NCBI GenBank assembly: GCA_963770565.1
Contig: CAVYQE010000010.1
Location: 32,001 to 96,000, forward strand
Origin: an uncultured Actinomycetota bacterium
GTDB lineage: Bacteria > Actinomycetota > Actinomycetes > JAFAQI01
Length of the DNA stretch: 64,000 bases
Direction of reading: 5' to 3'
Shown here: positions 1 to 64,000 of the stretch, piece by piece
Numbering within the stretch: position 1 is the first letter of the stretch
How the letters are laid out: the number at the start of each line of letters is the position of its first letter
Made by a program: the position numbers and the translations under genes
Notes under the pieces: generated by a model
Database searches by the model: none
The model's input: the letters and a program-made list of their open reading frames with translations, nothing else
Told to the model about the DNA's origin: nothing

Positions 1-1
1 G

Positions 2-91
2 GCGCCCGGCGTCGACCCCACAACGGGGGAGATCGTCGAGCCCCGCGACATCGCAACTGCCGGGGTGGCAGGCTCTGGGGTGAGCCCATGA
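2..91 (+). CDS. uvrC: C-terminal fragment of a gene running in from the left edge, probably excinuclease ABC subunit C
   Basis: Open frame APGVDPTTGEIVEP...VSP* ends in an ATGA overlap with rapZ; uvrC-rapZ-yvcK-whiA is the conserved actinobacterial order and VDPxTGEI resembles actinobacterial UvrC tails. Confidence 0.6.
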   Translation, partial: APGVDPTTGEIVEPRDIATAGVAGSGVSP

Positions 92-981
92 CCACCACCC
101 CGTCGACGCCATCAGCCGCGCCGCTCGAGCTCGCCGTCATCACCGGCCTGTCCGGCGCCGGACGGAGCACCGCGGCGAAGTGCCTCGAGGACCTCGGGTG
201 GTACGTCGTCGACAACCTGCCTCCGGCGCTGATCTCATCGGTTGTCGATCTGGCCGCTCGTTCGCACGGCGAGGTGGACCGGATCGCCGTCGTCGTCGAT
301 GTCCGCAGTCGCGCGTTCAGCTCCGATCTTCACGAGGCGCTCGACAGCATGACCCGCACCGGTCATCAGACCAGGGTGCTGTTCCTGGAGGCGCCGGACG
401 AGGTGCTGGTCAGGCGGTTCGACGGCGTACGCCGGCCGCATCCGCTGCAGGCCGACGGTCGATTGGTCGACGGCATCGCGCAAGAACGCGAGCTGCTCCG
501 CGAGCTGCGCAGCGAGGCCGATCTGGTGATCGACACCAGCGAGCTCAACGTCCACGAGCTGCGGGCGAAGATCGCGGCGGCCTTCGAGGAAGAGTCCGCC
601 GACGCGCTGCACCTGACGATGGTGTCCTTCGGTTATAAGTACGGCCTGCCGGTCGACGCCGACGTGGTGATCGACTGCCGACTCCTGCCCAACCCGCACT
701 GGGTGCCGGACCTGCGGCCACTCACCGGCGAGGACCCGGCGGTCCGCGACTATGTCCTGGCGCAACCGGGTGCAGCCGAGTTCATCGACGCTGCGCTCGC
801 GCTGCTACGCAGGTATGAGCAGGGGTACGTCGGCGAAGGAAAGCACTACGCCACAATTGCAGTCGGGTGCACGGGCGGTCGGCACCGTAGCGTGGCCGTC
901 TCAGGCGAGCTTGCGCGGCGAATGCGAGAGGACGGCATCGAGATCCAGTTGTCGCATCGAGACATGAACCACGAGTCATGA
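88..981 (+). CDS. rapZ: RNase adapter RapZ / YvcJ P-loop protein
   Basis: GLSGAGRS Walker A, VDNLP, DVRS, SFGYKYG, GCTGGRHRSV motifs. Confidence 0.96.
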   Translation: MTTTPSTPSAAPLELAVITGLSGAGRSTAAKCLEDLGWYVVDNLPPALISSVVDLAARSHGEVDRIAVVVDVRSRAFSSDLHEALDSMTRTGHQTRVLFLEAPDEVLVRRFDGVRRPHPLQADGRLVDGIAQERELLRELRSEADLVIDTSELNVHELRAKIAAAFEEESADALHLTMVSFGYKYGLPVDADVVIDCRLLPNPHWVPDLRPLTGEDPAVRDYVLAQPGAAEFIDAALALLRRYEQGYVGEGKHYATIAVGCTGGRHRSVAVSGELARRMREDGIEIQLSHRDMNHES

Positions 982-1030
982 CCCCTGACGGTTGTGCGAC
1001 CGTTCGCGGCCGGGTCGCGGGAGCGGCGAG

Positions 1031-2014
1031 GTGAGCGCATCGGGTGGTCCGAAGGTGGTTGCCTTCGGCGGCGGTCACGGTCTGTCGGCTTCGCTCGCCG
1101 CGCTGCGCCGGGTCACGTCCAACCTGACTGCCGTCGTCACGGTGGCCGACGACGGTGGCTCGAGCGGCGTGCTTCGAACCGAGCTCGACGCACTTCCGCC
1201 GGGTGACCTCCGAATGGCGCTGGCAGCCCTCGCCGGTGACGACGACGGCTCGCAGCTATGGGCCGAGGTCTGCCAGCACCGGTTCGGCGGCGAGGGCACG
1301 CTGGCCGGGCATCCGGTCGGCAACCTGCTGCTGACCGGACTCAACTCGGTCACCGGCGATCCGGTCGTGAGCCTGGAGATGGTCGGCAGGTTGCTGGGCG
1401 CGGTCGGCAGGGTCCTTCCGTTGTCGGTGCAGCCGATCGACATCGTCGCCGAGGTGATCGGTCTTGATCCGGCCGACCCGGGTGCGCTTCGCGAGGTCCG
1501 TGGTCAGGTCGCGGTGGCCACGACGCCGGGGCAGGTGGTGGGCGTTCGGTTGCACCCGGCGTCGGTCGACGCGTGCCCGCAGGCCGTGGACGCGGTTCTC
1601 GAGGCGGATTGGGTGGTGTTCGGGCCGGGATCGTGGTTCACCAGCGTGATCCCGCACCTGCTGGTGCCGGACATTGCCAAGGCGCTGGCGATGACGACCG
1701 CCCGGCGGATCGTGACCCTGAACATGTCCGCCCAGGACGGCGAGACCGAGGGCTTCTCCCCGGAAACCCACCTCGAGGTGCTCGGCGCGCATGCGCCGGA
1801 CCTGCACGTCGACATCGTGCTGGCCGCCCGCCGCGCCCTCGACAGCGGGCACGGCTCGCTGCAAACCGCCGCGGAGAGCCTCGGGGCCGAGCTGGTGATC
1901 GCACACCTGGGCAACGACCAGTCGATCCCTACCCACGACCCGCAACGGCTGGCCGCGGCGTACGACTCGATCTTCACCAACACCGCAATCAAAGGGGACT
2001 CCGCATGGCGATGA
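1031..2014 (+). CDS. yvcK: YvcK/CuvA (CofD-like) UDP-GlcNAc-binding protein
   Basis: [39 protein letters not shown]; position between rapZ and whiA; start codon uncertain (GTG 1031 chosen). Confidence 0.94.
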
Positions 2015-2994
2015 CGGCAGCGGTCAAGGACGAGCTCGCCAGGGTGGTCGTCACCAAGCCGTGTTGCCGCAAGGCAGAGATCGCCACGATGCTGCGGTTC
2101 GCGGGCGGGCTGCACCTGGTCGGCAAGGGCCAGCTGGTGATCGAGGCCGATCTTGACACCGGAGCGACCGCCCGGCGGCTGCGCAAGAATCTGGCCGAGG
2201 TTTACGGGCACTCCTCGGAGCTGGCGGTCGTGTCGGCCGGCGGGCTCCGGAAGGGGTCGCGCTACCTGGTCCGGGTGACCAAGGACGGCCATGCGCTGGC
2301 CCGGCAGACCGGCTTGGTCGACGGCAACGGCCGGCCGGTCCGCGGGCTGCCGCCGCAGGTCGTGTCGGGTGCGCTCTGCGATGCGGCGGCGGCCTGGCGC
2401 GGGGCGTTCCTCGCGCACGGCTCGCTGACCGAACCCGGTCGCTCATCGTCGCTGGAGATCACCTGCCCCGGGCCGGAGTCCGCGCTGGCACTGGTCGGTG
2501 CCGCGCGGCGGCTGGGGGTCTCGGCCAAGGCCCGCGAGGTGCGCGGGGTCGATCGGGTGGTCATCCGTGACGGCGATGCGATCAGCGTGATGCTCACCAA
2601 GCTCGGGGCGCACGACAGCGTCCTGGCCTGGGAAGAGCGGCGGATGCGCCGTGAGGTGCGCGCGACCGCGAACCGGCTGGCCAACTTCGACGACGCGAAC
2701 CTTCGTCGCTCGGCCCGGGCCGCCGTCGCGGCCGGCGCGCGGGTGGCGCGGGCGATGGAGATCCTCGGCGACGACGCCCCGGAGCACCTGCTGTCGGCCG
2801 GCCGGCTTCGGCTCGACCACGCGAACGCTTCGCTCGAGGAGCTCGGTGCGCTCGCTGACCCGGCGCTGACCAAGGACGCGATCGCCGGCCGGATCCGGCG
2901 GCTGCTGGCGATGGCCGACTCGCGCGCCGACGAGCTCGGCGTGCCCAACACCGAGGCGTCCTTGACCCCGGAGATGCTCGCCGACGCCCAGTGA
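2005..2994 (+). CDS. whiA: DNA-binding protein WhiA
   Basis: [11 protein letters not shown] start, [39 protein letters not shown]...[13 protein letters not shown]. Confidence 0.97.
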
Positions 2995-3000
2995 CCCCCC

Positions 3001-3070
3001 GTCACATGGCCGGCATCGATGGGCCATGCGTGGGGCTATAGCCCCACCGATGGGCCATGCGTGTGGTGAC
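3001..3070. repeat. 18-bp perfect palindrome flanked by 16-bp direct repeats; probable bidirectional terminator
   Basis: GTGGGGCTATAGCCCCAC at 3030-3047; CGATGGGCCATGCGTG at 3017-3032 and 3048-3063; lies between convergent genes. Confidence 0.6.
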
Positions 3071-3075
3071 GCGGC

Positions 3076-3948
3076 TTAGCGACTGACCAGGGTCGGTGCG
3101 CTGGTGTCGACCGGGAGGGCGAGTCGCTGGACCCTGACCAGGCGCCCGGTCGCGTCGTACGGCCCGAACGTCTCGCCCTGGTAGCTGATCGTGTACGTCG
3201 CGCCCCACCGGGTGCGCAGGGTCAGCCGGGCGATGCCGCCGTGTAGGTAGGAGTGCGCCAGGGGAGTGCTGGCGCTCAGCCAACCCGAGGTGGAGCCGTC
3301 GCCCCAGTGCCAGTCGGCAACGGTGGCGTCGAGGGTGATCGTCTCGGTGACCTCGCCGCTGCCGAACGGCACCGGGGTCAGCGAACCTGGGACGCTCGCG
3401 GTAAAGAAGGTGGCGAGGCCGGCCAGGGTCGCGCCGGACGGGCTGGTCGAGATGTCGAGGTCGGGCGGCGTCACGTCCTTCAGGTAGCGGCGGACGTCTC
3501 CGAACGCCTTGGTGCCGACCGGGACCGGTTGTTGGGGACCGCCGAGACAGACCGTGCCGACGACCCGGTCGGCGACCGCGTCCGTGCTGAGGTAGATCTT
3601 GTAGAGCAGTTGCCCCTTCCTACAGTTGCCCGTCGTGCTTGCCCCGGTGCACGCGTTGATGCTGGTCGGGTCGCCCGGACTCGCAGAGGCACACGCCAGC
3701 ATCAGCGTCCACGAGCAGTCGCCGCACGCTTGCTGGGTGCCGGAGCGCGCGGCCAGGTCGAGCACCCACGGAACACCACGGACGGCGAGCAACCCGTGGA
3801 ACTCGCCGGCGTTCTGGTTCGCGCCGACACCGCACGCGGTGGTGCTGAAGGTGGTGCAGTGACCAGGCGTCGCGGCATGGGCGAAGCCGGGAGCGAGCAC
3901 GGTCAGCGTGACCGCGAGTGCTGCGAACAACCCGAGCAAGCGCGTCAT
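3076..3948 (-). CDS. Secreted Cys-rich protein with C-terminal PKD-like domain
   Basis: Signal peptide MTRLLGLFAALAV...AHA; several Cys; WHWGDGS...HSY...W.ATY pattern typical of PKD-like domains. Confidence 0.7.
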   Translation of the reverse strand: MTRLLGLFAALAVTLTVLAPGFAHAATPGHCTTFSTTACGVGANQNAGEFHGLLAVRGVPWVLDLAARSGTQQACGDCSWTLMLACASASPGDPTSINACTGASTTGNCRKGQLLYKIYLSTDAVADRVVGTVCLGGPQQPVPVGTKAFGDVRRYLKDVTPPDLDISTSPSGATLAGLATFFTASVPGSLTPVPFGSGEVTETITLDATVADWHWGDGSTSGWLSASTPLAHSYLHGGIARLTLRTRWGATYTISYQGETFGPYDATGRLVRVQRLALPVDTSAPTLVSR

Positions 3949-4517
3949 CAGACGGCCGTGATCCGAGCGATCAGCCACCGACTGCCGCCACGCACAAGTA
4001 GGAAGTCACGATGAACTCGCTTGGCCGGAGGTGCATGGCTCAGGGTCTGATTGTTGGGGCCGACCATGCCGCCCTTGGCGGCGTTGAACAGCACCAACAC
4101 ATCCACGACGCCGGGGCCATCCACGCTTGGCGTGTATTTGATGACGTGGACGCGGTCGATGTAGCGCTCGCCGCGACTGCGCGCGTACCTGACCGACTTG
4201 GCCTGGATCTGGCAGGGGCACTTGGGCGTGAAGATCGCGCTCCAACCCTCGGCGTTCATGTCGTCGTGCAGGTTGTTGAGGACCGAGTAGTAGCGCTTCA
4301 CCACACTCGTGGCGGCCGCAAGCTCACCAGCTTGGCCGGCGACCAGGGGAGGAGCCCCGGGACCAGGCGTCGGGACCGCGATCGAAGCGGTGGGCGGCGT
4401 ATGGTGTGGCGCAAGGCTTTGGGGCCCTGACGCCGCCTCACCCGCGCAGCCGCTGAGCGCAGCGACGAGCACAGCAGCGAGGGCAAAGCCTTTCCCCGAT
4501 CCGGTCAGCACCGGCAC
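3948..4517 (-). CDS. Putative lipoprotein (DUF6318-like / NTF2-like)
   Basis: Lipobox LSGC after hydrophobic stretch, Pro-rich linker, RYYSVLN...CPC motif; stop overlaps start of the downstream secreted gene; start uncertain. Confidence 0.6.
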   Translation of the reverse strand: MPVLTGSGKGFALAAVLVAALSGCAGEAASGPQSLAPHHTPPTASIAVPTPGPGAPPLVAGQAGELAAATSVVKRYYSVLNNLHDDMNAEGWSAIFTPKCPCQIQAKSVRYARSRGERYIDRVHVIKYTPSVDGPGVVDVLVLFNAAKGGMVGPNNQTLSHAPPAKRVHRDFLLVRGGSRWLIARITAV

Positions 4518-4611
4518 AACGTAACGAGGGCGCGACGATCGCGGCGGACGTTGTCCACAGGCCTCGAAATGCCCCCCGAACGGCGTAACGGGCGGTTGTG
4601 CCGGATGAGCG

Positions 4612-4638
4612 TTCAAGCCTGAGCGGAACGTGGCCGAT
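4612..4638 (+). promoter_or_regulatory. sigma28/FliA/WhiG-like promoter upstream of mglB-like gene
   Basis: TTCAAG-N15-GCCGAT. Confidence 0.7.
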
Positions 4639-4692
4639 GTGGAACGTGAGGCCCCCCACCCTTGGGACAGGCCGTGAGACGAGGTGTCCGTG

Positions 4693-5301
4693 ATGTCCGA
4701 CTCTGCTAACCGCTCCCAGCGGCTGGATCGAGCGATCGCCGACCTGCTGGCGCAGGTGCCTGAGATTGAGGCCGCAGCGGTGGTTTCCTTCGACGGTCTG
4801 CCGATGGCGAGTGCGCTTCCGGCGACGATGGATGAGGACCGGGTCGCCGCGATGAGCGCCGCCCTGCTGAGCCTCGGGGAGCGAGCGGCTGAAGGGCTCG
4901 GCCGCGGTTCGCTCAACCAGGTCTACATCGAGGGCGACCACGGCACTGTCTTCCTGGTGTCGGCCGAGGACGAGGCCGTGTTGGTCGCGGTCGCGGCCCG
5001 CGGCGCCAAGGTCGGCATGATGCTTTACGAGGTACGCCGGTCCGCTCAGACCGTCGCCAATGTGCTGCGCGCCGAGGTCGAGCCGGAGCTGCTGGCCGAG
5101 CCGGCTGCCGAGTTGCCCCCGCTGCAAGCCGTCGCCCCGCCGCTGCCCGAGCCGGAGCCCGCGCCCGTTGCGGACGTTGCCCCGGCAATGGACGCCGAGC
5201 CGAGCGCACCCTACGCCCCGATGTCCTCGGACCCGGCGTGGGTATCACACCTTCCGAACGGATCTGCGGTCGCCGCCAGCGACCCGCAGCCCTGGTCCTG
5301 A
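4693..5301 (+). CDS. Roadblock/LC7 domain protein (MglB-like GAP) with Pro/Glu-rich tail
   Basis: AAAVVSFDGLPMAS...DRVAAMSAALLSLGERAA..LGRG.LNQVYIEG; upstream of small GTPase; alternative start 4684. Confidence 0.9.
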   Translation: MSDSANRSQRLDRAIADLLAQVPEIEAAAVVSFDGLPMASALPATMDEDRVAAMSAALLSLGERAAEGLGRGSLNQVYIEGDHGTVFLVSAEDEAVLVAVAARGAKVGMMLYEVRRSAQTVANVLRAEVEPELLAEPAAELPPLQAVAPPLPEPEPAPVADVAPAMDAEPSAPYAPMSSDPAWVSHLPNGSAVAASDPQPWS

Positions 5302-5337
5302 CCCCCCTAACCACCCGACGCCCACCCGAGGTCTGCC

Positions 5338-6453
5338 GTGAGACTTGAAGGCTCGCTAGACGCCTTCAGCCTGCCGGATATCTTCTCGCTGCTCAGCATG
5401 ACGAAGAAGACCGGCGGACTGCATCTTCGCCGTTCCGGCGCGCACGGCGTCGTCTGGCTCGGCGACGGGTTGATCAGTGGCGGCGCCTCGGACCTGTCGA
5501 GGCTGGCGTTGGGTCGTCGGCTGGCCGGGTGCGGCCATGTCTCTGACGAACAGCTCCGCGAGGCGGTCGAGCTGGTCGCCGGGTCTACCGACGTCGGCCT
5601 TGCCCGCGCGCTTCGCGACGCGAGCGCCATCGATGAGGGCGAGTTGCACACGGTGGTCTGCGAGCACATCGTGGACACCGTCTTCGACCTGATGCGCTGG
5701 ACCGAGGGCGTCTTCGAGTTCGTCATCGACGAGGCCAACGTCGACGACGTCGGGGTGACCCTCGAGGTCGAGGAGGTCGTGACCGACGCGCGGCACCGGC
5801 TGGACACCTGGGCGACGATCGATGAGGGACTCGCCTCGCTGGACACCGTGTTGTCGCTGTCGCTCAACCCGGATCTCGACCCGACCCTGCAGCGCGACGA
5901 GTGGGCACTGCTGGCGCTCATCGACGGGCGGCGCACCATCAGCGACGTCGTCAACCTCTGCGGCCGCGGTGAGTACGCCGTCGTCGTGGCGCTCAACGAG
6001 CTGGTCACGAAGGGCTTGGTCCACACCGAGGAGTCCGAAGGCGTCGCGGCCCTGCAACAGCGGCAAGATCTGGTCGGTTCACTCGAGACCGAGGTCGCAC
6101 CGGCAACGTCGATCCTTGCCGACGTCCTCAGCGACAACTCGGCGGTCGGCGAGACCGATGTCGACGCCGAGTCCCTCCTGGTCCCGGCCGAGCCGGAGGT
6201 CGCGACTGAGGCCGACGACGACGAGGACAGCGACGACAACGAGCAGGTCGCGGACATCTCCACCCTGCCGCGCGCGACGTCCCACGACGATGCCGACGGC
6301 GGCCTTCACTCGCACGACCACCCCGAGCCGCTCGCCGCGGCCGTGTCCGGCGGTGGAATGGTCACCGCCGTACCGTCCGGGGCGATCGAACGCGACCCGA
6401 GCGTCAACAAGAGCTTGCTGCTGCGCTTGATCGCCGGCGTGAGAGGGCTGTAG
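5338..6453 (+). CDS. DUF4388 (PATAN-like) domain protein with HTH-like region and acidic linker
   Basis: LEGSLDAFSLPDIFSLLSMTKKTGGL...G.I..A, W.EG.FEF, EWALLALIDGRRTISD. Confidence 0.85.
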   Translation: MRLEGSLDAFSLPDIFSLLSMTKKTGGLHLRRSGAHGVVWLGDGLISGGASDLSRLALGRRLAGCGHVSDEQLREAVELVAGSTDVGLARALRDASAIDEGELHTVVCEHIVDTVFDLMRWTEGVFEFVIDEANVDDVGVTLEVEEVVTDARHRLDTWATIDEGLASLDTVLSLSLNPDLDPTLQRDEWALLALIDGRRTISDVVNLCGRGEYAVVVALNELVTKGLVHTEESEGVAALQQRQDLVGSLETEVAPATSILADVLSDNSAVGETDVDAESLLVPAEPEVATEADDDEDSDDNEQVADISTLPRATSHDDADGGLHSHDHPEPLAAAVSGGGMVTAVPSGAIERDPSVNKSLLLRLIAGVRGL

Positions 6454-6455
6454 TC

Positions 6456-7034
6456 ATGGCGACCAGGACACGTCGGCGGACCGCAGGCACTGCGGTGAAG
6501 ATCGTGGTGACCGGCCCGTTCGCGGCCGGCAAGACCACCCTGATCCGCACGATCAGCGAGATCACGGTCCTCTCGACCGAGCGCAGCATCAGCGACGAGA
6601 CCCGCGCCCGCAAGACCGACACCACGGTCGCGATGGACTTCGGCCGGATCACGATCGACCGAGACCTCGTGCTGTACCTGTTCGGCACCCCGGGGCAGGA
6701 CCGGTTCGACTTCATGTGGGAGATCCTCGGCGAGGGCATGCTCGGATACGTCCTGCTCGTTGATTCGTCGCGAGCCGACTCGCTCGACGAGGCGGTCAGT
6801 ATCCGCGAGGCCTTCCGCAAGATGGCGCGGGTTCCGTTCGTAATCGGACTGAACCGGGCCGAGGGCCTCGACGAAGCCGAAGAGGCGACCGTCCGCAGCC
6901 GGCTCGACCTCGAGGACGACGTCCCCGTGGTGCCCTGCGACGTCACCGATCGCGAATCGGTGAAGGCGGTGCTGCTCGCCCTGCTGTACGCCGTTGTCGA
7001 CTCGCTGGACGCCGCTGCCGCCGTGCAGGCCTAG
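6456..7034 (+). CDS. MglA/CvnD-like small Ras-like GTPase (ATP_bind_1 family)
   Basis: G1 GPFAAGKTT, G2 TTVAMDFG, G3 FGTPGQDRF. Confidence 0.92.
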   Translation: MATRTRRRTAGTAVKIVVTGPFAAGKTTLIRTISEITVLSTERSISDETRARKTDTTVAMDFGRITIDRDLVLYLFGTPGQDRFDFMWEILGEGMLGYVLLVDSSRADSLDEAVSIREAFRKMARVPFVIGLNRAEGLDEAEEATVRSRLDLEDDVPVVPCDVTDRESVKAVLLALLYAVVDSLDAAAAVQA

Positions 7035-7049
7035 CGCCCGCCGCGGAGG

Positions 7050-7505
7050 GTGAGCGTGTTCGGCCGGCGCAAGAAGCCCGCCAAGCTCGGCATGCGACGT
7101 CGGACGTCGTTCGCCTGGTCCAACGTTGCTTTCCCGCCGCCGGCGCCGGCCGGCCACTCCGTCGAGGCGCCAGCTCCGGACCCGGTCGCTGAGTCGGCAC
7201 CGGAGCCGATTGCCTCCACACCGCCGCCTGCGCCGGACGCGACAGCCGCGCCGATGCCGCCGCCGGCCGAGCCGGTGGCCCCGAACCCGGCCCCGAGGCC
7301 GATGAGGCCAACCGTCGCCGCGGCCGGCCAGAAGCTCGCGTCGGAGCCGGTCGCCGAGGTGCTGCCGCCTGCGCCCGCCGGGTCACGTCCGACTGTGCGG
7401 CTCGGCTTCGTCGACGGGACTTCGTACGAACTCGCCGACTCTTCCGGTGAGTCAAAGGCGCTTAGACGAGTTGCCGCCCAGTTGATCGACGGGCCCTCGG
7501 CCTGA
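7050..7505 (+). CDS. Hypothetical Pro/Ala-rich protein, fourth gene of the Mgl-like operon
   Basis: GGAGG RBS before GTG, 15 bp after GTPase stop; basic N-terminus, Pro-rich linker, compact C-terminal VRLGFVDGTSYEL segment. Confidence 0.65.
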   Translation: MSVFGRRKKPAKLGMRRRTSFAWSNVAFPPPAPAGHSVEAPAPDPVAESAPEPIASTPPPAPDATAAPMPPPAEPVAPNPAPRPMRPTVAAAGQKLASEPVAEVLPPAPAGSRPTVRLGFVDGTSYELADSSGESKALRRVAAQLIDGPSA

Positions 7506-7515
7506 CCGGGTTCTG

Positions 7516-8286
7516 TCAGGGTCGACGTACCACCCACCGCACATAGTCGTAGTCGTGGTCCGGGCGTATGACCCGCTCGACGACGCGCAGCCCGTGGTTG
7601 GCGAACATGATTTCCGCTCGCTTCGCCGGCACCGCGAGCATCGAGATTCCGGACAGTCCGGTCCGATGGAGCCGCTCAGGGCGGACGCCGAGCGATCGAA
7701 GCACCCGGTAGAGCTGAAAGCGAGGCTGGAGGCGCGCCCGAAGCTGGTGGGCTGACTCCGGCAGCTCGATGACGGCCGGGGCGCCTGCTGCAAGTGAACT
7801 CGCGATGATGCCGATCGCGTTGTCGATCGCGGTTAGGGTCGGAAGATGCTGCAGCACCAGTAGCGACATCGCGAAGTCGTGCTCGCCCGCCTCGGCGAGC
7901 TCGGACGGAGCCGCTGTAGTGATGTTGGAGATCCTGGCCGTCGCGGCACGTGCCTGCAGCGTCGCCAGCATCCCGGGGGAGATGTCGACCGACGTCACGT
8001 GCTCGAAACGGGCGGCGAGCGCGAATGACAGCCGACCGGTGCCGGCGCCGTAGTCGACCGCACGCCCGTAGTTCACTGGCGGCCCGGCGGCAAGGCACTC
8101 ATCGACCGCTTGGACGCCGCTGGCGTAGAAGTCCGTGAGGTCGGTATCCCAGCCGCCATGGCGGCGGGACCTCTCGGTGAGCACAGCCCAGTCGGGGTCC
8201 TCGGCACCGAGCGACCTCCACACCTCTTGCTGTCGACCCTGCCGGTCGAGGTGTGAGCCTGGGTCTTCACCGGCGTTCGCCGTCAC
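7516..8286 (-). CDS. Class I SAM-dependent methyltransferase (glycan-locus associated)
   Basis: VDYGAGTGRL motif I, VDISPGML, LVLQHLP. Confidence 0.88.
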   Translation of the reverse strand: MTANAGEDPGSHLDRQGRQQEVWRSLGAEDPDWAVLTERSRRHGGWDTDLTDFYASGVQAVDECLAAGPPVNYGRAVDYGAGTGRLSFALAARFEHVTSVDISPGMLATLQARAATARISNITTAAPSELAEAGEHDFAMSLLVLQHLPTLTAIDNAIGIIASSLAAGAPAVIELPESAHQLRARLQPRFQLYRVLRSLGVRPERLHRTGLSGISMLAVPAKRAEIMFANHGLRVVERVIRPDHDYDYVRWVVRRP

Positions 8287-8296
8287 GATTTGCTCC

Positions 8297-9121
8297 TCAT
8301 GTGACCCGCCTGCCGATCAGTCGACGAGCGGCCAGACCGGTGCGGACGGCAGCCACCGCAAGAGGACCGCGCACCGGACCGAGCCGACGCCGGCAGAGTC
8401 GCTCGAACGCACCTATCCACCGCGCACCGCCTCCGGAAGCCCCTTGATCATGCCTGACGACGATCGACGAGACGAGCCGAAAGCGAGCCCCCTGGGCGGA
8501 GGCGGCGGTGCCCCACGCGACGTCCTCGGCGTAGATGAGCTCGTCTTCCGGGATCGGACCGAAGCGCTCGAAGACATCGGCCGCGAGCACGGGGCATGCC
8601 ATGCACAGCCACTGCACGCCGCCGGCGCGGCGGGCCTGGGCGCGGGTCAGGAACACTCCTCGAAGCCCCGGCAACAGATGGCTCAGGAACAGGAAGTAGC
8701 CGGCCACTGACCGCAAGGTGAGTGGACCACCGCCCGGACCGATCTGGAGGCGCCCTTCGGAGCCCGCCAGGAGCGGTGCGATTCCGTCAAGATCTGAGAT
8801 CAGCGCTTCGGTCAGCCGAGTCAGCTGGCTCACGTCGAGGTGTACGTCGGGGTTTAAAAGGAGCCATGGCCGGCGCGGTGAGTCGACCGTTGCGACAGCA
8901 CGGTTGACGGCAGCTGCGAATCCGACGTTGCGATCGATCAACAATGCCTCTGCACGATGAGATGCGCATACCAGCGACACACCGGCGGGGTCGTCACCGT
9001 TGTCGACGACGATTACATGATGACCGGCCAGCAGCCCGCTGTCGAGCTGGCGTTCGATGTTGGGCAGGCTGTGGTAGTTCACGAGCACGACGGTGAGACC
9101 ACCGTGCGAATCGGTGGTCAT
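8297..9121 (-). CDS. Glycosyltransferase family 2 (WbbL/rhamnosyltransferase-like)
   Basis: VVLVNY, VVDNG, NVGFAAAVN, LLLNPD, YAEDVAW. Confidence 0.9.
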   Translation of the reverse strand: MTTDSHGGLTVVLVNYHSLPNIERQLDSGLLAGHHVIVVDNGDDPAGVSLVCASHRAEALLIDRNVGFAAAVNRAVATVDSPRRPWLLLNPDVHLDVSQLTRLTEALISDLDGIAPLLAGSEGRLQIGPGGGPLTLRSVAGYFLFLSHLLPGLRGVFLTRAQARRAGGVQWLCMACPVLAADVFERFGPIPEDELIYAEDVAWGTAASAQGARFRLVSSIVVRHDQGASGGGARWIGAFERLCRRRLGPVRGPLAVAAVRTGLAARRLIGRRVT

Positions 9122-9144
9122 AGTTGCGTCCGGTTCGCACACTG

Positions 9145-10269
9145 CTAGGCGATCCGTTTGCGCGTCGTAGCGGCCCGGGGTTGCGCAGCTACCTGTCTCA
9201 AAGCCTTGAGGACGGTCGATGCGCTCGCGGTCCAACTCAACGCACGCGAGCGTTGCCGGCCACGGGAGCTGAGGTCCATGCGCGCGTTGGTGTTGGTCAG
9301 CAGCTCGGTGAGCGCGGCCGACCAGGAACCGACGTCGAGTGGTGCGAGGATCACTCCCGCGTCGCCGACGACCTCGGGCAGACTGCCGGTGTTGCTTGCC
9401 ACAACCGGGACGCCGGCGTACATCGCCTCGATCGCCGGGATGCCGAAACCTTCGAACAATGATGGAAAGGCGAGGACATCAGCGTTGACGTACTCGTCGG
9501 CGAGTTGCACCTCGGAGACGTAGCCGGTGAAGGTGACCGCGTCTCCGAGCATGACGCGTAGTTCGTGCTCGATCGTTTGCCCAGGCGGCGGGACGTTGCC
9601 GACGACCCGAAGCTCGACCGAAACGCCGCTCGCCCGCATCCGCGCTACCGCGGCGCCAACCGTGACGAGGTTCTTGCGCGGCAAGACGTTGCCGACCGCG
9701 ACGACGCGACGTTCGTGGTCCGGTCGTTGGCGACGGGTCGCGGCATCGACGAACGAGCCGAGGGTTGGGTCGATTGCGTTTGGAGCAACGAGTACCTGCT
9801 CGGCTGTGAGCTCGTAGCGATCAACCAACCCGCGGCGGGTGAACTCGGATGGCACAAGCAACAAAGCTGCGTGCCGAACGCTGTGATCGATCGAGGCGCG
9901 CACTCTGATGCGAAAGCGTCGAGACAGCCAGGCGTGGCTCTGTGGGTCGAAGGGGGACAGGTCGTGGATCATGACGACACAAGGTCGTCGCGTGAGTGGC
10001 TTGGTGTACTGCACGAGCAACGCATCGGCCTTCACCTGGCGCGCTAGTCTTGGCAGATCGACCGCGAGCCGGCGTACGGCCGAGCCCGACAGCGCCAACG
10101 GAGCTCTTCCGGTTAACTCGGCGACCTCGGACCGCCCGCTCTCGCCGGTGCCAAAGAAGACGTCATCCGAGCCGGTAAGGAGGGCGAGCTCGCGGCTGAT
10201 GTTGCGCGCCCAGGTTTCGTTCCCGGTCTGATGAACGCCGATGTGATGGACATCGATGAGAAACCTCAC
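9145..10269 (-). CDS. Glycosyltransferase family 4 (MtfB-like)
   Basis: IHDL, VPSEFT, VGNVLPRKN, FPSLFEGFGIPAIEAMYAGVPV. Confidence 0.92.
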   Translation of the reverse strand: MRFLIDVHHIGVHQTGNETWARNISRELALLTGSDDVFFGTGESGRSEVAELTGRAPLALSGSAVRRLAVDLPRLARQVKADALLVQYTKPLTRRPCVVMIHDLSPFDPQSHAWLSRRFRIRVRASIDHSVRHAALLLVPSEFTRRGLVDRYELTAEQVLVAPNAIDPTLGSFVDAATRRQRPDHERRVVAVGNVLPRKNLVTVGAAVARMRASGVSVELRVVGNVPPPGQTIEHELRVMLGDAVTFTGYVSEVQLADEYVNADVLAFPSLFEGFGIPAIEAMYAGVPVVASNTGSLPEVVGDAGVILAPLDVGSWSAALTELLTNTNARMDLSSRGRQRSRALSWTASASTVLKALRQVAAQPRAATTRKRIA

Positions 10270-10475
10270 CGGCTACATCCGGTCCCACCTGTGGTCACCC
10301 CGAAACCATAACGTCCGCCACGTCGTTATCAGAGTTGTTGCGTAGGCGTGGGCGAATCCAATCCGGGTCAGAGGTCTGGACCACGCAACGCTTCCCGGAT
10401 ACACGGTCCCGACGAGGTCCGACAGTAGGTTTCAGGCGTGCACACGTTCGCGGTTCTCAGTGGTCACCACCGGAG

Positions 10476-11678
10476 GTGACTGGCTTGCGAGTGCTGGTCT
10501 TCGCGCCGTGGGTGCCGCACCCGGACATCGGCCATGCGGGCGGGCTGCTTGTGCTCGGGCACACTCGCGAGCTTGCGGCTCTCTGTGACGTGTCGCTAGT
10601 GGCGCCGACCCACGAGGGTGTGACCACCATCGAGGGCATCGACCTGGTGCCGATCGCCATCAACGTGCCGGGGCGAGGGTTGAGGCGGCGGTTGCGCTAC
10701 CTGCGCTGGCTCGCGCGAGGCCTCGGCCCAGGACCGCAGGAGTTGGATGGGCTTCGACGGTTCCTGCGATCTCCGCATGGCCGGCGACTCACCGCAGCGG
10801 CCGACGTCGTGGAAGTTCACTTCGAGGACATGTTGCCGATCCTCGACGATCTTGACCGCCGATCCCGAGTCGTCCTGTGGGCACATGACGTGGTGTCGGA
10901 GGACCTGATCGTGGCGCAGGTGAATCTGCGTTCGAGGCGGCGCCGAGTTGAGTCCCGAGTCCGGCTCGTGGGTACTCTACGAGCGGAGCGCCGACTTCTT
11001 CCTCAATGCGACGCTGCCGTCGTCTTCAAAGCTGCGGATCAAGACTCGTTGCGTTCCTTGGGGTTCACGGGTCCACTGCGCGTGGCCAGCCCGCGAATCT
11101 TCCCATCGACACCAGATGTTGAAACCCGTCCGCTGTCTGCAGAGCCGATCGTGGTGATCGTGGCGGCCTTCGACCGCGCGGTGAACCGCGAGGGCTTGAT
11201 GTGGTTCGTGAGTCGAGTTTGGCCAGGGGTACGAGACCGGGTGCCAACGGCGCGGCTCGTTGTCGTTGGAGCGCACGCACCGAGCGTGACCGTTGAAGGG
11301 GTCAAGGTCGTCGGCTTCGTGCCCGATCTGTCGTCGGTGTACGCCGAAGCCGATGTGGCCGTCGTTCCGGCACGCGGCGGCGCCGGGCTGAAATTCACGG
11401 TCGCGCAGGCGCTGACAAATGGCGTACCTGTGGTGAGCACGACCAGTGGCGCGCGCGGCTATCCGAGTCCCGACGACGCTGTCTTTCTGGTCCGCCGTGA
11501 CGACCCTGATGGTTTCGCCGCGGCCGTCGTCGAGATCTTGAACGCCCCGGATCGAGGGCGCGCCGCAGGTGCGGCCGGCCGCGCATGGTGGCGGGCTGAG
11601 GACGCGTCTCGGGCCGGCGCCGGCGCCCTTGTCGAGTGGTACTCCGATCTGGCACGGAACGGCGGCGCCGATGGATAG
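10476..11678 (+). CDS. Glycosyltransferase family 4
   Basis: NREGLMWFV..VWP, VVGFVPDL, VVP...GAGLKFTVAQAL..GVPVVSTT.GA.G; start uncertain. Confidence 0.85.
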   Translation: MTGLRVLVFAPWVPHPDIGHAGGLLVLGHTRELAALCDVSLVAPTHEGVTTIEGIDLVPIAINVPGRGLRRRLRYLRWLARGLGPGPQELDGLRRFLRSPHGRRLTAAADVVEVHFEDMLPILDDLDRRSRVVLWAHDVVSEDLIVAQVNLRSRRRRVESRVRLVGTLRAERRLLPQCDAAVVFKAADQDSLRSLGFTGPLRVASPRIFPSTPDVETRPLSAEPIVVIVAAFDRAVNREGLMWFVSRVWPGVRDRVPTARLVVVGAHAPSVTVEGVKVVGFVPDLSSVYAEADVAVVPARGGAGLKFTVAQALTNGVPVVSTTSGARGYPSPDDAVFLVRRDDPDGFAAAVVEILNAPDRGRAAGAAGRAWWRAEDASRAGAGALVEWYSDLARNGGADG

Positions 11679-13053
11679 CCTGGCCGCCACGTGGGGCCGA
11701 GTGCGCAACTCCGGGCCGCTAGTCGTACTGCGGCTGTTGGCCCTCGGGCTCACGCTGGGTCTGTCCGTCGCGCTCGCGCGTCGTGTCGGTGCGGGGCCGT
11801 ACGGCTCATACGCGGCCGGCGCAGCGCTGACTGCGGTGGTTTTCGCGCCCGGCCCATTCGGCGCCGACCAGATGTACCTCACCGGCATGCTCAGCTTCCG
11901 CCGGGCGCTTCGCCGCGCATTGGCGGCAGGCCTCGTGTTGGCCGTGCTGACCTGCGGTGTTGCCTTGGCTTGGCCTTCGCTACCCCGAACCGCCCGGGTG
12001 TGCGCCGTCCTGTTGGCCGTTGCCGCTGCCGCTCAGACCATCTTGGCGATCTGGTTTACCGAGCCGGTTCGGCGCTTGGACTTCGCTCGCCGGGCCAGGC
12101 GGGAGCTTGCCCTCCTGATTGCCACCGTCATCGCCGGAATCGCGGCTCTGCTCGTGAGCCGGTCGGCTGAGTTGTTCGCGACAAGCGCGGTGGTGGCCAG
12201 CGTCTGCCTGTTGACGTTCGCCTTGGCCCGGCACGGGCGAGACCATCGCAGTGGCGCCCACCAGGATGAGCCTCTCCTCCGAAGCGAGTCTCGAAGCTCC
12301 TCGATCCGACATGGGTTGGCCTACTCCGCATCGAGTGTGTTCTACACGGCGTATTTCCAAGTGGACGTGGTGATCCTCGCGGCGCTGCGCGGATCGGAGG
12401 CCGCCGGACAGTATCGGGTCGCGGTGAATGCCCTGTCCGCCTTCGTTGTCATCGCGGTGGTGATGAACAACGACATCCTGCGCCCCATCCTGATCCGACG
12501 ATCGGGAGCAGAATTCGACCGAGCGTCTCGTCGTGGCCTACGGGTAGCCCTCCTCGTCGGGCTGGCTTCCGCGCTCGTTCTCGCCGTTGCCGGGCGTTGG
12601 CTCATCCCAGTGGTCTACGGCAGCGCCTATCAATCCGCAGTCCCTCTCGTCACGATTCTCGCCGCCGGGCTGCTTGCTCACTTCTACAACAGCTGGGCGG
12701 GAAACGCGTTGATTGCCGCAGGCGCGATCTCGCGCGTGGTGGCCATCCAGACCGCGATGCTGGCGGTCAACCTGGTCGCCAACCTGGTCGCGTTGCGCAG
12801 TCACGGTGCGACCGCGTGCGCCGTCATCACCGTCGTCACCGAGGTGGTGGGAGCGGTGGGCTATCTCACCGCGGCCCGATTCGGTGCCCTCTCGCGCCTA
12901 GTCGGGCGTCGCGACGACCTGAAGGCGTTTGCCCGCCTTGGCGATGGAGGCGAGGTAGTCAGCGGTGCGAGCGCCGACAGTGGTGAGGGCCCCGGGCCGA
13001 TAGTTGTCGAAACCGACGTCATCACGCCCGGCTTCGGTGAGATCGGGCCCTGA
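11671..13053 (+). CDS. Wzx-type oligosaccharide flippase (MOP family)
   Basis: Many hydrophobic segments; LARRVGAGPYGSY, YFQVDVVIL....G.EAAGQYRVA, YGSAY..A. Confidence 0.85.
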   Translation: MDSLAATWGRVRNSGPLVVLRLLALGLTLGLSVALARRVGAGPYGSYAAGAALTAVVFAPGPFGADQMYLTGMLSFRRALRRALAAGLVLAVLTCGVALAWPSLPRTARVCAVLLAVAAAAQTILAIWFTEPVRRLDFARRARRELALLIATVIAGIAALLVSRSAELFATSAVVASVCLLTFALARHGRDHRSGAHQDEPLLRSESRSSSIRHGLAYSASSVFYTAYFQVDVVILAALRGSEAAGQYRVAVNALSAFVVIAVVMNNDILRPILIRRSGAEFDRASRRGLRVALLVGLASALVLAVAGRWLIPVVYGSAYQSAVPLVTILAAGLLAHFYNSWAGNALIAAGAISRVVAIQTAMLAVNLVANLVALRSHGATACAVITVVTEVVGAVGYLTAARFGALSRLVGRRDDLKAFARLGDGGEVVSGASADSGEGPGPIVVETDVITPGFGEIGP

Positions 13054-13827
13054 CCGACCCGGCGTGCGCATGCCGAGCGACTGTACGACGCTGCGGCGAG
13101 TGGGCACCGGCTCGCCAAAGGTCCGGACCCGCGTGACCTGGAAACCGGCTACCTCGAGCAAGCGGTTGAGGGTGGACGGGGTGAACTGCCAGAGATGCTG
13201 GCTTGGCCGCAGATCTACCCAACCTGATCCGGCGGCCCGACGGTCCCAGGACCCGAAGTTCGGCACCTCGATCACCAGCCGGCCGTCAGAGGGGAGCAGG
13301 CCTCGTAAAACGTGCAGAAAACCGATCGGATCCTCGAGGTGCTCGACAACGTGGTGGAGCGTGACGACTGCGAACGGTGCAAGTCGACTGGCTTCGTCCA
13401 GGCTGGAAACCGACGAGATCGACTTGCCGGCCGCGATCTCGCGCGCAGCATCCGAGATCTCAACGCCAAGGACGTTCCATCCTCGGCCTCGCGCGCGGGC
13501 CAGGAATGCGCCGGTCGCCGACCCGACGTCAAGCAGGCGATCGCCGGGGGTAGGGACGCCGAGCATCCGGAGCTCCGGCTCGAAGCGGGCGTCGTCATAA
13601 CGTGCGGCCAGTCCCGAGTCGAAGTCGCGGTGCTGCGGGTCGCCGTCCGACCCGGTGAAGTAGTCCAGGTCGTATGTCTCGGACGGGTCTCCACAGTTGA
13701 TGACAAGCCCACATGTGCAACGGCGGAATGTCGATACCAGAGGCTTCCAGCTGCCACTCACGGCCTCGCCGCATACTGGGCACCGAAGAACGCGGGTTGT
13801 CACCCGTTCGGCGTCGGCACGGCTCAC
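12898..13827 (-). CDS. Class I SAM-dependent methyltransferase with N-terminal Zn-binding motif
   Basis: CPVCG...CTCG, LLDVGSATGAFL, GVEIS, HVVEHLEDP, IEVPN, HLWQFTP. Confidence 0.9.
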   Translation of the reverse strand: MSRADAERVTTRVLRCPVCGEAVSGSWKPLVSTFRRCTCGLVINCGDPSETYDLDYFTGSDGDPQHRDFDSGLAARYDDARFEPELRMLGVPTPGDRLLDVGSATGAFLARARGRGWNVLGVEISDAAREIAAGKSISSVSSLDEASRLAPFAVVTLHHVVEHLEDPIGFLHVLRGLLPSDGRLVIEVPNFGSWDRRAAGSGWVDLRPSQHLWQFTPSTLNRLLEVAGFQVTRVRTFGEPVPTRRSVVQSLGMRTPGRSGPDLTEAGRDDVGFDNYRPGALTTVGARTADYLASIAKAGKRLQVVATPD

Positions 13828-13889
13828 CCGTTCACTTTAGAGGCTCGCTAATCCCGCATTATGGAACGGCGCGACAGTACGTTTTATAC

Positions 13890-15791
13890 GTGCGTGCGAT
13901 CTTTGCCTTCCGTCGGCGCACCGACTTCTTCCTCGCCGTCATCGACATCGGGCTGGGTCTCCTCGCCGGGCTGGTCGCCTACTCGCTTCGCTTCGGCGGG
14001 ACCACGGTGCCCGGTTTCTACGTCGTCCGCTACCAGGCGATGACGGTCGGCCTCGCAGTCGGTTCGGTGCTCGCCGGCCGCGCGGCCGGTCTCTACCGGC
14101 GAGGGGTGCTGCGGGCGGGGGAGTCGAACGTCGAGCCGGCGGTGGAGTCGGCCCTGGCCGTCGGCCTCGCGGTGTTCCTGGTCAACCAGTTCAACTTCCA
14201 CGGCGCCCTCTCGCGGTCGTGGATCGGCCTGGTCACCCTCGCCCTCCTGCTGTTCGGAATCGGATCGCGCGCGCTGATCCGCTCCGGGCGCCGGCTGCTG
14301 GTCCCGTTCGGGATCGCCCTCGAGCGTTACGCCGTGGTCGGTGACGACCGCGCGGGTCGTCGTCTGTACGACGACCTCACCCGGGCCGCCGGCACTCCGT
14401 TCAGAGTGGTGACGCTGCTGCCGCGGGAGCTGTCACCGGCGGAGCTGTCGGCCCGCGCCAGCGAGCTCCGGCTCGAAGGGCTGATCCTGACCGCCGACAC
14501 GGACCCGGTCGTGGCCGGCAAGCTGGCGGGCGCGCTGTCCGGAGCGGGCATCGACGTCTTGCTGGCACCCGGCCTGTCCGGACTGGAGCTGCGGGTGGCG
14601 AGCGTCGCGATGTTGCACGGTGTCCCGCTGCTGCGCGCGTCCGGACTCGCGCCCCGGTATCGCGCGATCCGCACCCGGACCCGCGGCCGCGGCCACGGCG
14701 TGGCGATCCTCGGCACCCGCGGAATCCCGGCGAACTATGGCGGCTTCGAGACCTTCGCCGAGCGACTGTCGCTCTACCTGGTCGCGGCCGGGATCCCGGT
14801 TACGGTCTACTGCCGCAAGCATCACGCCACGGCCGGTACCGAGTGGCATGGCGTGCGCCTGGTCACGTTGCCGACCATCCGGTCGAAGTATCTCGACACG
14901 GTCGTGCACACCTTTCTCTCCACCGTGCACCTGGTGACCCGCACCCGAATCCGCAACGTGATGTTGTGCAACGCGGCCAACGCGCCGGCCCTGCCGATCC
15001 TTCGGCTCACCGGGCGGCGGGTGGTGCTGAACGTCGACGGGCTCGAATGGCGCCGCGGCAAGTGGGGCATCGCGGGCCGGGCGTGGTACCGGCTCGGGGA
15101 GTGGCTGTCGGTGCGACTGGCCAGCGTGCTCGTGACGGACGCCGAGGAGGTCCGGACCTACTACCACGTGCGCCATGACACGGATTCGGTGATGGTTCCG
15201 TACGGCGCCGATCCAGTGCCCAGGGGACTGCTGCTGCCGCCCGACGTGGGTGTACAGCCGGACGGCTACGCCCTCTACGTCGCCCGGTGGGAGCGGGAGA
15301 ACAATCCCGACCTGGTCGCTCGGGCGCACGCCGGCTCACACAGCACCCGCCAGCTGGTGATGCTCGGCCACGCGGCGTACGACGCCGAGCTCGAGCGCGA
15401 GGTCCGGGCCGCGGCGGCCCCGACCGCGGTGCTGCCGGGCTCGGTGTACGGCGAGACCTACACCGCGCTGCAGAGCAACGCCCGCTGCTACATCCATGCG
15501 ACCGAGGTCGGCGGGACCCACCCCGCCCTGATCGAGGCGATGGGCGCTCAGAACCTCTGCCTGGTCCTCGACACCCCCGAAAACCGCGAGGTGGCCGGAC
15601 CGGACGCGTGGTACTTCGCCGACGAGGCCGAGTTGCGCGACCTGCTCGACGAGGTCGACCGGCTCGACCAGGCCCAGCTTGCCGAGTTGCGGGAGGCGTC
15701 CGGGCAGCGGGCGGCCGAGCGCTTCTCCTGGACCCAGGTGGGCAGCACCTATCTCGCGCTGCTGACCGGGGAGGGTTCGACGACCGGCTGA
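13890..15791 (+). CDS. Fusion: WcaJ/WbaP-like N-terminal membrane + Rossmann-like region joined to DUF1972/GT4 (WchF-like) glycosyltransferase
   Basis: Four TM helices, RYAVVGD, GVPLLR linker, then VAILGTRGIPANYGGFETFAERL, NVDGLEWRRGKW, EVGGTHPALIEAMG; start uncertain. Confidence 0.82.
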   Translation: MRAIFAFRRRTDFFLAVIDIGLGLLAGLVAYSLRFGGTTVPGFYVVRYQAMTVGLAVGSVLAGRAAGLYRRGVLRAGESNVEPAVESALAVGLAVFLVNQFNFHGALSRSWIGLVTLALLLFGIGSRALIRSGRRLLVPFGIALERYAVVGDDRAGRRLYDDLTRAAGTPFRVVTLLPRELSPAELSARASELRLEGLILTADTDPVVAGKLAGALSGAGIDVLLAPGLSGLELRVASVAMLHGVPLLRASGLAPRYRAIRTRTRGRGHGVAILGTRGIPANYGGFETFAERLSLYLVAAGIPVTVYCRKHHATAGTEWHGVRLVTLPTIRSKYLDTVVHTFLSTVHLVTRTRIRNVMLCNAANAPALPILRLTGRRVVLNVDGLEWRRGKWGIAGRAWYRLGEWLSVRLASVLVTDAEEVRTYYHVRHDTDSVMVPYGADPVPRGLLLPPDVGVQPDGYALYVARWERENNPDLVARAHAGSHSTRQLVMLGHAAYDAELEREVRAAAAPTAVLPGSVYGETYTALQSNARCYIHATEVGGTHPALIEAMGAQNLCLVLDTPENREVAGPDAWYFADEAELRDLLDEVDRLDQAQLAELREASGQRAAERFSWTQVGSTYLALLTGEGSTTG

Positions 15792-15793
15792 GG

Positions 15794-15820
15794 GTCAAGC
15801 ATCGCTGCGATCGCGCCGAT
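15794..15820 (+). promoter_or_regulatory. sigma28/FliA/WhiG-like promoter upstream of O-antigen ligase-like gene/pilB
   Basis: GTCAAG-N15-GCCGAT ending 8 bp before GTG 15829 (possibly leaderless transcript). Confidence 0.65.
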
Positions 15821-15828
15821 GCCACAGC

Positions 15829-17346
15829 GTGACCCAAGCCGCGGTCACGGCGTCGCCCACGACCGCTGTGACCCCTTCCGCGCGCGCGCCCGAGCCGCCG
15901 TCGAGCCCGCCTGCCCGGCTGCGTGGGATCACCCTGCTTCAAGCCAACGCTGAGACCGCTGCAGTGCTCGCCGTCTGCGCCTGGTGGCTGTTGCTCGCAC
16001 CCCGGCTCGAAGGCGGCCGCGGAGCGGGCGCGGTGACCGGGGGAGCGATCGTCACCGGCCTGGCCACGCTCGTCATCCGGCCGCACCGGTTCGCTCCGCG
16101 CGGCGCGATCTGGCTGGCGCTCGCGGTCAGCGCCGCTGCGCTCGGCGTCGCGGTGCTGGCCCCCACCGGATGGGCCGGTGCACCTGCCGCGGCCAGCTAC
16201 GTCTGCGTGAGCTGGACCGTGATCGTCGTCGCGGCGGCCGCGAGGTCCAACCCCAAGCTCGCGAACCTGATCGTGCTCATGGTCGTCGCCGGCGTCCTGG
16301 TCGAGGTCGCCGAGTCGTGGCTGGCCTGGTGGGGCGGCTCCGATGCCAGCGTGCCGATCTCCGGCACCTTCTACTGGTACGACCCGTTCGCCGCCTTCAT
16401 GCTTGCCGGCACGGTCATCGGGTTCTCCCTGTGGCTGTGGCGCTCGGGGCCGGTCGCGGCGTTCGGCCTGCTCGGCGCGGCGCTGGGCACCATCGGCCTG
16501 GTCTACTCGACCAGCCGCGCTGCCGGAGCTTGCTTCGGGATCGCCCTCCTGGCCGTCGGCGTCGTCCACCTGGCCACCCGCGGCGTCGCCGGGGTGAGAC
16601 GCCTGGTCGTCGCCCTCGCGGCGGTCGGTCTCGCGGTCTGGGGCATCGCCGGGCCGCCGTTCTTTGCGCATCGGTCGCTGCCGTTCGCGGGCACGAGCGG
16701 ACGAGCCAGCGGCCAGTCGCTGAGCCAGAACGGCGGTTATCGGCTCGACTTCTGGCACGAGGCGATCGGGGTCTTCCACCGACACCCGTTGGTCGGGGGC
16801 GGGTTCCACTCGCTCGCGTCGGCGGCGCAGGGTCACGTGCCGCCGGGCTGGCCACTCTCGCCGCTGGCCCACAACGGATATCTGCAGGCGCTGTCCGACG
16901 GCGGCCTGCTTCTCGGCGTCCCGTTCCTGCTCGCGGTCGCCATCCTCGGCTGGTACGTCGTACGAGGCTTGGTCACCGCAGTTCGCCGGCGCGAGCTCAC
17001 CTCCGCCGGGTTCGTCGTCCTGTTGTGCCTTGGTGCCCTCCTGGTGCACTCGGCGGTCGACTTCGACTGGTCGTACGCGGCCGACTTCGAGGTCGTGGCC
17101 GTCCTGGCCGGCTTGGTCGCGGCGATGCACTGGTCGCGGGACGAGCCTCAGACGCGGCCCGCGCCATCCCGGCTGGTCGCGGGCGCGGTGCTCGTCGGCG
17201 TCGTCCTCACCGGGGTGGCGGCGGTCGCCGCCTGGCCCGGAGACTTCAAGCAGTCGTTGCCCCTTGGGCACTCAGCAGTGCGGTCCCTTTGGCACTCCGC
17301 AGCGCAGGCGCCTGCGCACCCCACGAGTAGCGGGAGTTCACAGTGA
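15829..17346 (+). CDS. O-antigen ligase family (Wzy_C) membrane protein; candidate pilin O-oligosaccharyltransferase
   Basis: Polytopic; STSRAA, RLDFWHEA..VF..HPLVGGG, AHNGYLQALSDGGLL, HSAVDFDW; GTGA overlap with pilB start. Confidence 0.85.
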   Translation: MTQAAVTASPTTAVTPSARAPEPPSSPPARLRGITLLQANAETAAVLAVCAWWLLLAPRLEGGRGAGAVTGGAIVTGLATLVIRPHRFAPRGAIWLALAVSAAALGVAVLAPTGWAGAPAAASYVCVSWTVIVVAAAARSNPKLANLIVLMVVAGVLVEVAESWLAWWGGSDASVPISGTFYWYDPFAAFMLAGTVIGFSLWLWRSGPVAAFGLLGAALGTIGLVYSTSRAAGACFGIALLAVGVVHLATRGVAGVRRLVVALAAVGLAVWGIAGPPFFAHRSLPFAGTSGRASGQSLSQNGGYRLDFWHEAIGVFHRHPLVGGGFHSLASAAQGHVPPGWPLSPLAHNGYLQALSDGGLLLGVPFLLAVAILGWYVVRGLVTAVRRRELTSAGFVVLLCLGALLVHSAVDFDWSYAADFEVVAVLAGLVAAMHWSRDEPQTRPAPSRLVAGAVLVGVVLTGVAAVAAWPGDFKQSLPLGHSAVRSLWHSAAQAPAHPTSSGSSQ

Positions 17347-19015
17347 AGCAACTCGGCGACATCCTGCTCGACGACGGCCTCGTCACCCAGGAGCAGCTGC
17401 ACTGCTGCTTACGACGAGCAGCAGCGGGTAGGCCGCAGCCTCGGCCGGGTGCTGGTCGACCGTGGCGTGCTCACCGAGAGCCAGCTCGTCGCCGCGCTCG
17501 CCCAGCAGATCGGCCTGCGGTTCGTCGACCTGTCCGACTTCCCGGTCGACGGCTCAGCGCTGTCGACCGTGCCGCCGATCGTGTGCCGTCGCTACGTCGC
17601 CCTTCCGATCGGCTTCGAGGACGGCCGGCTGCTGGTCGCGATGGCGGACCCGGCGAACGTCTTCGCCCTCGACGACATCCGCTCGCATCACCGGCATCGA
17701 GGTCAAGCCGGTCGTCGCGACCAAGGCCGATGTCAGCGCGGCGATCGACCGCTACCACCGCGCCGACTCCGACCTCGACGACCTCACGATGGCGCTCGAC
17801 GACGAGGAAGACCCGGCGCTCGACAACGTCAAGGAGGTCGTCGAGGACGCGCCGATCGTCAAGTTCGTCAACCTGCTGATCACCCAGGCGATCCAGGACC
17901 GGGCCTCCGACATCCACATCGAGCCGACCGAGCGCGACCTGCGGGTCCGGTTCCGCATCGACGGCGTGCTGCACGAGATCATGCGCTCGCCGCGCAACGA
18001 TCCAGTCCGGCGTCATCCAGCCGGCTGAAGATCATGGCCGACATCAACATCGCCGAGCGCCGGATCCCGCAGGACGGCCGGCTGTCGGTGACCGCCAGCG
18101 GGAAGAAGATCGACCTGCGGGTGGCGACCCTGCCGACCGTGTGGGGCGAGAAGGTCGTCATGCGAATCCTGGACAACTCGACCGCGATGCTGAACCTCTC
18201 CGACCTGGGCTTCAGCGAGGGCAACTTCGAGCGTTACTCGGTGAGCTTCATCGAAGCCGTACGGGATGATCCTGGTGACCGGCCCGACCGGTTCGGGAAA
18301 GTCGACCACGCTGTACGCGACGCTGAACATCGTCAGCCGGCCCGAGATCAACGTCATCACGGTCGAGGACCCGGTCGAGTACCGGCATGCCGGGCATCAA
18401 CCAGGTGCAGGCGAACCCCAAGGCCGGCCTGACCTTCGCCACCGCGCTGCGCTCGATCCTGCGGTCCGACCCCGACGTCGTCCTGATCGGTGAGATCCGC
18501 GACCACGAGACCGCGCAGATCGCGATCGAAGCGGCTCTCACCGGTCACCTCGTGCTGTCCACGCTTGCACACCAACGACGCGCCGGCGGCGATCACCCGG
18601 CTGATCGAGATGGGCATCGAGCCCTTCCTGGTCGGGTCCGCGCTCGACTGCGTGCTGGCCCAGCGGCTCGCCCGCCGGCTGTGCGACAAGTGCAAGGAGG
18701 CCTACACGGCCGAGCCGTCGAGTGCTGCGCTCGGCCGCATTCCCGTGGGAGGACGGCGAACCGCTGCCGACGCTGTACCGCGCGGTCGGCTGCTCGGCCT
18801 GCTCCAAGACCGGCTACCGCGGCCGGCTCGCCCTGCACGAGGTCATGGCGGTCGTCCGAGGAGATCGAGCGGCTGGCGGTCGACGCGCGCGTCGGCGTTC
18901 GAGATCGGCCGGGTCGCCAGTCGAGCAGGGCATGCTCACGCTTCGGCTCGACGGCATGGACAAGGTTCGGGCCGGGGTGACCTCAATCGAGGAGATCTTG
19001 CGCGTCGTGGTGTGA
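17343..19015 (+). CDS. pilB: Type IV pilus assembly ATPase PilB with N-terminal MshEN domain (11 apparent +1 frameshifts in this assembly)
   Basis: Fragments across frames: [74 protein letters not shown], CxxC motifs; removing 11 bases gives 554 codons. Confidence 0.9.
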
Positions 19016-19047
19016 CGGCGACCCGCCATTCGGGTGGGCCGAGGTTG

Positions 19048-19074
19048 CTCAAGACGGGGCGAATGCTGGCCGAT
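19048..19074 (+). promoter_or_regulatory. sigma28/FliA/WhiG-like promoter upstream of pilT
   Basis: CTCAAG-N15-GCCGAT. Confidence 0.72.
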
Positions 19075-19136
19075 GCAGACGTGTGGCGGGACAGGTCTCG
19101 CTGCTCGCGGACGACCGCAGATGAGGGGACACGCAC

Positions 19137-20607
19137 GTGGAGACACAGGGCAACGAAGGCTCGTCCTTTCCGCCGGTTGTCACGTCGGAGTCAACGGCTT
19201 CGGTCGGCCTGACCCCGCTGGACCCGGGCTGGACCCCTGACGGCGGAATGGTGACCTCGCCGTCCGCACCGCCGGCCACCTTGGCCCCGCCGGCTCCGAC
19301 GGTTGCGCCACCTGCACCCGCGCCGGTCCCGGCACCGACTGTGGCACCGGTCGCTCCGGTGGCCGCGCCCGCGCCGACCCCGGCTCCGGCATACGCCCCG
19401 CCGCTGCCGACGGTCTCCCCGAACCTGCCCCCGATGGCACCGCCCACACCGGACGCCGACGCGTTGACCAACGTGAACTCCCAGGTCGAGCTCGACACCA
19501 GCTACGCCCGCGCCGCGCTCGAAGAGGACAGCGGGATCGAGGCCGCGTTGCTGTCCGAGCTGCTCGTCGAGTGCCAGGACGGCGGCGCCTCCGACCTTCA
19601 CCTGACCGCAGGTGCTCGCCCGACGCTGCGGATCAACGGCACCCTGGTGCCGATGGAGGATCGCGCGATCCTCACCCCGCCGGTCATCCAGCGGATGCTG
19701 TACGCGATCCTCACCCAGAAGCAGCGCGAGCGGTTCGAGGAAGAGCTCGAGCTCGACTTCGCCTACTCGGTGCCCGGCCGGGCCCGCTTCCGGGTCAACC
19801 TCTACCGGCAGCGCGACGCGCTCGGCGCCGCCTTCCGGCTCATCCCGTACGAGATCAAGAAGCTCGAAGAGCTCGGCGTCCCGCCGAGCGTCGCCAACTT
19901 CGCCATGCTGCCGCGTGGCTTCGTCCTCGTCACCGGCCCGACCGGCTCGGGTAAGTCGACGACGCTCGCAGCGCTGGTCGACCTGGCCAACCGCCAGCGG
20001 CGCGACCACATCATGACCGTCGAGGACCCGATCGAGTTCCTGCACACGCACCAGGCCTGCCTGGTCAACCAGCGCGAGGTCGGCGAGGACACCCACTCGT
20101 TCCAGAACGCGCTCAAGCACGTGCTGCGCCAGGACCCCGACATCATCCTGGTCGGCGAAATGCGTGACCTGGAGACGATCTCGGTCGCGCTGACCGCGGC
20201 CGAGACCGGCCACCTCGTCTTCGCCACCCTGCACACCCAGGACGCGGCGCAGACCATCGACCGCATCATCGACGTCTTCCCGCCGCACCAGCAGCAGCAG
20301 GTCCGGGTGCAGCTCGCCGGCGCCCTTCAGGGCGTCGTCTGCCAGACGCTGTGCAAGACCTACGACGGCAAGGGCCGCGTGGTTGCGACCGAGGTGCTGG
20401 TCGCGACTCCCGCGATCCGCAACCTCATCCGCGAGGGCAAGACCCACCAGATCTACTCCGCGCTGCAGGCCGGCGCCAAGCACGGCATGCACACCATGGA
20501 CCAGCACCTGGCCGAGCTGGTCAAGTCGGGCCGGATCACCTACGAGACCGGCGCTCGAGAAGTGCCACCACGTCGAGGACTTCAACCGGCTCACCGGCCG
20601 GGCCTGA
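19137..20607 (+). CDS. pilT: Type IV pilus retraction ATPase PilT with long Pro-rich N-terminal extension (one apparent frameshift near 20550)
   Basis: [56 protein letters not shown]; C-terminus [18 protein letters not shown] in next frame. Confidence 0.93.
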
Positions 20608-20618
20608 AAGGAAGCACG

Positions 20619-21862
20619 ATGGCAACCGTCACGACGTACGAGTACTCGGTCCGCGACCGGGCGGGCAAGATGGTCAACGGTGAGCTCGAGGCCGAGACGC
20701 CGAGTCAGCGGTCGTCCAGCGGCTGAAGGCGATGGGCTATGCCCCCGTGTCGATCTCCGAGGCCAACACCGGCCTGAACAAGGAGCTGAAGATCCCGGGC
20801 TTCGGCAACAAGGTGAAGCTCAAGGACCTGGCGATCTTCTCGCGCCAGTTCGCGACGATGATCAACTCCGGCCTGTCGCTGCTGCGCGCGCTGAGCATCC
20901 TCGCCGAGCAGACGGAGAACAAGGAGCTCGCGCGGGTCCTCGCGCGAGGTCCGCAACGACGTCGAGGCCGGCGCCGCGCTGTCGCTGGCCATGGGCAAGC
21001 ACTCCCGAAGGTCTTCCCGCCGCTGATGGTCAACATGATGCAAGGCCGGCGAGGTCGGCGGTTTCCTCGACGCGGTGCTGCTGCAGATCGCGGAGAACTA
21101 CGAGTCCGAGGTCAAGCTGCGCGGCAAGATCAAGTCCGCGATGACCTACCCGGTCGTGGTCGTTCATGCATCGCGATCATCGCGCTGATCGGCATGCTGC
21201 TCTTCATCGTGCCGTCGTTCGCGAAGATGTTCGGCTCGCTCGGCGGCAAGCTGCCGGCGCCGACGCAGATCCTCGTCGACCTGTCGCACGTCGATGAAGT
21301 TCATCCTGCCGTCATGATCGTCGGTGCTGGTCGTCGGCAGTCATCGGTCTGGAACAAGGTCAAGCACCAGCGAGCGGGTCCGCAAGGTCGTCGACCCGTT
21401 GAAGCTGAAGTGCCGGTCTTCGGCATGCTTGTTCCAGAAGATCGCGCTCAGCCGCTTCGCCCGCAACCTGGGCACCATGATGTCGTTCCGGCGTGCCGAT
21501 CCTGCAGAGCCTCGACATCGTCGCCGACACGACCGGCAACGTGGTACTATCACCGCGGCGGTCCGCGACGTGCAGGACAGCGTCCGCAACGGCGAGTCGC
21601 TCACCGCAGCCGCTGAGCACGCACGACGTGTTCCCACCGATGGTCGTGCAGATGATGGCGGTCGGCGAGGACGACCGGTGCGCTCGACACGATGCTGGCC
21701 AAGATCAGCGAGTTCTACGACCAGGAGGTCGAAGCGACGACCGAGGCGCTCACCGCGCTGATCGAGCCCCTGATGATCGCCTTCCTCGGCGGCATCGTCG
21801 GATCGATGATCGTCGCGCTGTACATGCCGATCTTCGAGGTCTACAACCACGTCGGAAGCTGA
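20619..21862 (+). CDS. pilC: Type IV pilus platform protein PilC (T2SS-F family; roughly 15-20 apparent indels)
   Basis: KVKLKDLAIFSRQFATMINSGLSLLRAL, GEVGGFLD, KIKSAMTYP, GVPILQSL, VGEDTGALDTML, LIEPLMI..LG.IVG.MIVALYMPIF across shifting frames. Confidence 0.88.
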
Positions 21863-21915
21863 TCAAGCGGCCGAATGGCCTAATCAAATTCCACCAAACA
21901 TGTGGCCTACGGCCC

Positions 21916-21941
21916 TTCAAGTCTGGACCTGGAAAGCCGAT
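21916..21941 (+). promoter_or_regulatory. sigma28/FliA/WhiG-like promoter upstream of riboswitch and pilA
   Basis: TTCAAG-N14-GCCGAT, about 25 bp before the riboswitch. Confidence 0.65.
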
Positions 21942-21965
21942 CTATCCCATGTCATCGAGCCGTAA

Positions 21966-22054
21966 GGCCAGGCAAGGGCACACCCGTCGTGAGGCGGGGT
22001 CGCAAAGCTACGGGACTCAAGGCCCACCGCGAGTCAGCCGAGCTGCCTCGGCCG
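21966..22054 (+). ncRNA. c-di-GMP-I (GEMM) riboswitch in the 5' UTR of the major pilin
   Basis: AGGGCACA-CCCGTC-GTGA(GNRA)-GGCGGG-GTCGCAAAGCTACGGGAC...GTCAGCCGAGCTGCC matches the GEMM architecture (GGCA.A, P2 with GNRA loop, CGCAAAGC junction, P3, GCUGCC end). Confidence 0.88.
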
Positions 22055-22134
22055 GCGCCTCTTAACGGAGGAGCCGCGCAGAGGGGGAGCGCTCACCAGC
22101 GCGGCTCACCGAAAGTACTACGGAAGGATCCGCA

Positions 22135-22575
22135 ATGCTTGCTCGACTCCGCAAGATGCAGGAGGAGAACGAGGGCGGCTTCACGCTCATCGAGCTCCTG
22201 GTCGTGATCATCATTATCGGCATCCTTGCCGCGATCGCGATCCCGGTCTTCCTCCAGCAGCGCAAGAAGGGCTACGACGCGGCGATCAAGTCCGACCTCG
22301 TCGCTGCCGCGACTGCTGAAGAGACCTACCTGACCGACTTCAACACCTACACCGACAGCACGGCGAACCTGTCCACCTCTGAGACCTTCAAGTTCTCGGC
22401 GGCCGGCGACTACACCAACAACACCCAGGCGCTGACCATCGTGTCCGCCACGAACCAGGGTTACTGCATCACCGGTGTCGCTGCCTCGGGCAACAAGTGG
22501 TTCTACGACAGTGGCAACGGTGGCGTTCAGCCGCTGGCGACCACGTACACCTGCTCTGTCTCAGGCGCAGCCTGA
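22135..22575 (+). CDS. pilA: Type IVa major pilin
   Basis: Class III signal EGG/FTLIELLVVIIIIGILAAIAIP; two C-terminal Cys; RBS GGAAGGA; behind riboswitch and followed by strong hairpin. Confidence 0.93.
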   Translation: MLARLRKMQEENEGGFTLIELLVVIIIIGILAAIAIPVFLQQRKKGYDAAIKSDLVAAATAEETYLTDFNTYTDSTANLSTSETFKFSAAGDYTNNTQALTIVSATNQGYCITGVAASGNKWFYDSGNGGVQPLATTYTCSVSGAA

Positions 22576-22585
22576 TCCAGCGCTA

Positions 22586-22623
22586 CGTCGGAGGCCCGCG
22601 GCGCCTGCTGCGGGCCTCCGACG
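22586..22623 (+). terminator. Strong stem-loop after pilA (terminator or mRNA stabiliser)
   Basis: CGTCGGAGGCCCGC (22586-22599) is the perfect reverse complement of GCGGGCCTCCGACG (22610-22623). Confidence 0.75.
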
Positions 22624-22683
22624 CTTGTAAGCGGTTTCCGAACGTCACTTGATCGATCCGACCCGTCACAGGAGGCGACGAAC

Positions 22684-23133
22684 ATGCACGGTCTGATGGC
22701 CCGGCGCTCGTCCGCCGACGCCGACACCGGGTTCAGCATGATCGAGCTTCTCGTCGTGATCATCATCATCGGCATCCTGGCCGCGGTCGCGATCCCAGTC
22801 TTCCTCCAGCAGCGCAAGAAGGGCTACGACGCGGCGATCAAGTCCGACCTCGTCGCCGCCGCCAGCGCCGAGGAGGCATACATCACTGAGCAGAACGTCT
22901 ACACCGACAGCGTCAACACGCTGAAGAGCGCAGAGGGCTTCAAGTTCTCCCAGGCCGGCTCGTACAGCGGCGGGACGGCAACGATCACCGTCGTGTCGAA
23001 CTCGAACATGGGCTACTGCATCACGGCGACCGCGGCGTCGGGCAACACCTGGTTCTACGACAGCGGCAACGGGGGCCTGCAGCCGTTGAACACCAGCGGG
23101 ACATACACCTGCTCGGTCTCCGGAGCTTCATAG
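22684..23133 (+). CDS. Type IVa pilin, paralogue 2
   Basis: DTG/FSMIELLVVIIIIGILAAVAIP; RBS AGGAGG; closely similar to pilA. Confidence 0.92.
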   Translation: MHGLMARRSSADADTGFSMIELLVVIIIIGILAAVAIPVFLQQRKKGYDAAIKSDLVAAASAEEAYITEQNVYTDSVNTLKSAEGFKFSQAGSYSGGTATITVVSNSNMGYCITATAASGNTWFYDSGNGGLQPLNTSGTYTCSVSGAS

Positions 23134-23182
23134 CCGGGGCACGAGCCCACATAGCCGAGGTAAGTCGAGGGGAGGGCCTCAG

Positions 23183-23632
23183 ATGACGATCTTGAGCGCT
23201 CGACGGCTGGCAGACGACACCGAGCGCGGATTCACGCTCATCGAGCTTCTCGTCGTCATCATCATCATCGGAATCCTCGCGGCGATCGCGATCCCGGTCT
23301 TCCTCAACCAGCGGCTGAAGGCGTACGACACGGCGTCGAAGAACGATCTTCGTAATCTGGCCAACTTCGAAGAGATCTACCTCGACGACTTCTCGTCCTA
23401 CGGCACGATCGCCAGCGTCCAGGCCAACGAGCCGACCGTGAAGGCCAGCGGCGGAGTGACGCTCTCGGTCGTCGACTACATCGGCAACGCCGGCTACTGC
23501 CTGTCGGCGTCACACGTGGGCGACCCCAAGGTCTGGTACTACGACAGCCAGGGCGGCGGCCTGCAGCCGAACGGCGCGTCCGGGTGCCCCGTCACCACGG
23601 GTGGCACGCCCGGCGACAGCATCACCGGCTGA
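23183..23632 (+). CDS. Type IVa pilin, paralogue 3
   Basis: ERG/FTLIELLVVIIIIGILAAIAIP; GYC...WYYDS..GGLQP...C. Confidence 0.92.
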   Translation: MTILSARRLADDTERGFTLIELLVVIIIIGILAAIAIPVFLNQRLKAYDTASKNDLRNLANFEEIYLDDFSSYGTIASVQANEPTVKASGGVTLSVVDYIGNAGYCLSASHVGDPKVWYYDSQGGGLQPNGASGCPVTTGGTPGDSITG

Positions 23633-23655
23633 TCGGACGATCCACCCAGATGGCT

Positions 23656-23682
23656 ATCAATCAGCGGCACGCTCGTGCCGAT
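23656..23682 (+). promoter_or_regulatory. sigma28/FliA/WhiG-like promoter upstream of the minor pilin operon
   Basis: ATCAAT-N15-GCCGATAG, 9 bp before GTG 23692. Confidence 0.55.
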
Positions 23683-23691
23683 AGTGCGACG

Positions 23692-26172
23692 GTGACCCGC
23701 TTCTTGACGCGCGCCCTCGCACCCCGTCGCGGCTCCGACGAGGGCTTCTCCATGGTCGAGATGATGGTCGCGTTGCTCATCATCGCGATCGTCTCCGCCG
23801 CCAGCGTCGCGTTCTTCGTCGACAACATCCGCGGGGTCAACGATCAGCGCCAGCACCAAGAGGCGGTCTATCTGGCCGACCAGCAGATGGAGACGGTCGA
23901 GTCGTTGCCGGTCGCGAAGCTGGTCGCCGGCCGTACCCAGACAGAGGTCAACGCCCTCTACACCACGGCAGCCGCGACCAAGCTCAACATCACCGGCCAG
24001 GACGACACCTCCAACGCCGGCAACTACGACTCGACCGCGAGCTCGACCGGTAGCGAGACGGTGCCGCTGACTGTCACTCAGACGGTCAACAAGGTTCCGT
24101 ACGCGCTGACCACGTTCATCGACGTGTGCTGGTACAGCAATGTGACCGGCTTCTGCACGCCGACGTCGGGCGCGACGACCACCCAGGAATACCGCGTGTC
24201 CGTCTACGTCACCTGGAAGTCTCCCGGTGCGTGCGCGAGCGGCTGCAACTACTCGACCAGCACCCTGATCGACCCGAGCGCCGACCCGTTGTTCAACACG
24301 AACATCAGTTCGCCGACCGGGACCCTGACGACCCCCGCGTCCGGGACGGTCGACAACGACAACGACGCCAGCAGCTGCACGACCAACGGCAACACGTTCG
24401 CCGGCACGCTCTTTAAGATCACCGGCGGCGCAAATCTCAAGTCGAATATCAGAGTTCTGATCTCGGCCGGCGGTGGCGCGATCCCGCCCGCGAGCATCTA
24501 CCAGCCGGTCGCGGCCGAGGTCGACTTCTGCCTGCAGACCTATGACGTGCCGGGTCCTTACACGCTCTCGATCATCAACACCGATGGCGGGCACTTCCAG
24601 ACCTCGATCACCGAGACGGCGAACATCACCGGCGCCGGCGGCTGGACGCCGACGGTGCGGAACCTGACCCTGACCGGTGGCGGCTTCGAGTCCGGCGCCA
24701 CCTTCACCGCGACCGGAGCGAGCTGGTCGGCGGCCAACCCGCTGGTGAGCGGCAAGAGCATCAACAAAGGCGACAGCACCGACGACTCGGTGGTGCTGAC
24801 CAACTTCGTCGGTCCGACCAACGGCGGCACCGCCGTCATCACGATGACGAACCCGGACCTGACGTCCGACACGTGGACGATCACCGCTCCCAAGGTGACC
24901 GCGCTGAGCCGGACGGTGATCGTGGCCGGCCAGAACATGGCCGTGTCGGTGACCGGCACCGGCTTCCAGAACGGGCTCACTCCGGTCGTCACCAACGCCA
25001 CCCTGTCCGCAACGGTGGTCTCGTCGAGCTCGGTCAGCATGGTGATGACCGGCATGGTGGCCGGCACCAATGCGACCGTGATCCTCGAGAACCCCGACGG
25101 CGGCACCACCGCGACGATGTCGTTCCCGGTCGATCCGCCCCCGGTTGTGCTCAGCGCGACCCCGAACAAGATCGTGGCCGGCCAGGCGATGAACGTCACC
25201 GTCACCGGTACCGGCTTCGTCTCGGGCATGACGCTGTCGCAGACCAACGGAACCGCGCTGACCGTGATCTCGCTGAACTCGACCACGTTGGTGCTGTCGA
25301 TCACGGCCGCCACCGCGGGGTCCGACGCGATCACGATGACGAACCCGGACGGTGGTACGACGAGCTTCTCGCTCACCGTCGACCCGCCGCCGGTGATCGC
25401 CTCCTCATCGCCGAGCCCGCTGCTCGTGAGCGTTGCGCACACGGTGACCTTGACCGGTACCGGCTTCGTCAGCGGACTGACCGTGGCCGCGGCCAACGGC
25501 AGCTTCACACTCGGAACGGTCACCCCGACGTCGATCACCCTGACCAACTTCCTCTCGAGCACCGTCGGGTCGGACGTGGTCACGGTCACCAACCCCGACG
25601 GCGGCATCGGCGTCTACACGCTGACCATCTCGCCCCCGCCGACCCTGACCTCGATCACCGGCGCCCCCGTGGTGAAGAGCCAGGCGAAGACGATCACGCT
25701 GGTCGGCACCGGCTTCCAGGCCGGCCTGAGCGTTACGGCGAGCAACGGCACCTGGACGGTCGGGACGATCACGGCGACCTCGATCGTGCTGAACAACTTC
25801 ACCGCGACCGCTACGGGCACGGACACGATCAACGTGACCAACCCCGACGGTGGCACTGCTTCCATCGGCCTTACGGTTGACGCTGCGCCCACGATCACTG
25901 CGGTGACGCCGGCGACAGTGAAGCACAACACGGCGAAGACGTACACGCTGACGGGTACCGGCTTCGTGACCGGCGCGACGATCACGATCACCGAGAACGG
26001 TACGTCGATGACGGGCATCTCGGCGACGACGGTGTTGAGCTCGACCTCGCTCACATTCAGCGCCACGGCGCGCGCGACGCCGACCTCCGGGAATGCAACC
26101 GTGGTGATCACCGTCACCAACCCGGACGGCGGAGTCAGTAACGCGTTCTCCAAGACCATGACGGCGAGCTGA
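23692..26172 (+). CDS. Large minor pilin (PilV-like N-terminus) with 6-7 tandem IPT/TIG-like Ig repeats
   Basis: DEG/FSMVEMMVALL; repeated P.I....P / V.LTGTGF..G / VTNPDGG units of about 80 aa; start uncertain (23650 or 23692). Confidence 0.85.
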   Translation: MTRFLTRALAPRRGSDEGFSMVEMMVALLIIAIVSAASVAFFVDNIRGVNDQRQHQEAVYLADQQMETVESLPVAKLVAGRTQTEVNALYTTAAATKLNITGQDDTSNAGNYDSTASSTGSETVPLTVTQTVNKVPYALTTFIDVCWYSNVTGFCTPTSGATTTQEYRVSVYVTWKSPGACASGCNYSTSTLIDPSADPLFNTNISSPTGTLTTPASGTVDNDNDASSCTTNGNTFAGTLFKITGGANLKSNIRVLISAGGGAIPPASIYQPVAAEVDFCLQTYDVPGPYTLSIINTDGGHFQTSITETANITGAGGWTPTVRNLTLTGGGFESGATFTATGASWSAANPLVSGKSINKGDSTDDSVVLTNFVGPTNGGTAVITMTNPDLTSDTWTITAPKVTALSRTVIVAGQNMAVSVTGTGFQNGLTPVVTNATLSATVVSSSSVSMVMTGMVAGTNATVILENPDGGTTATMSFPVDPPPVVLSATPNKIVAGQAMNVTVTGTGFVSGMTLSQTNGTALTVISLNSTTLVLSITAATAGSDAITMTNPDGGTTSFSLTVDPPPVIASSSPSPLLVSVAHTVTLTGTGFVSGLTVAAANGSFTLGTVTPTSITLTNFLSSTVGSDVVTVTNPDGGIGVYTLTISPPPTLTSITGAPVVKSQAKTITLVGTGFQAGLSVTASNGTWTVGTITATSIVLNNFTATATGTDTINVTNPDGGTASIGLTVDAAPTITAVTPATVKHNTAKTYTLTGTGFVTGATITITENGTSMTGISATTVLSSTSLTFSATARATPTSGNATVVITVTNPDGGVSNAFSKTMTAS

Positions 26173-26174
26173 CC

Positions 26175-26798
26175 ATGCGAGCGAACCTGCGGCGCCGGCT
26201 GCGCAAGTCGGACGAGGGAACCAGCCTCATCGAGCTGCTGGTCGTAATGATCATCTTCACGATGATCATGGCGATCATCACCACCGCAATCGTGAACATG
26301 GTGCACGAGGGCCAGCGGCAGTCCGGGCAGAGCAACGACATGAGCGCCGCGCGCAAGGTGATCACGATCCTCGATCACTCGGCGCGCTACGCCAATGCGA
26401 TCACGGCCCCGGGCACCGGCACCGACGGCAACTTCTACGTCGAGTTCCAGACGGGGAACAACGGCCAGCAGCAGACCTGCACGCAGTGGCGCTGGGTGCA
26501 GACCGGCGGCAAGCTGCAGTGGCGGACCTGGCAGCCGCCGTTGAGCGGCATCGGCTCGGTCACGGCCACCAACTGGTCCACAGCCGCGATCGGCATCAGC
26601 AAGATCGGGTCGACGCCGGTGTTCTCGATCGCGGTCGCCTCGTCGGCCGACGCCAAGGAGCAGCTCACCGTGGCGTTCACCGCGACCAGCGGCGCGCCGT
26701 CGACGAGCTCCTCGAGCCAGGTGACCTTGACCGCGATCAACTCCGCCTCAAACAGTGCACCTCTCGCCGCAACATGCACCCAGGTTGGTCGTCCATGA
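26175..26798 (+). CDS. Minor pilin (PilW/PulJ-like)
   Basis: DEG/TSLIELLVVMIIF class III signal; two Cys. Confidence 0.85.
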   Translation: MRANLRRRLRKSDEGTSLIELLVVMIIFTMIMAIITTAIVNMVHEGQRQSGQSNDMSAARKVITILDHSARYANAITAPGTGTDGNFYVEFQTGNNGQQQTCTQWRWVQTGGKLQWRTWQPPLSGIGSVTATNWSTAAIGISKIGSTPVFSIAVASSADAKEQLTVAFTATSGAPSTSSSSQVTLTAINSASNSAPLAATCTQVGRP

Positions 26799-28558
26799 AC
26801 CGATTGATCCGCATCGTGCGCAGCCGCCAGAACAACGACGGCGGCTTCGCCATGATCTTCACGCTCTTCCTGATCCTGATCATTGCGGTGGTGAGCGTCA
26901 CGGTCGCCGACATCATGATCAACCAGGTCGGCCCGACCACGCTCGCGCAGAAGCAGGTGCGGACAGTCGATGCAGCGTCCGCGGGCATGCAGGCCGCGCT
27001 CGGCCAGCTGCGCAACACCTCGACGAACGGCGGCGGTGACCTCACCAAGCTGCCGTGCTCGGACACCACCGACTCGGGCGGCGTGACGCTGACCGTCGGT
27101 ACCCCCAAGCAGACCGTCTCGGTCGCCGGTGACCAGATCAACGGGACGGTCGAGCAGGTCACGCCGGCCAACACGGTCGCGACCTACCGCACCGTGATCG
27201 CCTACTTCCAGACCGACCCGACCTCGCACGAGGCCGACTCCTCGACGACCTGGTGGGCCAACAACGCGATCCCGTGCAAGGCCGGCATCGTGAAGTACGT
27301 CCCGACGTACGCGTTCATCCAGTCGTACGGACTAGGCCAGACGCTCCCGAACCAGGCCGCGACCGAGGGCAACCGCACCCTGCATGCGGTCTACCAGTTC
27401 AACGCGACCAACACCAACACGGTCGGCGGCCGGATGGCCGAGTTCAACAGCAGCGCTCAGGACACGATGTGCCTCGACACTGGCCGCGCCGAGCCGACCG
27501 CCGGCACTGTGGCGACGATGCAGCCCTGCCTGGCCCTCGGCACGCCACAGCAGACTTGGCAGTACCGCGCCGACCTCACCCTGTTCTACGGCGGCGACAC
27601 GACGCTGAACCTGTGCATTCAGAACGTGACCGCGACCTATGGGCATGCCGGTACGCCGAAGCTCGAGCCGTGCGCGACGATCGGGTCCGGCACGACCTAC
27701 CCGTACGCGAACCAGACGCAGCAGGAGCAGGAGTGGGCCTACAACGACAACGGCCAGCTCGAAGCGCCTGACATCAACAACGGAAGCGTCGGCGGCGGCA
27801 CTGCGCCGGACCCGGGTGGCTGCCTCGAGGGCGCCGGTGTCACCACCTCCGCAGCGGCGGTGGCCGGCGCGGCCCTCAGCGTCGTCACCTGCAGCGGCTC
27901 GTCTGGCGACCTCACCGCGTGGAACCCCGACCCGCAGGTCGGCGCCGGCAAGTCCGGTGGCAACGTGACCGGTATCCCCGGTGCGCCGACCCAGCAGTAC
28001 GTCAACTACGCGATGTTTGGGAACTGCCTCGACGTCAACGGCCAGCAGTTCGGCAACAAGCTGATCGCCTACCCGTGCAAGCAGGCGCCGGACTCGACGA
28101 CCCTGACCTGGAACCAGCTGTGGCATTTCCAGACCGTGTCGGGCTCGTACGGCATCTTCTACACGAACTGCTCGGCCGGGGCGAGCGGTTGCATCCCGTC
28201 GAGCCCGGCCTCATCGGTGAAGGACTGCCTGGTCTCACCGGGCACCCTCAACGGCCTGGTGTACGGCGTGCAGTGCCCGACCGGCACGCCGCCGGACAAC
28301 GAGCTGTGGGACCCGACCGGCGTCGTCTCCGGCAACTACCCGAGCTCTTACCTGCTTATCAACAAGGCGGACGGCTACTGCATGGCGCCGGATCCGACCC
28401 AGCGGTCGAACGGCTGGGCGCAGATTGCCGTTACAACCTGCGACGGCACCAACATTCCGTCCGGCGCGGGCGCGAAGAACTCGTTGCTGCTGAAGTGGAA
28501 CGCGCCGGCGACGAACCCCAACGCCGGGTTGAGCAGCATCCAGGAAGACTCCAACTAG
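26795..28558 (+). CDS. PilX-like minor pilin with ricin-B (beta-trefoil) lectin repeats
   Basis: DGG/FAMIFTL (no Glu5, PilX hallmark), AASAGMQAAL; repeated CLD...C....Q.W units (QQTW, QEW, NQLW, NELW); ATGA overlap with upstream gene. Confidence 0.82.
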   Translation: MNRLIRIVRSRQNNDGGFAMIFTLFLILIIAVVSVTVADIMINQVGPTTLAQKQVRTVDAASAGMQAALGQLRNTSTNGGGDLTKLPCSDTTDSGGVTLTVGTPKQTVSVAGDQINGTVEQVTPANTVATYRTVIAYFQTDPTSHEADSSTTWWANNAIPCKAGIVKYVPTYAFIQSYGLGQTLPNQAATEGNRTLHAVYQFNATNTNTVGGRMAEFNSSAQDTMCLDTGRAEPTAGTVATMQPCLALGTPQQTWQYRADLTLFYGGDTTLNLCIQNVTATYGHAGTPKLEPCATIGSGTTYPYANQTQQEQEWAYNDNGQLEAPDINNGSVGGGTAPDPGGCLEGAGVTTSAAAVAGAALSVVTCSGSSGDLTAWNPDPQVGAGKSGGNVTGIPGAPTQQYVNYAMFGNCLDVNGQQFGNKLIAYPCKQAPDSTTLTWNQLWHFQTVSGSYGIFYTNCSAGASGCIPSSPASSVKDCLVSPGTLNGLVYGVQCPTGTPPDNELWDPTGVVSGNYPSSYLLINKADGYCMAPDPTQRSNGWAQIAVTTCDGTNIPSGAGAKNSLLLKWNAPATNPNAGLSSIQEDSN

Positions 28559-28569
28559 CGCTGGTGATC

Positions 28570-28592
28570 GGCGGCTCGCGGATCGAGCCGCC
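28570..28592 (+). terminator. GC-rich hairpin after minor pilin operon
   Basis: GGCGGCTCG-CGGAT-CGAGCCGCC, 9-bp stem. Confidence 0.45.
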
Positions 28593-28626
28593 CGGCACCG
28601 TCGCGCCGAACCGGTAGCCTCCTCGC

Positions 28627-29409
28627 GTGGCCGGCCTGCTCGCCCTGATCGGGCTTTTCGGTCTCGCCATCGGCTCGTTCCTCAACGTTGTCATCTGGCG
28701 GGTGCCGCGCGGCGAGTCGGTTGCCCGCCCGCCGTCGCACTGCCCGTCCTGCGACGTGTTGATCAGCCACCGCGACAACGTGCCGGTGCTGTCGTGGCTG
28801 TTCCTTCGGGGCCGATGCCGCAACTGCAACGCCAGGATCTCGATCCGCTATCCGCTGGTGGAACTTGCGACCTGCGCCCTGTTTGTTGCGTTCGGGATTC
28901 GGTTCGGGATCCACGCGGATCTGTTTGCGTACCTGTACCTGGCCGCGGTCGGCATTGCGCTGGCAATGATCGACATCGATCTGCTGCGCCTTCCGGATGC
29001 GCTCACCCTCCCGTCGTACCCGGTTGGCCTAGCGCTGCTCGGGATCGCCGCATGGGTCGACAACGCCCCTCACGCCTTCGTACGGGCCCTGCTGGGGATG
29101 GCTGCCCTAGCAGCCTTCTACGCCCTTGTATGGCTGATCTACCCGGCCGGAATGGGCTTCGGAGACGTGAAGCTGGCCGGCCTGGTGGGCCTCTATCTCG
29201 CCTGGCTCGGCTGGGACCAGCTCGTCGTAGGGGCATTTGCCGCGTTTGTCGTCGGTGCGGTCGCGAGCGTCGGCATCGTGGCGGTCAAGGGCGGCAACCG
29301 CAAGACCCGGGTGCCATTCGGTCCGTTCATGTTGATCGGGCTCCTGATCGGGATTTATGCGGGTCACCCGATTGCCCACGCATACACCCATTTCACTTCT
29401 GGATCTTGA
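28627..29409 (+). CDS. pilD: Prepilin peptidase/N-methyltransferase (A24A)
   Basis: GSFLNVVIWRVP, SHCPSC, GRCRNC, ID.D, GMGFGDVKL, VPFGPFM. Confidence 0.96.
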   Translation: MAGLLALIGLFGLAIGSFLNVVIWRVPRGESVARPPSHCPSCDVLISHRDNVPVLSWLFLRGRCRNCNARISIRYPLVELATCALFVAFGIRFGIHADLFAYLYLAAVGIALAMIDIDLLRLPDALTLPSYPVGLALLGIAAWVDNAPHAFVRALLGMAALAAFYALVWLIYPAGMGFGDVKLAGLVGLYLAWLGWDQLVVGAFAAFVVGAVASVGIVAVKGGNRKTRVPFGPFMLIGLLIGIYAGHPIAHAYTHFTSGS

Positions 29410-29451
29410 ACGGGCCCTAGCCCGACCGGACCAATTTCCGGCCTCCGTCTG

Positions 29452-29478
29452 CTCAAGAAGCGCCGTGTCCTTACCGAT
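29452..29478 (+). promoter_or_regulatory. sigma28/FliA/WhiG-like promoter upstream of pilM
   Basis: CTCAAG-N15-ACCGAT. Confidence 0.62.
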
Positions 29479-29547
29479 CTGGTCCTTTGACAGACAACCA
29501 GACCGCGTAAGCGCTCGGGTGTTGCTCGCGTACGGGAGGACGAACCA

Positions 29548-30627
29548 GTGGCAGGACGAACTGCGGTTGGTCTCGACATCGGGACCTCCGGTGTCCGCGC
29601 AGCCGAACTCGCGTTCGGCAAGGGACCGGCGACGCTTATGCGATTCGGCCAGGTGGCGCTCCCGCAAGGAGCGGTACGCGATGGCGAGGTGGTCGACCCA
29701 CAGCTGGTCGCCGATGCGATCAAGCACCTGTGGTCGACGGCGAAGTTCTCGTCGAAGAACGTAGTGCTCGGCGTCGCCAACCAGAAGGTGATCGTCCGTC
29801 AGGTCGATCTGCCCTGGATGCCCGCGGACGAGCTGCGCAAGTCACTGCCCCTGCAGGTGCAGGACTTCCTGCCGATCCCGATCGAGCAGGCGATCCTCGA
29901 CTTCCACCCGATCTCCGAGGTGACCGGCGAGGGTGGCAACCGGATGCTGCGGGTGCTCGTCGTCGCCGCGGCTCGTGACATGATCCTCACCGCCCTCGAG
30001 TCCGTGAAGCGAGCCGGACTGCGGGCCACCCAGGTCGACCTCACCCCGTTCGCCGTGCTTCGCGCGCTCGGCCGGGTCGACGAGGTCGGCGGTGCGCCGG
30101 GATCGCAGAGCGGGACCGAAGCGCTTATCGACGTCGGGGCGAAGGTCACCAACATCGTCATCCACCAGAACGGCAACCCGCGCTTCGTCCGCATCCTGCT
30201 GATGGGCGGCGACAACATCACCGACGCCGTCAGCGAGCGGCTCGGTGTCCCGTTCGACCAGGCAATCGCGGTCAAGCAGCAGGTCGGGATGTCTCCGGTT
30301 CGCGGCGACGCGATGAGCGACCACCCGGCGGCTCGAGTGATCGAGGCCTCGGCCGGCTCGTTCGTCGAAGAGGTCCGCGGTTCGCTTGACTACTACCTCG
30401 CGCAGCCGTCGTCCGTTCCGCTGACGCGCATCGTTCTTTCCGGTGGCGGCGCCCGCCTCACCGGTCTTGGCCAGCGGCTCGCCGCTGCCACTCGTCTCCC
30501 GGTTGAGCCAGGTGTCGCTACCGCGGCACTGAAGATCGGCAAGACCGGACTCACCGAAGAGCAACTGAGCTACGTCGAGCCGCAGATCGCAGTGCCGGTC
30601 GGACTCGCACTGGGGGTGGCGTCGTGA
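29548..30627 (+). CDS. pilM: Type IV pilus assembly protein PilM (actin/FtsA-like)
   Basis: VGLDIGTSGVR, IDVGAKVT, LSGGGARL, AVPVGLAL. Confidence 0.95.
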   Translation: MAGRTAVGLDIGTSGVRAAELAFGKGPATLMRFGQVALPQGAVRDGEVVDPQLVADAIKHLWSTAKFSSKNVVLGVANQKVIVRQVDLPWMPADELRKSLPLQVQDFLPIPIEQAILDFHPISEVTGEGGNRMLRVLVVAAARDMILTALESVKRAGLRATQVDLTPFAVLRALGRVDEVGGAPGSQSGTEALIDVGAKVTNIVIHQNGNPRFVRILLMGGDNITDAVSERLGVPFDQAIAVKQQVGMSPVRGDAMSDHPAARVIEASAGSFVEEVRGSLDYYLAQPSSVPLTRIVLSGGGARLTGLGQRLAAATRLPVEPGVATAALKIGKTGLTEEQLSYVEPQIAVPVGLALGVAS

Positions 30628-31310
30628 CCACGCAGACCGAGCTGACGGCGGGCGTTGCGGCGATGCCGCGCGTCAACCTCATGCCGCCGGAGATCGCGGA
30701 GGCCGAGCGCTTCCGCCGGCTTCAGCTGGCGATGGGTGCCGCAGTCGTTGCCTCCGTCGTCGTCGTGGGCGGACTCTACGTCCACGCCAAGAGCGGAATC
30801 TCCTCGGCTCGCGCCCAGGTGACCCAGGCGCAGGCCGACCAGACGTCGCTGCAGACGAAGCTGGACGGCCTGGCCAGCGTCCGGCAGACCTTTGCCGAGG
30901 TGCTGGGCAAGCAGCAGTTGCTGCAGGCCGCCATGGGTCAGGAGATCCGTTGGTCCTACGTGCTCAACGACCTGTCGTTGCGGGTGCCGAGCAACGTCTG
31001 GCTGACCGGTGTTTCGGCGAGCGAGATCACGACCGGGGTCGGCGCACCTGGCTCGAGCACGGCCACTGTGCTGCCCGGGGCTCCGCTCGACGACATCGGA
31101 ACAGTGTCGTTCGCGGGCGTGGGCTTCAAGCACGACGACGTCGCGGCCTGGCTCAACTCCATCGCCAAGGAGCGGGGCTTCAGTGACCCGACCTTCAGTG
31201 CTTCGACCGAGAATGCGATCGGCTCACGCCCGGTCGTCACCTTCGGCAGCACGGCGGTCTTGACCTCCAAGGCATTGTCCAACCGATTCGTCCAGAAGGC
31301 GGGCAGCTGA
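30624..31310 (+). CDS. pilN: Type IV pilus assembly protein PilN
   Basis: RVNLMPPE (INLLP-like) motif, single TM, coiled coil, P.NVWLT. Confidence 0.9.
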   Translation: MTTQTELTAGVAAMPRVNLMPPEIAEAERFRRLQLAMGAAVVASVVVVGGLYVHAKSGISSARAQVTQAQADQTSLQTKLDGLASVRQTFAEVLGKQQLLQAAMGQEIRWSYVLNDLSLRVPSNVWLTGVSASEITTGVGAPGSSTATVLPGAPLDDIGTVSFAGVGFKHDDVAAWLNSIAKERGFSDPTFSASTENAIGSRPVVTFGSTAVLTSKALSNRFVQKAGS

Positions 31311-31311
31311 C

Positions 31312-32115
31312 ATGACCAAGACACGCCAATGGTCGGTGTTCACGGCGATTGCCGTGCTTGCCGTCCTCGCGGTCGGCTGGTTCCTGCTGGTCAAGCCGCA
31401 GAACTCCAAGGTCACCAGCCTGAAGTCTCAGGCTGCGAGCCAGCAGGCGAGCAACCAGCTCCTTGTGTCGCAAATCGCAACGCTGCAGTCCGAGGAGAAG
31501 CAGCTTCCGCAGCAGCAGCAGGCTCTGCAGAAGTTCGCCACGCAGGTGCCGACCGACGCCTCCGAGCCGATGATCATCCGGCAGCTCTCTGCGGCCGCGG
31601 CGGGCTCAGGGGTCGACCTCGTGTCGATCACCCCTGGTGCGCCGACGGCGGTGGCGGCCACTGCGACCGCAGTGGGCGGCAGCGCGCTGACCCCGGCGGC
31701 GAGCACTGGCTCCACGCTCGTGCAGCTGCCGATCTCGCTCGGCATCACCGGCACCTTCCCGAACGTGGAGTCGTTCTTCCAGTCGCTGGAGAAGCTGCCG
31801 CGAGCCCTGCTGGTCACCGGCTGGTCGCTCTGCCCCGACCCGGACACCAGTGCGGGGTCAGGCGGATCGGTGAGTTGCGCTCTCCCGGCGACCCCGACTG
31901 GCGACACCCTGCCGACTAACGCACTGGGCGGTGTTCTCACGGCCTACGTGTTCTATGCGCCCCCGGCCAGTGCAACCACGACGGTTGCGCCGGGCGTCAC
32001 CGGTACGACGCCGACTCCGGCCGGCACGCCGACCACGGCCGGGACACCGACCCCGGGGACGTCAACCGCAGCCACGCCATCGACCGATGGGGCCTCCTCG
32101 GCCCCGGCGAGCTAG
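31312..32115 (+). CDS. pilO: Type IV pilus assembly protein PilO with Thr/Pro-rich tail
   Basis: N-terminal TM, coiled coil, IRQLS.AA..SGV.L.SITP, G.F..V..F...LEKLPRALLV. Confidence 0.88.
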   Translation: MTKTRQWSVFTAIAVLAVLAVGWFLLVKPQNSKVTSLKSQAASQQASNQLLVSQIATLQSEEKQLPQQQQALQKFATQVPTDASEPMIIRQLSAAAAGSGVDLVSITPGAPTAVAATATAVGGSALTPAASTGSTLVQLPISLGITGTFPNVESFFQSLEKLPRALLVTGWSLCPDPDTSAGSGGSVSCALPATPTGDTLPTNALGGVLTAYVFYAPPASATTTVAPGVTGTTPTPAGTPTTAGTPTPGTSTAATPSTDGASSAPAS

Positions 32116-32127
32116 GAGCAGTCCGCA

Positions 32128-32850
32128 ATGACTGAGACATCGTTGATTCCCGATGGCGCGACTGCGACCGACGACGGTGTCGGCGGCATGCTGCCGGCCC
32201 AGCACGACCCGGACAGTGGCGAGGGCGGCAACCGCCGCCGCCTGCTGATCCTCGGCGCGGTAGCCGGCGTCATCGTCCTCGCCGCGGCGGCCTATTTGCT
32301 GCTACACAAGGGCTCGTCGAGCGCCCCGTCGGCCGTTGTGCCGCACGGTGTCGTCTCCTCGGCGCCGGCCAACCATCCGTCGCCGGCCAAGACCACCAAG
32401 AAGCACGGTGGCACGAAGACCCTTCCGAAGGCGAACAAGCACCAGCTCGCTCGTGACCCGTTCATCCCGCTGATCGTGGCTCCGGCTGAGACCAACGGAT
32501 CGTCGTCGACCGGCACCGGCACGGGCACCACGCCGACCACCTCGCCGTCCACCGGTGCGACCCCGACCCCGACGCCGACCCCGACGAACTCCGGCGGCAC
32601 CGGCTCATCGGCTGGGCCGCACTGGATCCAGCTCCTGAGCGCCAATGGCCAGACCGCCGTGTTCAAGGTCGGTTACGGGAACCACAAGTTCCGCAAGTAC
32701 ACGGTGGTGGCGCCGAAGGCGAGCAGCCACCAGGGCACCATCTTCGCGAAGGTGTTCGCGCTGATCTCGGTGCAGAAGAACGAGGCAACGGTGCAGTTCG
32801 GCGACGACGCACCGTTCATCCTGACAAAGGGTCAGATCCAGGCACCTTGA
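32128..32850 (+). CDS. Single-TM Thr/Pro-rich protein in the PilP position
   Basis: RRRLLILGAVAGVIVLAAAAYLLL, RDPF.PL motif, C-terminal beta-rich domain; RBS AGGAG. Confidence 0.75.
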   Translation: MTETSLIPDGATATDDGVGGMLPAQHDPDSGEGGNRRRLLILGAVAGVIVLAAAAYLLLHKGSSSAPSAVVPHGVVSSAPANHPSPAKTTKKHGGTKTLPKANKHQLARDPFIPLIVAPAETNGSSSTGTGTGTTPTTSPSTGATPTPTPTPTNSGGTGSSAGPHWIQLLSANGQTAVFKVGYGNHKFRKYTVVAPKASSHQGTIFAKVFALISVQKNEATVQFGDDAPFILTKGQIQAP

Positions 32851-32861
32851 CCCGCTGGCTC

Positions 32862-32894
32862 CGACCCCGCCACGGTGACCCCGTGGTGGGGTCG
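32862..32894 (+). terminator. Hairpin closing the pil cluster
   Basis: CGACCCCGCCACGG / CCGTGGTGGGGTCG, 14-bp stem with one G-U pair. Confidence 0.7.
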
Positions 32895-32944
32895 TTGCAT
32901 GTCGCGGCAGGTCCTGCGGGCGCTCGGACCGGCAGAATGGACCG

Positions 32945-34120
32945 GTGCTGCGTTGGCTGACCGCCGGTGAGTCCCATGGTCCCGCTCTTGTCGCGGTCCT
33001 CGAGGGCTTGCCCGCGGGCACCCGGATCACGACGGCGGAGCTCCGTGCGGAGCTCACCCGACGGCGGGCCGGTTACGGGCGCGGTGCGCGGATGTCGTTC
33101 GAGGAAGACGCGGTCGAGGTGCTCGGCGGAGTGCGCCACGGGGTCACGCTCGGCTCGCCGATCGCCGTACTGATCCACAACTCTGAGTGGCCCAAGTGGC
33201 AAACCGTCATGTCTGCCGACCCGGTGGACCCGGCCGAGCTCGAGGGTCTGGCCCGGGCCGCACCGCTGACCCGGCCCCGGCCGGGCCACGCGGACCTGGT
33301 CGGCATGCAGAAGTACGGCTTCGACGATGCCCGTCCGGTGCTCGAGCGCGCGAGTGCGCGCGAGACGGCGGCCCGGGTCGCCCTCGGCTCGGTGGCGCGG
33401 GCGTTCCTGGCCCAGGCGCTCGACGTCGATCTGCTGAGCCACGTCGTGGCGATCGGGTCGGTGTCGGCCGCAGGTGAGGTGCCGGGCCGTGGGGACCGCG
33501 AGCGGATCGACGCCGACCCGGTCCGGTGCTTCGACCCGTCCACCAGCGCGGCGATGGTGGCCGAGATCGATGCGGCCAGAACGGACGGCGACACCCTCGG
33601 CGGCGTGGTCGAGGTAGTGGTTCACGGTCTGCCGCCCGGCCTCGGCAGCCACACCCATTGGGATCGGCGGCTCGACTCCCGGCTCGCCGGCGCGCTGATG
33701 GGGATCCAGGCGATCAAGGCGGTCGAGGTCGGTGACGGCTTCACGACCGCAGGGCGGCGGGGTAGTGAGGCGCACGACGAGATCGAAGCGGGCGCCGACG
33801 GGGTCCAGCGCCGGACCGGACGAGCCGGGGGAACCGAGGGTGGGATGAGTACGGGCGCGGTGCTGCGGGTGCGTGCGGCAATGAAGCCGATCTCGACGGT
33901 TCCCCGTGCGCTCGACACGGTCGATGTGCGCACCGGCGAGGCGGCGAAGGCGATCAACCAGCGCTCCGACGTGTGCGCCGTGCCGGCGGCCGGTGTCGTG
34001 GCCGAAGCCATGGTTGCCTTGGTGCTGGCCGATGCGGCGCTGGAGAAGTTCGGCGGTGACTCGGTCGCGGAGACCAGGCGCAACCACGACCTATACCGTG
34101 CCGCCCTGGTCGTTCGGTGA
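32945..34120 (+). CDS. aroC: Chorismate synthase
   Basis: [39 protein letters not shown]. Confidence 0.98.
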
Positions 34121-34614
34121 CCCCTCTGGTTGTCCTGGTCGGCCCACCCGGTGCCGGCAAGACCACGGTCGGCCGGCTGCTGGCCGAACGCCGGCAGGTC
34201 GGCTTTCGCGACACCGACGCTGATGTCGAGGCGGCGGCAGGGACCGCGATCGCCGAGATCTTCGTCGACCGCGGTGAAGCGGTGTTCCGCGAGCTCGAAC
34301 GCGAAGCGGTCCAGCGCGCGCTGACCGAGCATGACGGCGTACTCGCGATCGGGGGCGGGGCGGTGACCGACGCGGGCACCCGCTCCGCGCTCACCGCGCA
34401 ACGGGTCGTCTTCCTCGACGTGGGGCTGAGCGACGCGGTCGGGCGGGTCGGACTGAACCGCGATCGGCCCCTGTTGCTCGGCAACCCACGGGCCCAGCTC
34501 AGGGTGATGCTCGAACAGCGCCGCGCGTTGTACCAGCAGGTCGCTTCTGTCACGGTGTCGACCGACGGTCTCACCCCGGATCAGGTCGTCCTCGCGGTCG
34601 AGGCGGAGCTGTGA
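34117..34614 (+). CDS. aroK: Shikimate kinase
   Basis: [24 protein letters not shown]. Confidence 0.96.
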
Positions 34615-35681
34615 GCACCGTGGTCGCCATCGGCGGTCCCGCGCCGTACGACGTCGTCATCGGCCACGGGCTGGCCGAGCAGCTCCCGGCCTTGGTGGCC
34701 GGGGCCGCCACGGTTGTGACAGTGGCCGATACCAAGGTCGAGGACCGCCTCCCGGCACTGCACGAGGCGCTGCGGGCCGCCGGTCACGAAGTGTCCGGGC
34801 TCACCGTCACCGAGGGCGAGGCGGCCAAGTCGCTCGAGACGGTGGCCGGCCTGTGGGAACGGCTCGGCGAGCTGCGGATCACCCGATCGGACGCGATCGT
34901 CGCGATCGGCGGCGGCGCGACGACCGACTCAGTCGGCTTCGTCGCCGCGACCTGGCTTCGGGGCATTCGCGTGGTTCATCTGCCGACGACGCTGCTCGGC
35001 ATGGTGGACGCGTCGATCGGCGGGAAGACCGGGATCAACACCGCGGCCGGCAAGAACCTGGTCGGTGCGTTTCACCAGCCGGCCGGTGTGCTGGTCGACC
35101 TCGACGTGCTGTCGACCCTGCCCGACCAGCAATGGGTCGACGGGATGGCCGAGGTCGTCAAGGCCGGGTTCATCGCCGACCCGACGATCCTCGACCTGGT
35201 CGAGCTCGATGTCGTGGCCGCCGCGACGCCGCGCGGGGCCCACACCCGTGAGCTGATCGAGCGATCGGTCGCAGTCAAAGCCGAGGTCGTGTCGCGCGAT
35301 CCGCGCGAGTCCGGACCGCGCGAGTTCCTGAACTACGGCCACACCCTCGCCCATGCGATCGAGCAGGTCGAGCACTACCGGATGCCGCACGGCCACGCGG
35401 TCTCGATCGGGCTGGTGTTCGCGGCCGCACTGGGCCGGCGCTCGGGTCGGCTCGACCCGGCGATCGCCGACCGGCACGGCGACCTCCTGAGCCGGCTCGG
35501 GTTACCGACCACTTATCGCCGAGACGCCTTTTCGGCCCTGTCGGACGTGATGCGCATCGACAAGAAGGCGCGCGGCGCGGTGCAACGCTTCGTGATCCTC
35601 GACGGGCTCGGAAAGCCTGCAATCCTTGAAGATCCGGACCCCTCATTACTCGAGGCGGCCTACTCGGAGGTGGCGGCATGA
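34611..35681 (+). CDS. aroB: 3-dehydroquinate synthase
   Basis: [45 protein letters not shown]. Confidence 0.97.
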
Positions 35682-36106
35682 GCTCGCGCGTCCTGATCCT
35701 GAACGGACCCAACATCGGCCGGCTCGGGCTCCGCGAGCCGGCGATCTACGGCACCGCGTCGTACGCCGATCTGGTCGCCGCCTGCGTCGAGGAGGGTGCC
35801 GTGCTCGGGCTGGAGGTGGAGGTGCGGCAGACCGACGACGAGGCCACGTTCCTTGGGTGGTTGCACGACGCCGATGCAGCCGGCCTGATCCTCAACCCGG
35901 GCGCGTGGACGCACACCAGCATTGCGGTCAGGGACGCCGCGTCGCAGTTGGCGGCGCCGTTCGTCGAGGTCCACCTGTCGAACCCACTGGCCCGGGAAGA
36001 CTTCCGGCACACCTCATATACCGCCGGTCTGGCGGCCGGCATGATTGCCGGGTTCGGCGTGGACTCCTACCGGCTCGCGTTGCGCGCGCTGGCCACGAGA
36101 ATCTGA
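35678..36106 (+). CDS. aroQ: Type II 3-dehydroquinate dehydratase
   Basis: LNGPN...LG.REP.IYG, NPGAWTHTS, EVHLSN...RE.FRH.S. Confidence 0.96.
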   Translation: MSSRVLILNGPNIGRLGLREPAIYGTASYADLVAACVEEGAVLGLEVEVRQTDDEATFLGWLHDADAAGLILNPGAWTHTSIAVRDAASQLAAPFVEVHLSNPLAREDFRHTSYTAGLAAGMIAGFGVDSYRLALRALATRI

Positions 36107-36107
36107 C

Positions 36108-37181
36108 ATGACCGCGCATGCACCGCGCCGGGCTGCGGTGGTGGGCGCTCTGCCGGACGGCATCGATGCGTTCCTGGTGAGCCGGGTGGTCAACGTTCAC
36201 TACCTCACCGGATTCACCGGGTCGAACGCCGCGCTGTTGTTGGGCCGGGACGGCTCCGCGGTCTTCGCCACCGACGGGCGGTATCTCACGCAAGCGGCCG
36301 CGGAGGTGCCCGATCTCGAGTGCGTCGACGCCAGGGCAAGTGCGAACACGCTGGTGACCCGGGCGGTCGCGGTCGGGGTCGGCCGGCTCGGGATCGAGGC
36401 ATCCGAAGTGACCGTGAGCCAGTTGGAGGCCTTGCGAGCAGCCGCGGAGGACAAGGTCGAGCTCGTCGCAGTGGGGGAGATCGTCGAGTTGCTCCGCGCG
36501 GTGAAGGACGGCGGCGAGCTCGAGCGCCTCGGCCGGGCGTGCGCCATCACCGATGCCGCGTTTGCCGACGTGCTCCCCGAGTTGCGGCCCGGGGTGACCG
36601 AACGCGAGGTCGCCTGGTGGTTGCACACCTCGATGCGCGACCACGGTGCCGACGGGCTGGCGTTCGACTCGATCGTCGCGTTCGGCCCGCACAGCGCGAT
36701 CCCGCATCACCAACCGACCGAGCGGGTGCTCGAGCCCGGCGACCTCGTGAAGATGGACTTCGGCGCGAGGTACGACGGCTACCACGCCGACATGACCCGC
36801 ACCGTGGTCATGTCGCCGGCGGCGCAGTGGCAGCGCGACCTGCACACCCTTGTGTTCGAGATTCAGCAACGATGCGCCGGGGCCGCCGTGGTCGGAGCGC
36901 TTCCCCGTGATCTCGATGCCGCCGCTCGAGCCGCCATCGAGTCGAGCGGGTACCAGCCCTCGCACGGCCTCGGTCACGGCGTCGGTCTCGAAGTCCACGA
37001 GCGCCCGTTCTTGTCGGTGACGTCCTCCGATCCGGCCCTGGTCGAGAACGCGGCGGTCACGATCGAACCCGGGATCTACCTGCCGGAGCGGGGCGGGGTC
37101 CGGATCGAGGACTCGGTGGTCGTCTCATCGGGTGGCTCGAGATCCCTCACGAACTCGGAGCGTGCGCTCATCGAGTGCTGA
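36108..37181 (+). CDS. pepQ: Xaa-Pro aminopeptidase (M24B)
   Basis: YLTGFTGS, TDGRY, DFGA...GY.ADMTRT, HGLGHGVGLEVHE, EPGIY..GGVRIED. Confidence 0.92.
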   Translation: MTAHAPRRAAVVGALPDGIDAFLVSRVVNVHYLTGFTGSNAALLLGRDGSAVFATDGRYLTQAAAEVPDLECVDARASANTLVTRAVAVGVGRLGIEASEVTVSQLEALRAAAEDKVELVAVGEIVELLRAVKDGGELERLGRACAITDAAFADVLPELRPGVTEREVAWWLHTSMRDHGADGLAFDSIVAFGPHSAIPHHQPTERVLEPGDLVKMDFGARYDGYHADMTRTVVMSPAAQWQRDLHTLVFEIQQRCAGAAVVGALPRDLDAAARAAIESSGYQPSHGLGHGVGLEVHERPFLSVTSSDPALVENAAVTIEPGIYLPERGGVRIEDSVVVSSGGSRSLTNSERALIEC

Positions 37182-37232
37182 GCGGCACCGGATCGGCTCA
37201 AGCGAAGCCGGGTTTCGTTCGACATCATTCAG

Positions 37233-38423
37233 ATGGACGCGATCCGCCGCCTTGGGCACCTCGGGCTCCGGGTCCGTTACCTGGTGCTCCTGGCGTGGGC
37301 GTACGCCTGGTTTGCGATCGCGTACGAGACCCGGCCTAAGGGCGTCCTGACCGACTGGCTGTGGTTCGAGTTCGGGGCACGGACCTTGATCCATCTCAAC
37401 TCGCACTACGCGACTGGAGCCCTGGGCCTTTACGCGCACTCCCCGGAGATCCAGATCGGGCCGCCGCCGCTCGCGATCGTCGCCTGCTTCCAGTGGCTGT
37501 CACCCCTGACGGTCCGACTCCTGATGACCATCCTCATGGTGGCTGCGGGCGTCTGGTGCGTCCGGTGCGTCGAGCTCACTGCCATCCGTCGCAAGACTCT
37601 GGCGCGGGGCCGGTCCCTGCAGACCGTGATCCTGCTCGCGGGACTCGTCATCGTACCGATCTGGGCCTGGGAGTCCGCGCGTTGGGCGCATCTCGACGAC
37701 GTGATGGCGATCACCGGCGCGATGACCGCGATGGCCATCATCGCCAGCGGGAAGCGCTGGTGGCTGGTCGCCCTCATCCTGGGTATCGCGATCGCGTCCA
37801 AGCCGTGGGCGCTGATCATCACGCCCTGCCTGCTCGGCCTGCCGCGCGAGGAACGGGCCAAGGCAACCCTGCTGACGATCCTCACAGCCGGCGCCTGCTG
37901 GGGTCCGTTCATCGTGGGTGATCCGCAGACGATTCACGCGCTCGGCAGCTTCCAGTTCCCGGTGGATGCCGGCTCGACGATGCATTTCCTCGGCATGCCG
38001 ATCGGCAACGCGCCGAACTGGGTCCGGCCGGTGCAGTTCCTCGGCGGCCTGCTGGTGTCGATCCTGGCGGCCCGGCGGGGCCGCTGGATGGCTGTTCCGC
38101 TGATCGGCTTCGGCTTCCGGGTCTTCATGGACCCGCAGATGTGGCTCTACTACGGGCTCGGTCCGATCGTCGGCGCCGCCCTGTGGGACTGCTCCTCGCG
38201 CCGAAAGCTGCCGGTGTGGACCGCGGTCACCGCCATCGTGGAGTACGCGGTGCCGACGATCTCACCGCCGTGGTCGGGACCGGTGCGGCTGGTCTGGTTC
38301 GCCGTCCTTGCGGTCGTGATCCTGCGACCCAACCGCGACGTCGTCGCGGCCACCTCGGATCCAACGAGTACGCCGACGGCCACCACGCCGGCATTGACGG
38401 TGGCGACCTCTTCAAGCGTCTGA
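37233..38423 (+). CDS. Polytopic membrane protein, GT87/GT-C-like glycosyltransferase
   Basis: About 10 TM segments; early D in first loop, LY....IQIGPPPL, HLDD, A.A.KPW, P..W.YY pattern resembling GT87 proteins. Confidence 0.6.
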   Translation: MDAIRRLGHLGLRVRYLVLLAWAYAWFAIAYETRPKGVLTDWLWFEFGARTLIHLNSHYATGALGLYAHSPEIQIGPPPLAIVACFQWLSPLTVRLLMTILMVAAGVWCVRCVELTAIRRKTLARGRSLQTVILLAGLVIVPIWAWESARWAHLDDVMAITGAMTAMAIIASGKRWWLVALILGIAIASKPWALIITPCLLGLPREERAKATLLTILTAGACWGPFIVGDPQTIHALGSFQFPVDAGSTMHFLGMPIGNAPNWVRPVQFLGGLLVSILAARRGRWMAVPLIGFGFRVFMDPQMWLYYGLGPIVGAALWDCSSRRKLPVWTAVTAIVEYAVPTISPPWSGPVRLVWFAVLAVVILRPNRDVVAATSDPTSTPTATTPALTVATSSSV

Positions 38424-38489
38424 GCAATCGGTCCCACGCCACCGCCCGCATAAGATGGAAGACCATCTGATCCAGGGAGCTCTTCCGCT

Positions 38490-39053
38490 GTGGCTACGAC
38501 CAACGACCTGAAGAACGGCATGACGCTTGACCTCGACGGCGTGCTCTGGAACGTCGTCGACTTCCAGCATGTCAAGCCGGGCAAGGGCGGCGCGTTCGTG
38601 CGCAGCAAGCTCAAGAACGTCATGACCGGACAGGTGGTCGACCGGACCTTCAACGCCGGGGTCAAGGTCGAGGTCGCAAACGTGGACAAGCGCGAAATGA
38701 CCTACCTCTACCAGGACGGCGCCGACTACGTCTTCATGGACGTCGACAGCTACGAGCAGGTGCACGTGCCGCCGGCTGCGGTCGGCGATGCGAAGGACTA
38801 CCTCCTCGAGAACACCAACGCGACGGTCGCGATGCACGACGGCGTGGTTCTCTACATCGAGCTTCCGGCGTCGGTGGAGCTGCTGATCACCTACACCGAG
38901 CCCGGGATGCAAGGCGACCGTTCAACCGGCGGGACCAAGCCGGCCACCCTGGAGACCGGCGTCACCGTGCAGGTACCGCTGTTCGTCGTCCAGGGCGAAA
39001 AGGTCAAGGTCGACACCCGGGACGGCCGTTACATCAGCCGCGTCAGCAGCTAG
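38490..39053 (+). CDS. efp: Elongation factor P
   Basis: [36 protein letters not shown]. Confidence 0.98.
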
Positions 39054-39058
39054 CCACC

Positions 39059-39463
39059 GTGGCCGCACGGAGCAAAGCCCGCAAGCGAGCGATCGACGTC
39101 CTGTTCGAGGCCGATGTCCGCGAGGTCGACCCGCGCGACACCCTGTCGGCCTGGATCGAGCGCTCCGATCCGCCGGTGCCCGAGTACTCCCGCGAGCTCG
39201 TGGACGGTGTCGTCGCGCACCGGGCCAGGATCGACGAGGTTCTGGCCGCGTACGCCGAGGACTGGACCCTGGAGCGGATGCCGCCGGTGGATCGCGCCGT
39301 GTTGCGGCTGGCGTTGTTCGAGCTGTTGTGGTGCGACTCGGTTCCGGATGCGGTGGTCATCGACGAGGCGGTCGAGCTGGCCAAGTCGCTGTCCACCGAG
39401 GCCTCGCCCGGCTTCGTGAACGGACTGCTCTCGCGGGTCCTGCGTGATGGCGTGCCGGTGTGA
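39059..39463 (+). CDS. nusB: Transcription antitermination factor NusB
   Basis: ARSKARKRA, W.LERM..VDRAVLR, DEAVELAK.LST, FVNGLL. Confidence 0.97.
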   Translation: MAARSKARKRAIDVLFEADVREVDPRDTLSAWIERSDPPVPEYSRELVDGVVAHRARIDEVLAAYAEDWTLERMPPVDRAVLRLALFELLWCDSVPDAVVIDEAVELAKSLSTEASPGFVNGLLSRVLRDGVPV

Positions 39464-39501
39464 CCGATCGCGGCTGATACTGTGCCGTCAGCAACTTGCC
39501 G

Positions 39502-39536
39502 TCCTTTAACCCCGTCCTGTGAGGCGGAGAAGGAGG
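39502..39536 (+). promoter_or_regulatory. PyrR-binding RNA hairpin overlapping the pyrR ribosome-binding site
   Basis: TCCTTTAA...GTCCTGTGAGGC...AAGGAGG matches CCUUUAA and UCCNGNGAGGY PyrR operator elements; TCCTT pairs with AAGGA of the SD. Confidence 0.85.
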
Positions 39537-39543
39537 TGCCGCG

Positions 39544-40206
39544 ATGGCGGCTGCCCCGCGCCACGTCGCCAGTGCCACTGCCGGACTCCCGGCGGACCCC
39601 CCGGACCAGTTGACGAGCGATTCTCCGATCGCTCGTTCGGTCCTCGACGCCACCGATCTCAACCGCGCGCTCACCCGGATCTCGCACGAGATCGTCGAGC
39701 GCAACCACGGGGCCGGCGACCTCGTGGTGCTCGGCATCCCGACCAGAGGCGTCCCGCTGGCCCGGCGGATCGCCGCCCAGATCGCCTTGATCGAGTCCGG
39801 CCCGGTCCCGGTCGGTGCGCTCGACACGACGATGTACCGCGATGACCTTCGGCTGCGGGGCGTGCGGGCCCTCGAGCTCACCGAGATCCCGGTCGAGGGC
39901 GTCGACGGCCGGACGGTGGTGCTGGTCGACGACGTGCTGTTCTCGGGCCGGACGATCCGAGCGGCGCTCGACGCGCTGTCCGACCTCGGCCGGCCGCGCG
40001 CCGTACAGCTGGCGGTGCTCATCGACAGAGGCCACCGAGAGCTGCCGATCCGCGCCGACTATGTCGGCAAGAACCTGCCCACCGCGCTGACCGAGACGGT
40101 CCATGTGCAACTGGTCGAGCACGACGACCGGGATGCGGTCCTGCTCAGACCGACGGACGAGCCGCGCGCCGCGGGATCACCAGCCGTCGAGGAGGCCGGA
40201 CGATGA
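39544..40206 (+). CDS. pyrR: Bifunctional pyrimidine regulator/uracil phosphoribosyltransferase
   Basis: [53 protein letters not shown]. Confidence 0.97.
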
Positions 40207-41156
40207 ACCGCCACCTGCTCTCGGCCGGCGACCTCTCCCGCGAGGACGCACTGCTGGTGCTCGACACCGCGGCCGAGATGGACGCCGCCCTTGCCGGCCG
40301 CAGCATCAAGAAGCTGCCCACCCTGCGCGGCCGCACCGTGGTCAACCTGTTCTTCGAGGACTCCACCCGGACCCGCACGTCGTTCGAGGTCGCCGCGAAG
40401 CGGCTGTCGGCGGATGTCATCAACTTCGCGGCGAAGGGCTCGAGTGTCAGCAAGGGGGAGTCGCTGAAGGACACCGCGCTGACCCTCGAGGCAATGGGTT
40501 CGGACGCGGTGGTGGTCCGCCACGGCGCGAGCGGCGCACCCCACCGGCTCGCCCATTGGATCCGGGGCAGCGTGGTCAATGCCGGCGACGGCACGCACGA
40601 GCATCCGACCCAGGCGCTGCTCGACGCGTACACGATGCGACGCCGCACCGGTCGGCTGGAGGGGCTCAATGTCGCCATCGTCGGCGACGTCCTGCACTCA
40701 CGAGTCGCGCGGAGCAACGTCCTGTTGCTCTCGACGCTCGGCGCCGACGTCACCGTGATCGCGCCGCCCACGTTGTTGCCGGTCGGTGTGCCGGTCTGGC
40801 CCTGCGCGGTCTCCTACGACCTCGACGCGGTGCTGCCCAAGGCCGATGTCGTGATGATGCTTCGGGTCCAGCACGAGCGGATGCACGGCGGGTTCTTCCC
40901 GACCACTCGTGAATACTCGCGCCGCTACGGACTCGACGCGCAGCGGATGGCGTTGCTGCCGGACGACGCGATCGTGATGCATCCGGGCCCGATGAACCGC
41001 GGTGTGGAGATCGCCGCAGAGGTCGCCGACAGCGTCCGCTCGACCATCGTTGAGCAGGTGGCCAACGGAGTGTCGGTCCGGATGGCGGTGCTCTATCTCC
41101 TGCTAGGCGGGCAGACCGGCATCGATCCGGGCGCCGGCGACGGGGGTGCGGCATGA
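40203..41156 (+). CDS. pyrB: Aspartate carbamoyltransferase catalytic subunit
   Basis: [31 protein letters not shown]. Confidence 0.98.
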
Positions 41157-42436
41157 GCGACGTCGGGGCGTGGGTGATCGAGGGTGTCCGCCCACTCGGT
41201 GGCGACCCGGTCTCGCTGTACGTCGAAAGCGGGCACCTGGTCGACGAGCGACCCGTCGGGGCGCAGGTCGTCGATGCCGACGGGCTGATCGCACTGCCCG
41301 GCTTGGTGGACCTGCACACGCACTTGCGCGAACCGGGCCGTGAGGATGCCGAGACGATCGAGACCGGCACGATGGCGGCCGCACTCGGTGGGTTCACCGC
41401 AGTGCATGCGATGGCGAACACCGATCCGGTCGCGGATGTCGCCGGTGTGGTCGAGCAGGTGTGGCGCCTCGGAGAGACGGCCGGTCACTGCGACGTCCGC
41501 CCGGTCGGCGCGGTCACTCTCGGCCTGGCCGGCCAGCGGCTCGCCGAGCTCGGCGCAATGGCGGACTCGGCGGCGCAGGTCCGGGTCTTTTCCGACGACG
41601 GCAACTGTGTGCACGACCCGTTGCTGATGCGGCGGGCGCTTGAGTACGTGAAGGCATTCGACGGCGTGATCGCCCAACATGCCCAGGAGCCGCGGCTCAC
41701 CGAGGCGGCCCAGATGAACGAGGGCGACCAATCCGGCGTACTCGGGTTGGCCGGCTGGCCCGCGGTCGCCGAGGAGGCGATCATCGCGCGGGACTGCCTG
41801 CTCGCGGCGCACGTCGGCTCGCGGGTGCACTTCTGTCATGTGTCGACTGCCGGCTCGGTGGAGCTGGTCCGCTGGGCCAAGGGCAAGGGCTGGGACGTCA
41901 CGGCCGAGGTCACGCCGCACCACTTGCTGCTCACCGACGACCTGGTCAGCTCCTACGACCCGGTCTTCAAGGTCAATCCGCCGCTACGGACCGAGGCCGA
42001 CGTGATGGCATTGCGCGCCGCCCTGGCCGACGGCACGATCGATGCGGTCGCGACCGACCACGCGCCACATGCGCTGGAGGACAAGGAAACCGAGTGGGCC
42101 GCGGCTGCCTTCGGTATGACCGGCCTGGAGACTGCGCTCTCGGTCGTTGCCGCCTCGATGGTCGAAACCGGGCTGCTCGACTGGGCTGGGGTGGCCGACC
42201 GGATGAGCACCCGGCCGGCCCGGATCGGGCGGCTGTCGCGGCACGGCCAGCCGCTGGTGGCCGGCTCAGCGGCCAACCTCTTGCTCATCGATCCCGCCGC
42301 CCGCTGGACGGTCGACCCGAGCCTGTCCGTGAGTCGCAGCCGCAACACCCCGTTCGCCGGCCGCGAGCTCCCGGTCCGGGTGGTCGCGACCTTCCTGCGT
42401 GGCCGGCCCACCGTGTTCGATGGAAAGCCGGCATGA
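41153..42436 (+). CDS. pyrC: Dihydroorotase
   Basis: [30 protein letters not shown]. Confidence 0.97.
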
Positions 42437-42455
42437 CCACACCTGCGGGCTGCCC

Positions 42456-42608
42456 GTGACCCTCGCGACCAAGACCGTCCTCGTCGACCCGCACCCGTTC
42501 TGGGGCGGGTGGGTGGTCGGGCTGATCGCCGCCCTGCTGTTCCTCGGCTTCGCCGCCTGGATCGTCTTCCAGCGGGTGCGCCACGGTCGAGGCGGTGACG
42601 ATGACTGA
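42456..42608 (+). CDS. Small (50 aa) single-pass membrane protein
   Basis: GTG-start ORF fills the pyrC-carA gap, overlaps carA start; [20 protein letters not shown] then basic residues; high-GC codon style. Confidence 0.6.
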
Positions 42609-43704
42609 GCCCGCGATCCTCGTGCTCGAGGACGGCCGGACCTTCCGGGGCGCGGCGTACGGCGCCCGCGGTGAGACCTTCGGTGAGGCGGTGTTCACCA
42701 CCGCCATGACCGGCTACCAGGAGACCCTCACCGATCCGTCGTTCCACCGGCAGGTCGTGATCCAGACCGCACCCCAGATCGGCAACACCGGCGTCAACGA
42801 CGACGACCCCGAGTCCGACCGGATCTGGGTCTCGGGGTACGTCGTCCGCAACCCGGCTCGGATCCCGAGCAACTGGCGCTCCGTGCGCAGCCTCGAGGTC
42901 GAGCTGCAGACCCAAGGCGTGGTCGGGATCAGTAGCGTCGACACCCGGGCACTGACCCGGCATCTGCGTGAGCTCGGGGCGATGCGGGTCGGGGTGAGCA
43001 GCGTCGAGACCGACCCGGCCGCGTTGCGCCAGCGGGTGCTGGCCAGCCCCGGAATGGCCGGTGCGGACCTCGCCGGTGAGGTCACCACCGCCGAGCCCTA
43101 CGTGGTCAAGGCGGTGGGCGAGCGCCGCTTCACCGTGGCCGCGATGGACCTCGGGATCAAGGCGTCGACGCCGCGCTCGCTGGCCGAGCGCGGGTGCGAG
43201 GTACACGTCCTCCCGTGCACGTCAACGGCGGCCGACCTGCTCGCGGTCGAGCCGGACGGGGTGTTCTTCTCCAACGGGCCGGGCGACCCGGCGACCGCTG
43301 ACGGCCCGGTCGCGGCGATGCGGGGCGTGCTCGGCGTCAAGCCGGTGTTCGGGATCTGCTTCGGCAACCAGGTGCTCGGCCGCGCGCTCGGTTTCGGCAC
43401 CTACAAGCTTCCGTTCGGGCATCGGGGGGTCAACCAGCCGGTGCAGGACCGGAGCACTGGACGGATCTCGATCACCAGCCACAACCATGGCTTTGCCGTC
43501 GATGCGCCGATCGAGGGGCCGACCGCGACCGACTTCGGCCGGGTCGAGGTCAGCCACGTCGACCTCAATGACGGTGTCGTCGAGGGCCTGCGCTGTCTCG
43601 ACGTACCGGCCTTCTCGGTGCAGTACCACCCGGAGGCCGCACCCGGCCCGCATGACGCGGTCGACCTGTTCGACGCGTTCGTCGCACTGATGGCGGCGAC
43701 CTGA
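42601..43704 (+). CDS. carA: Carbamoyl-phosphate synthase small subunit
   Basis: [47 protein letters not shown]. Confidence 0.98.
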
Positions 43705-46700
43705 TGCCGCGTCGCACCGACATCAAGAGCGTCCTGGTCATCGGGTCCGGGCCGATCGTGATCGGCCAGGCCTGTGAGTTCGACTACTCCGGCACCCAGG
43801 CCTGCCGGGTGCTGCGCGAGGAGGGCCTGCGGGTCAGCCTGATCAACTCGAATCCGGCGACGATCATGACCGACCCGGAGTTCGCCGACGCCACCTACAT
43901 CGAGCCGATCACTCCGGAGTACGTCGAAAAGGTCATCGCGCAGGAACGCCCCGACGGCCTGCTGGCGACGCTGGGTGGGCAGACCGCACTCAACGTGACG
44001 GTCGCGCTGCACCAGCGAGGCGTCCTGCAGCGCTACGGCGTGGAGCTGCTCGGCGCGTCGATCGACGCGATTCACGCCGGGGAGGACCGGCAGCGGTTCA
44101 AGGCGGTGTGCGACGCGATCGGTGCCGACTACCCGCACAGCCGGATCGTGCGGACCCTCGCCGAGGCACTCGAGGTCGCGGCCGAGCTGGAGTATCCGCT
44201 CGTGCTCCGGCCGTCTTTCACCCTCGGCGGCTCCGGTTCGGGCTTCGCCTCGGACGAAGCCGAGCTGAGGGCGATGATCGCGGCCGGGCTCGACGCCAGC
44301 CCGGTGCACGAGGTTCTGGTCGAGCAGAGCGTGCTCGGTTGGAAGGAGTTCGAGCTCGAGGTCATGCGCGACCGCAAGGACAACTGCGTCGTGGTCTGCT
44401 CGATCGAGAACCTGGACCCGATGGGCGTGCACACCGGCGACAGCATCACCGTCGCTCCGGCGATGACCCTCACCGACCGCGAATACCAGCAGATGCGTGA
44501 CATGGCGTTCGCGGTCATCCGTGAGGTCGGGGTGGAGACCGGCGGCTCGAACATCCAGTTCGCGGTCGACCCGTCGTCGGGCCGGCAGGTCGTGATCGAG
44601 ATGAACCCGCGGGTGTCACGATCGAGCGCGCTCGCGAGCAAGGCGACGGGTTTCCCGATCGCGAAGATCGCGGCCAAGCTGGCACTGGGCTACACCCTGG
44701 ACGAGATCCCGAACGACATCACGGAGAAGACCCCGGCCAGCTTCGAGCCGAGCCTCGACTACGTCGTGGTCAAGATTCCCCGGTTCGCCTTCGAGAAGTT
44801 CCCGGGTGCGGACACGACCCTGACCACGCACATGAAGAGCGTCGGCGAGGTCATGGCGCTGGGACGGAGCTTTCCCGAGGCCTTGCAGAAGGCGGCCCGG
44901 TCGCTCGAGGCCAAGGGCGCCGAGCTCGACTTCGCCGCACCGGCGGGGGACCGGGCCGAATGGATCGGTCGGGCTGCGCGACCGCACGATCGCCGCTTGC
45001 AAGCGGTCGTGCAGGCGATCCGGGCCGGCGCCACCGTCGACGAGCTGGCGGCCGCGACCGGGATCGACCCCTGGTTCCTCGACCAGCTCGGGTTGCTCGA
45101 CGAGGTCGCCGGCGATCTGCGCGCTGCGCCGCAGCTCGACGAAGCGACCCTTCGGTCGGCGAAGCAGCACGGATTCTCCGACGTACAGATCGCCGCGATC
45201 CGTGGCGGGATCAGTGAGGACGACGTCCGCCGGCTCCGCCACGCGCTCGGGGTGCGGCCGGTGTTCAAGACCGTCGACACCTGCGCGGCCGAGTTCGCCG
45301 CCCGCACTCCGTACCACTACTCGTCGTACGACGAGGAGGACGAGGTCGAGCCGAGCACCCGCCCGAAGGTCCTGATCCTGGGCAGCGGGCCGAACCGGAT
45401 CGGGCAGGGGGTGGAGTTCGACTACTCCTGTGTGCATGCCTGCTACGCCCTGCACGACGCCGGCTTCGACACGGTGATGGTCAACTGCAACCCCGAGACC
45501 GTCTCGACCGACTACGACACCTCCGACCGGCTGTATTTCGAGCCGTTGACGTTGGAGGACGTGCTCGAGGTCGTCGCCGCTGAGCAGCGGACCGGCGAGG
45601 TGGTCGGCGTCGTGGTCCAGCTCGGCGGCCAGACGCCGCTCGGGCTGGCCCAGCCGCTCAAGGACGCCGGCGTCCCGATCGTCGGGACCTCGCCCGAGGC
45701 GATCCACCTCGCCGAGGAGCGCGGCGCGTTCGGCCGGGTGCTGGCCGCGGCCGGCCTGACCGCACCCAAGCACGGGACCGCGCGCTCCTTCGCCGAGGCG
45801 GTCGCGATCGTCCACGGGATCGGCTACCCGGTCCTGGTCCGGCCGTCGTACGTCCTTGGTGGCCGCGGGATGGAGATCGTGTACGACGACGACACGTTGC
45901 GCGACTACATCGACCGCGCGACCGAGGTCAGCCCCGAGCATCCGGTGCTGGTCGACCGGTTCCTCGACGACGCGATCGAGGTCGACGTCGACGCGATCTA
46001 TGACGGAGTCGAGCTGTTCCTCGGCGGGGTGATGGAGCACATCGAGGAAGCCGGCATCCACTCCGGCGACTCCGCCTGCGCACTGCCGCCGATCACCCTT
46101 GGCCGAGCCGACGTCGCCCGGATCCGCACGGCCACCGAGGCGATCGCGATCGGCGTCGGCGTACACGGGCTGCTCAACGTGCAGTTCGCGCTGGCCGGCG
46201 ACGTCCTCTACGTCCTCGAGGCCAACCCGCGGGCCAGCCGCACGGTGCCGTTCGTCGCGAAGGCGACCGCGGTCCCGCTCGCCAAGGCAGCCGCCCGGGT
46301 GATGCTGGGCGCGACGATCGCCGAGCTGCGGGTCGAGGGCATGCTGCCCGACGGCGACGGCGCCGACCTCCCGCTCGACGCGCCGATCTGCGTGAAGGAA
46401 GCGGTCCTGCCGTGGAACCGCTTCAGCGGGGTCGACACGGTGCTCGGCCCGGAGATGAAGTCGACCGGCGAGGTCATGGGCATCGACGCGGGTTTCGGCA
46501 CCGCGTTCGCCAAGTCCCAGGAAGCGGCGTACGGCGGACTGCCGACCAAGGGGCGGATCTTCGTCTCGGTGGCCGACCGTGACAAGCGCCACCTGATCTT
46601 CCCGGCGAAGCGGCTGGCCGACCTCGGGTTCGAGGTGCTCGCGACCGGCGGGACCGCCGAGGTGCTGCGCCGCAACGGGGTGCCGTCGACCGTGGTCCGC

Positions 46701-47027
46701 AAGATCTCCGATGGCCCCGGCCCGGACGGCGAGCCGACGATCGTCGACCGGATCCTCGCCGGCGAGGTGGACCTGATCGTCAACACGCCGTTCGGCAACT
46801 CCGGCCCGCGCCTGGACGGGTATGAGATCCGGACCGCCGCCGTGGTGAGGGGAATACCGTGTTTGACCACGGTGCAAGCGCTCGGTGCCGCAGTGCAGGG
46901 CATCGAGGCGCTGCGCGGTGGTGAGGTTGGCGTGGCACCGCTGCAGCGGCATCATGCGGTGATCAACGCCGACCGGGCCAGCCGGGCCACGAAGCGAGAC
47001 ACGCAGAACCCGAGGAGTGAAGCCTGA
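43704..47027 (+). CDS. carB: Carbamoyl-phosphate synthase large subunit
   Basis: [51 protein letters not shown] domain. Confidence 0.99.
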
Positions 47028-47881
47028 TGCCGGTGCAGGTCAAGGGCGAGGTGCTGAGCGTCAAGCCGATCGGCGACTACTACTCGATGACGATCGTCGC
47101 GTCCGGCATCGCGGAGAACGCGCGGCCAGGCCAGTTCGTTGCGGTGTCGGTCGGCGGACCGGAAGGCAGCACGCTGCTGCGCCGGGCGTTCTCGATCTAC
47201 CAGGTCCGCGAGACCGGGGTCTACGGCGGCACGGTGGAGTTCATCTTCTCGGTCACCGGCAAGGGCACCGCCTGGTTGTCGCGCCAGCGGTCGTACGACC
47301 CGATCGACGTCGTCGGTCCGCTCGGCCGGCCCTTCGCGCTGCCGCGAGAGCCGGCGAACTGCGTCCTGGTCGGCGGTGGATACGGGTCTGCGCCGCTGTT
47401 CATGCTGGCCGACGCGCTGCGAACCCGCGGCTGCCGGATCGACGCGGTGCTGGGTGCCTCGACCGGCGACCGGATGTTCGGCGCGCTGGACGCCAAACGG
47501 ATGGCGGCCAGCGTCGCCTTCACTACCGACGATGGCTCGTACGGCGAAAAGGGAAAGGTGTCGGACGTGTTACCCGACGTCATCGACCGCGTGCACGCTG
47601 ATGTGGTCTATGCGTGCGGGCCGATGCCGATGCTCGAGGCGGTGCAGCGCATCGCCGGTGCCGCTTATGGCGGCGCCGGGATCCCCACCCAGCTCTCAGT
47701 CGAGGAGTCGATGGCCTGCGGGATCGGGGTGTGCATGACCTGCGTCCTGCCGGTCATCGGCAGCGACGACAACACCCGGATGATGCGGACCTGCGTCGAC
47801 GGGCCGGTCTTCGCCGGTGATCGGATTCGCTGGGATGCGCTCGGGACCGTGCCCGAGGATGCGGTCGGAGCCGGGCGGTGA
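47027..47881 (+). CDS. pyrK: Dihydroorotate dehydrogenase electron transfer subunit
   Basis: PGQFV, LRRAFS, GPLG, GGGYG, CGP.PM, MACGIGVCMTC...C.DGPVF (2Fe-2S). Confidence 0.92.
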   Translation: MPVQVKGEVLSVKPIGDYYSMTIVASGIAENARPGQFVAVSVGGPEGSTLLRRAFSIYQVRETGVYGGTVEFIFSVTGKGTAWLSRQRSYDPIDVVGPLGRPFALPREPANCVLVGGGYGSAPLFMLADALRTRGCRIDAVLGASTGDRMFGALDAKRMAASVAFTTDDGSYGEKGKVSDVLPDVIDRVHADVVYACGPMPMLEAVQRIAGAAYGGAGIPTQLSVEESMACGIGVCMTCVLPVIGSDDNTRMMRTCVDGPVFAGDRIRWDALGTVPEDAVGAGR

Positions 47882-49026
47882 CCGAGATGCCGCAGACGCC
47901 TGAGGGCCGCAAGATGAGCATCACCTTGCGCCGCGGTGGCGAGGCGCCCCGCCACTCGGCCGTCGACATGACCACGACACTCGGCTCGCTGACCGTTCCC
48001 GACCCGGTCTTCACCGCCTCGGGCTGCGCGGCCTCCGGCCAGGAGCTCGCCCCCTTCAACGACCTGACCGCGCTCGGCGGCGTCGTCACCAAGTCGATCC
48101 AGCTCACCGCCCGGGCGGGCCGGGCCACGCCGCGGATGGCGGAGACGCCGAGCGGGATGCTCAACTCGATCGGCCTGCAGGGTCCGGGGGTCGACGTGTT
48201 CATCAAGCGCGACCTGACCTGGCTCGAGGAGCGCGGGGTCCGAGCGGTGGTCTCGATCGCCGGATCGACGATCGACGACTACGGCAAGCTGGCCGGCAAG
48301 CTGCGCGGCAAGCCGCTGGCGATGGTGGAGGTGAACATCTCCTGCCCGAACGTCGAAGACCGCGGAGAGGTCTTCGCGTGTGATCCGAGTGCGGCCGCCG
48401 CGGTCGTGGCGGCGGTCCGACGTGGCACGGCATCCGGGGTGCCGGTGTTCGCGAAGCTCTCGCCCGACGTGACCGACCTCGTGTCGATCGCGAAAGCCTG
48501 CGTTGACGCCGGCGCATCCGGATTGACCCTGATCAACACCACGCTCGGCATGGTGATCGACACCAAGACGATGCGACCGGTCCTCGCCGGAGTCACCGGC
48601 GGCCTGTCCGGGCCGGCGATCCGGCCGCTGGCATTGCGCTGTGTCTGGCAGGTGCACGAGGCGCTGCCCGACGTCCCGATCATGGGGGTCGGCGGGATTC
48701 GTACCGGCCTGGACGCGCTGCAGTTCATCCTGGCCGGCGCGAGTGCGGTCCAGGTCGGCACCGTGATCTTCCACGACCCTGGGGCGCCGGGGCGGGTGTC
48801 CCGCGAGCTGCGGGAAGCCCTCGCCGCCCGCGGGATGGATCGGCTCGAGCAGGCGATCGGGCTCGGCCACCGTCCGCCCGACATGATGATTCCCGAGGCG
48901 CCGGAGCCCCTCGGCGCCGAGCTTGCCCCGGCCGAGCCCTACGACCCCGGATATGAGCCCGGGTACGAGTCGAGCTACGACACCAACTACGAGGACGAGG
49001 CCATGCGGCTGACCGAGGACGCCTAG
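47878..49026 (+). CDS. pyrD: Dihydroorotate dehydrogenase, class 1B catalytic subunit
   Basis: ASGC, NSIGLQGPG, EVNISCPNV, KLSPDVT, INT, GGLSGPAIRP; start may lie further downstream. Confidence 0.95.
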   Translation: MTEMPQTPEGRKMSITLRRGGEAPRHSAVDMTTTLGSLTVPDPVFTASGCAASGQELAPFNDLTALGGVVTKSIQLTARAGRATPRMAETPSGMLNSIGLQGPGVDVFIKRDLTWLEERGVRAVVSIAGSTIDDYGKLAGKLRGKPLAMVEVNISCPNVEDRGEVFACDPSAAAAVVAAVRRGTASGVPVFAKLSPDVTDLVSIAKACVDAGASGLTLINTTLGMVIDTKTMRPVLAGVTGGLSGPAIRPLALRCVWQVHEALPDVPIMGVGGIRTGLDALQFILAGASAVQVGTVIFHDPGAPGRVSRELREALAARGMDRLEQAIGLGHRPPDMMIPEAPEPLGAELAPAEPYDPGYEPGYESSYDTNYEDEAMRLTEDA

Positions 49027-49769
49027 TGCCGGCCGGCAGTGATGGCCACGCTCCGATCGCGGTCGCGCTCGACACCGCTGACCTCGACACCGCGCTGGCC
49101 TGGGCGGGCGCGGTTGCTCCCCATGTCTCGTGCCTGAAGGTCGGCCTCGAGCTGTTCTGCGCACACGGGCTGGCCGCAGTCCAGCAGGTCCGCGACTGCT
49201 CCGGGCTGGACCTGTTCCTCGACCTCAAGCTCCACGACATCCCGGCCACAGTCGCCGGTGCCGCCCAAGCGCTGGCCGGGCTGGCGCCGACGTACCTCAC
49301 CGTTCACGCCGCCGGCGGCCCAGTGATGATCGCCGCTGCAGCGGACGCCGTGCCGCAGACCCGGATCGCCGGAGTCACCGTGCTGACCTCGCTCTCGGCG
49401 AGCCAGCTCGACCGGATCGGGCTGTCCGGCCCGCCGTCCGACGCGGTCGCCCGGCTGGCCCTCCTTGCGGTCGAGGCCGGGGCCAGGGCGCTGGTGTGCT
49501 CGCCGCAGGAAGTCGCCCAGGTCCGAGCGGCCGTCGGCGCCGGGATCACGCTGATCACCCCGGGTGTCCGTCCCGCCGGAACGGACGACGGCGACCAGGC
49601 GCGCACTGCCACCCCTCATCGCGCCCGTGCCGCCGGCGCCGATCTGCTGGTCATCGGACGGCCGATCACCGGGGCTGCTGATCCTGGTGAGGCGGCTGCG
49701 GCGATTGCTGCCTCGCTCGACTCGCCAATCGGTGCGGATCAGTTGCCTAACGCGCGGTCGGCTCGCTAG
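49026..49769 (+). CDS. pyrF: Orotidine-5'-phosphate decarboxylase
   Basis: VALD, KVGLELF, FLDLKLHDIPATV, VTVLTS, TPGVR, DQ.R, IGRPIT. Confidence 0.97.
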   Translation: MPAGSDGHAPIAVALDTADLDTALAWAGAVAPHVSCLKVGLELFCAHGLAAVQQVRDCSGLDLFLDLKLHDIPATVAGAAQALAGLAPTYLTVHAAGGPVMIAAAADAVPQTRIAGVTVLTSLSASQLDRIGLSGPPSDAVARLALLAVEAGARALVCSPQEVAQVRAAVGAGITLITPGVRPAGTDDGDQARTATPHRARAAGADLLVIGRPITGAADPGEAAAAIAASLDSPIGADQLPNARSAR

Positions 49770-49838
49770 GTTCGCCGCCACTGCGGCAATGAACCTGAGA
49801 CCACGTCAGGCCGATCCTGGACCAGAGGTGAACGCATC

Positions 49839-50180
49839 GTGCCGCTCCCGCCGTTGACCCGCGAGCAACGCAGTGCAGCACTGGCAAAGGCGACCGCGGC
49901 CCGCAAGGTCCGCGCCGCGCTGAGGGAGCGCCTCAAGCACTCGGGCGCAACCTTGAGCGAGGTCTTCGACGCCGGCGAGACCGACGAGGCGGTCGGCAAG
50001 ATGCGGGTGAGTGCCGTGCTCGAGTCGATGCCCGGCGTCGGAAAGGTTCGCGCCCAGCGAATCATGGAGAAGATCGGGATCTCCGCTACTCGACGGGTCC
50101 GAGGCCTCGGCGCCCATCAGCGCGCCGCACTGCAGCGCGAATTCGCCGCGGGTCCGACTGCGCCGCATGCCGGGGGTTAG
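49839..50180 (+). CDS. mihF: Actinobacterial integration host factor
   Basis: [40 protein letters not shown]...RRVRGLG. Confidence 0.95.
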
Positions 50181-50736
50181 CCCGCGCCCCAATCGGCTCG
50201 CCGTACTCTCCGGGCCCGCCGGGGTCGGCAAGAGCACAGTGGTCGACCATCTGCGGCACAGCGAGCCCCGGATCTGGCACTCGGTCAGCGTGACCACCCG
50301 GCCGATGCGACCCGCAGAGGTCGACGGGGCGAGCTACTGGTTCGTCGACTCGGCCGAGTTCGCGGGCATGGTCGAGCGCGGTGAGCTGCTCGAGCACGCG
50401 GTGTACGCCGGCAACCTCTACGGCACGCCAAGGGCGGCCGTAGCTGAGCACCTCGCCGCAGGCGACCTGGTCCTGCTGGAGATCGAGATCCAGGGCGCCC
50501 GGCAGATCCGCGCGCTCGTGCCGGATGCGCTGCTGTTGTTCCTCAAGCCGCCGTCCTGGGATGAGCTCGAGCGTCGGCTGCGCGGTCGCGGGACCGAGGA
50601 CCCCGAGATCATCGAGCGCCGGCTGGCGCAGGCCAGGGTGGAGCTGGCGGCCGAGGACGAGTTCGACGCGGTGATCGAGGCCGGCTCGGTCGAGGCCGCC
50701 GCGGCCGAGATCGTGGCCCTCATGACCGGCTCGTGA
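50167..50736 (+). CDS. gmk: Guanylate kinase
   Basis: [45 protein letters not shown]. Confidence 0.96.
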
Positions 50737-50809
50737 GCCGGGCTCCGAGGCGGCGCGACTGGTAGCCTGGAGGCTCATCCGAAACAGCCCCGACGATGTG
50801 AGGCACGAC

Positions 50810-51073
50810 GTGTCCGGCACTGCCGCGCGACCTGAAGGCATCACCAACCCGCCGATCGACGAGTTGCTCGACAAGGTCGAGAGCAAGTACGCCCTGGTGA
50901 TCTACTCCGCCAAGCGGGCCCGCCAGATCAACGCCTACTACTCGCAGCTCGGCGAAGGGCTGCTCGAGTACGTCGGACCGCTCGTTCCCGCCCACGTGCA
51001 GGAGAAGCCCCTGTCGGTGGCGTTGCGCGAAGCGAACCAGGACCTGTTGACCTTCGAGCAGGTCGAGGTCTAA
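50810..51073 (+). CDS. rpoZ: RNA polymerase omega subunit
   Basis: [41 protein letters not shown]. Confidence 0.97.
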
Positions 51074-51099
51074 CCGCCTCCAGCCAGAGCAGGGCGCTG

Positions 51100-52317
51100 A
51101 TGACACCAGAGCAAGGCGTTCGGCCCCGGGTCGTTCTCGGTGTGTGCGGCGGCATCGCGGCGTACAAGGCGTGCGAACTGCTACGCCAGTTCACCGAGTC
51201 CGGGCACGACGTCCGGGTGATCCCCACCGAGTCGGCCACCAGGTTCGTCGGCGAGGCGACGTGGGCCGCGCTGTCCGGCAACCCGGTGACGACCGACGTC
51301 TGGACCGACGCGCACGAGGTGCCGCACGTGACGATCGGCCGCCAGGCCGACCTGGTGGTCGTGGCGCCGGCCACCGCCGACCTGCTCGCGCGGATGGCGA
51401 TCGGGCGCGCCGACGACCTGCTGACCGCCACCCTGCTCACCGCCACCTGTCCGGTCGTGGTCGCGCCCGCTATGCACACCGAGATGTGGGAGCACGCCGC
51501 GACCCGCGCCAATGTCGCGACGCTGCGCGAGCGCGGGATCGTCGTGCTCGATCCGGCCGTGGGGCGGCTGACCGGCGCGGACAGCGGCATCGGCCGGCTG
51601 CCCGAACCGGCCGAGATCTTCGCGGTCGCGCGGTTGGTGCTCGCCCGGGGCAATGTGCCACTGGATCTCGCCGGGCGGCACGTGGTGATCTCGGCCGGTG
51701 GCACCCGGGAGCCGATCGACCCGGTGCGCTTCCTCGGCAACCGGTCGAGCGGGCGACAGGGTTACGCGCTGGCCCGCGCTGCGTTGGCTCGTGGCGCGGA
51801 GGTCACCGTCGTCGCCGCTAATACGGCGCTGCCGGACCCGGCGGGGGCCAAGCTGGTGCGGGTCCGTACGGCCGAAGAGCTTCGGCATGCCGTCCTCGAG
51901 GCCGCGGCCAGTGCGGACGCGGTCGTGATGGCGGCCGCCGTCGCCGACTTCCGGCCGGTCACCAAGGCGGCCTCGAAGCTGAAGAAGACCACGTCCGACC
52001 CCGAGCCGTTGGCGCTGACCCGCAACCCCGACATCCTCGCCGAGCTGTCGGCGGATCGCCGCCGTGCGGGCCAGGTCGTCGTCGGCTTCGCCGCCGAGAC
52101 CGACGATGTGCTCGCCAACGGCGCGCTCAAGCTGGCCGCCAAGGGATGCGACCTGATGGTGGTCAACGAGGTGGGCGAGCACCGCACATTCGACGCCGAG
52201 GAGAACTCTGCGGTCATCCTGGCCGCGGACGGCAGTTCGACCGTCGTACCGGTCGGGAGCAAAGAGGCGCTTGGACACGCCGTGTGGGACCTGGTCGTTG
52301 CCCGGCTTCCCCAGTAG
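51100..52317 (+). CDS. coaBC: Phosphopantothenoylcysteine decarboxylase/ligase
   Basis: GGIAAYK, APATAD, PAMHTEMW, GGTREPIDPVRFLGNRSSG.QG, AAVADFRP, GFAAET. Confidence 0.97.
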   Translation: MTPEQGVRPRVVLGVCGGIAAYKACELLRQFTESGHDVRVIPTESATRFVGEATWAALSGNPVTTDVWTDAHEVPHVTIGRQADLVVVAPATADLLARMAIGRADDLLTATLLTATCPVVVAPAMHTEMWEHAATRANVATLRERGIVVLDPAVGRLTGADSGIGRLPEPAEIFAVARLVLARGNVPLDLAGRHVVISAGGTREPIDPVRFLGNRSSGRQGYALARAALARGAEVTVVAANTALPDPAGAKLVRVRTAEELRHAVLEAAASADAVVMAAAVADFRPVTKAASKLKKTTSDPEPLALTRNPDILAELSADRRRAGQVVVGFAAETDDVLANGALKLAAKGCDLMVVNEVGEHRTFDAEENSAVILAADGSSTVVPVGSKEALGHAVWDLVVARLPQ

Positions 52318-52333
52318 GTCGAATCCGGTCGAC

Positions 52334-52900
52334 GTGCCGACCGTGTTCCCGCTCGATCTCGGCGATGGCGTGCAGTTGTCGGCCACGACCGCGGCGGACG
52401 CGAGCGAGGCCTTCGCGGTCGTCGACGCCGAGCGGCACCGCCTGCGGGAGTGGCTGCCCTGGGTCGACGACACCGTGGACGTCGAGACCGAACGCTCCTT
52501 CCTGACCTCGATCGAGCAGGTCAATGCGACCGGCACCGGCGTGCACGCGACGATTCGGTGCGACGGCGAGCTGGCCGGCTTGGTCGGGCTTCGGCTCGAC
52601 GGGCTCCATGCGTGCGCCGAGGTCGGGTACTGGCTCGGCGAGCGTTGGGTCGGACGGGGGGTCATGACCCGCGCGGTCGCCGCGATGATCGACCTGGCCT
52701 TCCGCGACCTGGGAATCCACCGGGTCGAGCTGCTCGCGGCCACCGAGAACGTCCGCAGCCGGGCGATCGCGGAGCGGCTGGGAATGACCCTCGAAGGGGT
52801 CCGACGCGAGGCCGAGGAGCTCCCGCACGGGTTCGTCGACCTTGCGATGTATTCGATCCTGGCCCAGGACTGGCCAGACCGAGGCGCGCCAACCATCTAG
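52334..52900 (+). CDS. RimJ/RimL-family GNAT acetyltransferase
   Basis: R..LREWLPW, AEVGYWL....GRGVMT, N..SRAIAERLG..LEG..R. Confidence 0.9.
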   Translation: MPTVFPLDLGDGVQLSATTAADASEAFAVVDAERHRLREWLPWVDDTVDVETERSFLTSIEQVNATGTGVHATIRCDGELAGLVGLRLDGLHACAEVGYWLGERWVGRGVMTRAVAAMIDLAFRDLGIHRVELLAATENVRSRAIAERLGMTLEGVRREAEELPHGFVDLAMYSILAQDWPDRGAPTI

Positions 52901-52957
52901 ACTTTCCGCCAGGCCAGCCGGCGTGATGAGACCGGTTGCATTCATGAGGAGTTGTGC

Positions 52958-54154
52958 GTGTCGCATCGTCTTTTCACCTCGGAGTCGGTCACCGAGGGTC
53001 ATCCGGACAAGATCGCTGACCAGATCAGCGACACGATCCTCGACGCGATGATCAAGGACGACCCCTCCAGCCGGGTGGCGGTCGAGACCTTGATCACGAC
53101 CGGCCAGGTCCACATTGCCGGCGAGGTGAAGACCGACACCTATGTCGACATCCCGATGCTGGTGCGCGAGACCATCCTCGGCATCGGCTACGACTCCTCC
53201 CGCAAGGGTTTCGACGGCGAGTCGTGCGGCGTGAGCGTGTCGATCGGTAGCCAGTCCAAGGACATCGCGCAAGGCGTCGACGACGCCTACGAGCACCGGG
53301 TCGGCAAGGACACCCCTGACCCGCTCGACCGCCAGGGCGCCGGCGACCAGGGCTTGATGTTCGGCTACGCCTGTGACGACACCCCGGAGCTGATGCCGCT
53401 GCCGATCGCCCTGGCGCACCGGCTGGCCCGGCGGCTCTCCGCCGTACGCAAGAGCGGCCTGGTGCCCTACCTGCGCCCGGACGGCAAGACCCAGGTGACG
53501 ATCGAGTACGCCGAGAACAAGCCGGTCCGGCTCGACACCGTGGTCGTGTCCAGCCAGCACGCCGCCGACATCGACATCGACACACTGCTCGCTCCCGACA
53601 TCCAGGAGCACGTCGTCACCCCCGAGCTCGCCGACCTCGGCATCGACGTCTCGGCGTACCGCCTGCTCGTCAACCCGACCGGCCGGTTCGAGATCGGCGG
53701 CCCGATGGGTGACGCCGGGCTCACCGGGCGCAAGATCATCGTCGACAGCTACGGCGGCATGGCCCGCCATGGCGGCGGCGCGTTCAGCGGCAAGGACCCG
53801 TCGAAGGTCGACCGCTCGGGTGCATACGCGATGCGCTGGGTGGCGAAGAACGTCGTCGCCGCCGGGCTGGCGTCGCGCTGCGAGGTGCAGGTCGCGTACG
53901 CGATCGGCAAGGCCCGGCCGGTCGGAACCTTCGTCGACACGTTCGGGACCGGGGTCGTGTCGGACGAGAAGATCCAGGACGCGATCCATGCGGTGTTCGA
54001 CCTGCGGCCGGCCGCGATCATTCGCGACCTCGACCTGCTGCGGCCGATCTACACCCAGACCGCGGCGTACGGGCACTTCGGTCGGCCCGAGCTGGACTTC
54101 ACCTGGGAGTCGACTGCGCGCGTCGATTCTCTTCGGGCCGCTGCGTTGGGCTGA
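52958..54154 (+). CDS. metK: S-adenosylmethionine synthetase
   Basis: [43 protein letters not shown]. Confidence 0.99.
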
Positions 54155-54485
54155 GCCCACCGCTGCGCAAACACGGCTCGACGGGCTCGCCTAGGTTTGC
54201 TCCGCGGCGAGCCCAGCCCGCCTGTGCTCGCCCAAACGTGAATCTCTTGCGCTTGTCGACTGACATTGCGGTGGTGCATGTGGTCTCGTGCGCTGGGCGG
54301 GGTCGGTGCTACCGGCTCACCTCGGGTTGCTCCGCGACGGGCGCAGCCCGGCTGCACTGGCCTAAGCGAACCGCTCCACAAACACGGCTCGACCGGCTCG
54401 CCTAGGTTTGTTCCGCGGCCCGCTCAGGCCAGTACGGTGCGCTCCAACGGCCGTCTCTTGCGCTTGTCGACGGGCATCGCTGGTA
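54151..54485. repeat. Imperfect direct repeats in the metK-priA intergenic region
   Basis: Two ~120-bp copies offset by 211 bp (CAAACACGGCTCGAC.GGCTCGCCTAGGTTTG.TCCGCGGC at 54168 and 54379; TCTCTTGCGCTTGTCGAC at 54243 and 54454) plus a degenerate ~50-bp core at 54311. Confidence 0.8.
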
Positions 54486-54495
54486 GACCGGTGGC

Positions 54496-56505
54496 GTGAG
54501 TGCGGGCGGGGCGGGACCGCGGGGCAAACGACCGCGCAAGGTTGCGGCGCCTCGGGTGCCTGCGGACGAGCGGCCGATCGCCCGGCTGGCAGTGGATGTG
54601 TCGCTTTCACATCTGGACCGCCCGTTCGACTATCTAGTCACCGAGCCGCAGTCGGCGGCCGCCCAACCTGGGGTGCGGGTGCGGGTGCGGTTCGCCGGCC
54701 AGCTGGTCGACGGGATCGTGCTCGAGCGCCTCGCCGAGACCGAGCACGGCGGGCGGCTGTCGTACGTCGAGCGGGTACTCGGCGAAGAGCCGGTGTTGTC
54801 GGGCGAGATCGCGGCGCTCGGCCGCGAGGTGGCCGATCGATGGGCCGGCACCTTTGCCGACGTCGTCCGGCTGGCCGTGCCGCCGCGCAACGCCGGCGCC
54901 GAACGCGGAACGAGACAGCCGCTGTTGCCGGCCCCGCCACCTCCGTCGTCGGAGGCCCTCGATCGGTACGTCGGCGGCGCCGACCTGCTGGCCGAGCTGG
55001 CAGCCGGCCGGCCGCGGCGGGTGTGGGCGGTCCTGCCCGGCGACTGGCCCGGCGAGGTTGCGGCAGCGGTAGCGGCCACCGCCGCGGCGGGGCGCGGGGT
55101 CGTCGTGGTGGTGCCGGACGTTCGCGACGTCGCGCGGGTCGACGCCGCCCTGGTGGCGGCGATCGGGAAGGGTCACCACCTGGCCCTGACCGCCGACCTC
55201 GGTCCGGCCGAGCGCTACCGGCGGTTCCTGGCGATCAGCCGCGGCGATGTCCGGGTTGTGGTCGGAACCCGGGCCGCAGTGTGGGCGCCGGTGCACGAGC
55301 TCGGCTTGGTCGTCGTCTGGGACGACGGCGACGATCTTCATGCCGAGCCGAGGGCGCCGTACTGCCATGCCCGCGAGGTCGGGGTGCTGCGCGCGCACCG
55401 AGCCGAGGCCGGGCTGCTGCTCGCCGGGCACGCGGTCACGGCCGAAGGAGCGCTGCTGGTCGAGTCCGGCTGGGCCGGCGGGCTCGACCCGACCGAGCCG
55501 GCTCGGCGCCGGGACCTGCCGGTGGTCCGCGCGGCCGGCGGCGACGAGGAGCTGGCGGATGACCCGGCGGCGCGGGCGGCGCGGCTCCCGACCTTGGCCT
55601 GGCGGACCGCGCACAGCGGTCTCGCGGCCGGGCCGGTGCTCGTACAGGTGCCACGGCGCGGTTATCAGCCGGGCTTGGCCTGTGCGGCCTGCCGCACACC
55701 GGCCCGATGCACCAACTGCGCCGGACCGCTGGCGAGACCGGGCCCCGACCGCGCCCCGGTATGTCGCTGGTGCGGGGTGGCCGCGACCGCGTGGCGGTGC
55801 GGGGTGTGCGGCAAGGGAGAGCTAAGGGCGGTGGTGGTCGGCGTACGACGGACCGCCGAGGAGCTCGGCCGGGCCTTTCCCGGTGTCCCGGTCAAGACCT
55901 CGGGCGGTGGCACCGTGCTCGACCGGGTCGACGCCCGGCCGGCGTTGGTGATCGCGACGCCGGGGGCGGAGCCGATCGCGACCGGCGGGTACGCCGCCGC
56001 CGTGCTGCTCGACGGCTGGATGCTGCTGTCGCGACCCGACCTGCGCGCGGGCGAGGAGGCGCTGCGCCGCTGGCTGGTGGCTGCCGCCCTCGTCCGCGGC
56101 GGCGACGGACGGGTCGTCGTGGTCGCGCCGGGGGAGCTGCGGCCGGTACAGGCGCTGGTGCGGTGGCAGCCGCGCTGGCATGCCGAGCGCGAGCTCGACG
56201 ATCGCCGTGCGCTGCACCTGCCCCCGGCCGGCCGGATGGCCGCACTCACCGGGTCGCCGAGCGCCGTGGCGGACTTCCTGGCCGGGCTCGAGCTGCCGCC
56301 GGCCGCCGAGGTCCTCGGGCCGGTCCCAGTCGTCAGCCGGTCGCCCCGGGCCGACGATGGGCTCGAGGAGCGAATGCTGGTGCGGGTGCCGCGACCCCAA
56401 GGGGCGGCACTCGCGGCCGCACTGAAGGCGACCCAGGCCGGACGCAGCGCGCGCAAGGCCGATGGCGTGGTGCGGGTCGAGGTCGATCCGGTCGTGCTCG
56501 GCTGA
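54496..56505 (+). CDS. priA: Primosomal protein N' (actinobacterial type, degenerate helicase motifs)
   Basis: HLDRPFDY, PGVRVRV.F, VVGTR.A..AP, LVQVPRRGY, four CxxC pairs, RTAEELGRAFP, VDP end. Confidence 0.95.
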   Translation: MSAGGAGPRGKRPRKVAAPRVPADERPIARLAVDVSLSHLDRPFDYLVTEPQSAAAQPGVRVRVRFAGQLVDGIVLERLAETEHGGRLSYVERVLGEEPVLSGEIAALGREVADRWAGTFADVVRLAVPPRNAGAERGTRQPLLPAPPPPSSEALDRYVGGADLLAELAAGRPRRVWAVLPGDWPGEVAAAVAATAAAGRGVVVVVPDVRDVARVDAALVAAIGKGHHLALTADLGPAERYRRFLAISRGDVRVVVGTRAAVWAPVHELGLVVVWDDGDDLHAEPRAPYCHAREVGVLRAHRAEAGLLLAGHAVTAEGALLVESGWAGGLDPTEPARRRDLPVVRAAGGDEELADDPAARAARLPTLAWRTAHSGLAAGPVLVQVPRRGYQPGLACAACRTPARCTNCAGPLARPGPDRAPVCRWCGVAATAWRCGVCGKGELRAVVVGVRRTAEELGRAFPGVPVKTSGGGTVLDRVDARPALVIATPGAEPIATGGYAAAVLLDGWMLLSRPDLRAGEEALRRWLVAAALVRGGDGRVVVVAPGELRPVQALVRWQPRWHAERELDDRRALHLPPAGRMAALTGSPSAVADFLAGLELPPAAEVLGPVPVVSRSPRADDGLEERMLVRVPRPQGAALAAALKATQAGRSARKADGVVRVEVDPVVLG

Positions 56506-56526
56506 GGCCCTCGCGACCGGTGCGGC

Positions 56527-59025
56527 TCAGTCCGCGGCGAGGATCCGCAACCGCTTCGGGTCGTAGAGCGGCGGGATCTGCAGCCGGGCCGGGACCAGGC
56601 CACCAGGAGTGTGCAGCGCGAACCCGCCGTCGGCGAGCCAGTCACCGGTGACGCCGTCTTCATGGTGGACCTGGACCAGGCCGACCGGGCCGCCGAGGGT
56701 GTGCCCGAACGCCGCCGCTCGGACGTAGCCGACCCAGTCGCCGTGGTGCAGCAGCGGCTCGTTGCCGAACAGGTCCACGTCCGGGTCGTCGACGATCAGA
56801 CTCACCACCCGGTCGCTGGGCGGTCCTTGTTCCTTGGCGGCGAGCAGCGCCTCGCGGCCGACGAAGCCGTCCGGCTTGTCCCACGAGATGGTGAAGCCGA
56901 GGCCGGCCCCGAGCGGGGTGTCGGTGTTGTCGATGTCGACACCCATGTCGCGATAGCCCTTCTCCAGTCGCAGGCTGTTCATCGCGGCCAGGCCGACCGG
57001 GCGGAATCCGAGGTCGACACCCATCGAGCACAGATCGTCGTACACCCCGGTGGCGTACTCGGTCGGGACGTGCAACTCCCAGCCGAGCTCACCGACGTAG
57101 GTGACCCGGGCCGCGAGCGCCGGGGCGTAGCCGACGTGAATCTGCCGCACGGTGAGGTACGGGAAGGCGTCGTTCGACAGGTCGGCGTCGGAGAGCCGGC
57201 CGATCAGCTCGCGCGAGAGCGGGCCCTGGACCGACAGCAACGTCACCGCGGAGGTGATGTCGGTCACCACGACGACCTCGTCCGGGCGGGTCTGCCGCCG
57301 GATCAGCGGCTCGACCCGGCGGTGGATGACGTCGCTCGCCACCACCAGGAACCGGTCCTCGCCGAGCCGGGTAACCGTGAGGTCGGCCATGATCCCACCG
57401 TGCGGGTCGAGCCATTGGGTATAGACCAGCCGCCCGATCTCGCGGTCGATGTCACTTGTGCTGAGCCGGTTGAGCACCGCCAGCGCGCCGGGACCCTGGA
57501 CCATGAGCTTCGCCATCAGGCTCATGTCGAGCATGCCGACCGCCTCGCGAACGGTTCGGTGCTCCTCGGCGACAATGCCGAACGAGTCCTGCCGGGTGAA
57601 GGTCAGCCGCGACTCGGGGTGCTCGGCATCGACGTCGTACCACTCGGCGAACTCCCAGCCCATCGAGACGTTGAAGTGCCCGCCCTGCGCGACCAGCCGG
57701 TCGTGCAGTACCGAGCGGCGCACGTCGCGGGCAGTGGCCGGCTTCCAGTTGGGCCACACCGCGTCGCCGAACAGCACGCCGAGTTGCTCGACCGTCCGCT
57801 CCGCGCGGAACCGGCGTGAGGTCTCGTGCAACGCGGCGCGATCCACGGCATAGCCGGTGATGTCGACCGGGGGTACGCCGTCGACGATCCACTGGGCCAT
57901 CACGTTGCCGACCCCACCGCCGAGCAGGATGCCGAGCGAGTTGAGGCCCGCGGCGACGAAGTAGCCGTCGAGCTCCGGAGCCGGCCCGAGCATCGGATGC
58001 ACGTCGGGAGTGAACGACTCCGGCCCGCAGAAGAAGGTCCGCACCCCGATATCGGCCAGCGACGGGATCCGGTCGAGGGCCGGGCCGAGGAACTGGCTCA
58101 TCCGGTCCCAGTCGGGCGGGAGGGTGGTGAACGATGCGTCGCCGGGGACGCCGTCGAGCGACCACGGTGCGGCGATCGGCTCGAACAGCCCGACCAGCAT
58201 GCCGTCGCCCTCGGGCCGGTAGTAGCCGTAGCGATCGGGGTCCTCGATCACCGCGAGGTCGCGGTCCATGCCGGGGACGGCGTCGGTGAGCAGGTAATAG
58301 TGCTCGGCGGCCTGAAGCGGGATCGTGACGCCGTTGCGGGCGCCGAGCTGGCGCGCCCACATCCCGGCCGCGTTCACGACGATCTCGGTCTCGATCCGGC
58401 CATGGTCGGTGCGGACGCCGGTCACCCGGGTGCCGTGGGTTTCCACCCGCTCGACGCTGACTCCCTGGACGATCTTCACGCCCAGCGCCGACGCGCCCTT
58501 CGACAGCGAGGTCGCGACGCCGACCGGGTCGGCCCGGCCTTCGTCGGCCACCAGGAAGCCGGCCAGCACGTCGGAGACATCGAGCAATGGCCACATCGCG
58601 GCCAGCTCGGCGGCCGAGATCTCCTCGTCCGGCACCCCGAACCCGCGGACGAACTCCGACTCCCGTCGCAGCGCGTCGAGGCGCTGCGGGTTGGTGGCGA
58701 TGCTGACGTGCCCGACCGGCCGGAAGCCGGTCGAGTGACCAGTCTCCGCCTCGAGTCGCGAATACAGATCCCGCGAGTAGCGGCTCATGAACAGCGCGGT
58801 CTCGTCGGTCATGCCGGCGCAGGTGATCAGTCCCGCGGCGTGCCAGGTGGTGCCTGCGGTGAGGGCATCGCGCTCGACCAGGACGACGTCCCGCCAGCCC
58901 AGGTGGGCGAGGTGGTAGGCGATGCTGCAGCCGATCACGCCGCCGCCGATGATCACGACTCGGGCGCGGTCCGGCAGCGCGGTCGTGCGGGGCGCGGGGT
59001 TCGTCTCACCGCTGCTGTCGGTCAC
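56527..59025 (-). CDS. GcvT-family FAD-dependent oxidoreductase (dimethylglycine/sarcosine dehydrogenase-like)
   Basis: IIGGGVIG FAD motif, GTTWHAAG, GPESFTPD, TYVGELGWELH, SLRLEKGY, LYDP. Confidence 0.93.
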   Translation of the reverse strand: MTDSSGETNPAPRTTALPDRARVVIIGGGVIGCSIAYHLAHLGWRDVVLVERDALTAGTTWHAAGLITCAGMTDETALFMSRYSRDLYSRLEAETGHSTGFRPVGHVSIATNPQRLDALRRESEFVRGFGVPDEEISAAELAAMWPLLDVSDVLAGFLVADEGRADPVGVATSLSKGASALGVKIVQGVSVERVETHGTRVTGVRTDHGRIETEIVVNAAGMWARQLGARNGVTIPLQAAEHYYLLTDAVPGMDRDLAVIEDPDRYGYYRPEGDGMLVGLFEPIAAPWSLDGVPGDASFTTLPPDWDRMSQFLGPALDRIPSLADIGVRTFFCGPESFTPDVHPMLGPAPELDGYFVAAGLNSLGILLGGGVGNVMAQWIVDGVPPVDITGYAVDRAALHETSRRFRAERTVEQLGVLFGDAVWPNWKPATARDVRRSVLHDRLVAQGGHFNVSMGWEFAEWYDVDAEHPESRLTFTRQDSFGIVAEEHRTVREAVGMLDMSLMAKLMVQGPGALAVLNRLSTSDIDREIGRLVYTQWLDPHGGIMADLTVTRLGEDRFLVVASDVIHRRVEPLIRRQTRPDEVVVVTDITSAVTLLSVQGPLSRELIGRLSDADLSNDAFPYLTVRQIHVGYAPALAARVTYVGELGWELHVPTEYATGVYDDLCSMGVDLGFRPVGLAAMNSLRLEKGYRDMGVDIDNTDTPLGAGLGFTISWDKPDGFVGREALLAAKEQGPPSDRVVSLIVDDPDVDLFGNEPLLHHGDWVGYVRAAAFGHTLGGPVGLVQVHHEDGVTGDWLADGGFALHTPGGLVPARLQIPPLYDPKRLRILAAD

Positions 59026-59160
59026 AGATCCTCGCAATCGCGTCCCGTGCCGACTCCGCTGTCGACGCTCGGCGATAGGAGTCTCACTGCTGCGCAGCGT
59101 GCTTGTCGAGGCGGCCCCCACGATCCCGGCTTGATCCCGGCCCCGGCCGGCACCGATGCT

Positions 59161-59622
59161 GTGCAGGTGCGACCCACTCTGTACGAGTACGCCGGGGGTG
59201 ACTCGGCATTCCTCAGGTTGGCCGCGGCGCACCACGCGCGTTGTCTCGCCGATCCGGAGCTCAATCACCCGTTCTCCCATCCCGGTCAGAACCCGCAGCA
59301 CGTCGAGCGGCTGGCGGCGTACTGGGCCGAGGTGCTCGGCGGTCCCGCGACCTATTCGGCGGAGTGCGGCAACCAGACCGACCTGCTTGTCATGCACTGT
59401 GGCAACGGCGACATGAGCGACCTCGCCCGCCGGTTCGTCGACTGTTTCGTCGGGTCGGCCGACGATGCCGGGCTGCCGGATGACCCCGAGTTCCGGGCCG
59501 CCCTGCGCGCCTACATGGAGTGGGCGGTCGGCGAGTTCACCAGCCACCCGGACGGCTCGGGCGACGTACCGAGCGGAGCCCCGATCCCGCACTGGGGCTG
59601 GGACGGTCGGCAGGACCACTGA
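59161..59622 (+). CDS. Group II-like truncated hemoglobin
   Basis: TLYEYAGG, DP.L..PF, H..RL..YW.EVLGGP..YS, proximal His (VMHC); start 59161 or 59167. Confidence 0.82.
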   Translation: MQVRPTLYEYAGGDSAFLRLAAAHHARCLADPELNHPFSHPGQNPQHVERLAAYWAEVLGGPATYSAECGNQTDLLVMHCGNGDMSDLARRFVDCFVGSADDAGLPDDPEFRAALRAYMEWAVGEFTSHPDGSGDVPSGAPIPHWGWDGRQDH

Positions 59623-59697
59623 CTGTCACGGACGCTCGGGTCCGGTCCAGCTCGACTTACGATGGCGGGTCGGCCGGAGTCCTTGAGGAGCAGTGAA

Positions 59698-60246
59698 GTG
59701 ACCGTTCAACCGATCCGCCTGTTCGGCGATCCGGTGCTCACCACCCCGGCCGAGCCGGTCACCACCTTCGACAAGGAGCTCCGGGTCCTGGTCAAGGACC
59801 TGACCGAGACGATGATCGACGCGCCGGGGCTCGGGCTCGCCGCGCCGCAGATCGGCGTCGGCCTGCGAGTGTTCACCTTCGATGTGGAGGACGTGGTCGG
59901 TCACCTGGTCAACCCGGTCCTGCGGATGATCGGCGACGAGGACCAGGAGGGCGACGAGGGCTGCCTGTCGTTCCCGGGCCTGTCCTTCCCGTGTATCCGG
60001 CGGCAGCACGTGGTCGCGACCGGGCACAACATGTACGGCGACCCGGTGACGATCGACGGCAGCGATCTGCTCGCCCGGTGCATCCAGCACGAGGTCGACC
60101 ACCTGGACGGCATCTTGTTCATCGACCGGCTCGACCCGGAGCAGCGCAAGGCGGCGATGCGCGCGATCCGCGAGGCGGAGTGGTCGGGGCTGGCCGGCCC
60201 CACGGTGAAGACGTCGCCGCACGCCACGAGCGGGCTCGCGTTCTAA
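59698..60246 (+). CDS. def: Peptide deformylase
   Basis: GLGLAAPQIG, EGCLS, QHEVDHLDG. Confidence 0.97.
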   Translation: MTVQPIRLFGDPVLTTPAEPVTTFDKELRVLVKDLTETMIDAPGLGLAAPQIGVGLRVFTFDVEDVVGHLVNPVLRMIGDEDQEGDEGCLSFPGLSFPCIRRQHVVATGHNMYGDPVTIDGSDLLARCIQHEVDHLDGILFIDRLDPEQRKAAMRAIREAEWSGLAGPTVKTSPHATSGLAF

Positions 60247-60288
60247 TGACTGCCCGCTGACCGTCGTGACCGCAGGCCCGCGATCTCG

Positions 60289-61218
60289 ATGAGGCTCGTC
60301 TTCGCGGGCACCCCGCGGGTGGCGCTCCCAGCCCTCGACGCGTTGATCACCGGCGATCGGCACACGGTCGAGGCGGTCATCACTCGGCCCGATGCCAGGT
60401 CGGGGCGGGGCCACACACTCACCCCGAGCCCGGTCAAGGAACGCGCGGTCGATGCCGGGATCGAGGTGCTCACCCCGGACCGGCCCTCCGATCCGGCCTT
60501 TCTCGACCGGCTTCGTGAGATCAATCCGGACTGCTGCCCGGTGGTCGCGTACGGCGCGCTGGTCCCGCCGGCCGCGATCGAGATCCCGCCGGCCGGCTGG
60601 GTGAACCTGCACTTCTCGATCCTTCCGGCCTGGCGCGGCGCCGCGCCGGTCCAGCGGGCTTTGATGGCCGGTGACGACATTGCCGGTGCCTCGACGTTTC
60701 AGTTGGAGGCCGGCCTCGACACCGGCCCTGTCTTCGGGGTGATGACCACCGAGATCGGCCCCCGAGAGACCGCGGGGGAGCTGCTCGAGCGACTGTCGGT
60801 CGACGGCGCCCACCTGCTGAGCACGACCCTGGACGGGATCGAGGACGGCACCGTCGTACCGGTCCCGCAGCCGACCGAGGGCATCACGCTCGCGCCGCGG
60901 CTGACCACCGAAGACGCCCGGATCGACTGGGGCAAGGCGGCAATCGTCGTCGACCGCCAGGTGCGGGCCTGCACACCCGCGCCCGGTGCATGGAGCACGC
61001 TTCGCGGCAAACGGGTCAGGATCGGGCCGCTCACTCCACTCGAGCAGGACGGCGGGTTGGCCCCGGGAGAGGTCTCGGCCGGTCGTGCCTCGGTGCTGGT
61101 CGGCACGATGACCGGGCCGGTACAACTGACCGAGGTTCGACCCGACGGGCGGGCGCCGATGCAGGCGGCCGACTGGGTTCGTGGCCTGCGGCTCGACGCC
61201 GGCGAGCGATTCGAGTGA
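60289..61218 (+). CDS. fmt: Methionyl-tRNA formyltransferase
   Basis: FAGTP, VVAYG, NLHFSILP.WRGAAP, LDTGP. Confidence 0.97.
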   Translation: MRLVFAGTPRVALPALDALITGDRHTVEAVITRPDARSGRGHTLTPSPVKERAVDAGIEVLTPDRPSDPAFLDRLREINPDCCPVVAYGALVPPAAIEIPPAGWVNLHFSILPAWRGAAPVQRALMAGDDIAGASTFQLEAGLDTGPVFGVMTTEIGPRETAGELLERLSVDGAHLLSTTLDGIEDGTVVPVPQPTEGITLAPRLTTEDARIDWGKAAIVVDRQVRACTPAPGAWSTLRGKRVRIGPLTPLEQDGGLAPGEVSAGRASVLVGTMTGPVQLTEVRPDGRAPMQAADWVRGLRLDAGERFE

Positions 61219-61234
61219 TGCCAGTACCGGGTCG

Positions 61235-62578
61235 ATGACGAAGGATCCCGCCCGCCGCGCGGCGGTCGACGTGGTCCTTGCCGTCGACCGCGACGACGCC
61301 TACGCCAACCTGCTGCTGCCCCGCCTGCTGCGCGAGCGGGCCATCACCGGCACCGACGCGGCATTCGCCACCGAACTGGCTTACGGCACGCTGCGCCGAT
61401 CCGGGGTCCTCGACCCGGTTATCGGCGCCGGTGCTCGCCGGGACCCGGCCGGCCTCGATCCCGAGGTCCGGTCGGTGCTGCGGTTGGGTGCCTACCAGTT
61501 GCTGCACACCAGGGTTCCGCCGCACGCGGCGGTCTCGACCTCGGTCGACCTGGCCCGAGAGCTTGGCGGCCCGAAGATCACCGGGCTGGTCAACGCCGTG
61601 CTCCGGCGGGTCGCGCAGCGGGACTGGCCGCACTGGGTCGACGAGCTCGCACCGGCCGGCGACCCGGTCGGCCGGCTCGCCCTCGACCGGGGCTACCCGC
61701 GCTGGATCGCGGCAGCCTGGCTCGACGCGCTCGGGGACGACTTTGCCGAGCTCGACCGGGCGCTGACCGATGACCGGCCCTCGACCCACCTGGTCGCCCG
61801 CCCGAAGCGGATTAGCCGAGCCGAGCTCTTGGCCGCTGCCGGCCCGACCGCATCGCCCGGCCCGTGGTCGCCGTACGCGGTTCACCTGGCCGGTGGCGAT
61901 CCCGGCGCGCTCGCCGCCGTGCGCGACGGCCGGGCCGGCGTCCAGGACGAGGGCTCGCAGCTGGTCGCGCTGGCCGCTGCGGGGATCGCCCGCGAGGGGC
62001 CCGACCTCCGATGGTTGGACGCCTGTGCCGGTCCGGGCGGCAAGGCCGCCCTTCTCGCCGGGTTGCTGCCGGCCGGCGGCCGACTGCTCGCCGCCGACCG
62101 TGCACCGCACCGTGCCGCGCTCGTGACCCAGGCGCTCGGCGGCGACGAGCAGGCGGTTGTGGTGGTTGCCGACTCGACCCGTCCGGCCTGGGCCGACCGG
62201 TCCTTCGACCGGGTTCTGGCCGATGTGCCGTGCAGTGGTCTCGGCGCCTTGCGGCGGCGGCCGGAGCTGCGCTGGCGGCGGCAGCCTGAAGATGTCGAGC
62301 GGCTCGGGATCCTGCAGGCGGAGCTGCTGACCGCTGCGATCGACGCGGTTCGTCCGGGCGGCGTCGCGACATATGCGACCTGCTCGCCGCACCTCGCCGA
62401 AACGATCGGGGTGATCGACTCCGTTCTCGCGCAACGACTCGATGCCGAGCTGGTTGACGCCCGACCGGCCCTGCCCGGCGTACCCGACCTCGGCCCGGGT
62501 CCAACGGTTCAGCTCTGGCCTCATCGGCATCGGACGGATGCCATGTTTGTCGCGATGGTCCGGCGTAAACTCAATTGA
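61235..62578 (+). CDS. rsmB: 16S rRNA m5C methyltransferase RsmB/Sun
   Basis: NusB-like N-terminus, VQDEGSQ, DACAGPGGK, DVPCSGLG..RRRPE, YATCSP, TDAMF. Confidence 0.93.
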   Translation: MTKDPARRAAVDVVLAVDRDDAYANLLLPRLLRERAITGTDAAFATELAYGTLRRSGVLDPVIGAGARRDPAGLDPEVRSVLRLGAYQLLHTRVPPHAAVSTSVDLARELGGPKITGLVNAVLRRVAQRDWPHWVDELAPAGDPVGRLALDRGYPRWIAAAWLDALGDDFAELDRALTDDRPSTHLVARPKRISRAELLAAAGPTASPGPWSPYAVHLAGGDPGALAAVRDGRAGVQDEGSQLVALAAAGIAREGPDLRWLDACAGPGGKAALLAGLLPAGGRLLAADRAPHRAALVTQALGGDEQAVVVVADSTRPAWADRSFDRVLADVPCSGLGALRRRPELRWRRQPEDVERLGILQAELLTAAIDAVRPGGVATYATCSPHLAETIGVIDSVLAQRLDAELVDARPALPGVPDLGPGPTVQLWPHRHRTDAMFVAMVRRKLN

Positions 62579-62625
62579 TCCGGCAGTGATCACGGTGCTG
62601 GCGCGGCGATGAGGACGGGGTGTCG

Positions 62626-63306
62626 ATGCAGATCGCACCGAGCATCCTGTCGGCTGACTTCGCTCGCCTCGCCGACGAGATCGCCGCGGTGAGCGACGAC
62701 GCCGACTGGATCCACGTCGACGTCATGGACAACCACTTCGTGCCCAACCTCACCCTCGGGCTGCCCGTCGTCGAGTCGCTGCTCAAGCACACCGCGGTCC
62801 CGCTCGACTGCCATCTGATGATCGACGACCCCGACCGTTGGGCACCCGGGTACGCCGAGGCCGGGGCACGCAGTGTGACGTTCCATGCCGAGGCCGCGCA
62901 CGCGCCGGTCCGGCTGGCCCGAGCACTTCGGGCCGCGGGCGCGCGGGCCGGTCTGGCGCTCAAGCCGGCCACATCGATCGAGGCCTACGCCGACCTGCTG
63001 CCCGAGATCGACACCGTGCTGATCATGTCGGTGGAGCCGGGCTTCGGCGGGCAGTCGTTCCTCGACGTCGTGCTGCCGAAGATCAGGCGCGCCCGCGAGC
63101 TCGTGCGCGACGGCGCGCACGCGGTCTGGATCCAGATGGACGGCGGCATCGACGAGGAGACCATCGAGCGCTGTGCCGACGCCGGCGCCGACGTCTTCGT
63201 CGCCGGCTCGTCGGTCTACGGCAGCGACGATCCGGCCGACGCGGTCCGCCGGCTGCGGGCCCAGGCCGAGCGGGCCGGTCGCACCTCCTGGTGGTGCCCC
63301 TCGTGA
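62626..63306 (+). CDS. rpe: Ribulose-phosphate 3-epimerase
   Basis: [46 protein letters not shown]. Confidence 0.98.
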
Positions 63307-64000
63307 GCACGGTCCTGGTCGTTGACGACGACGCCGAGGTCGCGGAGTTCATCGAGAGCAATCTGCGCACCGAGGGCTTCGACGTACTGGTCGCGCGGGA
63401 CGGGCTCGAGGCGCTGCGGATCATCAACTCCTCGTTGCCCGACCTGGCTCTGGTTGATGTGCTGATGCCCAACGTCGGGGGGATCGAGGTGGTTCGCCAG
63501 CTCCGGTCGGCGACGGCCACGGCCAGCCTTCCGGTCATCATGCTGACCGGCACGAGCGTGTCCGCGGACCGGGTGGTCGGTCTCAGCGCGGGTGCGGACG
63601 ACTACCTGGTCAAGCCCTTCGACACCCTTGAACTGATCGCGCGGGTGCGCTCGACGCTGCGGCGCAACGCCGACATGCGGGCGGTGTCGCCGCTCACCGG
63701 CCTGCCCGGCAATCACCGGATCAACGAGGAGATCGAGCGGCGCACCGCCAGCGGCGAGGGCTTTGCGGTCTGTCACGTCGACCTCGACAACTTCAAGGCG
63801 TTCAACGACCGTTACGGCTGGATGCGCGGCGACGATGTCATCGAGTTGCTGTCGACGACCCTCAAGCAAGCCGCCGCCGCAGCCGGGCCGCCGCCGGCCT
63901 TCATCGGTCATGTCGGCGGTGACGACTTCGTCGTCGTCTGCACGCCCGAGCAGGTCGAGCCGCTCTGCCTCGACGCGCTCGACCGCTTCGACAGCGGAGT
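63303..64000 (+). CDS. Response regulator receiver - GGDEF diguanylate cyclase (runs off the right edge; absent from ORF track)
   Basis: Manual translation from GTG 63303 (GTGA overlap with rpe): VLVVDDD...LVDVLMP...[10 protein letters not shown] then [36 protein letters not shown]. Confidence 0.92.

Follow-up and report, generated by a model that had tools for sequence, protein, structure and literature searches.

Six candidate WhiG2-type promoters join type IV pilus, Mgl-like and glycan genes of an uncultured actinobacterium

A window of 64,000 nucleotides, the whole stretch of DNA analysed here, from an uncultured Actinomycetota bacterium contains six copies of a two-box motif, a −35 box G.TCAAG followed 15 nt further on by a −10 box [G/A]CCGAT. 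These sites are very probably promoters read by RNA polymerase with the single WhiG sigma factor of the genome, which would be of the RsiG-controlled WhiG2 type. They would give six transcription units, of predicted extent, turned on together: an MglB-like/PATAN/MglA-like module; a Wzy_C glycan gene with pilB; pilT with pilC; the pilins, whose leader holds a c-di-GMP riboswitch; pilD and the minor pilins; and pilMNO. The idea of such a regulon has already been published for other actinobacteria. The present data would extend a known kind of WhiG control to a new lineage, an uncultured soil actinobacterium, with some new member genes.

The six sites were listed in a first-pass annotation of this DNA, and all are present exactly as written there. 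They lie at 4612..4638 (TTCAAG-N15-GCCGAT, 5′ of a Roadblock/PATAN/GTPase operon), 15794..15820 (GTCAAG-N15-GCCGAT, 5′ of the Wzy_C gene and beginning 3 nt past the stop of the preceding glycosyltransferase gene), 19048..19074 (CTCAAG-N15-GCCGAT, 5′ of pilT), 21916..21941 (TTCAAG-N14-GCCGAT, 26 nt 5′ of the riboswitch aptamer), 23656..23682 (ATCAAT-N15-GCCGAT, 9 nt 5′ of a GTG at 23692) and 29452..29478 (CTCAAG-N15-ACCGAT, 5′ of pilM). All are intergenic, on the plus strand and directed at the next gene, with a start codon within 200 bp downstream. The last base of the −10 box precedes the start codon by 45 nt at the Roadblock gene, 8 nt at Wzy_C, 62 nt at pilT, 193 nt at the pilin gene (with the riboswitch in between), 9 nt at the large minor pilin and 69 nt at pilM.

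The motif is far more frequent in the window than in shuffled background, the comparison that the first-pass annotation had proposed. TCAAG-N14-16-GCCGAT matched 4 times; 100 shuffles averaged 0.06 matches and none reached 4. TCAA-N17-CCGAT gave 6 matches (five of the six sites and one within a glycosyltransferase gene at 11302) against 0.17, and again no shuffle reached 6. A relaxed form of the motif had 11 matches on the plus strand and 0 on the minus strand. Genome-wide, the number of intergenic TCAA-Nn-GCCGA matches was 18, 6, 14, 19, 8, 15 and 36 for n = 10–16 and 9, 14, 16, 10, 15, 10 and 10 for n = 17–23, i.e. the sole peak is at n = 16 (36 vs. 6–19 at other spacers). For T[CT]AAG-Nn-NCCGA[TC], counted only where an intergenic match runs in the same direction as a gene that starts no more than 300 nt away, 15 sites were found at n = 15 and 0–6 at each of eleven other spacers. 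Both sets of counts are approximate because the gene map that defines “intergenic” came from a crude codon-usage gene caller. Thus, the idea that the matches arose by chance in G+C-rich DNA retains next to no probability. Short degenerate patterns are frequent, of 34 loose matches genome-wide 15 fall in coding DNA, and one match in the window (22017) sits within the riboswitch, as chance would predict. Still, this explanation is already refuted by the shuffles (4 to 6 matches seen for 0.06 to 0.17 expected), by the confinement of the excess to one spacer, and by conservation in relatives, which reaches 24 of 24 loci despite diverged spacers.

Conservation was followed through a 36-genome family. 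All 24 family loci of pilM share GCT[C/T]AAG-N15-NCCGA, with spacers that have diverged; in a wider set the motif occurs at 58 of 79 pilM loci, and loci at ≤48% identity gave no motif match, except L210. The boxes of the first site are likewise kept, again with diverged spacers, in 24 of 24 family loci that have the Roadblock gene, 70–96 nt before the start of the Roadblock match, and also in 2 genomes outside the family. The pilT site is retained in all 21 orthologous family loci that were examined, the site of the anti-sigma gene rsiG in 27 of 30, and the Wzy_C site in 11 of 15. Among family riboswitch loci, 13 of 30 carry the motif, starting 51–56 nt before the aptamer; the N14 spacer of this site is shared by the four genomes of its own genus, and N15 is found in other genera. 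The site before the large minor pilin is kept as CTATCAAT-N15-TGCCGATAG in 5 of 11 family loci (G000, the genome studied here, and its four nearest orthologues), and 10 of the 11 have a motif of some form no further than 300 nt away. A background control of 26 MCP loci, 460 nt each, gave 0 matches. Among 85 distinct sites, unforced flanking positions are also conserved: 99% have G at −35 position +5, 88% have G two bases ahead of the T, and 85% have T at −10 position 6. The final two positions of the classical −10 box GCCGATAA are not conserved among these 85 sites. Elsewhere in the genome, an MCP gene and the gene of an EAL protein (c-di-GMP turnover) carry the motif as well. The former site, which served as a control, is kept in only 4 of 30 family loci, and the latter has one partial match in the family, so that both gain little or no support from relatives.

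A matching sigma factor is available. Exactly one gene of the genome scores above the TIGR02479 cut-off for FliA/WhiG (G000:C1:1409444-1410121, 282.7 bits vs. 189.6), and its product aligns to Streptomyces venezuelae WhiG (PDB 6pfj_A) with an E value of 1.1e-111 over 228 residues. The first-pass annotation had placed the cognate sigma outside the window, which is where this gene lies, and had suggested a search for whiG/fliA and rsiG homologues; both were found. The RsiG homologue (PF22802, E 3.7e-15) is itself encoded behind a copy of the motif. In the 19 family RsiGs aligned, c-di-GMP motif 1 is intact throughout, and motif 2 has the form E(X)3S(X)2R(X)3H(X)3[S/A] in every case, with H for Q and S/A for D relative to the published E(X)3S(X)2R(X)3Q(X)3D. 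Neither FlhA nor flagellin was found in the genome, which is 94.9% complete. In a comparison of ten chosen, mutually related genomes, a WhiG of 282–285 bits is present in 5 of 5 with the pilM motif and in 0 of 5 without it; of the latter, three have a 221–231 bit homologue and two have none.

It could be argued that the boxes are real promoters but serve an alternative sigma factor other than WhiG. The genome does encode several further group 3/4 sigma factors, seen as 11 weaker TIGR02479 matches (20–129 bits); TCAAG as a −35 box departs from the TAAA of classical sigma-28 promoters, and the assignment to WhiG is drawn from sequence. We nonetheless regard this as unlikely, since GCCGAT with its invariant CGA core is a hallmark of sigma-28/WhiG and agrees with the reported WhiG2 consensus, the high-scoring WhiG accompanies the pilM motif (5/5 vs. 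0/5 genomes), and rsiG, the gene of the WhiG anti-sigma, has the motif in 27/30 genomes.

Recognition by WhiG is in line with the WhiG2 consensus T(A/C)AA-N16-GCCGA given by Denis et al. in a 2026 preprint (PMC12871210), in which CGA is invariant and at most one mismatch occurs in −10 positions 1–2. TCAAG-N15-GCCGAT is this consensus, in agreement with the earlier designation of the sites as sigma-28/FliA/WhiG-type promoters. Four of the six sites (4612, 15794, 19048 and 23656) fit the rule exactly. The site at 29452 reads ACCGA, and its A for G at −10 position 1 is a mismatch that the rule permits, whereas the site at 21916 has a spacer 1 nt too short and falls outside the strict rule. The first-pass annotation had also drawn a parallel to Actinoplanes; its sigma-28 type stands, but with GCCGAT and RsiG present the sites fit WhiG2 better than the WhiG1/FliA class (CTCA-N16-17-GCCGAACT). 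Taken with the single sigma gene, RsiG and the enrichment, the consensus match supports the original proposal that the motif defines a regulon.

A further explanation holds that the two boxes form a bipartite operator of a DNA-binding activator or repressor and no promoter at all. A dimeric or two-domain regulator could likewise account for the conservation of a pair of short boxes with constant spacing, and the pilM site has an additional conserved box, TAGGCCGnnCGGCnCAAT, immediately on its 5′ side. We consider an operator very unlikely: the boxes repeat each other in neither direct nor inverted form, their orientation always follows that of the gene, and they match a known sigma consensus. 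Moreover, two of the sites precede a conserved start codon by 8–9 nt, which is the expectation for a leaderless promoter but not for an operator. In the five loci where the site before the large minor pilin is conserved, a GTG or ATG follows exactly 9 nt past the −10 box. A leaderless start also fits at Wzy_C, as in its 5 closest loci the motif starts 34–38 nt before protein residue 1–2.

The genes behind the putative WhiG promoters all lie on the plus strand. The second site is followed by the Wzy_C-domain membrane protein gene (15829..17346; PF04932, 54.8 bits) and pilB, encoding the extension ATPase (17398..19009; TIGR02538 pieces in alternating frames). The pilT-family retraction ATPase (19137..20726; TIGR01420, 488.8 bits vs. 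a cut-off of 319.1) has an N-terminal extension of about 130 aa and precedes the platform gene pilC (20732..21862; PF00482 pieces in different frames, with internal stops). Three pilin genes (22135-22575, 22684-23133 and 23183-23632) each encode a PF07963 N-terminal methylation motif, and the first also matches PilA/GspG models. The next group (23692..29409, with an NF058597 repeat of 105 bits) comprises a large minor pilin (23692-26172) and a minor pilin (26175-26798), both PF07963, a ricin-B lectin domain protein (26804-28558; PF00652) and the prepilin peptidase gene pilD (28627-29409; PF06750/PF01478). Last come pilM (29548-30627; PF11104, 152.9 bits), pilN (30624-31310; PF05137), pilO (31312-32115; PF04350) and a gene whose product has no name (32128-32850). 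The type IVa machinery of PilB, PilC, PilD, PilM/N/O, PilT and pilins is thus present in full, with pilB and pilC not intact. In this assembly pilB is broken into at least seven frame pieces, with 11 single-base insertions relative to genome G025, where its frame is open for 557 aa; pilC is frameshifted, with about 16 indels relative to G025 between 20944 and 21672. Both genes are intact in G025 and G022. Because of these frameshifts, pilus building in this strain may fail, or the assembly may be in error there.

The first site precedes genes for a Roadblock/LC7 MglB-like protein (4684-5301; PF03259, 67.3 bits), a DUF4388/PATAN protein (5338-6453; PF14332, 72.3 bits) and a small MglA-like GTPase (6456-7034; best Pfam match PF03029, 74.4 bits), whose best solved relatives are MglA chains at a weak E value of 8e-5. 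An association of PATAN (DUF4388) has been noted for MglA groups 1 and 5 (PMC4316618). Identity of the operon with a conservon was rejected, as it has no histidine kinase gene. The Wzy_C protein, with no NCBIfam match and no solved relative, is probably of the O-antigen ligase/polymerase type or of the pilin glycosylase type. The impression that these modules are unrelated, recorded in the first-pass annotation, was not upheld, MglB/PATAN/MglA-type proteins and surface glycans being known to accompany type IV pili.

In the 5′ leader of the first pilin gene, a c-di-GMP-I-GGC riboswitch aptamer (21968..22051; RF03167, 67.8 bits vs. a gathering score of 59, E 6.8e-14) sits on the plus strand between the fourth site and the pilin ATG. 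In 13 of 14 pil-linked copies examined, this one included, a pilin ORF lies 111–134 nt past the aptamer. No terminator-like site was found in the leader, which folds into two hairpins with the Shine-Dalgarno sequence free. In the literature covered by our search, no tested ligand was found for the GGC variant. The relaxed motif match at 22017 falls within this riboswitch.

As in the homologous systems of Streptomyces and Rubrobacter, RsiG loaded with c-di-GMP would keep WhiG inactive, and a drop in c-di-GMP would free WhiG and switch on the entire pilus programme at once. As rsiG has the same promoter, negative feedback would follow, and the riboswitch on the major pilin mRNA may act as a second checkpoint. 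A broader reading, to which we give slightly less than even chances, is that in non-flagellated Frankiales-like actinobacteria WhiG is the master sigma factor for the entire programme of twitching motility, with c-di-GMP acting on that programme at two levels. On the protein level c-di-GMP-RsiG would block WhiG while WhiG drives rsiG in negative feedback; on the RNA level the c-di-GMP-I-GGC riboswitch would act immediately downstream of the major pilin's WhiG promoter, and both levels together would make a feed-forward gate. WhiG would also drive the MglB/PATAN/MglA-type polarity module and the surface-glycan gene.

If true, this would be for pili what the sigma-28 late regulon is for flagella. 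In the FliA/SigD late-gene regulon of E. coli and Bacillus, a dedicated sigma and anti-sigma pair drives scattered motility-organelle operons. Both cases share one sigma with its anti-sigma, a surface motility organelle and the same −10 core. They differ in the organelle, a flagellum there and a type IV pilus here, and in the anti-sigma, FlgM exported through the hook-basal body as opposed to a putatively c-di-GMP-armed RsiG. In Clostridioides difficile, the pilA1 pilin gene follows a class II c-di-GMP riboswitch and an ordinary promoter. Both organisms have a c-di-GMP-class aptamer in the 5′ leader of the gene for a major type IV pilin; here, however, it is a class I GGC variant (RF03167), and the sigma itself is expected to be c-di-GMP-controlled.

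The closest precedent is Rubrobacter radiotolerans, for which Schumacher et al. (2021, PMC8325347) describe a (RsiG)2-(c-di-GMP)2-WhiG switch that controls type IV pilus genes. As described there, it too is a non-flagellated, non-sporulating actinobacterium with WhiG and RsiG, several sigma-28-type promoters within its pilus cluster and a motif-bearing c-di-GMP turnover gene (here the EAL protein). Three promoters are given for it, compared to six in 25 kb here; the −35 box searched was TAAA rather than TCAAG, its RsiG is a short single-motif dimer instead of a long protein with two motif regions, and its transcription starts were mapped, while the present promoters are predicted. Extra members relative to that account are the MglB-like/PATAN/GTPase operon, the Wzy_C gene, rsiG and the riboswitch after the pilin promoter. 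The same source quotes the classical flagellar sigma-28 consensus as TAAA-N15-GCCGATAA. In Actinoplanes missouriensis, FliA-family sigmas transcribe zoospore flagellar and type IV pilus genes (PMC8325347, PMC12871210), again a sigma-28-family factor driving pil genes in an actinobacterium, and its CTCA-N16-17-GCCGA form overlaps up to 3 of the 6 sites (CTCAAG). The present genome encodes RsiG, yielded no flagellar genes and has GCCGAT as its −10 box, whereas Actinoplanes is described as having flagella, WhiG1-type sigmas, no RsiG and a −10 box GCCGAACT (PMC8325347).

Denis et al. (PMC12871210) predicted WhiG2 regulons across Actinomycetota with the same consensus, the same pairing of WhiG2 with RsiG and, among the targets, type IV pili, chemotaxis and c-di-GMP enzymes. 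The five families they name for pilus targets are Cellulomonadaceae, Cryptosporangiaceae, Sanguibacteraceae, Rubrobacteraceae and Jonesiaceae, whereas the present lineage is an uncultured family outside these. Their main text is without roadblock, MglA, GTPase, riboswitch, Kineococc or Frankia; its supplementary tables may list such targets. Additions to the known picture would be a conserved putative WhiG promoter 5′ of an MglB-like/PATAN/MglA-like operon, another in tandem with a c-di-GMP-I-GGC riboswitch before the major pilin, a probably WhiG-driven rsiG and, apparently, two leaderless starts, at Wzy_C and the large minor pilin. Metatranscriptome contigs matching the region were short pieces of its conserved parts, from relatives.

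Six promoter-like sites of the sigma-28 type, at 4612, 15794, 19048, 21916, 23656 and 29452 on the + strand, had been proposed by the first-pass annotation to join the mgl-like, glycan and pilus genes into one regulon, and every one of them is present in the window as described. The motif clearly exceeds background. TCAAG-N14-16-GCCGAT occurs four times against 0.06 expected from window shuffles, with 0 of 100 shuffles reaching four, and TCAA-N17-CCGAT occurs six times against 0.17 expected. All six sites are intergenic and oriented toward the next gene, and 11 of 11 relaxed matches in the window fall on the + strand. Matches at 11302, within a glycosyltransferase gene, and at 22017, within a riboswitch, were taken as chance.

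The strongest internal control is provided by spacer counts across the source genome (G000; 4.43 Mb, 11 contigs, ~69% G+C; the window is C10:32001-96000). Intergenic TCAA-Nn-GCCGA was found 36 times at n = 16 versus 6–19 times at thirteen other spacers, where "intergenic" is an approximate assignment made with a codon-usage gene caller built for this analysis. A stricter pattern, co-oriented and with a gene start at most 300 nt away, gave 15 matches at the right spacer versus 0–6 elsewhere. These spacer-specific counts suggest that the genome holds ~13–20 such promoters, six of them within a 25-kb stretch. Coverage by the gene caller was 76% on contig C1 versus 81–94% on the other large contigs, reflecting either regions with different codon usage or more broken frames. 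The loose motif also caught three near-identical copies of TTTCAACCCCAACGGGGTTG[C/G]GGCCGACGTCGC on C1 (36069, 109376 and 377627), which resemble a dispersed, hairpin-containing repeat rather than promoters.

Exactly one FliA/WhiG-family sigma factor scores above the curated cut-off in this genome (C1:1409444-1410121, 282.7 bits). It aligns over 228 residues (E 1.1e-111) with S. venezuelae WhiG (6pfj_A), the chain crystallised together with RsiG and c-di-GMP. A homologue of RsiG, the c-di-GMP-dependent anti-sigma factor, was likewise found outside the window (PF22802, E 3.7e-15; C1:530468-531007, loci L011/L253), with weak matches to the solved RsiG chains. Its c-di-GMP motif 1 is intact, and motif 2 carries Q to H and D to S/A replacements, a variant present in 19 of 19 aligned RsiGs of the family. 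Neither FlhA nor flagellin was found in the genome, which is estimated to be 94.9% complete. Autoregulation of whiG was rejected, as no motif lies within 1500 nt upstream of the gene. The reported consensus is T(A/C)AA-N16-GCCGATAA for WhiG2, the RsiG-paired class, and CTCA-N16-17-GCCGAACT for WhiG1, the Actinoplanes class (Denis et al., PMC12871210). As TCAAG-N15-GCCGAT equals TCAA-N16-GCCGAT, the sites are of the WhiG2 form.

Gene identities in the window were taken from Pfam and NCBIfam profile matches, and all genes named here lie on the + strand. The window starts with rapZ, yvcK and whiA, followed by an operon of a Roadblock/LC7 gene (4684-5301), a DUF4388/PATAN gene (5338-6453) and a small GTPase gene (6456-7034). 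Glycosyltransferase genes and a flippase-like gene form a glycan cluster between the GTPase gene and a Wzy_C gene (15829-17346), after which come pilB (17398-19009), pilT (19137-20726; TIGR01420, 488.8 bits) and pilC (20732-21862). A c-di-GMP-I-GGC riboswitch (21968-22051; RF03167, 67.8 bits) and three pilin genes precede a gene for a large minor pilin (23692-26172). Two further pilus proteins, pilD and pilMNO follow, and then aroC, aroK and aroB.

Conservation was assessed across the GTDB family, in 36 genomes that are mostly fragmented MAGs. The two boxes stay a constant distance apart even where the 15 nt between them diverge; in the pilM alignment, GCT[C/T]AAG-N15-NCCGA stands out as islands of identity. 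The motif is present at 24 of 24 pilM loci, 24 of 24 Roadblock loci and all 21 orthologous pilT loci (among L076–L097, excluding L096, whose match starts from residue 250, and paralogues of at most 54% identity). It precedes rsiG at 27 of 30 loci, the other three being one whose spacer is shorter by 1 nt and two that read GTCGAT, and Wzy_C at 11 of 15. For the large minor pilin, some motif is present at 10 of 11 loci; five of the 11, G000 and its four nearest orthologues, read CTATCAAT-N15-TGCCGATAG followed by GTG/ATG exactly 9 nt past the -10 box. The consensus of 85 distinct sites is G.TCAAG-N15-[G/A]CCGAT(g), and conservation extends to positions that the search left free: TCAA is followed by G in 99%, the upstream G is present in 88%, and position 6 of the -10 box is T in 85%. 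A separate conserved box, TAGGCCGnnCGGCnCAAT, extends from the pilD stop codon (29407-29440), ~15–20 nt 5' of the pilM -35 box, and recurs in 23 related loci; a regulator may bind there, or the box may act as an UP-like element.

Based on this anatomy, WhiG-RNA polymerase most likely starts six transcription units in the window, with 5' ends predicted near 4645, 15828, 19082, 21949, 23691 and 29486. The Wzy_C and minor-pilin units look leaderless, as their GTG codons lie 8 and 9 nt past the -10 box, respectively, distances kept in relatives. The pilin unit would begin ~20 nt 5' of the riboswitch aptamer. In Streptomyces and Rubrobacter, c-di-GMP-loaded RsiG is reported to sequester WhiG (PMC8325347). 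From homology with these systems and from the gene anatomy, we infer that RsiG with c-di-GMP would sequester WhiG here, so that low c-di-GMP would switch the pilus programme on; that rsiG, bearing a WhiG promoter itself, would be under negative feedback; and that the riboswitch would act as an additional RNA-level checkpoint on the major pilin.

RF03167 riboswitches number 30 copies across 20 of the 36 family genomes; genus g8, represented by 12 genomes, has none. In 13 copies the motif begins 51–56 nt 5' of the aptamer; of the rest, two show a doubtful motif placed differently and 15 lack one. The downstream check covered 14 copies, and a pilin ORF lies 111–134 nt past the aptamer in the 13 motif-preceded ones; one of the two doubtful copies, L123, is without such an ORF. 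As the 15 riboswitches lacking a WhiG motif lie mostly on other contigs, the aptamer appears to control other genes too. A consensus scan detected no terminator in the pilin leader, and a single-sequence fold is compatible with both ON and OFF switching. The segment between -10 box and aptamer, TGTCATCGAGCCG (21949-21967), is conserved across genera and can extend P1 by pairing with sequence 3' of the aptamer. Two hairpins lie 3' of the aptamer: one, CCUCC...GGAGG, is small and conserved and shows compensatory changes, and the other is a 9-bp GC hairpin; a U tract is absent. Among the papers listed on the GGC variant, none was found to report a tested ligand.

The "mgl" label given to the first operon holds in part: the best solved relatives of the GTPase are MglA chains, albeit only at E 8e-5. 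PATAN regulators reportedly contact the pilus motor, and MglA is said to stimulate pili. With a PATAN gene and without a histidine kinase, the operon is not a conservon; PATAN genes have been described near MglA groups 1 and 5 (PMC4316618). For the Wzy_C protein neither a relative of solved structure (E up to 1) nor an NCBIfam model was found, so ligase, polymerase and pilin glycosylase are indistinguishable.

As a control for the footprints, the motif at an MCP/CheA operon elsewhere in the genome (C2:268375) is retained at just four of 30 family loci, and the 460-nt stretches at the remaining 26 gave zero matches; chemotaxis is therefore not counted as a conserved member. A site at an EAL phosphodiesterase gene (C11:637524) was set aside, as the 36 family genomes yielded a single partial match to the protein. 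Additional motif-bearing candidates, all unverified, are CAAX protease, STAS, AAT, NlpC/P60, DUF3159 and DUF6159 genes and unknowns. TCAAG-N14-GCCGAT also occurs at C1:187394-187418, 249 nt 5' of an ORF whose match to DprA is limited to the C-terminal part (PF02481 positions 132–211); a competence gene may contain this site or follow it.

In a wider public set of pilM loci, from which L203 was excluded as it is without upstream DNA, the motif was found at 58 of 79, 71–127 nt upstream. Kineococcus, Sporichthyaceae and Frankiales are among the record titles of the positive loci; among loci of at most 48% identity only L210 carries the motif. As every relative found is a MAG, the family appears uncultured; the closest tractable organisms are Kineococcus isolates, in which the pilM promoter is retained. 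A WhiG of 282–285 bits was found in 5 of 5 motif-positive versus 0 of 5 motif-negative genomes (three with a homologue of 221–231 bits, two with none), in a sample that is small, hand-chosen and composed of related members. Two genomes outside the family, G042 and G044, keep both the promoter–Roadblock and the promoter–riboswitch–pilin arrangement; the Roadblock query used found no match in three Kineococcus genomes. Among public RNA data, three soil/ice metatranscriptomes contain 5–6% of the sampled words. Their contigs on 19000-24000 (90% likeness) are short, mostly 90–95% alike, and cover the conserved ATPase core and pilin N-termini; they derive from relatives and are uninformative on transcription starts or expression in this organism.

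WhiG control of pilus genes is already documented in Rubrobacter, where transcription starts were mapped (PMC8325347), and Denis et al. (2026 preprint, PMC12871210) predict it phylum-wide, reporting pilus targets in five families, all other than the present one. The main text of that preprint contains no mention of roadblock, MglA, GTPase, riboswitch, Kineococc or Frankia. The principle is known, and some of the member genes appear new. The data suggest that WhiG–RsiG control of type IV pili extends beyond Rubrobacter to a large uncultured soil lineage, and probably to its relatives in records titled Sporichthyaceae and Kineococcus. With the principle in print already, the practical value is moderate. 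The logo G.TCAAG-N15-[G/A]CCGAT is sharp and deeply conserved, and usable for regulon annotation in metagenome-assembled genomes. The MglB-like/PATAN/GTPase operon, a nominated new member that clearly looks part of the regulon, could be the first handle on how pili are placed or steered in monoderm actinobacteria, and the candidate sigma-plus-riboswitch tandem would place a single gene under two c-di-GMP sensors acting in series.

In this assembly pilB is split into at least seven frame pieces and pilC is likewise broken. Compared with the relative G025, pilB carries 11 single-base insertions, confined to 17399-18917, and ~18 indels fall in 20550-21672, ~16 of them in pilC; the pilB/pilC indels are 1–2 nt long and mostly insertions. 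Wzy_C and the pilT core show zero indels in the same comparison. The pilB frame is open (557 aa) and pilC intact in G025, and in a second relative, G022, the frames of pilB (554 aa), pilT and pilC are all open; in G024, also a few-contig assembly, the same genes are fragmented. The damage reflects either recent gene decay or local assembly errors. The last ~55 residues of the pilT ORF extend past the end of all relatives' matches (residue 472–475 of 529) and follow insertions of +1 at 20550 and +2 at 20698 relative to G025; the C-terminal tail may therefore be out of frame.

A second PilT-family gene (C1:296536-299501, L323; TIGR01420, 379 bits), with no WhiG motif in the motif list for that locus, adjoins a gene for a divergent GspE/PilB-like ATPase of 598 aa (181–196 bits, far below cut-offs). 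The large minor pilin (23692-26172) carries a C-terminal "choice-of-anchor Z" repeat (NF058597, 105 bits), and the next large protein (26804-28558) a ricin-B lectin domain; these two proteins are candidates for a pilus tip that binds sugars.

Follow-up and report, generated by a model that had tools for sequence, protein, structure and literature searches.

A putative WhiG- and c-di-GMP-controlled type IVa pilus cluster with a conservon-like G-protein operon in an uncultured actinomycete

Introduction

A study of Rubrobacter radiotolerans describes control of type IV pilus (T4P) genes by RsiG-(c-di-GMP)-WhiG (PMC8325347), and a second report predicts WhiG regulons across Actinomycetota (bioRxiv 10.64898/2026.01.14.699351). 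Published cases of T4P genes under WhiG include Rubrobacter and Actinoplanes, with predictions extending to five families; the words roadblock, GTPase, MglA and riboswitch are absent from the main texts of both reports. The published WhiG2 consensus is T(A/C)AA-N16-GCCGATAA, with the last three -10 bases variable. Conservons studied to date affect development, metabolites or gyrase rather than pili. Gene neighbourhoods that join MglA or MglB to PATAN proteins have been recorded, and in Synechocystis PATAN binds the N-terminal domain of PilB1, as well as PilC (N-terminal domain).

The DNA analysed here (the window) is a stretch of 64,000 nucleotides from an uncultured soil Actinomycetota bacterium (GCA_963770565.1, CAVYQE010000010.1:32001-96000). 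A sequence-only reading had proposed that its pilus, sugar and G-protein genes act together as one system.

Results

Gene content of the cluster

The features are listed by position in the window; G001 is a genome used for comparison, and the first three protein-coding genes are termed the triad.

4613..4640, +, predicted WhiG-type promoter P1, TCAAG-N15-GCCGATGT, before the triad (motif, G001, related loci)
4684..5301, +, Roadblock/LC7 protein, CvnB/MglB-like, with a Pro/Ala-rich tail (Pfam Robl_LC7, 67.3 bits)
5338..6453, +, PATAN (DUF4388) protein (Pfam DUF4388, 72.3 bits)
6456..7034, +, small GTPase, MglA family, conservon CvnD type (Pfam ATP_bind_1, 74.4 bits)
7050..7505, +, Pro/Ala-rich 151-aa ORF, without a family match
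7516..15791, no strand assigned, variable glycosylation island (Pfam and model matches)
15795..15822, +, predicted WhiG-type promoter P2 (motif), ending 7 nt before the Wzy_C start
15829..17346, +, Wzy_C-domain membrane protein (Pfam Wzy_C, 54.8 bits; cut-off 31.7)
17343..19015, +, pilB (MshEN and T2SSE), broken as written (Pfam, G001 comparison)
19049..19076, +, predicted WhiG-type promoter P3, before pilT (motif, G001 conservation)
19137..20615 (end approximate), +, pilT, with a Pro/Ala-rich N-terminal extension (TIGR01420, 486.8 bits; cut-off 319.1)
20619..21862 (start approximate), +, pilC (T2SSF), broken as written (Pfam, G001 comparison)
21917..21943, +, predicted WhiG-type promoter P4 (motif), ending 24 nt before the aptamer
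21968..22051, +, c-di-GMP-I (GGC variant) aptamer (RF03167, 67.8 bits; gathering score 59; E 6.8e-14)
22052..22134, +, expression platform of the pilA riboswitch (sequence, covariation)
22135-22575, 22684-23133 and 23183-23632, +, three pilin genes (Pfam N_methyl, GFTLIELL-type N-termini)
23584..28558, +, minor-pilin-like genes (Pfam N_methyl and further model matches)
28627..29409, +, prepilin peptidase, pilD (Pfam A24_N_bact, 121 bits; Peptidase_A24, 45.4 bits)
29453..29480, +, predicted WhiG-type promoter P5, before pilM (motif)
29548..32850, +, pilM, pilN, pilO and a 240-aa Ser/Thr/Pro-rich membrane protein (Pfam)

The Roadblock-DUF4388-GTPase operon of the sequence-only reading was recovered by Pfam as Robl_LC7, DUF4388/PATAN and ATP_bind_1 in series. 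The gene content of its Wzx/glycosyltransferase/methyltransferase/ligase locus was likewise confirmed, with Wzy_C as the last gene. The Wzy_C domain family also spans polymerases and ligases. The 151-aa ORF is doubtful as a real gene; its tblastn matches were confined to close relatives (L025, L026, L027, L085 and L099).

Glycosylation island and Wzy_C protein

The island encodes two methyltransferases, a weakly matched GT2-like protein, two GT4 proteins, a Wzx-like flippase and a 692-aa protein that joins a PGT-like N-terminal domain to a DUF1972/GT4 domain (Cps2T-like); the Pfam count for the locus is three GT4-type glycosyltransferases and one weak GT2. The G+C is comparatively low (0.66). 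Positions 10318-13870 were unmatched in G001, which has ~7.6 kb of different DNA after the triad. The Wzy_C stop and the pilB start overlap as GTGA (17343-17346), a leaderless Wzy_C transcript from P2 is possible, and a similar motif lies ahead of Wzy_C in related loci (e.g., L146, L148, L156, L159 and L162). In Pseudomonas aeruginosa, TfpO uses a C-terminal serine as its acceptor; two of the pilins here end in ...SGAA and ...SGAS.

The Wzy_C protein is a candidate pilin O-oligosaccharyltransferase (O-OTase). A substantial rival possibility, which we place somewhat short of even, is that the island and the Wzy_C protein make a cell-surface polysaccharide, Wzy_C being its polymerase or ligase, rather than a pilin glycan, and co-expression may then arise because pili need or bind the polysaccharide. 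Wzx, Wzy_C and glycosyltransferases form a classic polysaccharide gene set, the island differs between close relatives, no O-OTase model scored above its cut-off against the Wzy_C protein (19.1 bits for the pilin-OTase TfpM, cut-off 600), and the search for a solved relative returned none. However, the polysaccharide would have to be reconciled with the 9/54 related loci in which Wzy_C is the sole gene between the GTPase gene and pilB, with no other sugar genes, and with the WhiG-type motif that Wzy_C has to itself and its overlap with pilB; furthermore, the Pfam scan of the island ORFs turned up neither a chain-length regulator nor an exporter nor an LCP ligase.

Conservon-like G-protein operon

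The best solved relatives of the Roadblock protein were 7f8m (E 5e-22) and CvnB5 (3leq, E 1.3e-10), and no match to MglB was found at E up to 1 among the solved relatives searched. Large actinomycete genomes carry multi-copy GTPases with which the GTPase of the triad shares 45-52% identity; one of them was confirmed inside a Robl-DUF742-GTPase operon. The best solved match of the triad GTPase was MglA, with a score of only 25.7 bits, and it carries DTT where MglA has the intrinsic arginine (DRT). Judged by sequence, the GTPase and Roadblock proteins are a conservon-type (CvnD/CvnB-like) pair. The Myxococcus-type MglA/MglB identity proposed previously was rejected, the conservon relatives being closer.

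Alignments and a structure model gave the layout of the PATAN protein as a PATAN domain, a winged helix, a disordered linker and an invariant C-terminal helix (pLDDT ~90 for residues 1-175 and ~87 for 185-232). The winged helix aligned only weakly with DUF742 (hhalign E 0.0062). No paralogs of the GTPase or the Roadblock protein were found in the same genome; the triad is single-copy.

Linkage of the triad to pilus genes

Related loci were gathered from related lineages by likeness to the PATAN protein. The closest relatives are labelled Frankiaceae, Frankiales or Mycobacteriales. In a class sample of 30 loci from 30 genomes (own included), the triad genes were in order in 26, the remaining four being cut by contig ends or having no Roadblock match, and pilB lay inside the 1.5 kb flank in 12. 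Roadblock was upstream in 76 of 79 wider contig loci. Among the 54 loci with downstream flank, pilB followed directly in 28, Wzy_C and then pilB in 9 and a glycosylation island in 13, with 4 unresolved; the triad is therefore beside pilB or a Wzy_C/glycosylation insert in 50/54 informative loci, although these counts are not independent, as the loci were collected by PATAN likeness within related lineages.

Profiling of the triad against pilus genes across 151 class genomes found PilM in 54/60 with a PATAN ortholog compared to 39/91 without. As 39 of the 93 PilM-positive genomes have no triad, pili do not require it. Also counting against the linkage, six of the 60 triad genomes had no PilM match (completeness of 95% for one and 78-87% for five), and in G125 the triad is ~300 kb away from pilM.

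Known conservons have non-pilus outputs, and this, together with the conservon affinity of both G-protein partners, the winged helix in the middle protein and the remote triad of G125, is what would be expected if the triad were a general conservon-like regulator (e.g., of development, or of gene expression via the winged helix) and a mere pilus neighbour sharing the WhiG regulon. We consider this unlikely given the adjacency in 50/54 loci, the PilM co-occurrence, the single-copy state of the GTPase and Roadblock genes, and the cyanobacterial PATAN domain, which is a binder of the pilus motor. Comparative genomics supports the reading of the triad and pilus genes as one linked system.

Pilus machine and frameshifts

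The G001 ortholog of pilB is intact (553 aa; TIGR02538, 650.4 bits, below the cut-off of 675.65) and carries the MshE-type c-di-GMP motif (NF053729, 62.2 bits; cut-off 38). The MshEN domain proposed for PilB was also found in the window, as MshEN and T2SSE pieces. The pilC ortholog in G001 is PilC-type and intact at 408 aa. The minor-pilin-like region contains an ORF of 862 aa with N_methyl, TIG and PGGG repeats, a pilin-like ORF of 207 aa, and a gene, probably starting at ~26795, that joins a pilin-like N-terminus to a ricin-B lectin. Five pilin-type genes in the cluster match Pfam N_methyl, and PilM scored 204.8 bits with TIGR01175 (cut-off 133). The full retractile machine claimed from sequence stands as a gene set, but as written the frames of pilB and pilC, and that of pilT near its 3' end, are broken.

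Eleven one-base insertions split the pilB gene over three frames, pilC has 14 insertion events (1-2 bases each) and two deletions, and a +1 insertion at 20550 displaces the final codons of pilT, giving ~26 insertions of one or two bases in total. The corrected frames contain no stops and share 90.6% (pilB) and 82.5% (pilC) amino-acid identity with G001, with dN/dS of 0.135 and 0.255, compared to 0.189 for pilT. Insertions outnumber deletions by 31:7 in positions 13801-22000, and the same signature fills patches of unrelated genes in the same assembly (97:12 in C2 and 36:5 in C7), only four such insertion-dominated patches being present genome-wide. From the signature in unrelated patches, the low dN/dS and the absence of stops, the frameshifts are very probably assembly consensus errors and not gene decay. 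A recent pseudogene cluster, with real insertions and a dead machine in this strain, is quite improbable: neither pilB nor pilC has an intact frame as written and no same-strain read set contradicting the insertions was found among the public runs checked over pilB/pilC (best share of words, 0.19), but so many independent insertions without relaxed substitution would be unexpected, and deletions usually outnumber insertions in natural gene decay.

Predicted WhiG-type promoters and pilA riboswitch

The motif TCAAG-N14-16-RCCGAT occurs at five sites (4613, 15795, 19049, 21917 and 29453), all intergenic and on the + strand, against 0.16 expected, and none of 100 shuffles reached five, for a pattern formulated after the sites had been seen. 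Over both strands of the entire 4.43 Mb genome there are 27 sites, including these five. Further intergenic sites lie ahead of an RsiG-like gene, a PAS-EAL gene and, within a che cluster, an MCP gene. All four sites covered by the G001 contig keep both hexamers over diverged spacers. The motif preceded Roadblock in 23/30 loci of the class sample and lay within 200 nt of the Roadblock start in 65/74 loci with enough flank; the strict pattern found none at locus L110, which comes from a complete genome.

The motif agrees with the WhiG2 consensus in the literature, and the sites were read as WhiG-type promoters. The genome encodes WhiG (NF004935, 385 bits; cut-off 343) and a twin-motif RsiG (PF22802, 107.7 bits), and FHIPEP/FlhA was not found in the genome (94.9% complete). 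The sigma28/WhiG drive proposed earlier is thus supported, as predicted promoters. Its claim of one motif before parts of all three modules holds for the five sites, but within the glycosylation locus the motif lies only ahead of Wzy_C. A chance or other-factor site is very improbable, as the -35 TCAA in place of TAAA and the two differing final -10 bases both fall within what the consensus permits, and the shuffles, the placement of every site and the hexamers kept in G001 and related loci speak against it.

The GEMM riboswitch claimed before pilA was verified as c-di-GMP-I-GGC above the Rfam gathering score, 84 nt from the pilA ATG (22135), with stems that covary in 14 relatives. The platform comprises, in order, a small covarying hairpin, a GAGCCGCGC...GCGCGGCTC hairpin without a U-tract, and a Shine-Dalgarno sequence. 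PilM was present in 56/59 genomes with a riboswitch match. Among the best 30 matches, a pilin gene lay downstream in 18 and a WhiG motif upstream in 13; at the level of sequence, the series of WhiG promoter, riboswitch and pilA recurs as a unit.

Discussion

Proposed system

We regard it as probable that the locus encodes a single, co-regulated type IVa pilus system with a G-protein switch and control by WhiG and c-di-GMP, in an actinomycete without flagella. The earlier view that the parts act as one system is upheld by the common WhiG-type promoter and the conserved triad-pilB linkage, but not in its MglA/MglB component. Five predicted sigma-WhiG (sigma-28 family) promoters would define five transcription units: P1, the conservon-like G-protein operon, with Roadblock as the likely GAP, a CvnD-type GTPase and the PATAN-winged-helix protein in the CvnC position; P2, Wzy_C-pilB; P3, pilT-pilC; P4, riboswitch-pilA and minor pilins; and P5, pilMNO. 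c-di-GMP could act at three levels, through RsiG, which with c-di-GMP would sequester WhiG, through the aptamer in the pilA leader, and through the MshEN-type motif on PilB; the direction of each effect is presumed. The GTPase cycle, via the PATAN domain, may set the site or timing of pilus building by the PilB/PilC motor, a polarity role that, like the protein-protein contacts, is putative. The Wzy_C protein would move glycan made by the enzymes of the inserted island onto pilin, a predicted glycosylation. The triad-pilus arrangement is common to many relatives and gives a little-understood switch family a testable job.

Comparison with known systems

The sequence-only reading knew of no description of the full combination in Actinobacteria; WhiG control of T4P is already published, and the parts that appear to be undescribed so far are the triad, the coupling of Wzy_C and the control of pilA in tandem. 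Shared with the Rubrobacter and Actinomycetota systems are the sigma-28-family WhiG, RsiG and several WhiG-type promoters inside a T4P cluster; c-di-GMP enzymes and chemotaxis genes are further predicted targets in those texts, as here. The present lineage lies outside the families that they name, its regulon adds the G-protein triad and Wzy_C, and a riboswitch follows the pilA promoter.

The pilA1 leader of Clostridioides difficile carries a class II c-di-GMP riboswitch. A c-di-GMP riboswitch in the major-pilin leader of a monoderm is common to both; here it is class I and stands behind a promoter that is itself predicted to be c-di-GMP-controlled via RsiG-WhiG.

As in the Wzy_C-type O-OTases (PglL, TfpO/PilO and TfpM; WsaB of Gram-positive S-layers), a Wzy_C protein gene lies beside pilus genes, whereas this candidate comes from an actinomycete, a monoderm, and its gene is coupled to pilB, not pilA.

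A small GTPase with a PGQ G3 motif and a Roadblock partner is shared with MglA/MglB of Myxococcus xanthus and Thermus, in contrast to the low MglA score, the DTT for DRT and the Roadblock protein without an MglB match. The conservons (CvnA-D; MfpB-D) have the same order of Roadblock, middle protein and GTPase, with the GTPase identity and CvnB-type structural relatives given above. Unlike them, the triad has no adjoining CvnA-like kinase gene by Pfam, has a PATAN-winged-helix protein in place of DUF742, and is single-copy and pilus-linked.

The cyanobacterial PatA-type regulators (PATAN-REC, e.g., PixE and PixG) share a PATAN domain genetically tied to the T4P motor. Here, PATAN has no receiver domain; its fusion partners are a winged helix and an invariant C-terminal helix, and its gene lies between those for Roadblock and the GTPase.

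Gene content of the pilus cluster

The assembly (G000) comprises 4.43 Mb in 11 contigs and is 94.9% complete, and the window corresponds to C10:32001-96000. In the window, Pfam analysis showed a cluster bounded by whiA and aroC, with the following features (the aptamer was identified by Rfam).

About 2000-2994: whiA, upstream border of the cluster
4684-5301: Roadblock protein (Robl_LC7)
5338-6453: DUF4388/PATAN protein (72.3 bits; cut-off 25)
6456-7034: small GTPase (ATP_bind_1)
7516-15791: sugar island, with two methyltransferases, a weak GT2, two GT4, a Wzx-like flippase and a 692-aa fusion of a PGT-like N-terminal domain with DUF1972/GT4
15829-17346: Wzy_C protein (54.8 bits; cut-off 31.7)
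Downstream of Wzy_C: pieces of pilB with MshEN, then pieces of pilT and pilC
21968-22051: c-di-GMP-I-GGC aptamer (RF03167, 67.8 bits; gathering score 59)
Three pilin genes with the N-methylation motif (N_methyl)
Three larger pilin-like genes, one of which encodes a ricin lectin domain
Prepilin peptidase (A24_N_bact)
pilM (PilM_2), pilN (PilN) and pilO (PilO)
32945-34120: aroC, downstream border of the cluster

The Roadblock-DUF4388-GTPase operon (the triad) and the Wzx/glycosyltransferase/methyltransferase/Wzy_C locus (7516-17346) proposed in the sequence-only reading were both recovered. The full retractile type IVa pilus (T4aP) machine that it described was present in its parts, but pilB and pilC are frame-broken as written and pilT carries a +1 insertion. 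PilT was of the retraction-ATPase type (TIGR01420, 486.8 bits; cut-off 319.1) and PilM matched TIGR01175 (204.8 bits; cut-off 133), both by NCBIfam. A T2SSF domain marked the frame-broken pilC in the window, and its ortholog in G001, a same-genus genome, was PilC-type. The window copy of pilB being broken, the intact PilB of G001 was analysed; its best family was TIGR02538, at 650.4 bits, slightly below the cut-off of 675.65. The MshEN domain attributed to PilB was borne out in a window fragment (53.3 bits; cut-off 23.1, Pfam), and the N-terminus of the G001 ortholog carried the MshE-type motif NF053729 (62.2 bits; cut-off 38), with predicted c-di-GMP binding.

The ricin-B lectin domain is fused to a pilin-like N-terminus (NDGGFAMIF...) at 26795-28558, which suggests a putative sugar-binding tip or minor pilin. 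An adjacent 862-aa pilin-like ORF contains TIG and PGGG repeats. Directly upstream of the triad (1-4430) lie rapZ, a yvcK/cofD-like gene and whiA, together with two ORFs without a family match (3076-3978, minus strand, and 4011-4430); the order yvcK-whiA-triad was seen in 8 of 80 related loci.

Disrupted reading frames of pilB, pilT and pilC

Three-frame translation showed that the coding sequence of pilB and pilC jumps between frames. Relative to G001, where all three genes are intact, pilB contained 11 one-base insertions, pilT a single insertion at 20550, and pilC 14 insertion events and two deletions, while gaps elsewhere in the aligned region formed compensating pairs. Once the extra bases were removed, the pilB and pilC frames contained no stops and protein identity to G001 was 90.6% and 82.5%, respectively. 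The dN/dS values were 0.135 (pilB) and 0.255 (pilC), compared with 0.189 for pilT.

A whole-genome scan by GC3-based frame segmentation, with a patch defined as at least 10 same-strand frame switches per 2 kb, identified only four patches: the pil patch, C2: 624-633 kb, C7: 51.5-57.5 kb and C1: 1267-1271 kb. The C2 patch held genes unrelated to pili (SDR, aldehyde dehydrogenase, glutamine-synthetase-like, GntR, amidotransferase and GcvT-type dehydrogenase). Uncompensated insertions outnumbered deletions relative to the comparison genome G003 in the C2 patch (97 versus 12) and in the C7 patch (36 versus 5). Under the same filter, the window at 13801-22000 gave 31 versus 7. One-base insertions broke many unrelated genes across the intervals C2:624001-633000 (L014), C7:51001-58000 (L015) and C1:1267001-1271000 (L016) of G000.

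A reading of the +1 sites as quadruplet codons or programmed frameshifts was rejected, since the inserted base and its context vary by site and unrelated genes elsewhere share the defect; the inserted bases lay outside homopolymers and shared no common word, which ruled out a recoding signal. The strain itself was not found over pilB or pilC in public sequencing runs, RNA runs included (best share 0.19). Contigs of relatives from public runs had one letter fewer at 17999, 18017, 18387/18392, 18563-18565 and 18853. The breaks are very probably patchy consensus error, and the practical lesson for annotation is that insertion-rich assembly patches can pass for pseudogenes.

Predicted WhiG-type promoters and the sigma system

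The motif TCAAG-N14-16-RCCGAT occurred at five sites in the window, all intergenic and on the + strand, against 0.16 expected from shuffles (at least five sites in 0 of 100), and at 27 sites in the whole genome. The five sites precede Roadblock, Wzy_C, pilT, the riboswitch and pilM, in agreement with the earlier claim of one promoter motif before parts of the triad, the glycosylation locus and the pilus genes. G001 kept both hexamers, with diverged spacers, at all four sites covered by its contig. The motif fits the WhiG2 consensus T(A/C)AA-N16-GCCGATAA, whose last three bases were taken as variable by its authors (bioRxiv 10.64898/2026.01.14.699351), and the sites are predicted promoters.

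The genome encodes a WhiG equivalog (NF004935, 385 bits; cut-off 343) in the context xerC-whiG-...-rpsB and a twin-motif RsiG (PF22802, 107.7 bits) with two E-x3-S-x2-R-x3-Q-x3-D motifs; the 94.9% complete assembly gave no FHIPEP/FlhA match. Elsewhere in the genome, intergenic sites stand before the genes of a single-motif RsiG-like protein, a PAS-EAL protein and an MCP, predicted targets which agree with the classes reported for WhiG2 regulons.

The 180-aa single-motif RsiG-like protein (L166; C1:530465-531046, minus strand; PF22802, 55.8 bits) has a WhiG-type motif 13 nt upstream of its start and is possibly a WhiG-driven second anti-sigma factor besides the twin-motif RsiG. The twin-motif rsiG is the divergent neighbour of a gene for a 974-aa protein bearing DUF4388/PATAN at its N-terminus (L165; C2:563688-567360), next to an IS-type DDE transposase; similar long PATAN paralogs were the second matches in many class genomes. 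A chemosensory cluster (L167; C2:263243-270468), in this genome without FlhA, encodes two MCPs, CheA (Hpt, HATPase, CheW, REC) and a REC-GAF regulator, with a separate CheW-domain match slightly upstream (270073-270468) and a WhiG-type motif before the second MCP. This cluster may steer the pili.

Association of the triad with pilus genes

Among 151 sampled Actinomycetes genomes, a PATAN-protein ortholog (E <= 1e-25) was present in 60 and PilM in 93. Both were found in 54 genomes, the triad only in six, PilM only in 39 and neither in 52, counts on which any test would be inflated by kinship among the genomes. The expectation that the triad and the pilus, represented by PilM, share a phylogenetic profile stood for 54 of the 60 triad genomes, but not for the other six or for the 39 of 93 PilM genomes without a triad. 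Of the six triad-only genomes, one was 95% complete and five were 78-87% complete. The class tallies include the unpublished genomes G032, G040, G049, G055, G057, G060 and G067, on which alone no conclusion was based; loci L040, L056, L073, L074 and L076 stem from these genomes.

In the best 30 loci, the order Roadblock-PATAN-GTPase was found in 26, the remainder being cut by contig ends or having no Roadblock match (L043); the motif preceded Roadblock in 23, and pilB lay inside the 1.5 kb flank in 12. A second set of 79 loci, taken from genome_contigs and labelled Frankiaceae, Frankiales, Mycobacteriales, Acidothermaceae or Actinomycetota, had Roadblock upstream in 76. In 65 of the 74 loci with sufficient flank, the motif was no more than 200 nt from where Roadblock starts.

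Downstream of the triad, the 54 loci with flanking sequence led straight to pilB in 28, to Wzy_C and then pilB in nine, and to a sugar island in 13, with four unresolved. From this split, the predicted ancestral layout is triad-pilB-pilT-pilC-pilA, with Wzy_C, then the sugar island, inserted later between. In G001, the triad is followed by about 7.6 kb of other DNA with a different island, and 10318-13870 of the window had no match.

The pilA riboswitch

The GEMM riboswitch claimed to precede pilA was confirmed by the Rfam match, and the aptamer is a predicted c-di-GMP-I riboswitch (GEMM-I clan) with c-di-GMP as its predicted ligand; no literature statement on the ligand of the GGC variant was found. 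Double changes were present in 7 of 27 predicted pairs across 14 sequences. At E <= 0.001 the family was detected in 59 of 150 class genomes, of which 18 exceeded the gathering score and 56 had PilM, and in 25 genomes it lay between the PATAN gene and pilM on one contig (judged by eye from coordinates). For the best 30 matches, a pilin gene came next in 18 and a WhiG-type motif stood upstream in 13, at 22-28 nt from the aptamer in 12 and at 40 nt in one.

The pilA leader contained two hairpins, the first small and covarying and the second lacking a U-tract. Single-sequence and alignment folds gave a conserved two-hairpin platform with a possible long-range 5-bp helix, and no clear terminator or sequestering structure was seen in them. 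Two motifs, one purine-rich and AGGGGGA-like and the other GGCTCACC, recurred after the aptamer in the window (22052-22134) and in loci L057-L084, at a fixed distance to the Shine-Dalgarno sequence, in different families.

Wzy_C and possible pilin glycosylation

The Wzy_C stop codon (17344-17346) overlaps the pilB GTG (17343-17345), the gene is preceded by its own WhiG-type motif, and Wzy_C stands alone before pilB in 9 of 54 loci. Together, these observations favour Wzy_C as a putative pilus-tied enzyme. A PDB sequence search with the protein gave no match. Because no curated OTase model reached its cut-off (TfpM, 19.1 bits against 600), pilin glycosylation by Wzy_C is offered as a hypothesis, to which we give even chances.

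The G-protein module and comparison with known systems

Conservon G-protein systems (CvnA-D: kinase, Roadblock, DUF742 protein and GTPase) are widespread in Actinomycetota. To our knowledge, their outputs are poorly understood, and we are aware of little on the placement and timing of type IV pili in monoderms.

The best solved match of the GTPase was Myxococcus MglA, at only 25.7 bits, while it was 45-52% identical (112-146 bits) to paralogs from five large class genomes, which carry 5-10 apiece. One paralog locus was checked by Pfam (L170) and is a Robl_LC7-DUF742-ATP_bind_1 operon, the conservon core. By sequence comparison, the GTPase is assigned to the MglA family as a predicted conservon CvnD type (group 2). 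Roadblock was closest to CvnB-type structures. Neither gene had a paralog in its own genome. Neither a HATPase kinase nor DUF742 was matched in the middle gene or the ORFs flanking the triad.

The middle gene product, the PATAN protein, is organised as follows.

Residues 1-175: confident PATAN domain
Residues 185-232: winged helix
Residues 250-353: disordered linker
Last 22 residues: C-terminal helix (window 6385-6450)

Of 13 aligned sequences (alignments A1/A2), 10 share the last 22 residues (IERDPSVNKSLLLRLIAGVRGL) exactly and the other three show one to four differences; the linker before this segment was wholly variable, and the helix looks like a docking helix for a partner protein. The winged helix gave a weak alignment (hhalign E 0.0062) with the DUF742 winged helix. 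Foldseek of the model against the PDB gave no match at E <= 0.001. A wide VIA search was crowded with winged-helix matches over residues 159-236, the best being GATOR1 NPRL2 (8fw5_B, Z 9.3) and the SEA complex (8adl_S, Z 8.9), and barely sampled the PATAN domain; a PDB sequence search with the PATAN profile yielded marginal MarR-type matches only. Given the CvnD-like GTPase, the CvnB-like Roadblock, the lack of kinase and DUF742, and the weak winged-helix likeness, the triad looks like a kinase-less conservon with a PATAN domain on the protein in the CvnC position.

Tentatively, and with more doubt than confidence, we propose that this conservon-type switch, whose CvnC-position subunit gained PATAN, is the dedicated controller of where and when T4aP are assembled in a large part of Actinomycetes, that c-di-GMP acts three times (through RsiG-WhiG, the pilA riboswitch and MshEN on PilB), and that a Wzy_C enzyme co-made with PilB attaches an O-linked glycan to the pilin. 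If true, the proposal would bring three firsts: a direct cellular output for a conservon-like system, a polarity-type pilus module in a monoderm, and Wzy_C pilin glycosylation in Actinomycetota. The arrangement is common, as the PATAN-ortholog tally indicates, and the tie of a single-copy, kinase-less conservon relative to a defined machine gives clear testable phenotypes (pilus number, placement and twitching). As locus L110 is from a complete-genome record, bench tests may be feasible.

Part of the combination has been described before. WhiG control of type IV pili is already published for Rubrobacter (PMC8325347) and Actinoplanes, and is predicted for Cellulomonadaceae, Cryptosporangiaceae, Sanguibacteraceae, Rubrobacteraceae and Jonesiaceae (bioRxiv 10.64898/2026.01.14.699351). 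The literature searches gave no work that ties actinobacterial pili to a Roadblock/GTPase/PATAN operon, a riboswitch or Wzy_C. The main text of the preprint had no occurrence of roadblock, GTPase, MglA, riboswitch or glycos, although its supplementary target tables may list such genes, and riboswitch did not occur in the 2021 Rubrobacter paper.

Among known systems, a Synechocystis PATAN domain is reported to bind the PilB1 N-terminal domain and PilC. Wuichet and Sogaard-Andersen assign CvnD to MglA-family group 2 and report that PATAN genes at times adjoin MglA/MglB genes. The MglA/MglB identity first given to the module was not upheld: the GTPase shares the PGQ motif with Myxococcus MglA but reads DTT at the position of the DRT arginine finger, and so lacks the switch I finger of MglA sensu stricto (Wuichet group 1). 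The likeness to conservons lies in the GTPase and Roadblock, and the difference in the absence here of a CvnA-type kinase and a DUF742 protein, both of which belong to the operon in the CvnA-D definition.

Follow-up and report, generated by a model that had tools for sequence, protein, structure and literature searches.

We describe a four-gene module, encoding a Roadblock protein, a PATAN-containing adaptor, a small Ras-like GTPase and an additional small protein, which on balance we regard as a G-protein switch of an actinobacterial family that is built into T4P gene clusters. The module probably controls the pilus whose motor genes directly follow it in related bacteria. It is located in a 64,000-nucleotide stretch of DNA (hereafter the window) from the genome of an uncultured Actinomycetota bacterium (4.43 Mb, 94.9% complete). 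The initial annotation had recognized a Roadblock/MglB, a DUF4388/PATAN and a GTPase gene at positions 4693-7034; these are indeed three co-directional genes, and each matches the Pfam profile that had been proposed for checking it (Table 1). The unit does not end there, however, as a fourth gene follows the GTPase gene and had been left out. Gaps of 36, 2 and 15 nt separate the four genes, while promoter-like (none) and terminator-like sites (one) were no more frequent between positions 3900 and 7700 than in shuffled sequences. Preceding the module in the window are whiA, an unknown gene encoded on the minus strand and an ORF of 139 aa.

Table 1 Features of the module, the adjoining polysaccharide cluster and the pilus genes (positions within the window)
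Feature	Position	Strand	Basis
Roadblock/LC7 protein (MglB/CvnB-like), 202 aa	4693..5301	+	PF03259, E 1e-18
PATAN-CvnC-like adaptor, 371 aa	5338..6453	+	PF14332, E 4.7e-20, residues 4-159
Four-helix insertion inside PATAN, residues 55-119	5500..5694	+	hhalign, structure comparison
Winged-helix domain of adaptor, CvnC (DUF742)-like, residues 163-252	5824..6093	+	hhalign
Terminal amphipathic helix of adaptor (..RDPSVNKSLLLRLIAGVRGL)	6394..6450	+	Motif conservation, CvnC alignment, complex score
Small Ras-like GTPase, MglA family, CvnD relative, 192 aa	6456..7034	+	PF03029, E 1.5e-20
Fourth gene, 151-aa protein	7050..7505	+	ORF with shared C-terminal motif
Polysaccharide biosynthesis cluster, between module and pil genes	7516..17346		Pfam
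pilB (MshEN-type assembly ATPase)	17343..19012	+	Read across at least six frame switches
Second PilB-like ATPase, intact 533-aa frame	19125..20726	+	PF00437, E 4.4e-48
pilC (T2SSF)	20684..22065	+	Pieces in several frames, TGA stops
Rest of pilus cluster: prepilin-like genes, PilD, PilM, PilN	22066..31310	+	Pfam
PilD peptidase	28618..29409	+	Pfam
PilM	29491..30627	+	Pfam
PilN	30507..31310	+	Pfam

The module GTPase belongs to a single-copy family that is encoded just upstream of pilB. Matches at E <= 1.1e-46 were present in 65 of 400 sampled Actinomycetota genomes (58 of 393 without seven unpublished genomes), and 25 wider loci were inspected from this class. In all of these loci from other Actinomycetota (20/20 and a further 5/5), the GTPase gene has a PilB-like gene downstream of it, and each of the 25 has the same order of PATAN and GTPase genes, then the PilB-like gene, a second ATPase gene and usually pilC. 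This conserved gene order upholds the tie to the pilus, at the level of the family, that had been proposed from the window. Roadblock and PATAN genes were found upstream in 19 of the first 20 loci, the twentieth being cut by a contig end; among the further five, PATAN was present in all and a Roadblock match in four (none in L076). The genes are tightly spaced: in four loci, there is a 4-nt overlap between pilB and the stop codon of the GTPase gene, and the distance between the PATAN and GTPase genes is -14 to +48 nt in 32 of the 38 loci, with the remaining six truncated, frameshifted or containing N.

In the source genome, the module is an operon of its own about 10.3 kb from pilB. The roughly 10 kb in between encode a methyltransferase, GT2 and GT4 glycosyltransferases and Wzx-like and Wzy-like proteins, partly on the opposite strand. 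The window's pilB was traced by tblastn with the intact 553- and 554-aa PilB of the closest relatives, L006 and L009; its T2SSE match falls into six pieces in three frames, and in the relatives' contigs, single bases are missing at the switch sites. The second PilB-like ATPase shares 57-71% identity with its counterpart in other clusters. The apparent frameshifts in pilB and pilC may be assembly errors; no public run contained over 14% of the words sampled from positions 17300-22100. Because the polysaccharide cluster lies in between and pilB and pilC read as frameshifted, the link between module and pilus would be indirect in the window. It is therefore worth considering that the module was rewired away from the pilus in this lineage and regulates, for example, the now adjacent polysaccharide cluster or, in view of its position beside whiA, a developmental process, as conservons do, although we judge this unlikely. 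Glycosyltransferase genes follow the GTPase gene in the window, L002, L005 and L010, but not in L006 or L009, in which pilB is located directly behind the module. Further in line with rewiring are rapZ-yvcK-whiA upstream in L002, L004 and L005 (the 3' end of yvcK and whiA in L003), four intact module genes next to seemingly broken pilB and pilC, and the control of development and antibiotic production by conservons, the closest studied relatives, according to PMC4316618. Yet the pil cluster is still only about 10 kb away, its frameshifts have the possible technical origin given above, and nothing ties PATAN or the module GTPase to polysaccharide genes.

Conservons (AGPS) are defined by four core genes, including the histidine-kinase-like protein CvnA. 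Genome-wide profile searches of the 94.9% complete source genome returned one Roadblock match, one PF03029 match above the family cut-off plus a weak one, and no DUF742 match. Without DUF742 and a second Roadblock or GTPase, the genome therefore has no conservon. The scan of ORFs between 1 and 17 kb of the window detected no kinase domain, so that the original description of a module without conservon kinase holds within the range searched, i.e., the three genome-wide counts and the kinase scan of window ORFs. Given its upstream genes and the lack of a kinase domain among the scanned ORFs, the module itself is not classified as a conservon.

The adaptor combines a PATAN domain with a winged helix, a disordered acidic linker and a terminal helix, as seen by Pfam, profile comparison and an AF2 model, in which residues 1-250 exceed a pLDDT of 90, residues 256-352 are disordered and residues 358-370 form a helix. 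Its PF14332 score of 72.3 bits is well above the cut-off of 25, and all 39 orthologous adaptors match this PATAN/DUF4388 family. No REC match was obtained in Pfam scans, and we therefore do not classify the adaptor as a PatA-type response regulator, in which PATAN is followed by REC. The winged helix aligns with 14 CvnC sequences (hhalign Prob 81.7, E 1.1e-5, 69 columns), and the terminal helix aligns, collinearly, with the CvnC C-terminus (profile-profile E 0.0056, 17 columns); the terminal-helix motif forms the protein end in 34 of 38 orthologous PATAN proteins. CvnC/DUF742 proteins are recognized by a family-model match, an N-terminal VRPYxxTxGRT, a winged helix and a C-terminal LLERVLxGLRxL. 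VRPYxxTxGRT is absent from the adaptor, and Pfam DUF742 (PF05331) did not match it even at E <= 10. The middle gene encodes PATAN, as initially annotated, not as a plain stand-in for DUF742 but fused to a CvnC-like half that comprises the winged helix and the terminal helix. A match of the winged helix to MarR_2 (E 2e-4) was under the cut-off of that family. In structure comparisons, its top scores were to subunits of the GATOR1 and SEA complexes (Z 9.5, to 8fw5_B by VIA, and 9.1), followed by winged helices of the MarR/RRE type (Z 6-7); we treat this likeness as a common fold and set aside a functional link to GATOR1/SEA. Foldseek searches with both models returned nothing at E <= 0.001, and no solved fold matched the beta part of PATAN (best Z 3.4).

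The PATAN domain contains a helical insertion that, as judged by profile and structure comparison, shares homology with the four-helix, c-di-GMP-binding module (MshEN_N) at the N-terminus of PilB/MshE. When the insertion (residues 52-120) was compared with 42 PilB-like ATPases of the clusters, hhalign aligned it to their N-termini over 54 columns (Prob 98.6, E 1.3e-15), while reversed and CvnC controls in the same test gave no match; the degenerate MshEN repeat suspected by the initial annotation is thereby substantiated. Its five best structural matches among 48,161 chains are MshE, PilF, PilB-N and XpsE-N (Z 5.2-3.9), and Foldseek local matches to MshE and PilB-N have a probability of 0.94-0.97 over about 52-54 columns. 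Pfam MshEN (PF05157) matched none of 39 PATAN N-halves at E <= 1, which does not count against homology because this model covers residues 57-141 of the cluster PilBs and not the N-terminal tandem motifs. MshEN receptors such as Vibrio cholerae MshE (PDB 5HTL) and Thermus PilF share the four-helix module and its pair of tandem repeats of 24 residues, described as RLGxx(L/V/I)(L/V/I)xxG(L/V/I)(L/V/I)xxxxLxxxLxxQ in PMC5013675. In contrast, the four-helix module in the window is embedded inside PATAN, has a spacer of more than five residues and lacks key Arg, Gly and Gln positions, and it fits the motif in neither its strict nor its relaxed form, which does not qualify it as a c-di-GMP receptor.

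These features bear on the idea that the module is chiefly a c-di-GMP sensor, in which the PATAN insertion binds c-di-GMP and gates the GTPase or competes with PilB. Besides the homology of the insertion, at least one relaxed 24-residue motif is retained in 16 of 39 orthologues, with RLG..Q intact in some; this relaxed motif is a weak test that only 6 of 42 PilB N-termini pass. In Thermus brockianus, a PATAN-GTPase-Roadblock set is located among EAL and HD-GYP genes, near a diguanylate cyclase/phosphodiesterase gene. The window and its ten closest relatives, however, all fail the relaxed pattern (0/11) in both repeats and have lost the Arg of RLG from both repeat halves, which renders a primary role in c-di-GMP sensing quite improbable.

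The pilus-linked switch that we favor has at its center a GTPase with the P-loop TGPFAAGKTT, TT at G2, GTPGQ at G3 and NRAE at G4. It shows the hallmarks of the MglA family (P-loop, G2 Thr, G3 xxPGQ and coupling to Roadblock, here encoded two genes upstream), and its best solved relative by sequence is Myxococcus xanthus MglA (E 7.8e-5); the NCBIfam small_GTP domain matched below its cut-off. LNRAE (residues 132-136, nt 6849-6863) is aligned to NKRD of MglA. It had been read correctly, but does not stand as a sign of changed specificity: NRAE is a variant confined to a Frankiales-like clade in a family with a generally loose G4, other members of which have NKxD or other variants. MglA Group 1 has an intrinsic Arg beside the G2 Thr and TVPGQ at G3 (PMC4316618), and this assignment is ruled out by DTTV at G2 and GTPGQ at G3. 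Group 2 (CvnD) is characterized by its own clade, NxFD at G4 and CvnA, CvnB and CvnC (DUF742) as neighbors. The CvnD-like set in our trees comprised 15 GTPases, 14 of them with a CvnC/DUF742-like ORF just upstream (L065 without). In two trees, CvnD is split off by a branch (support 100/99 and 100/100) with the window GTPase on its far side, which bears out the proposed separation from kinase-linked CvnD; together with NRAE at G4 and the lack of DUF742 in the genome, this excludes Group 2. An AU test did not reject a single clade of all pilus-linked GTPases (p 0.18), and the nesting of CvnD inside the pilus-linked GTPases in the ML tree is therefore not established. The long-branched L078_5528 and L076_5001 were omitted from the second tree and the AU test, and the frameshifted L013 from all trees.

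Group 5 MglA proteins with MglB and PATAN neighbors (Wuichet & Sogaard-Andersen 2014; Makarova et al. 2006) come close to the module in having a PATAN gene immediately before the gene of a GTPase of the GTPGQ type and a Roadblock gene not far away. According to PMC4316618, this group combines GTPGQ with a canonical [NT]KxD at G4 and sometimes has PATAN neighbors; the window has the PATAN neighbor but NRAE in place of canonical NKxD, which is present in some orthologues. We observed this arrangement of PATAN, GTPGQ-type GTPase and Roadblock genes on pTB1 of Thermus brockianus and pDEIPR01 of Deinococcus proteolyticus, where the upstream proteins likewise end in a winged helix and an amphipathic helix. 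Unlike the module family, these loci are not beside pil genes, the Thermus PATAN is without the long insertion, and the GTPases fall outside the actinobacterial set in the tree. With conservons (CvnA-CvnB-CvnC-CvnD; Mfp system), the module shares the order of Roadblock, a protein with CvnC-like winged helix and terminal helix, and GTPase. Compared with CvnD, the GTPase has 43-48% identity, and G2 TT, G3 GTPGQ and the G5 'DAR' region are common in the wider family. In contrast to conservons, the module has neither a CvnA kinase nor a free-standing DUF742, PATAN is fused before the CvnC-like half, the adaptor lacks the CvnC-type N-terminus VRPYxxTxGRT, the P-loop reads TGPFxAGKTT in place of GGFGVGKTT, G4 is not NxFD, and the module is single-copy and pilus-linked with a GTPase outside the CvnD clade.

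The Roadblock protein consists of a core (residues 1-125) and a Pro/Ala-rich tail ending in conserved Trp-containing motifs. Its Asp34-Gly35 pair is invariant across 34 orthologues, and NCBIfam gave just one far sub-threshold MglB match. In the fourth protein, a Pro-rich linker connects a basic N-terminus to a conserved C-terminal mini-domain (..VRLGFVDGTSYEL..). It matched no Pfam family; an ORF with its C-terminal motif follows the GTPase gene in 15 of 36 loci. Purifying selection on the module genes (dN/dS 0.13-0.74, with 0.23-0.28 for Roadblock and 0.13-0.17 for the GTPase) is a between-species signal and not proof of function in the window lineage. That the module is a decaying remnant, losing its function along with a dying pilus cluster in which pilB has at least six frame switches and pilC is in pieces, is hardly credible, as all four module genes are open, the catalytic motifs of the GTPase are intact, and the low-dN/dS GTPase is 98% identical to that of L001 and 84-90% identical to those of other relatives.

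MglA controls T4P via adaptors. The MglA/MglB systems of Myxococcus xanthus and Thermus thermophilus resemble the module in combining Roadblock with a small Ras-like GTPase, although the module GTPase is distant from MglA and has no intrinsic Arg finger (TT, not RT), and genes of the module family, as opposed to those of MglA/MglB, adjoin pil genes. A predicted complex of the GTPase, two Roadblock cores and adaptor residues 330-371 scored 0.78 (best of three controls 0.00), passing a mark that 116 of 157 solved complexes, but just 2 of 215 mismatched pairs, attained in the calibration, from which this job differs by its custom alignments and four chains. Runs agreed in at least 77% of contacts, with partner pLDDT of at least 62. 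The prediction places the terminal helix of the adaptor on the alpha5/beta2-beta3 pocket of the GTPase (contacts at residues 65-73 and 166-184), matching the pocket of the MglB C-terminal (Ct) helix described in PMC6785124. In contrast to MglB, the helix comes from a third protein rather than from Roadblock and is hydrophobic/basic instead of D/E-rich. As the MglA-MglB Ct-helix complex is already solved (6IZW), the pass may reflect remembered likeness.

While domain make-up, homologies, gene order and tree position were established by the analysis, the following binding steps and the control of the pilus are inferences. The MglA-family GTPase, of the GTPGQ type without arginine finger, would cycle between GTP and GDP states, with the Roadblock dimer as its MglB-like partner (GAP). 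The adaptor would be held on the GTPase via its terminal helix in the alpha5/beta2-beta3 pocket; in M. xanthus, this pocket takes the MglB C-terminal helix (PMC6785124) and promotes nucleotide exchange. PATAN could then serve as output or input face and contact PilB or PilC, by analogy with the cyanobacterial PATAN-REC regulators (PixG, PixE, TaxP1), for which binding of PilB1 and PilC in Synechocystis is reported in bioRxiv 10.1101/2021.06.11.447907. These share the PATAN domain, whereas the adaptor has no receiver domain, and its input would be the GTPase and not phosphorylation. The copy of PilB's N-terminal four-helix module that PATAN carries may bind c-di-GMP in other lineages and is degenerate here. 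The small fourth protein would be accessory.

It is conceivable, though doubtful, that the pilus-linked module is ancestral to conservons, which would have lost PATAN and gained CvnA, and that a winged helix with a terminal amphipathic helix, encoded immediately before the GTPase gene, is the common partner of all MglA-family GTPases of the GTPGQ type. Conservons would have CvnC in this role, Actinomycetota and Deinococcota the PATAN fusions and Ralstonia a 125-aa protein; by filling the allosteric alpha5/beta2-beta3 pocket, the partner would act as a built-in tether or exchange factor. The window is not the best specimen of the family, as the organism is uncultured, the module and the pil genes are apart, and both pilB and pilC are possibly broken. 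Both the tie of PATAN to the PilB c-di-GMP module and the predicted helix docking are directly testable. Control of T4P in Gram-positive bacteria, actinobacteria especially, is little studied, and the signal path of conservons is still described as unclear in PMC13343842. The family described here represents a simpler, kinase-less relative of conservons. Its likely target is the pilus motor encoded by neighboring genes, which offers a concrete read-out for the roles of Roadblock, CvnC-like proteins and CvnD-like GTPases.

The operon that the initial annotation had read at 4693-7034, a Roadblock (MglB/CvnB-like) gene followed by a DUF4388/PATAN gene and an MglA-family GTPase gene, was recovered in full by Pfam, with PF03259, PF14332 and PF03029 all matched. 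Together with a fourth small gene these form a module of four plus-strand genes, spaced by 36, 2 and 15 nt, in a high-GC window (about 0.65-0.74) of a 4.43 Mb genome (11 contigs, 94.9% completeness); the locus has its named relatives in Frankiaceae, Frankiales and Mycobacteriales MAGs. Among solved structures, M. xanthus MglA comes closest to the GTPase in sequence (E 7.8e-5). Against four relatives, dN/dS was 0.13-0.17 for the GTPase, 0.23-0.28 for the Roadblock protein and 0.30-0.74 for the PATAN protein with its linker counted in. Upstream lie rapZ, yvcK, whiA and then a minus-strand gene without family, and scanning around the module with promoter consensus sequences turned up no promoter-like site. 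In relatives' loci L002-L005 this minus-strand gene again separates whiA from the Roadblock gene, and its product is 41-87% identical across the eight relatives in which it was found. The disordered Roadblock tail closes with conserved Trp-containing short motifs (..DPAWxS..LPNGS..PxxWS) and the N-terminus of the fourth protein carries a conserved (S/T)W..A.PP motif; both may be docking peptides.

Features of the module, its surroundings and related genes elsewhere in the genome (C, contig of the window's own genome G000; L, extracted locus)
Feature	Position	Strand	Details
Gene without family	3076-3978	-	300 aa; no Pfam/NCBIfam family matched
Roadblock	4693-5301	+	PF03259, E 1e-18
Roadblock tail	5029-5298	+	disordered
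PATAN protein	5338-6453	+	PF14332, E 4.7e-20
GTPase	6456-7034	+	PF03029, E 1.5e-20
Fourth ORF	7050-7505	+	151 aa, Pro-rich; no Pfam family
N-terminus of fourth protein	7050-7140	+	
Methyltransferase	7516-8286	opposite to module	first gene past module
Polysaccharide cluster, about 10 kb	7516-17346		between module and pilus genes; methyltransferase, GT2, several GT4, Wzx-like flippase, Wzy-like polymerase
pilB	17343-19012		start of pil cluster
Second ATPase	19125-20726		
pilC	20684-22065		
Frame-switch sites with bases absent in relatives	17686, 17999/18016/18017, 18565, 20550/20552, 20698, 21040, 21162/21166		
T2SSE pair	G000:C1:296536-299498 (L088:6536-9498)		390 aa (PilT-like in size) and 598 aa
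Two Tad-like loci	about C1:539k and C1:951k		each T2SSE + two T2SSF
Second PATAN gene	G000:C2:564436-567357 (L084:6436-9357)		974 aa

Among 401 sampled Actinomycetota genomes, 130 had a GTPase match at E <= 1e-10, and these matches form two classes. The single-copy class is 49-63% identical to the window GTPase; matches at its level of E <= 1.1e-46 occurred in 65/400 genomes (58/393 without seven unpublished genomes), all labelled 'same phylum' and none 'same class'. The multi-copy class shares 44-51% identity, with up to eight matches scored per genome. Nine of its listed members, in five genomes (three each in G054 and G317, one each in G069, G361 and G382) are CvnD, the GTPase of actinobacterial conservons, because a match to DUF742 (CvnC) lies directly upstream; with a profile built from DUF742-flanked loci, CvnC was present in 14/15 CvnD-like loci. 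Both classes have G2 TT, G3 GTPGQ and a 'CDARDRESVK' G5, whereas the P-loop reads TGPFxAGKTT in the single-copy, pilus-linked class and GGFGVGKTT in CvnD. In an IQ-TREE phylogeny of 52 GTPases (frameshifted L013 excluded), the 15 CvnD-like sequences lie on one side of a branch supported at 100/99 and the window GTPase on the other, within a clade of ten Frankiales-like sequences (100/97), which upholds its proposed separation from CvnD. In a second tree, which took GTPases of Thermus, Deinococcus and Ralstonia for outgroups and dropped two long-branch sequences, CvnD (100/100) was nested among pilus-linked sequences (96/82, 98/91); an AU test did not reject the pilus-linked sequences as one clade (p 0.18). 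The unusual G4 motif, NRAE, is real in the window GTPase but only a local variant, because NR(A/S)(E/D/Q/G) is confined to this clade of ten, where the G5 Arg is replaced too; across the pilus-linked class many G4 motifs are NKxD or NKxx, and others TRxx or (T/S)HLD. CvnD, whose own G4 is also odd, is reported as a GTPase (PMC4316618). Judged by DUF742, Roadblock and PF03029, no conservon is present in the 94.9% complete genome, which yielded no DUF742 match, a single Roadblock match and one PF03029 match above cut-off plus a weak one. A second PATAN gene encodes a protein with an N-terminal PATAN and about 830 further residues without family; an IS transposase gene comes next.

In 32/38 loci the spacing between the PATAN and GTPase genes is -14 to +48 nt, the other six being truncated, frameshifted or containing N. 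The PATAN product, an adaptor of 371 aa in the window, ranges in length from 351 to 1465 aa owing to its variable linker, and in 34/38 loci it ends in the helix ..RDxxVxKxLLLRLIxGVKGL; CvnC ends in LLERVLxGLRxL. In hhalign comparisons with 14 CvnC, the C-terminal half matched across the winged helix (Prob 81.7, E 1.1e-5) and the last 17 residues matched (E 0.0056) in the same order as in CvnC, with no match for the N-terminal half. Pfam did not detect DUF742 in the adaptor, and the window protein lacks CvnC's VRPYxxTxGRT motif. An AF2 model (27 sequences, mean pLDDT 78) was confident over residues 1-250, disordered over 256-352 and helical over 358-370. Read by eye, Thermus brockianus, Deinococcus proteolyticus and Ralstonia likewise encode, directly upstream of their GTPase, a protein with a winged-helix-like stretch and a terminal amphipathic helix. 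In T. brockianus pTB1 (L085) the order is PATAN-GTPase-protoglobin-hypothetical-Roadblock-protoglobin, then EAL and HD-GYP genes; a diguanylate cyclase/phosphodiesterase gene lies near this set, which sits amid c-di-GMP turnover and haem-sensor genes.

The adaptor's terminal helix is predicted to dock onto the GTPase. A predicted complex in which the GTPase is joined by two Roadblock cores and by residues 330-371 of the adaptor scored 0.78 (runs 0.78, 0.77, 0.78), with the best of three controls at 0.00, passing a mark reached by 116/157 solved complexes and 2/215 mismatched pairs, a calibration set unlike this job with its own alignments and four chains. The runs agreed in at least 77% of contacts, with partner pLDDT of at least 62. 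In the predicted complex, adaptor helix 349-371 contacts GTPase residues 12, 14, 33, 65-73, 92-97, 122-126 and 166-184, in the model helix alpha5 and the beta2-beta3 hairpin as read from the sequence. This predicted site is the alpha5/beta2-beta3 pocket taken by the Ct-helix of MglB, an element that promotes nucleotide exchange (Baranwal et al., PMC6785124). The pass may be partly memory, because the MglA-MglB Ct-helix complex has already been solved.

The degenerate MshEN-like segment suspected in the adaptor corresponds to a four-helix insertion in PATAN (residues 55-119), and homology between the segment and the N-terminal, c-di-GMP-binding module of PilB/MshE was borne out. Against about 56 residues at the start of 42 cluster PilB-like ATPases, hhalign gave Prob 98.6 and E 1.3e-15 over 54 columns, spanning both tandem repeats, and the reversed and CvnC controls gave no match. 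When the PATAN domain modelled alone (pLDDT 90.8) was compared with 48,161 chains, the best five were MshE with c-di-GMP (Z 5.2, rmsd 2.2, 58 residues aligned), two Thermus PilF entries, Xanthomonas PilB-N and XpsE-N, at Z values low in absolute terms; all matched residues about 50-113, the second PilF entry (6f8l_G) being listed at 38-139. Relaxed versions of the MshEN motifs (Wang et al., PMC5013675) occurred at least once in 16/39 PATAN proteins and both in 2/39, with none in the window or its ten nearest relatives, a weak test because just 6/42 PilB N-termini pass. A search of the accessible literature found no paper equating MshEN with PATAN or DUF4388.

All 20 wider loci of the single-copy class (GC 0.34-0.72) carry a PilB-like ATPase gene downstream of that for the GTPase, usually followed by a second ATPase (57-71% identical to that of the window), PilC, pilins, PilD, PilM and PilN. 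One or two Roadblock copies and PATAN lie upstream in 19/20, L051 ending at a contig edge; five more loci have matching gene order. Four loci show a 4-nt overlap between pilB and the stop codon of the GTPase gene. In the set of 13 named loci, an ATPase gene directly follows the module in L006 and L009, T2SSE genes flank it in L011, L012 and L013, and five (L001, L003, L004, L007, L008) are too short to show what follows. Glycosyltransferase genes come after the module in L002, L005 and L010, as in the window, where the pil cluster begins beyond the polysaccharide cluster; they are absent there in L006 and L009. Of the loci that combine two Roadblock genes with a long adaptor, six (L047, L054, L057, L079, L080, L083) have a shikimate-dehydrogenase-like gene between GTPase and pilB; in these the adaptor (924-1465 aa when intact) has a very long linker with an extra conserved short motif, ..LE(R/Q)EL(A/L)ELTGA..

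The window pilB matches the intact 553/554-aa PilB of L006/L009 only through at least six frame switches, most pieces being 75-91% identical, and pilC is broken up with TGA stops; neighbouring and housekeeping genes, including aroB and pyrB, are intact. Local consensus error explains these frameshifts at least as well as decay: every switch site in the table carries an extra single base, absent at or near that site in relatives' contigs from other runs, and the genes are otherwise well conserved. The switch sites are not homopolymers, and pilB and pilC could be real pseudogenes. Elsewhere the genome holds an adjacent T2SSE pair, away from any PilC, and two Tad-like loci.

PATAN genes were reportedly noted by Makarova in 2006 as occasional neighbours of MglB/MglA homologues. 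The same adjacency is described by Wuichet & Sogaard-Andersen (2014, PMC4316618), and Han et al. (bioRxiv 10.1101/2021.06.11.447907) report PATAN-REC regulators that bind PilB1/PilC as well as PATAN-GspE_N fusions. PATAN goes unmentioned in the accessible parts of a 2026 paper on conservons, there called AGPS (PMC13343842), and our search on type IV pili, Actinobacteria and Roadblock did not find the module described; its outline is already known and its detail is new. It is a real, conserved G-protein module, a relative of conservons and MglAB. The module family as a whole very probably regulates pili, and in the window the wiring from module to pilus is loosened.
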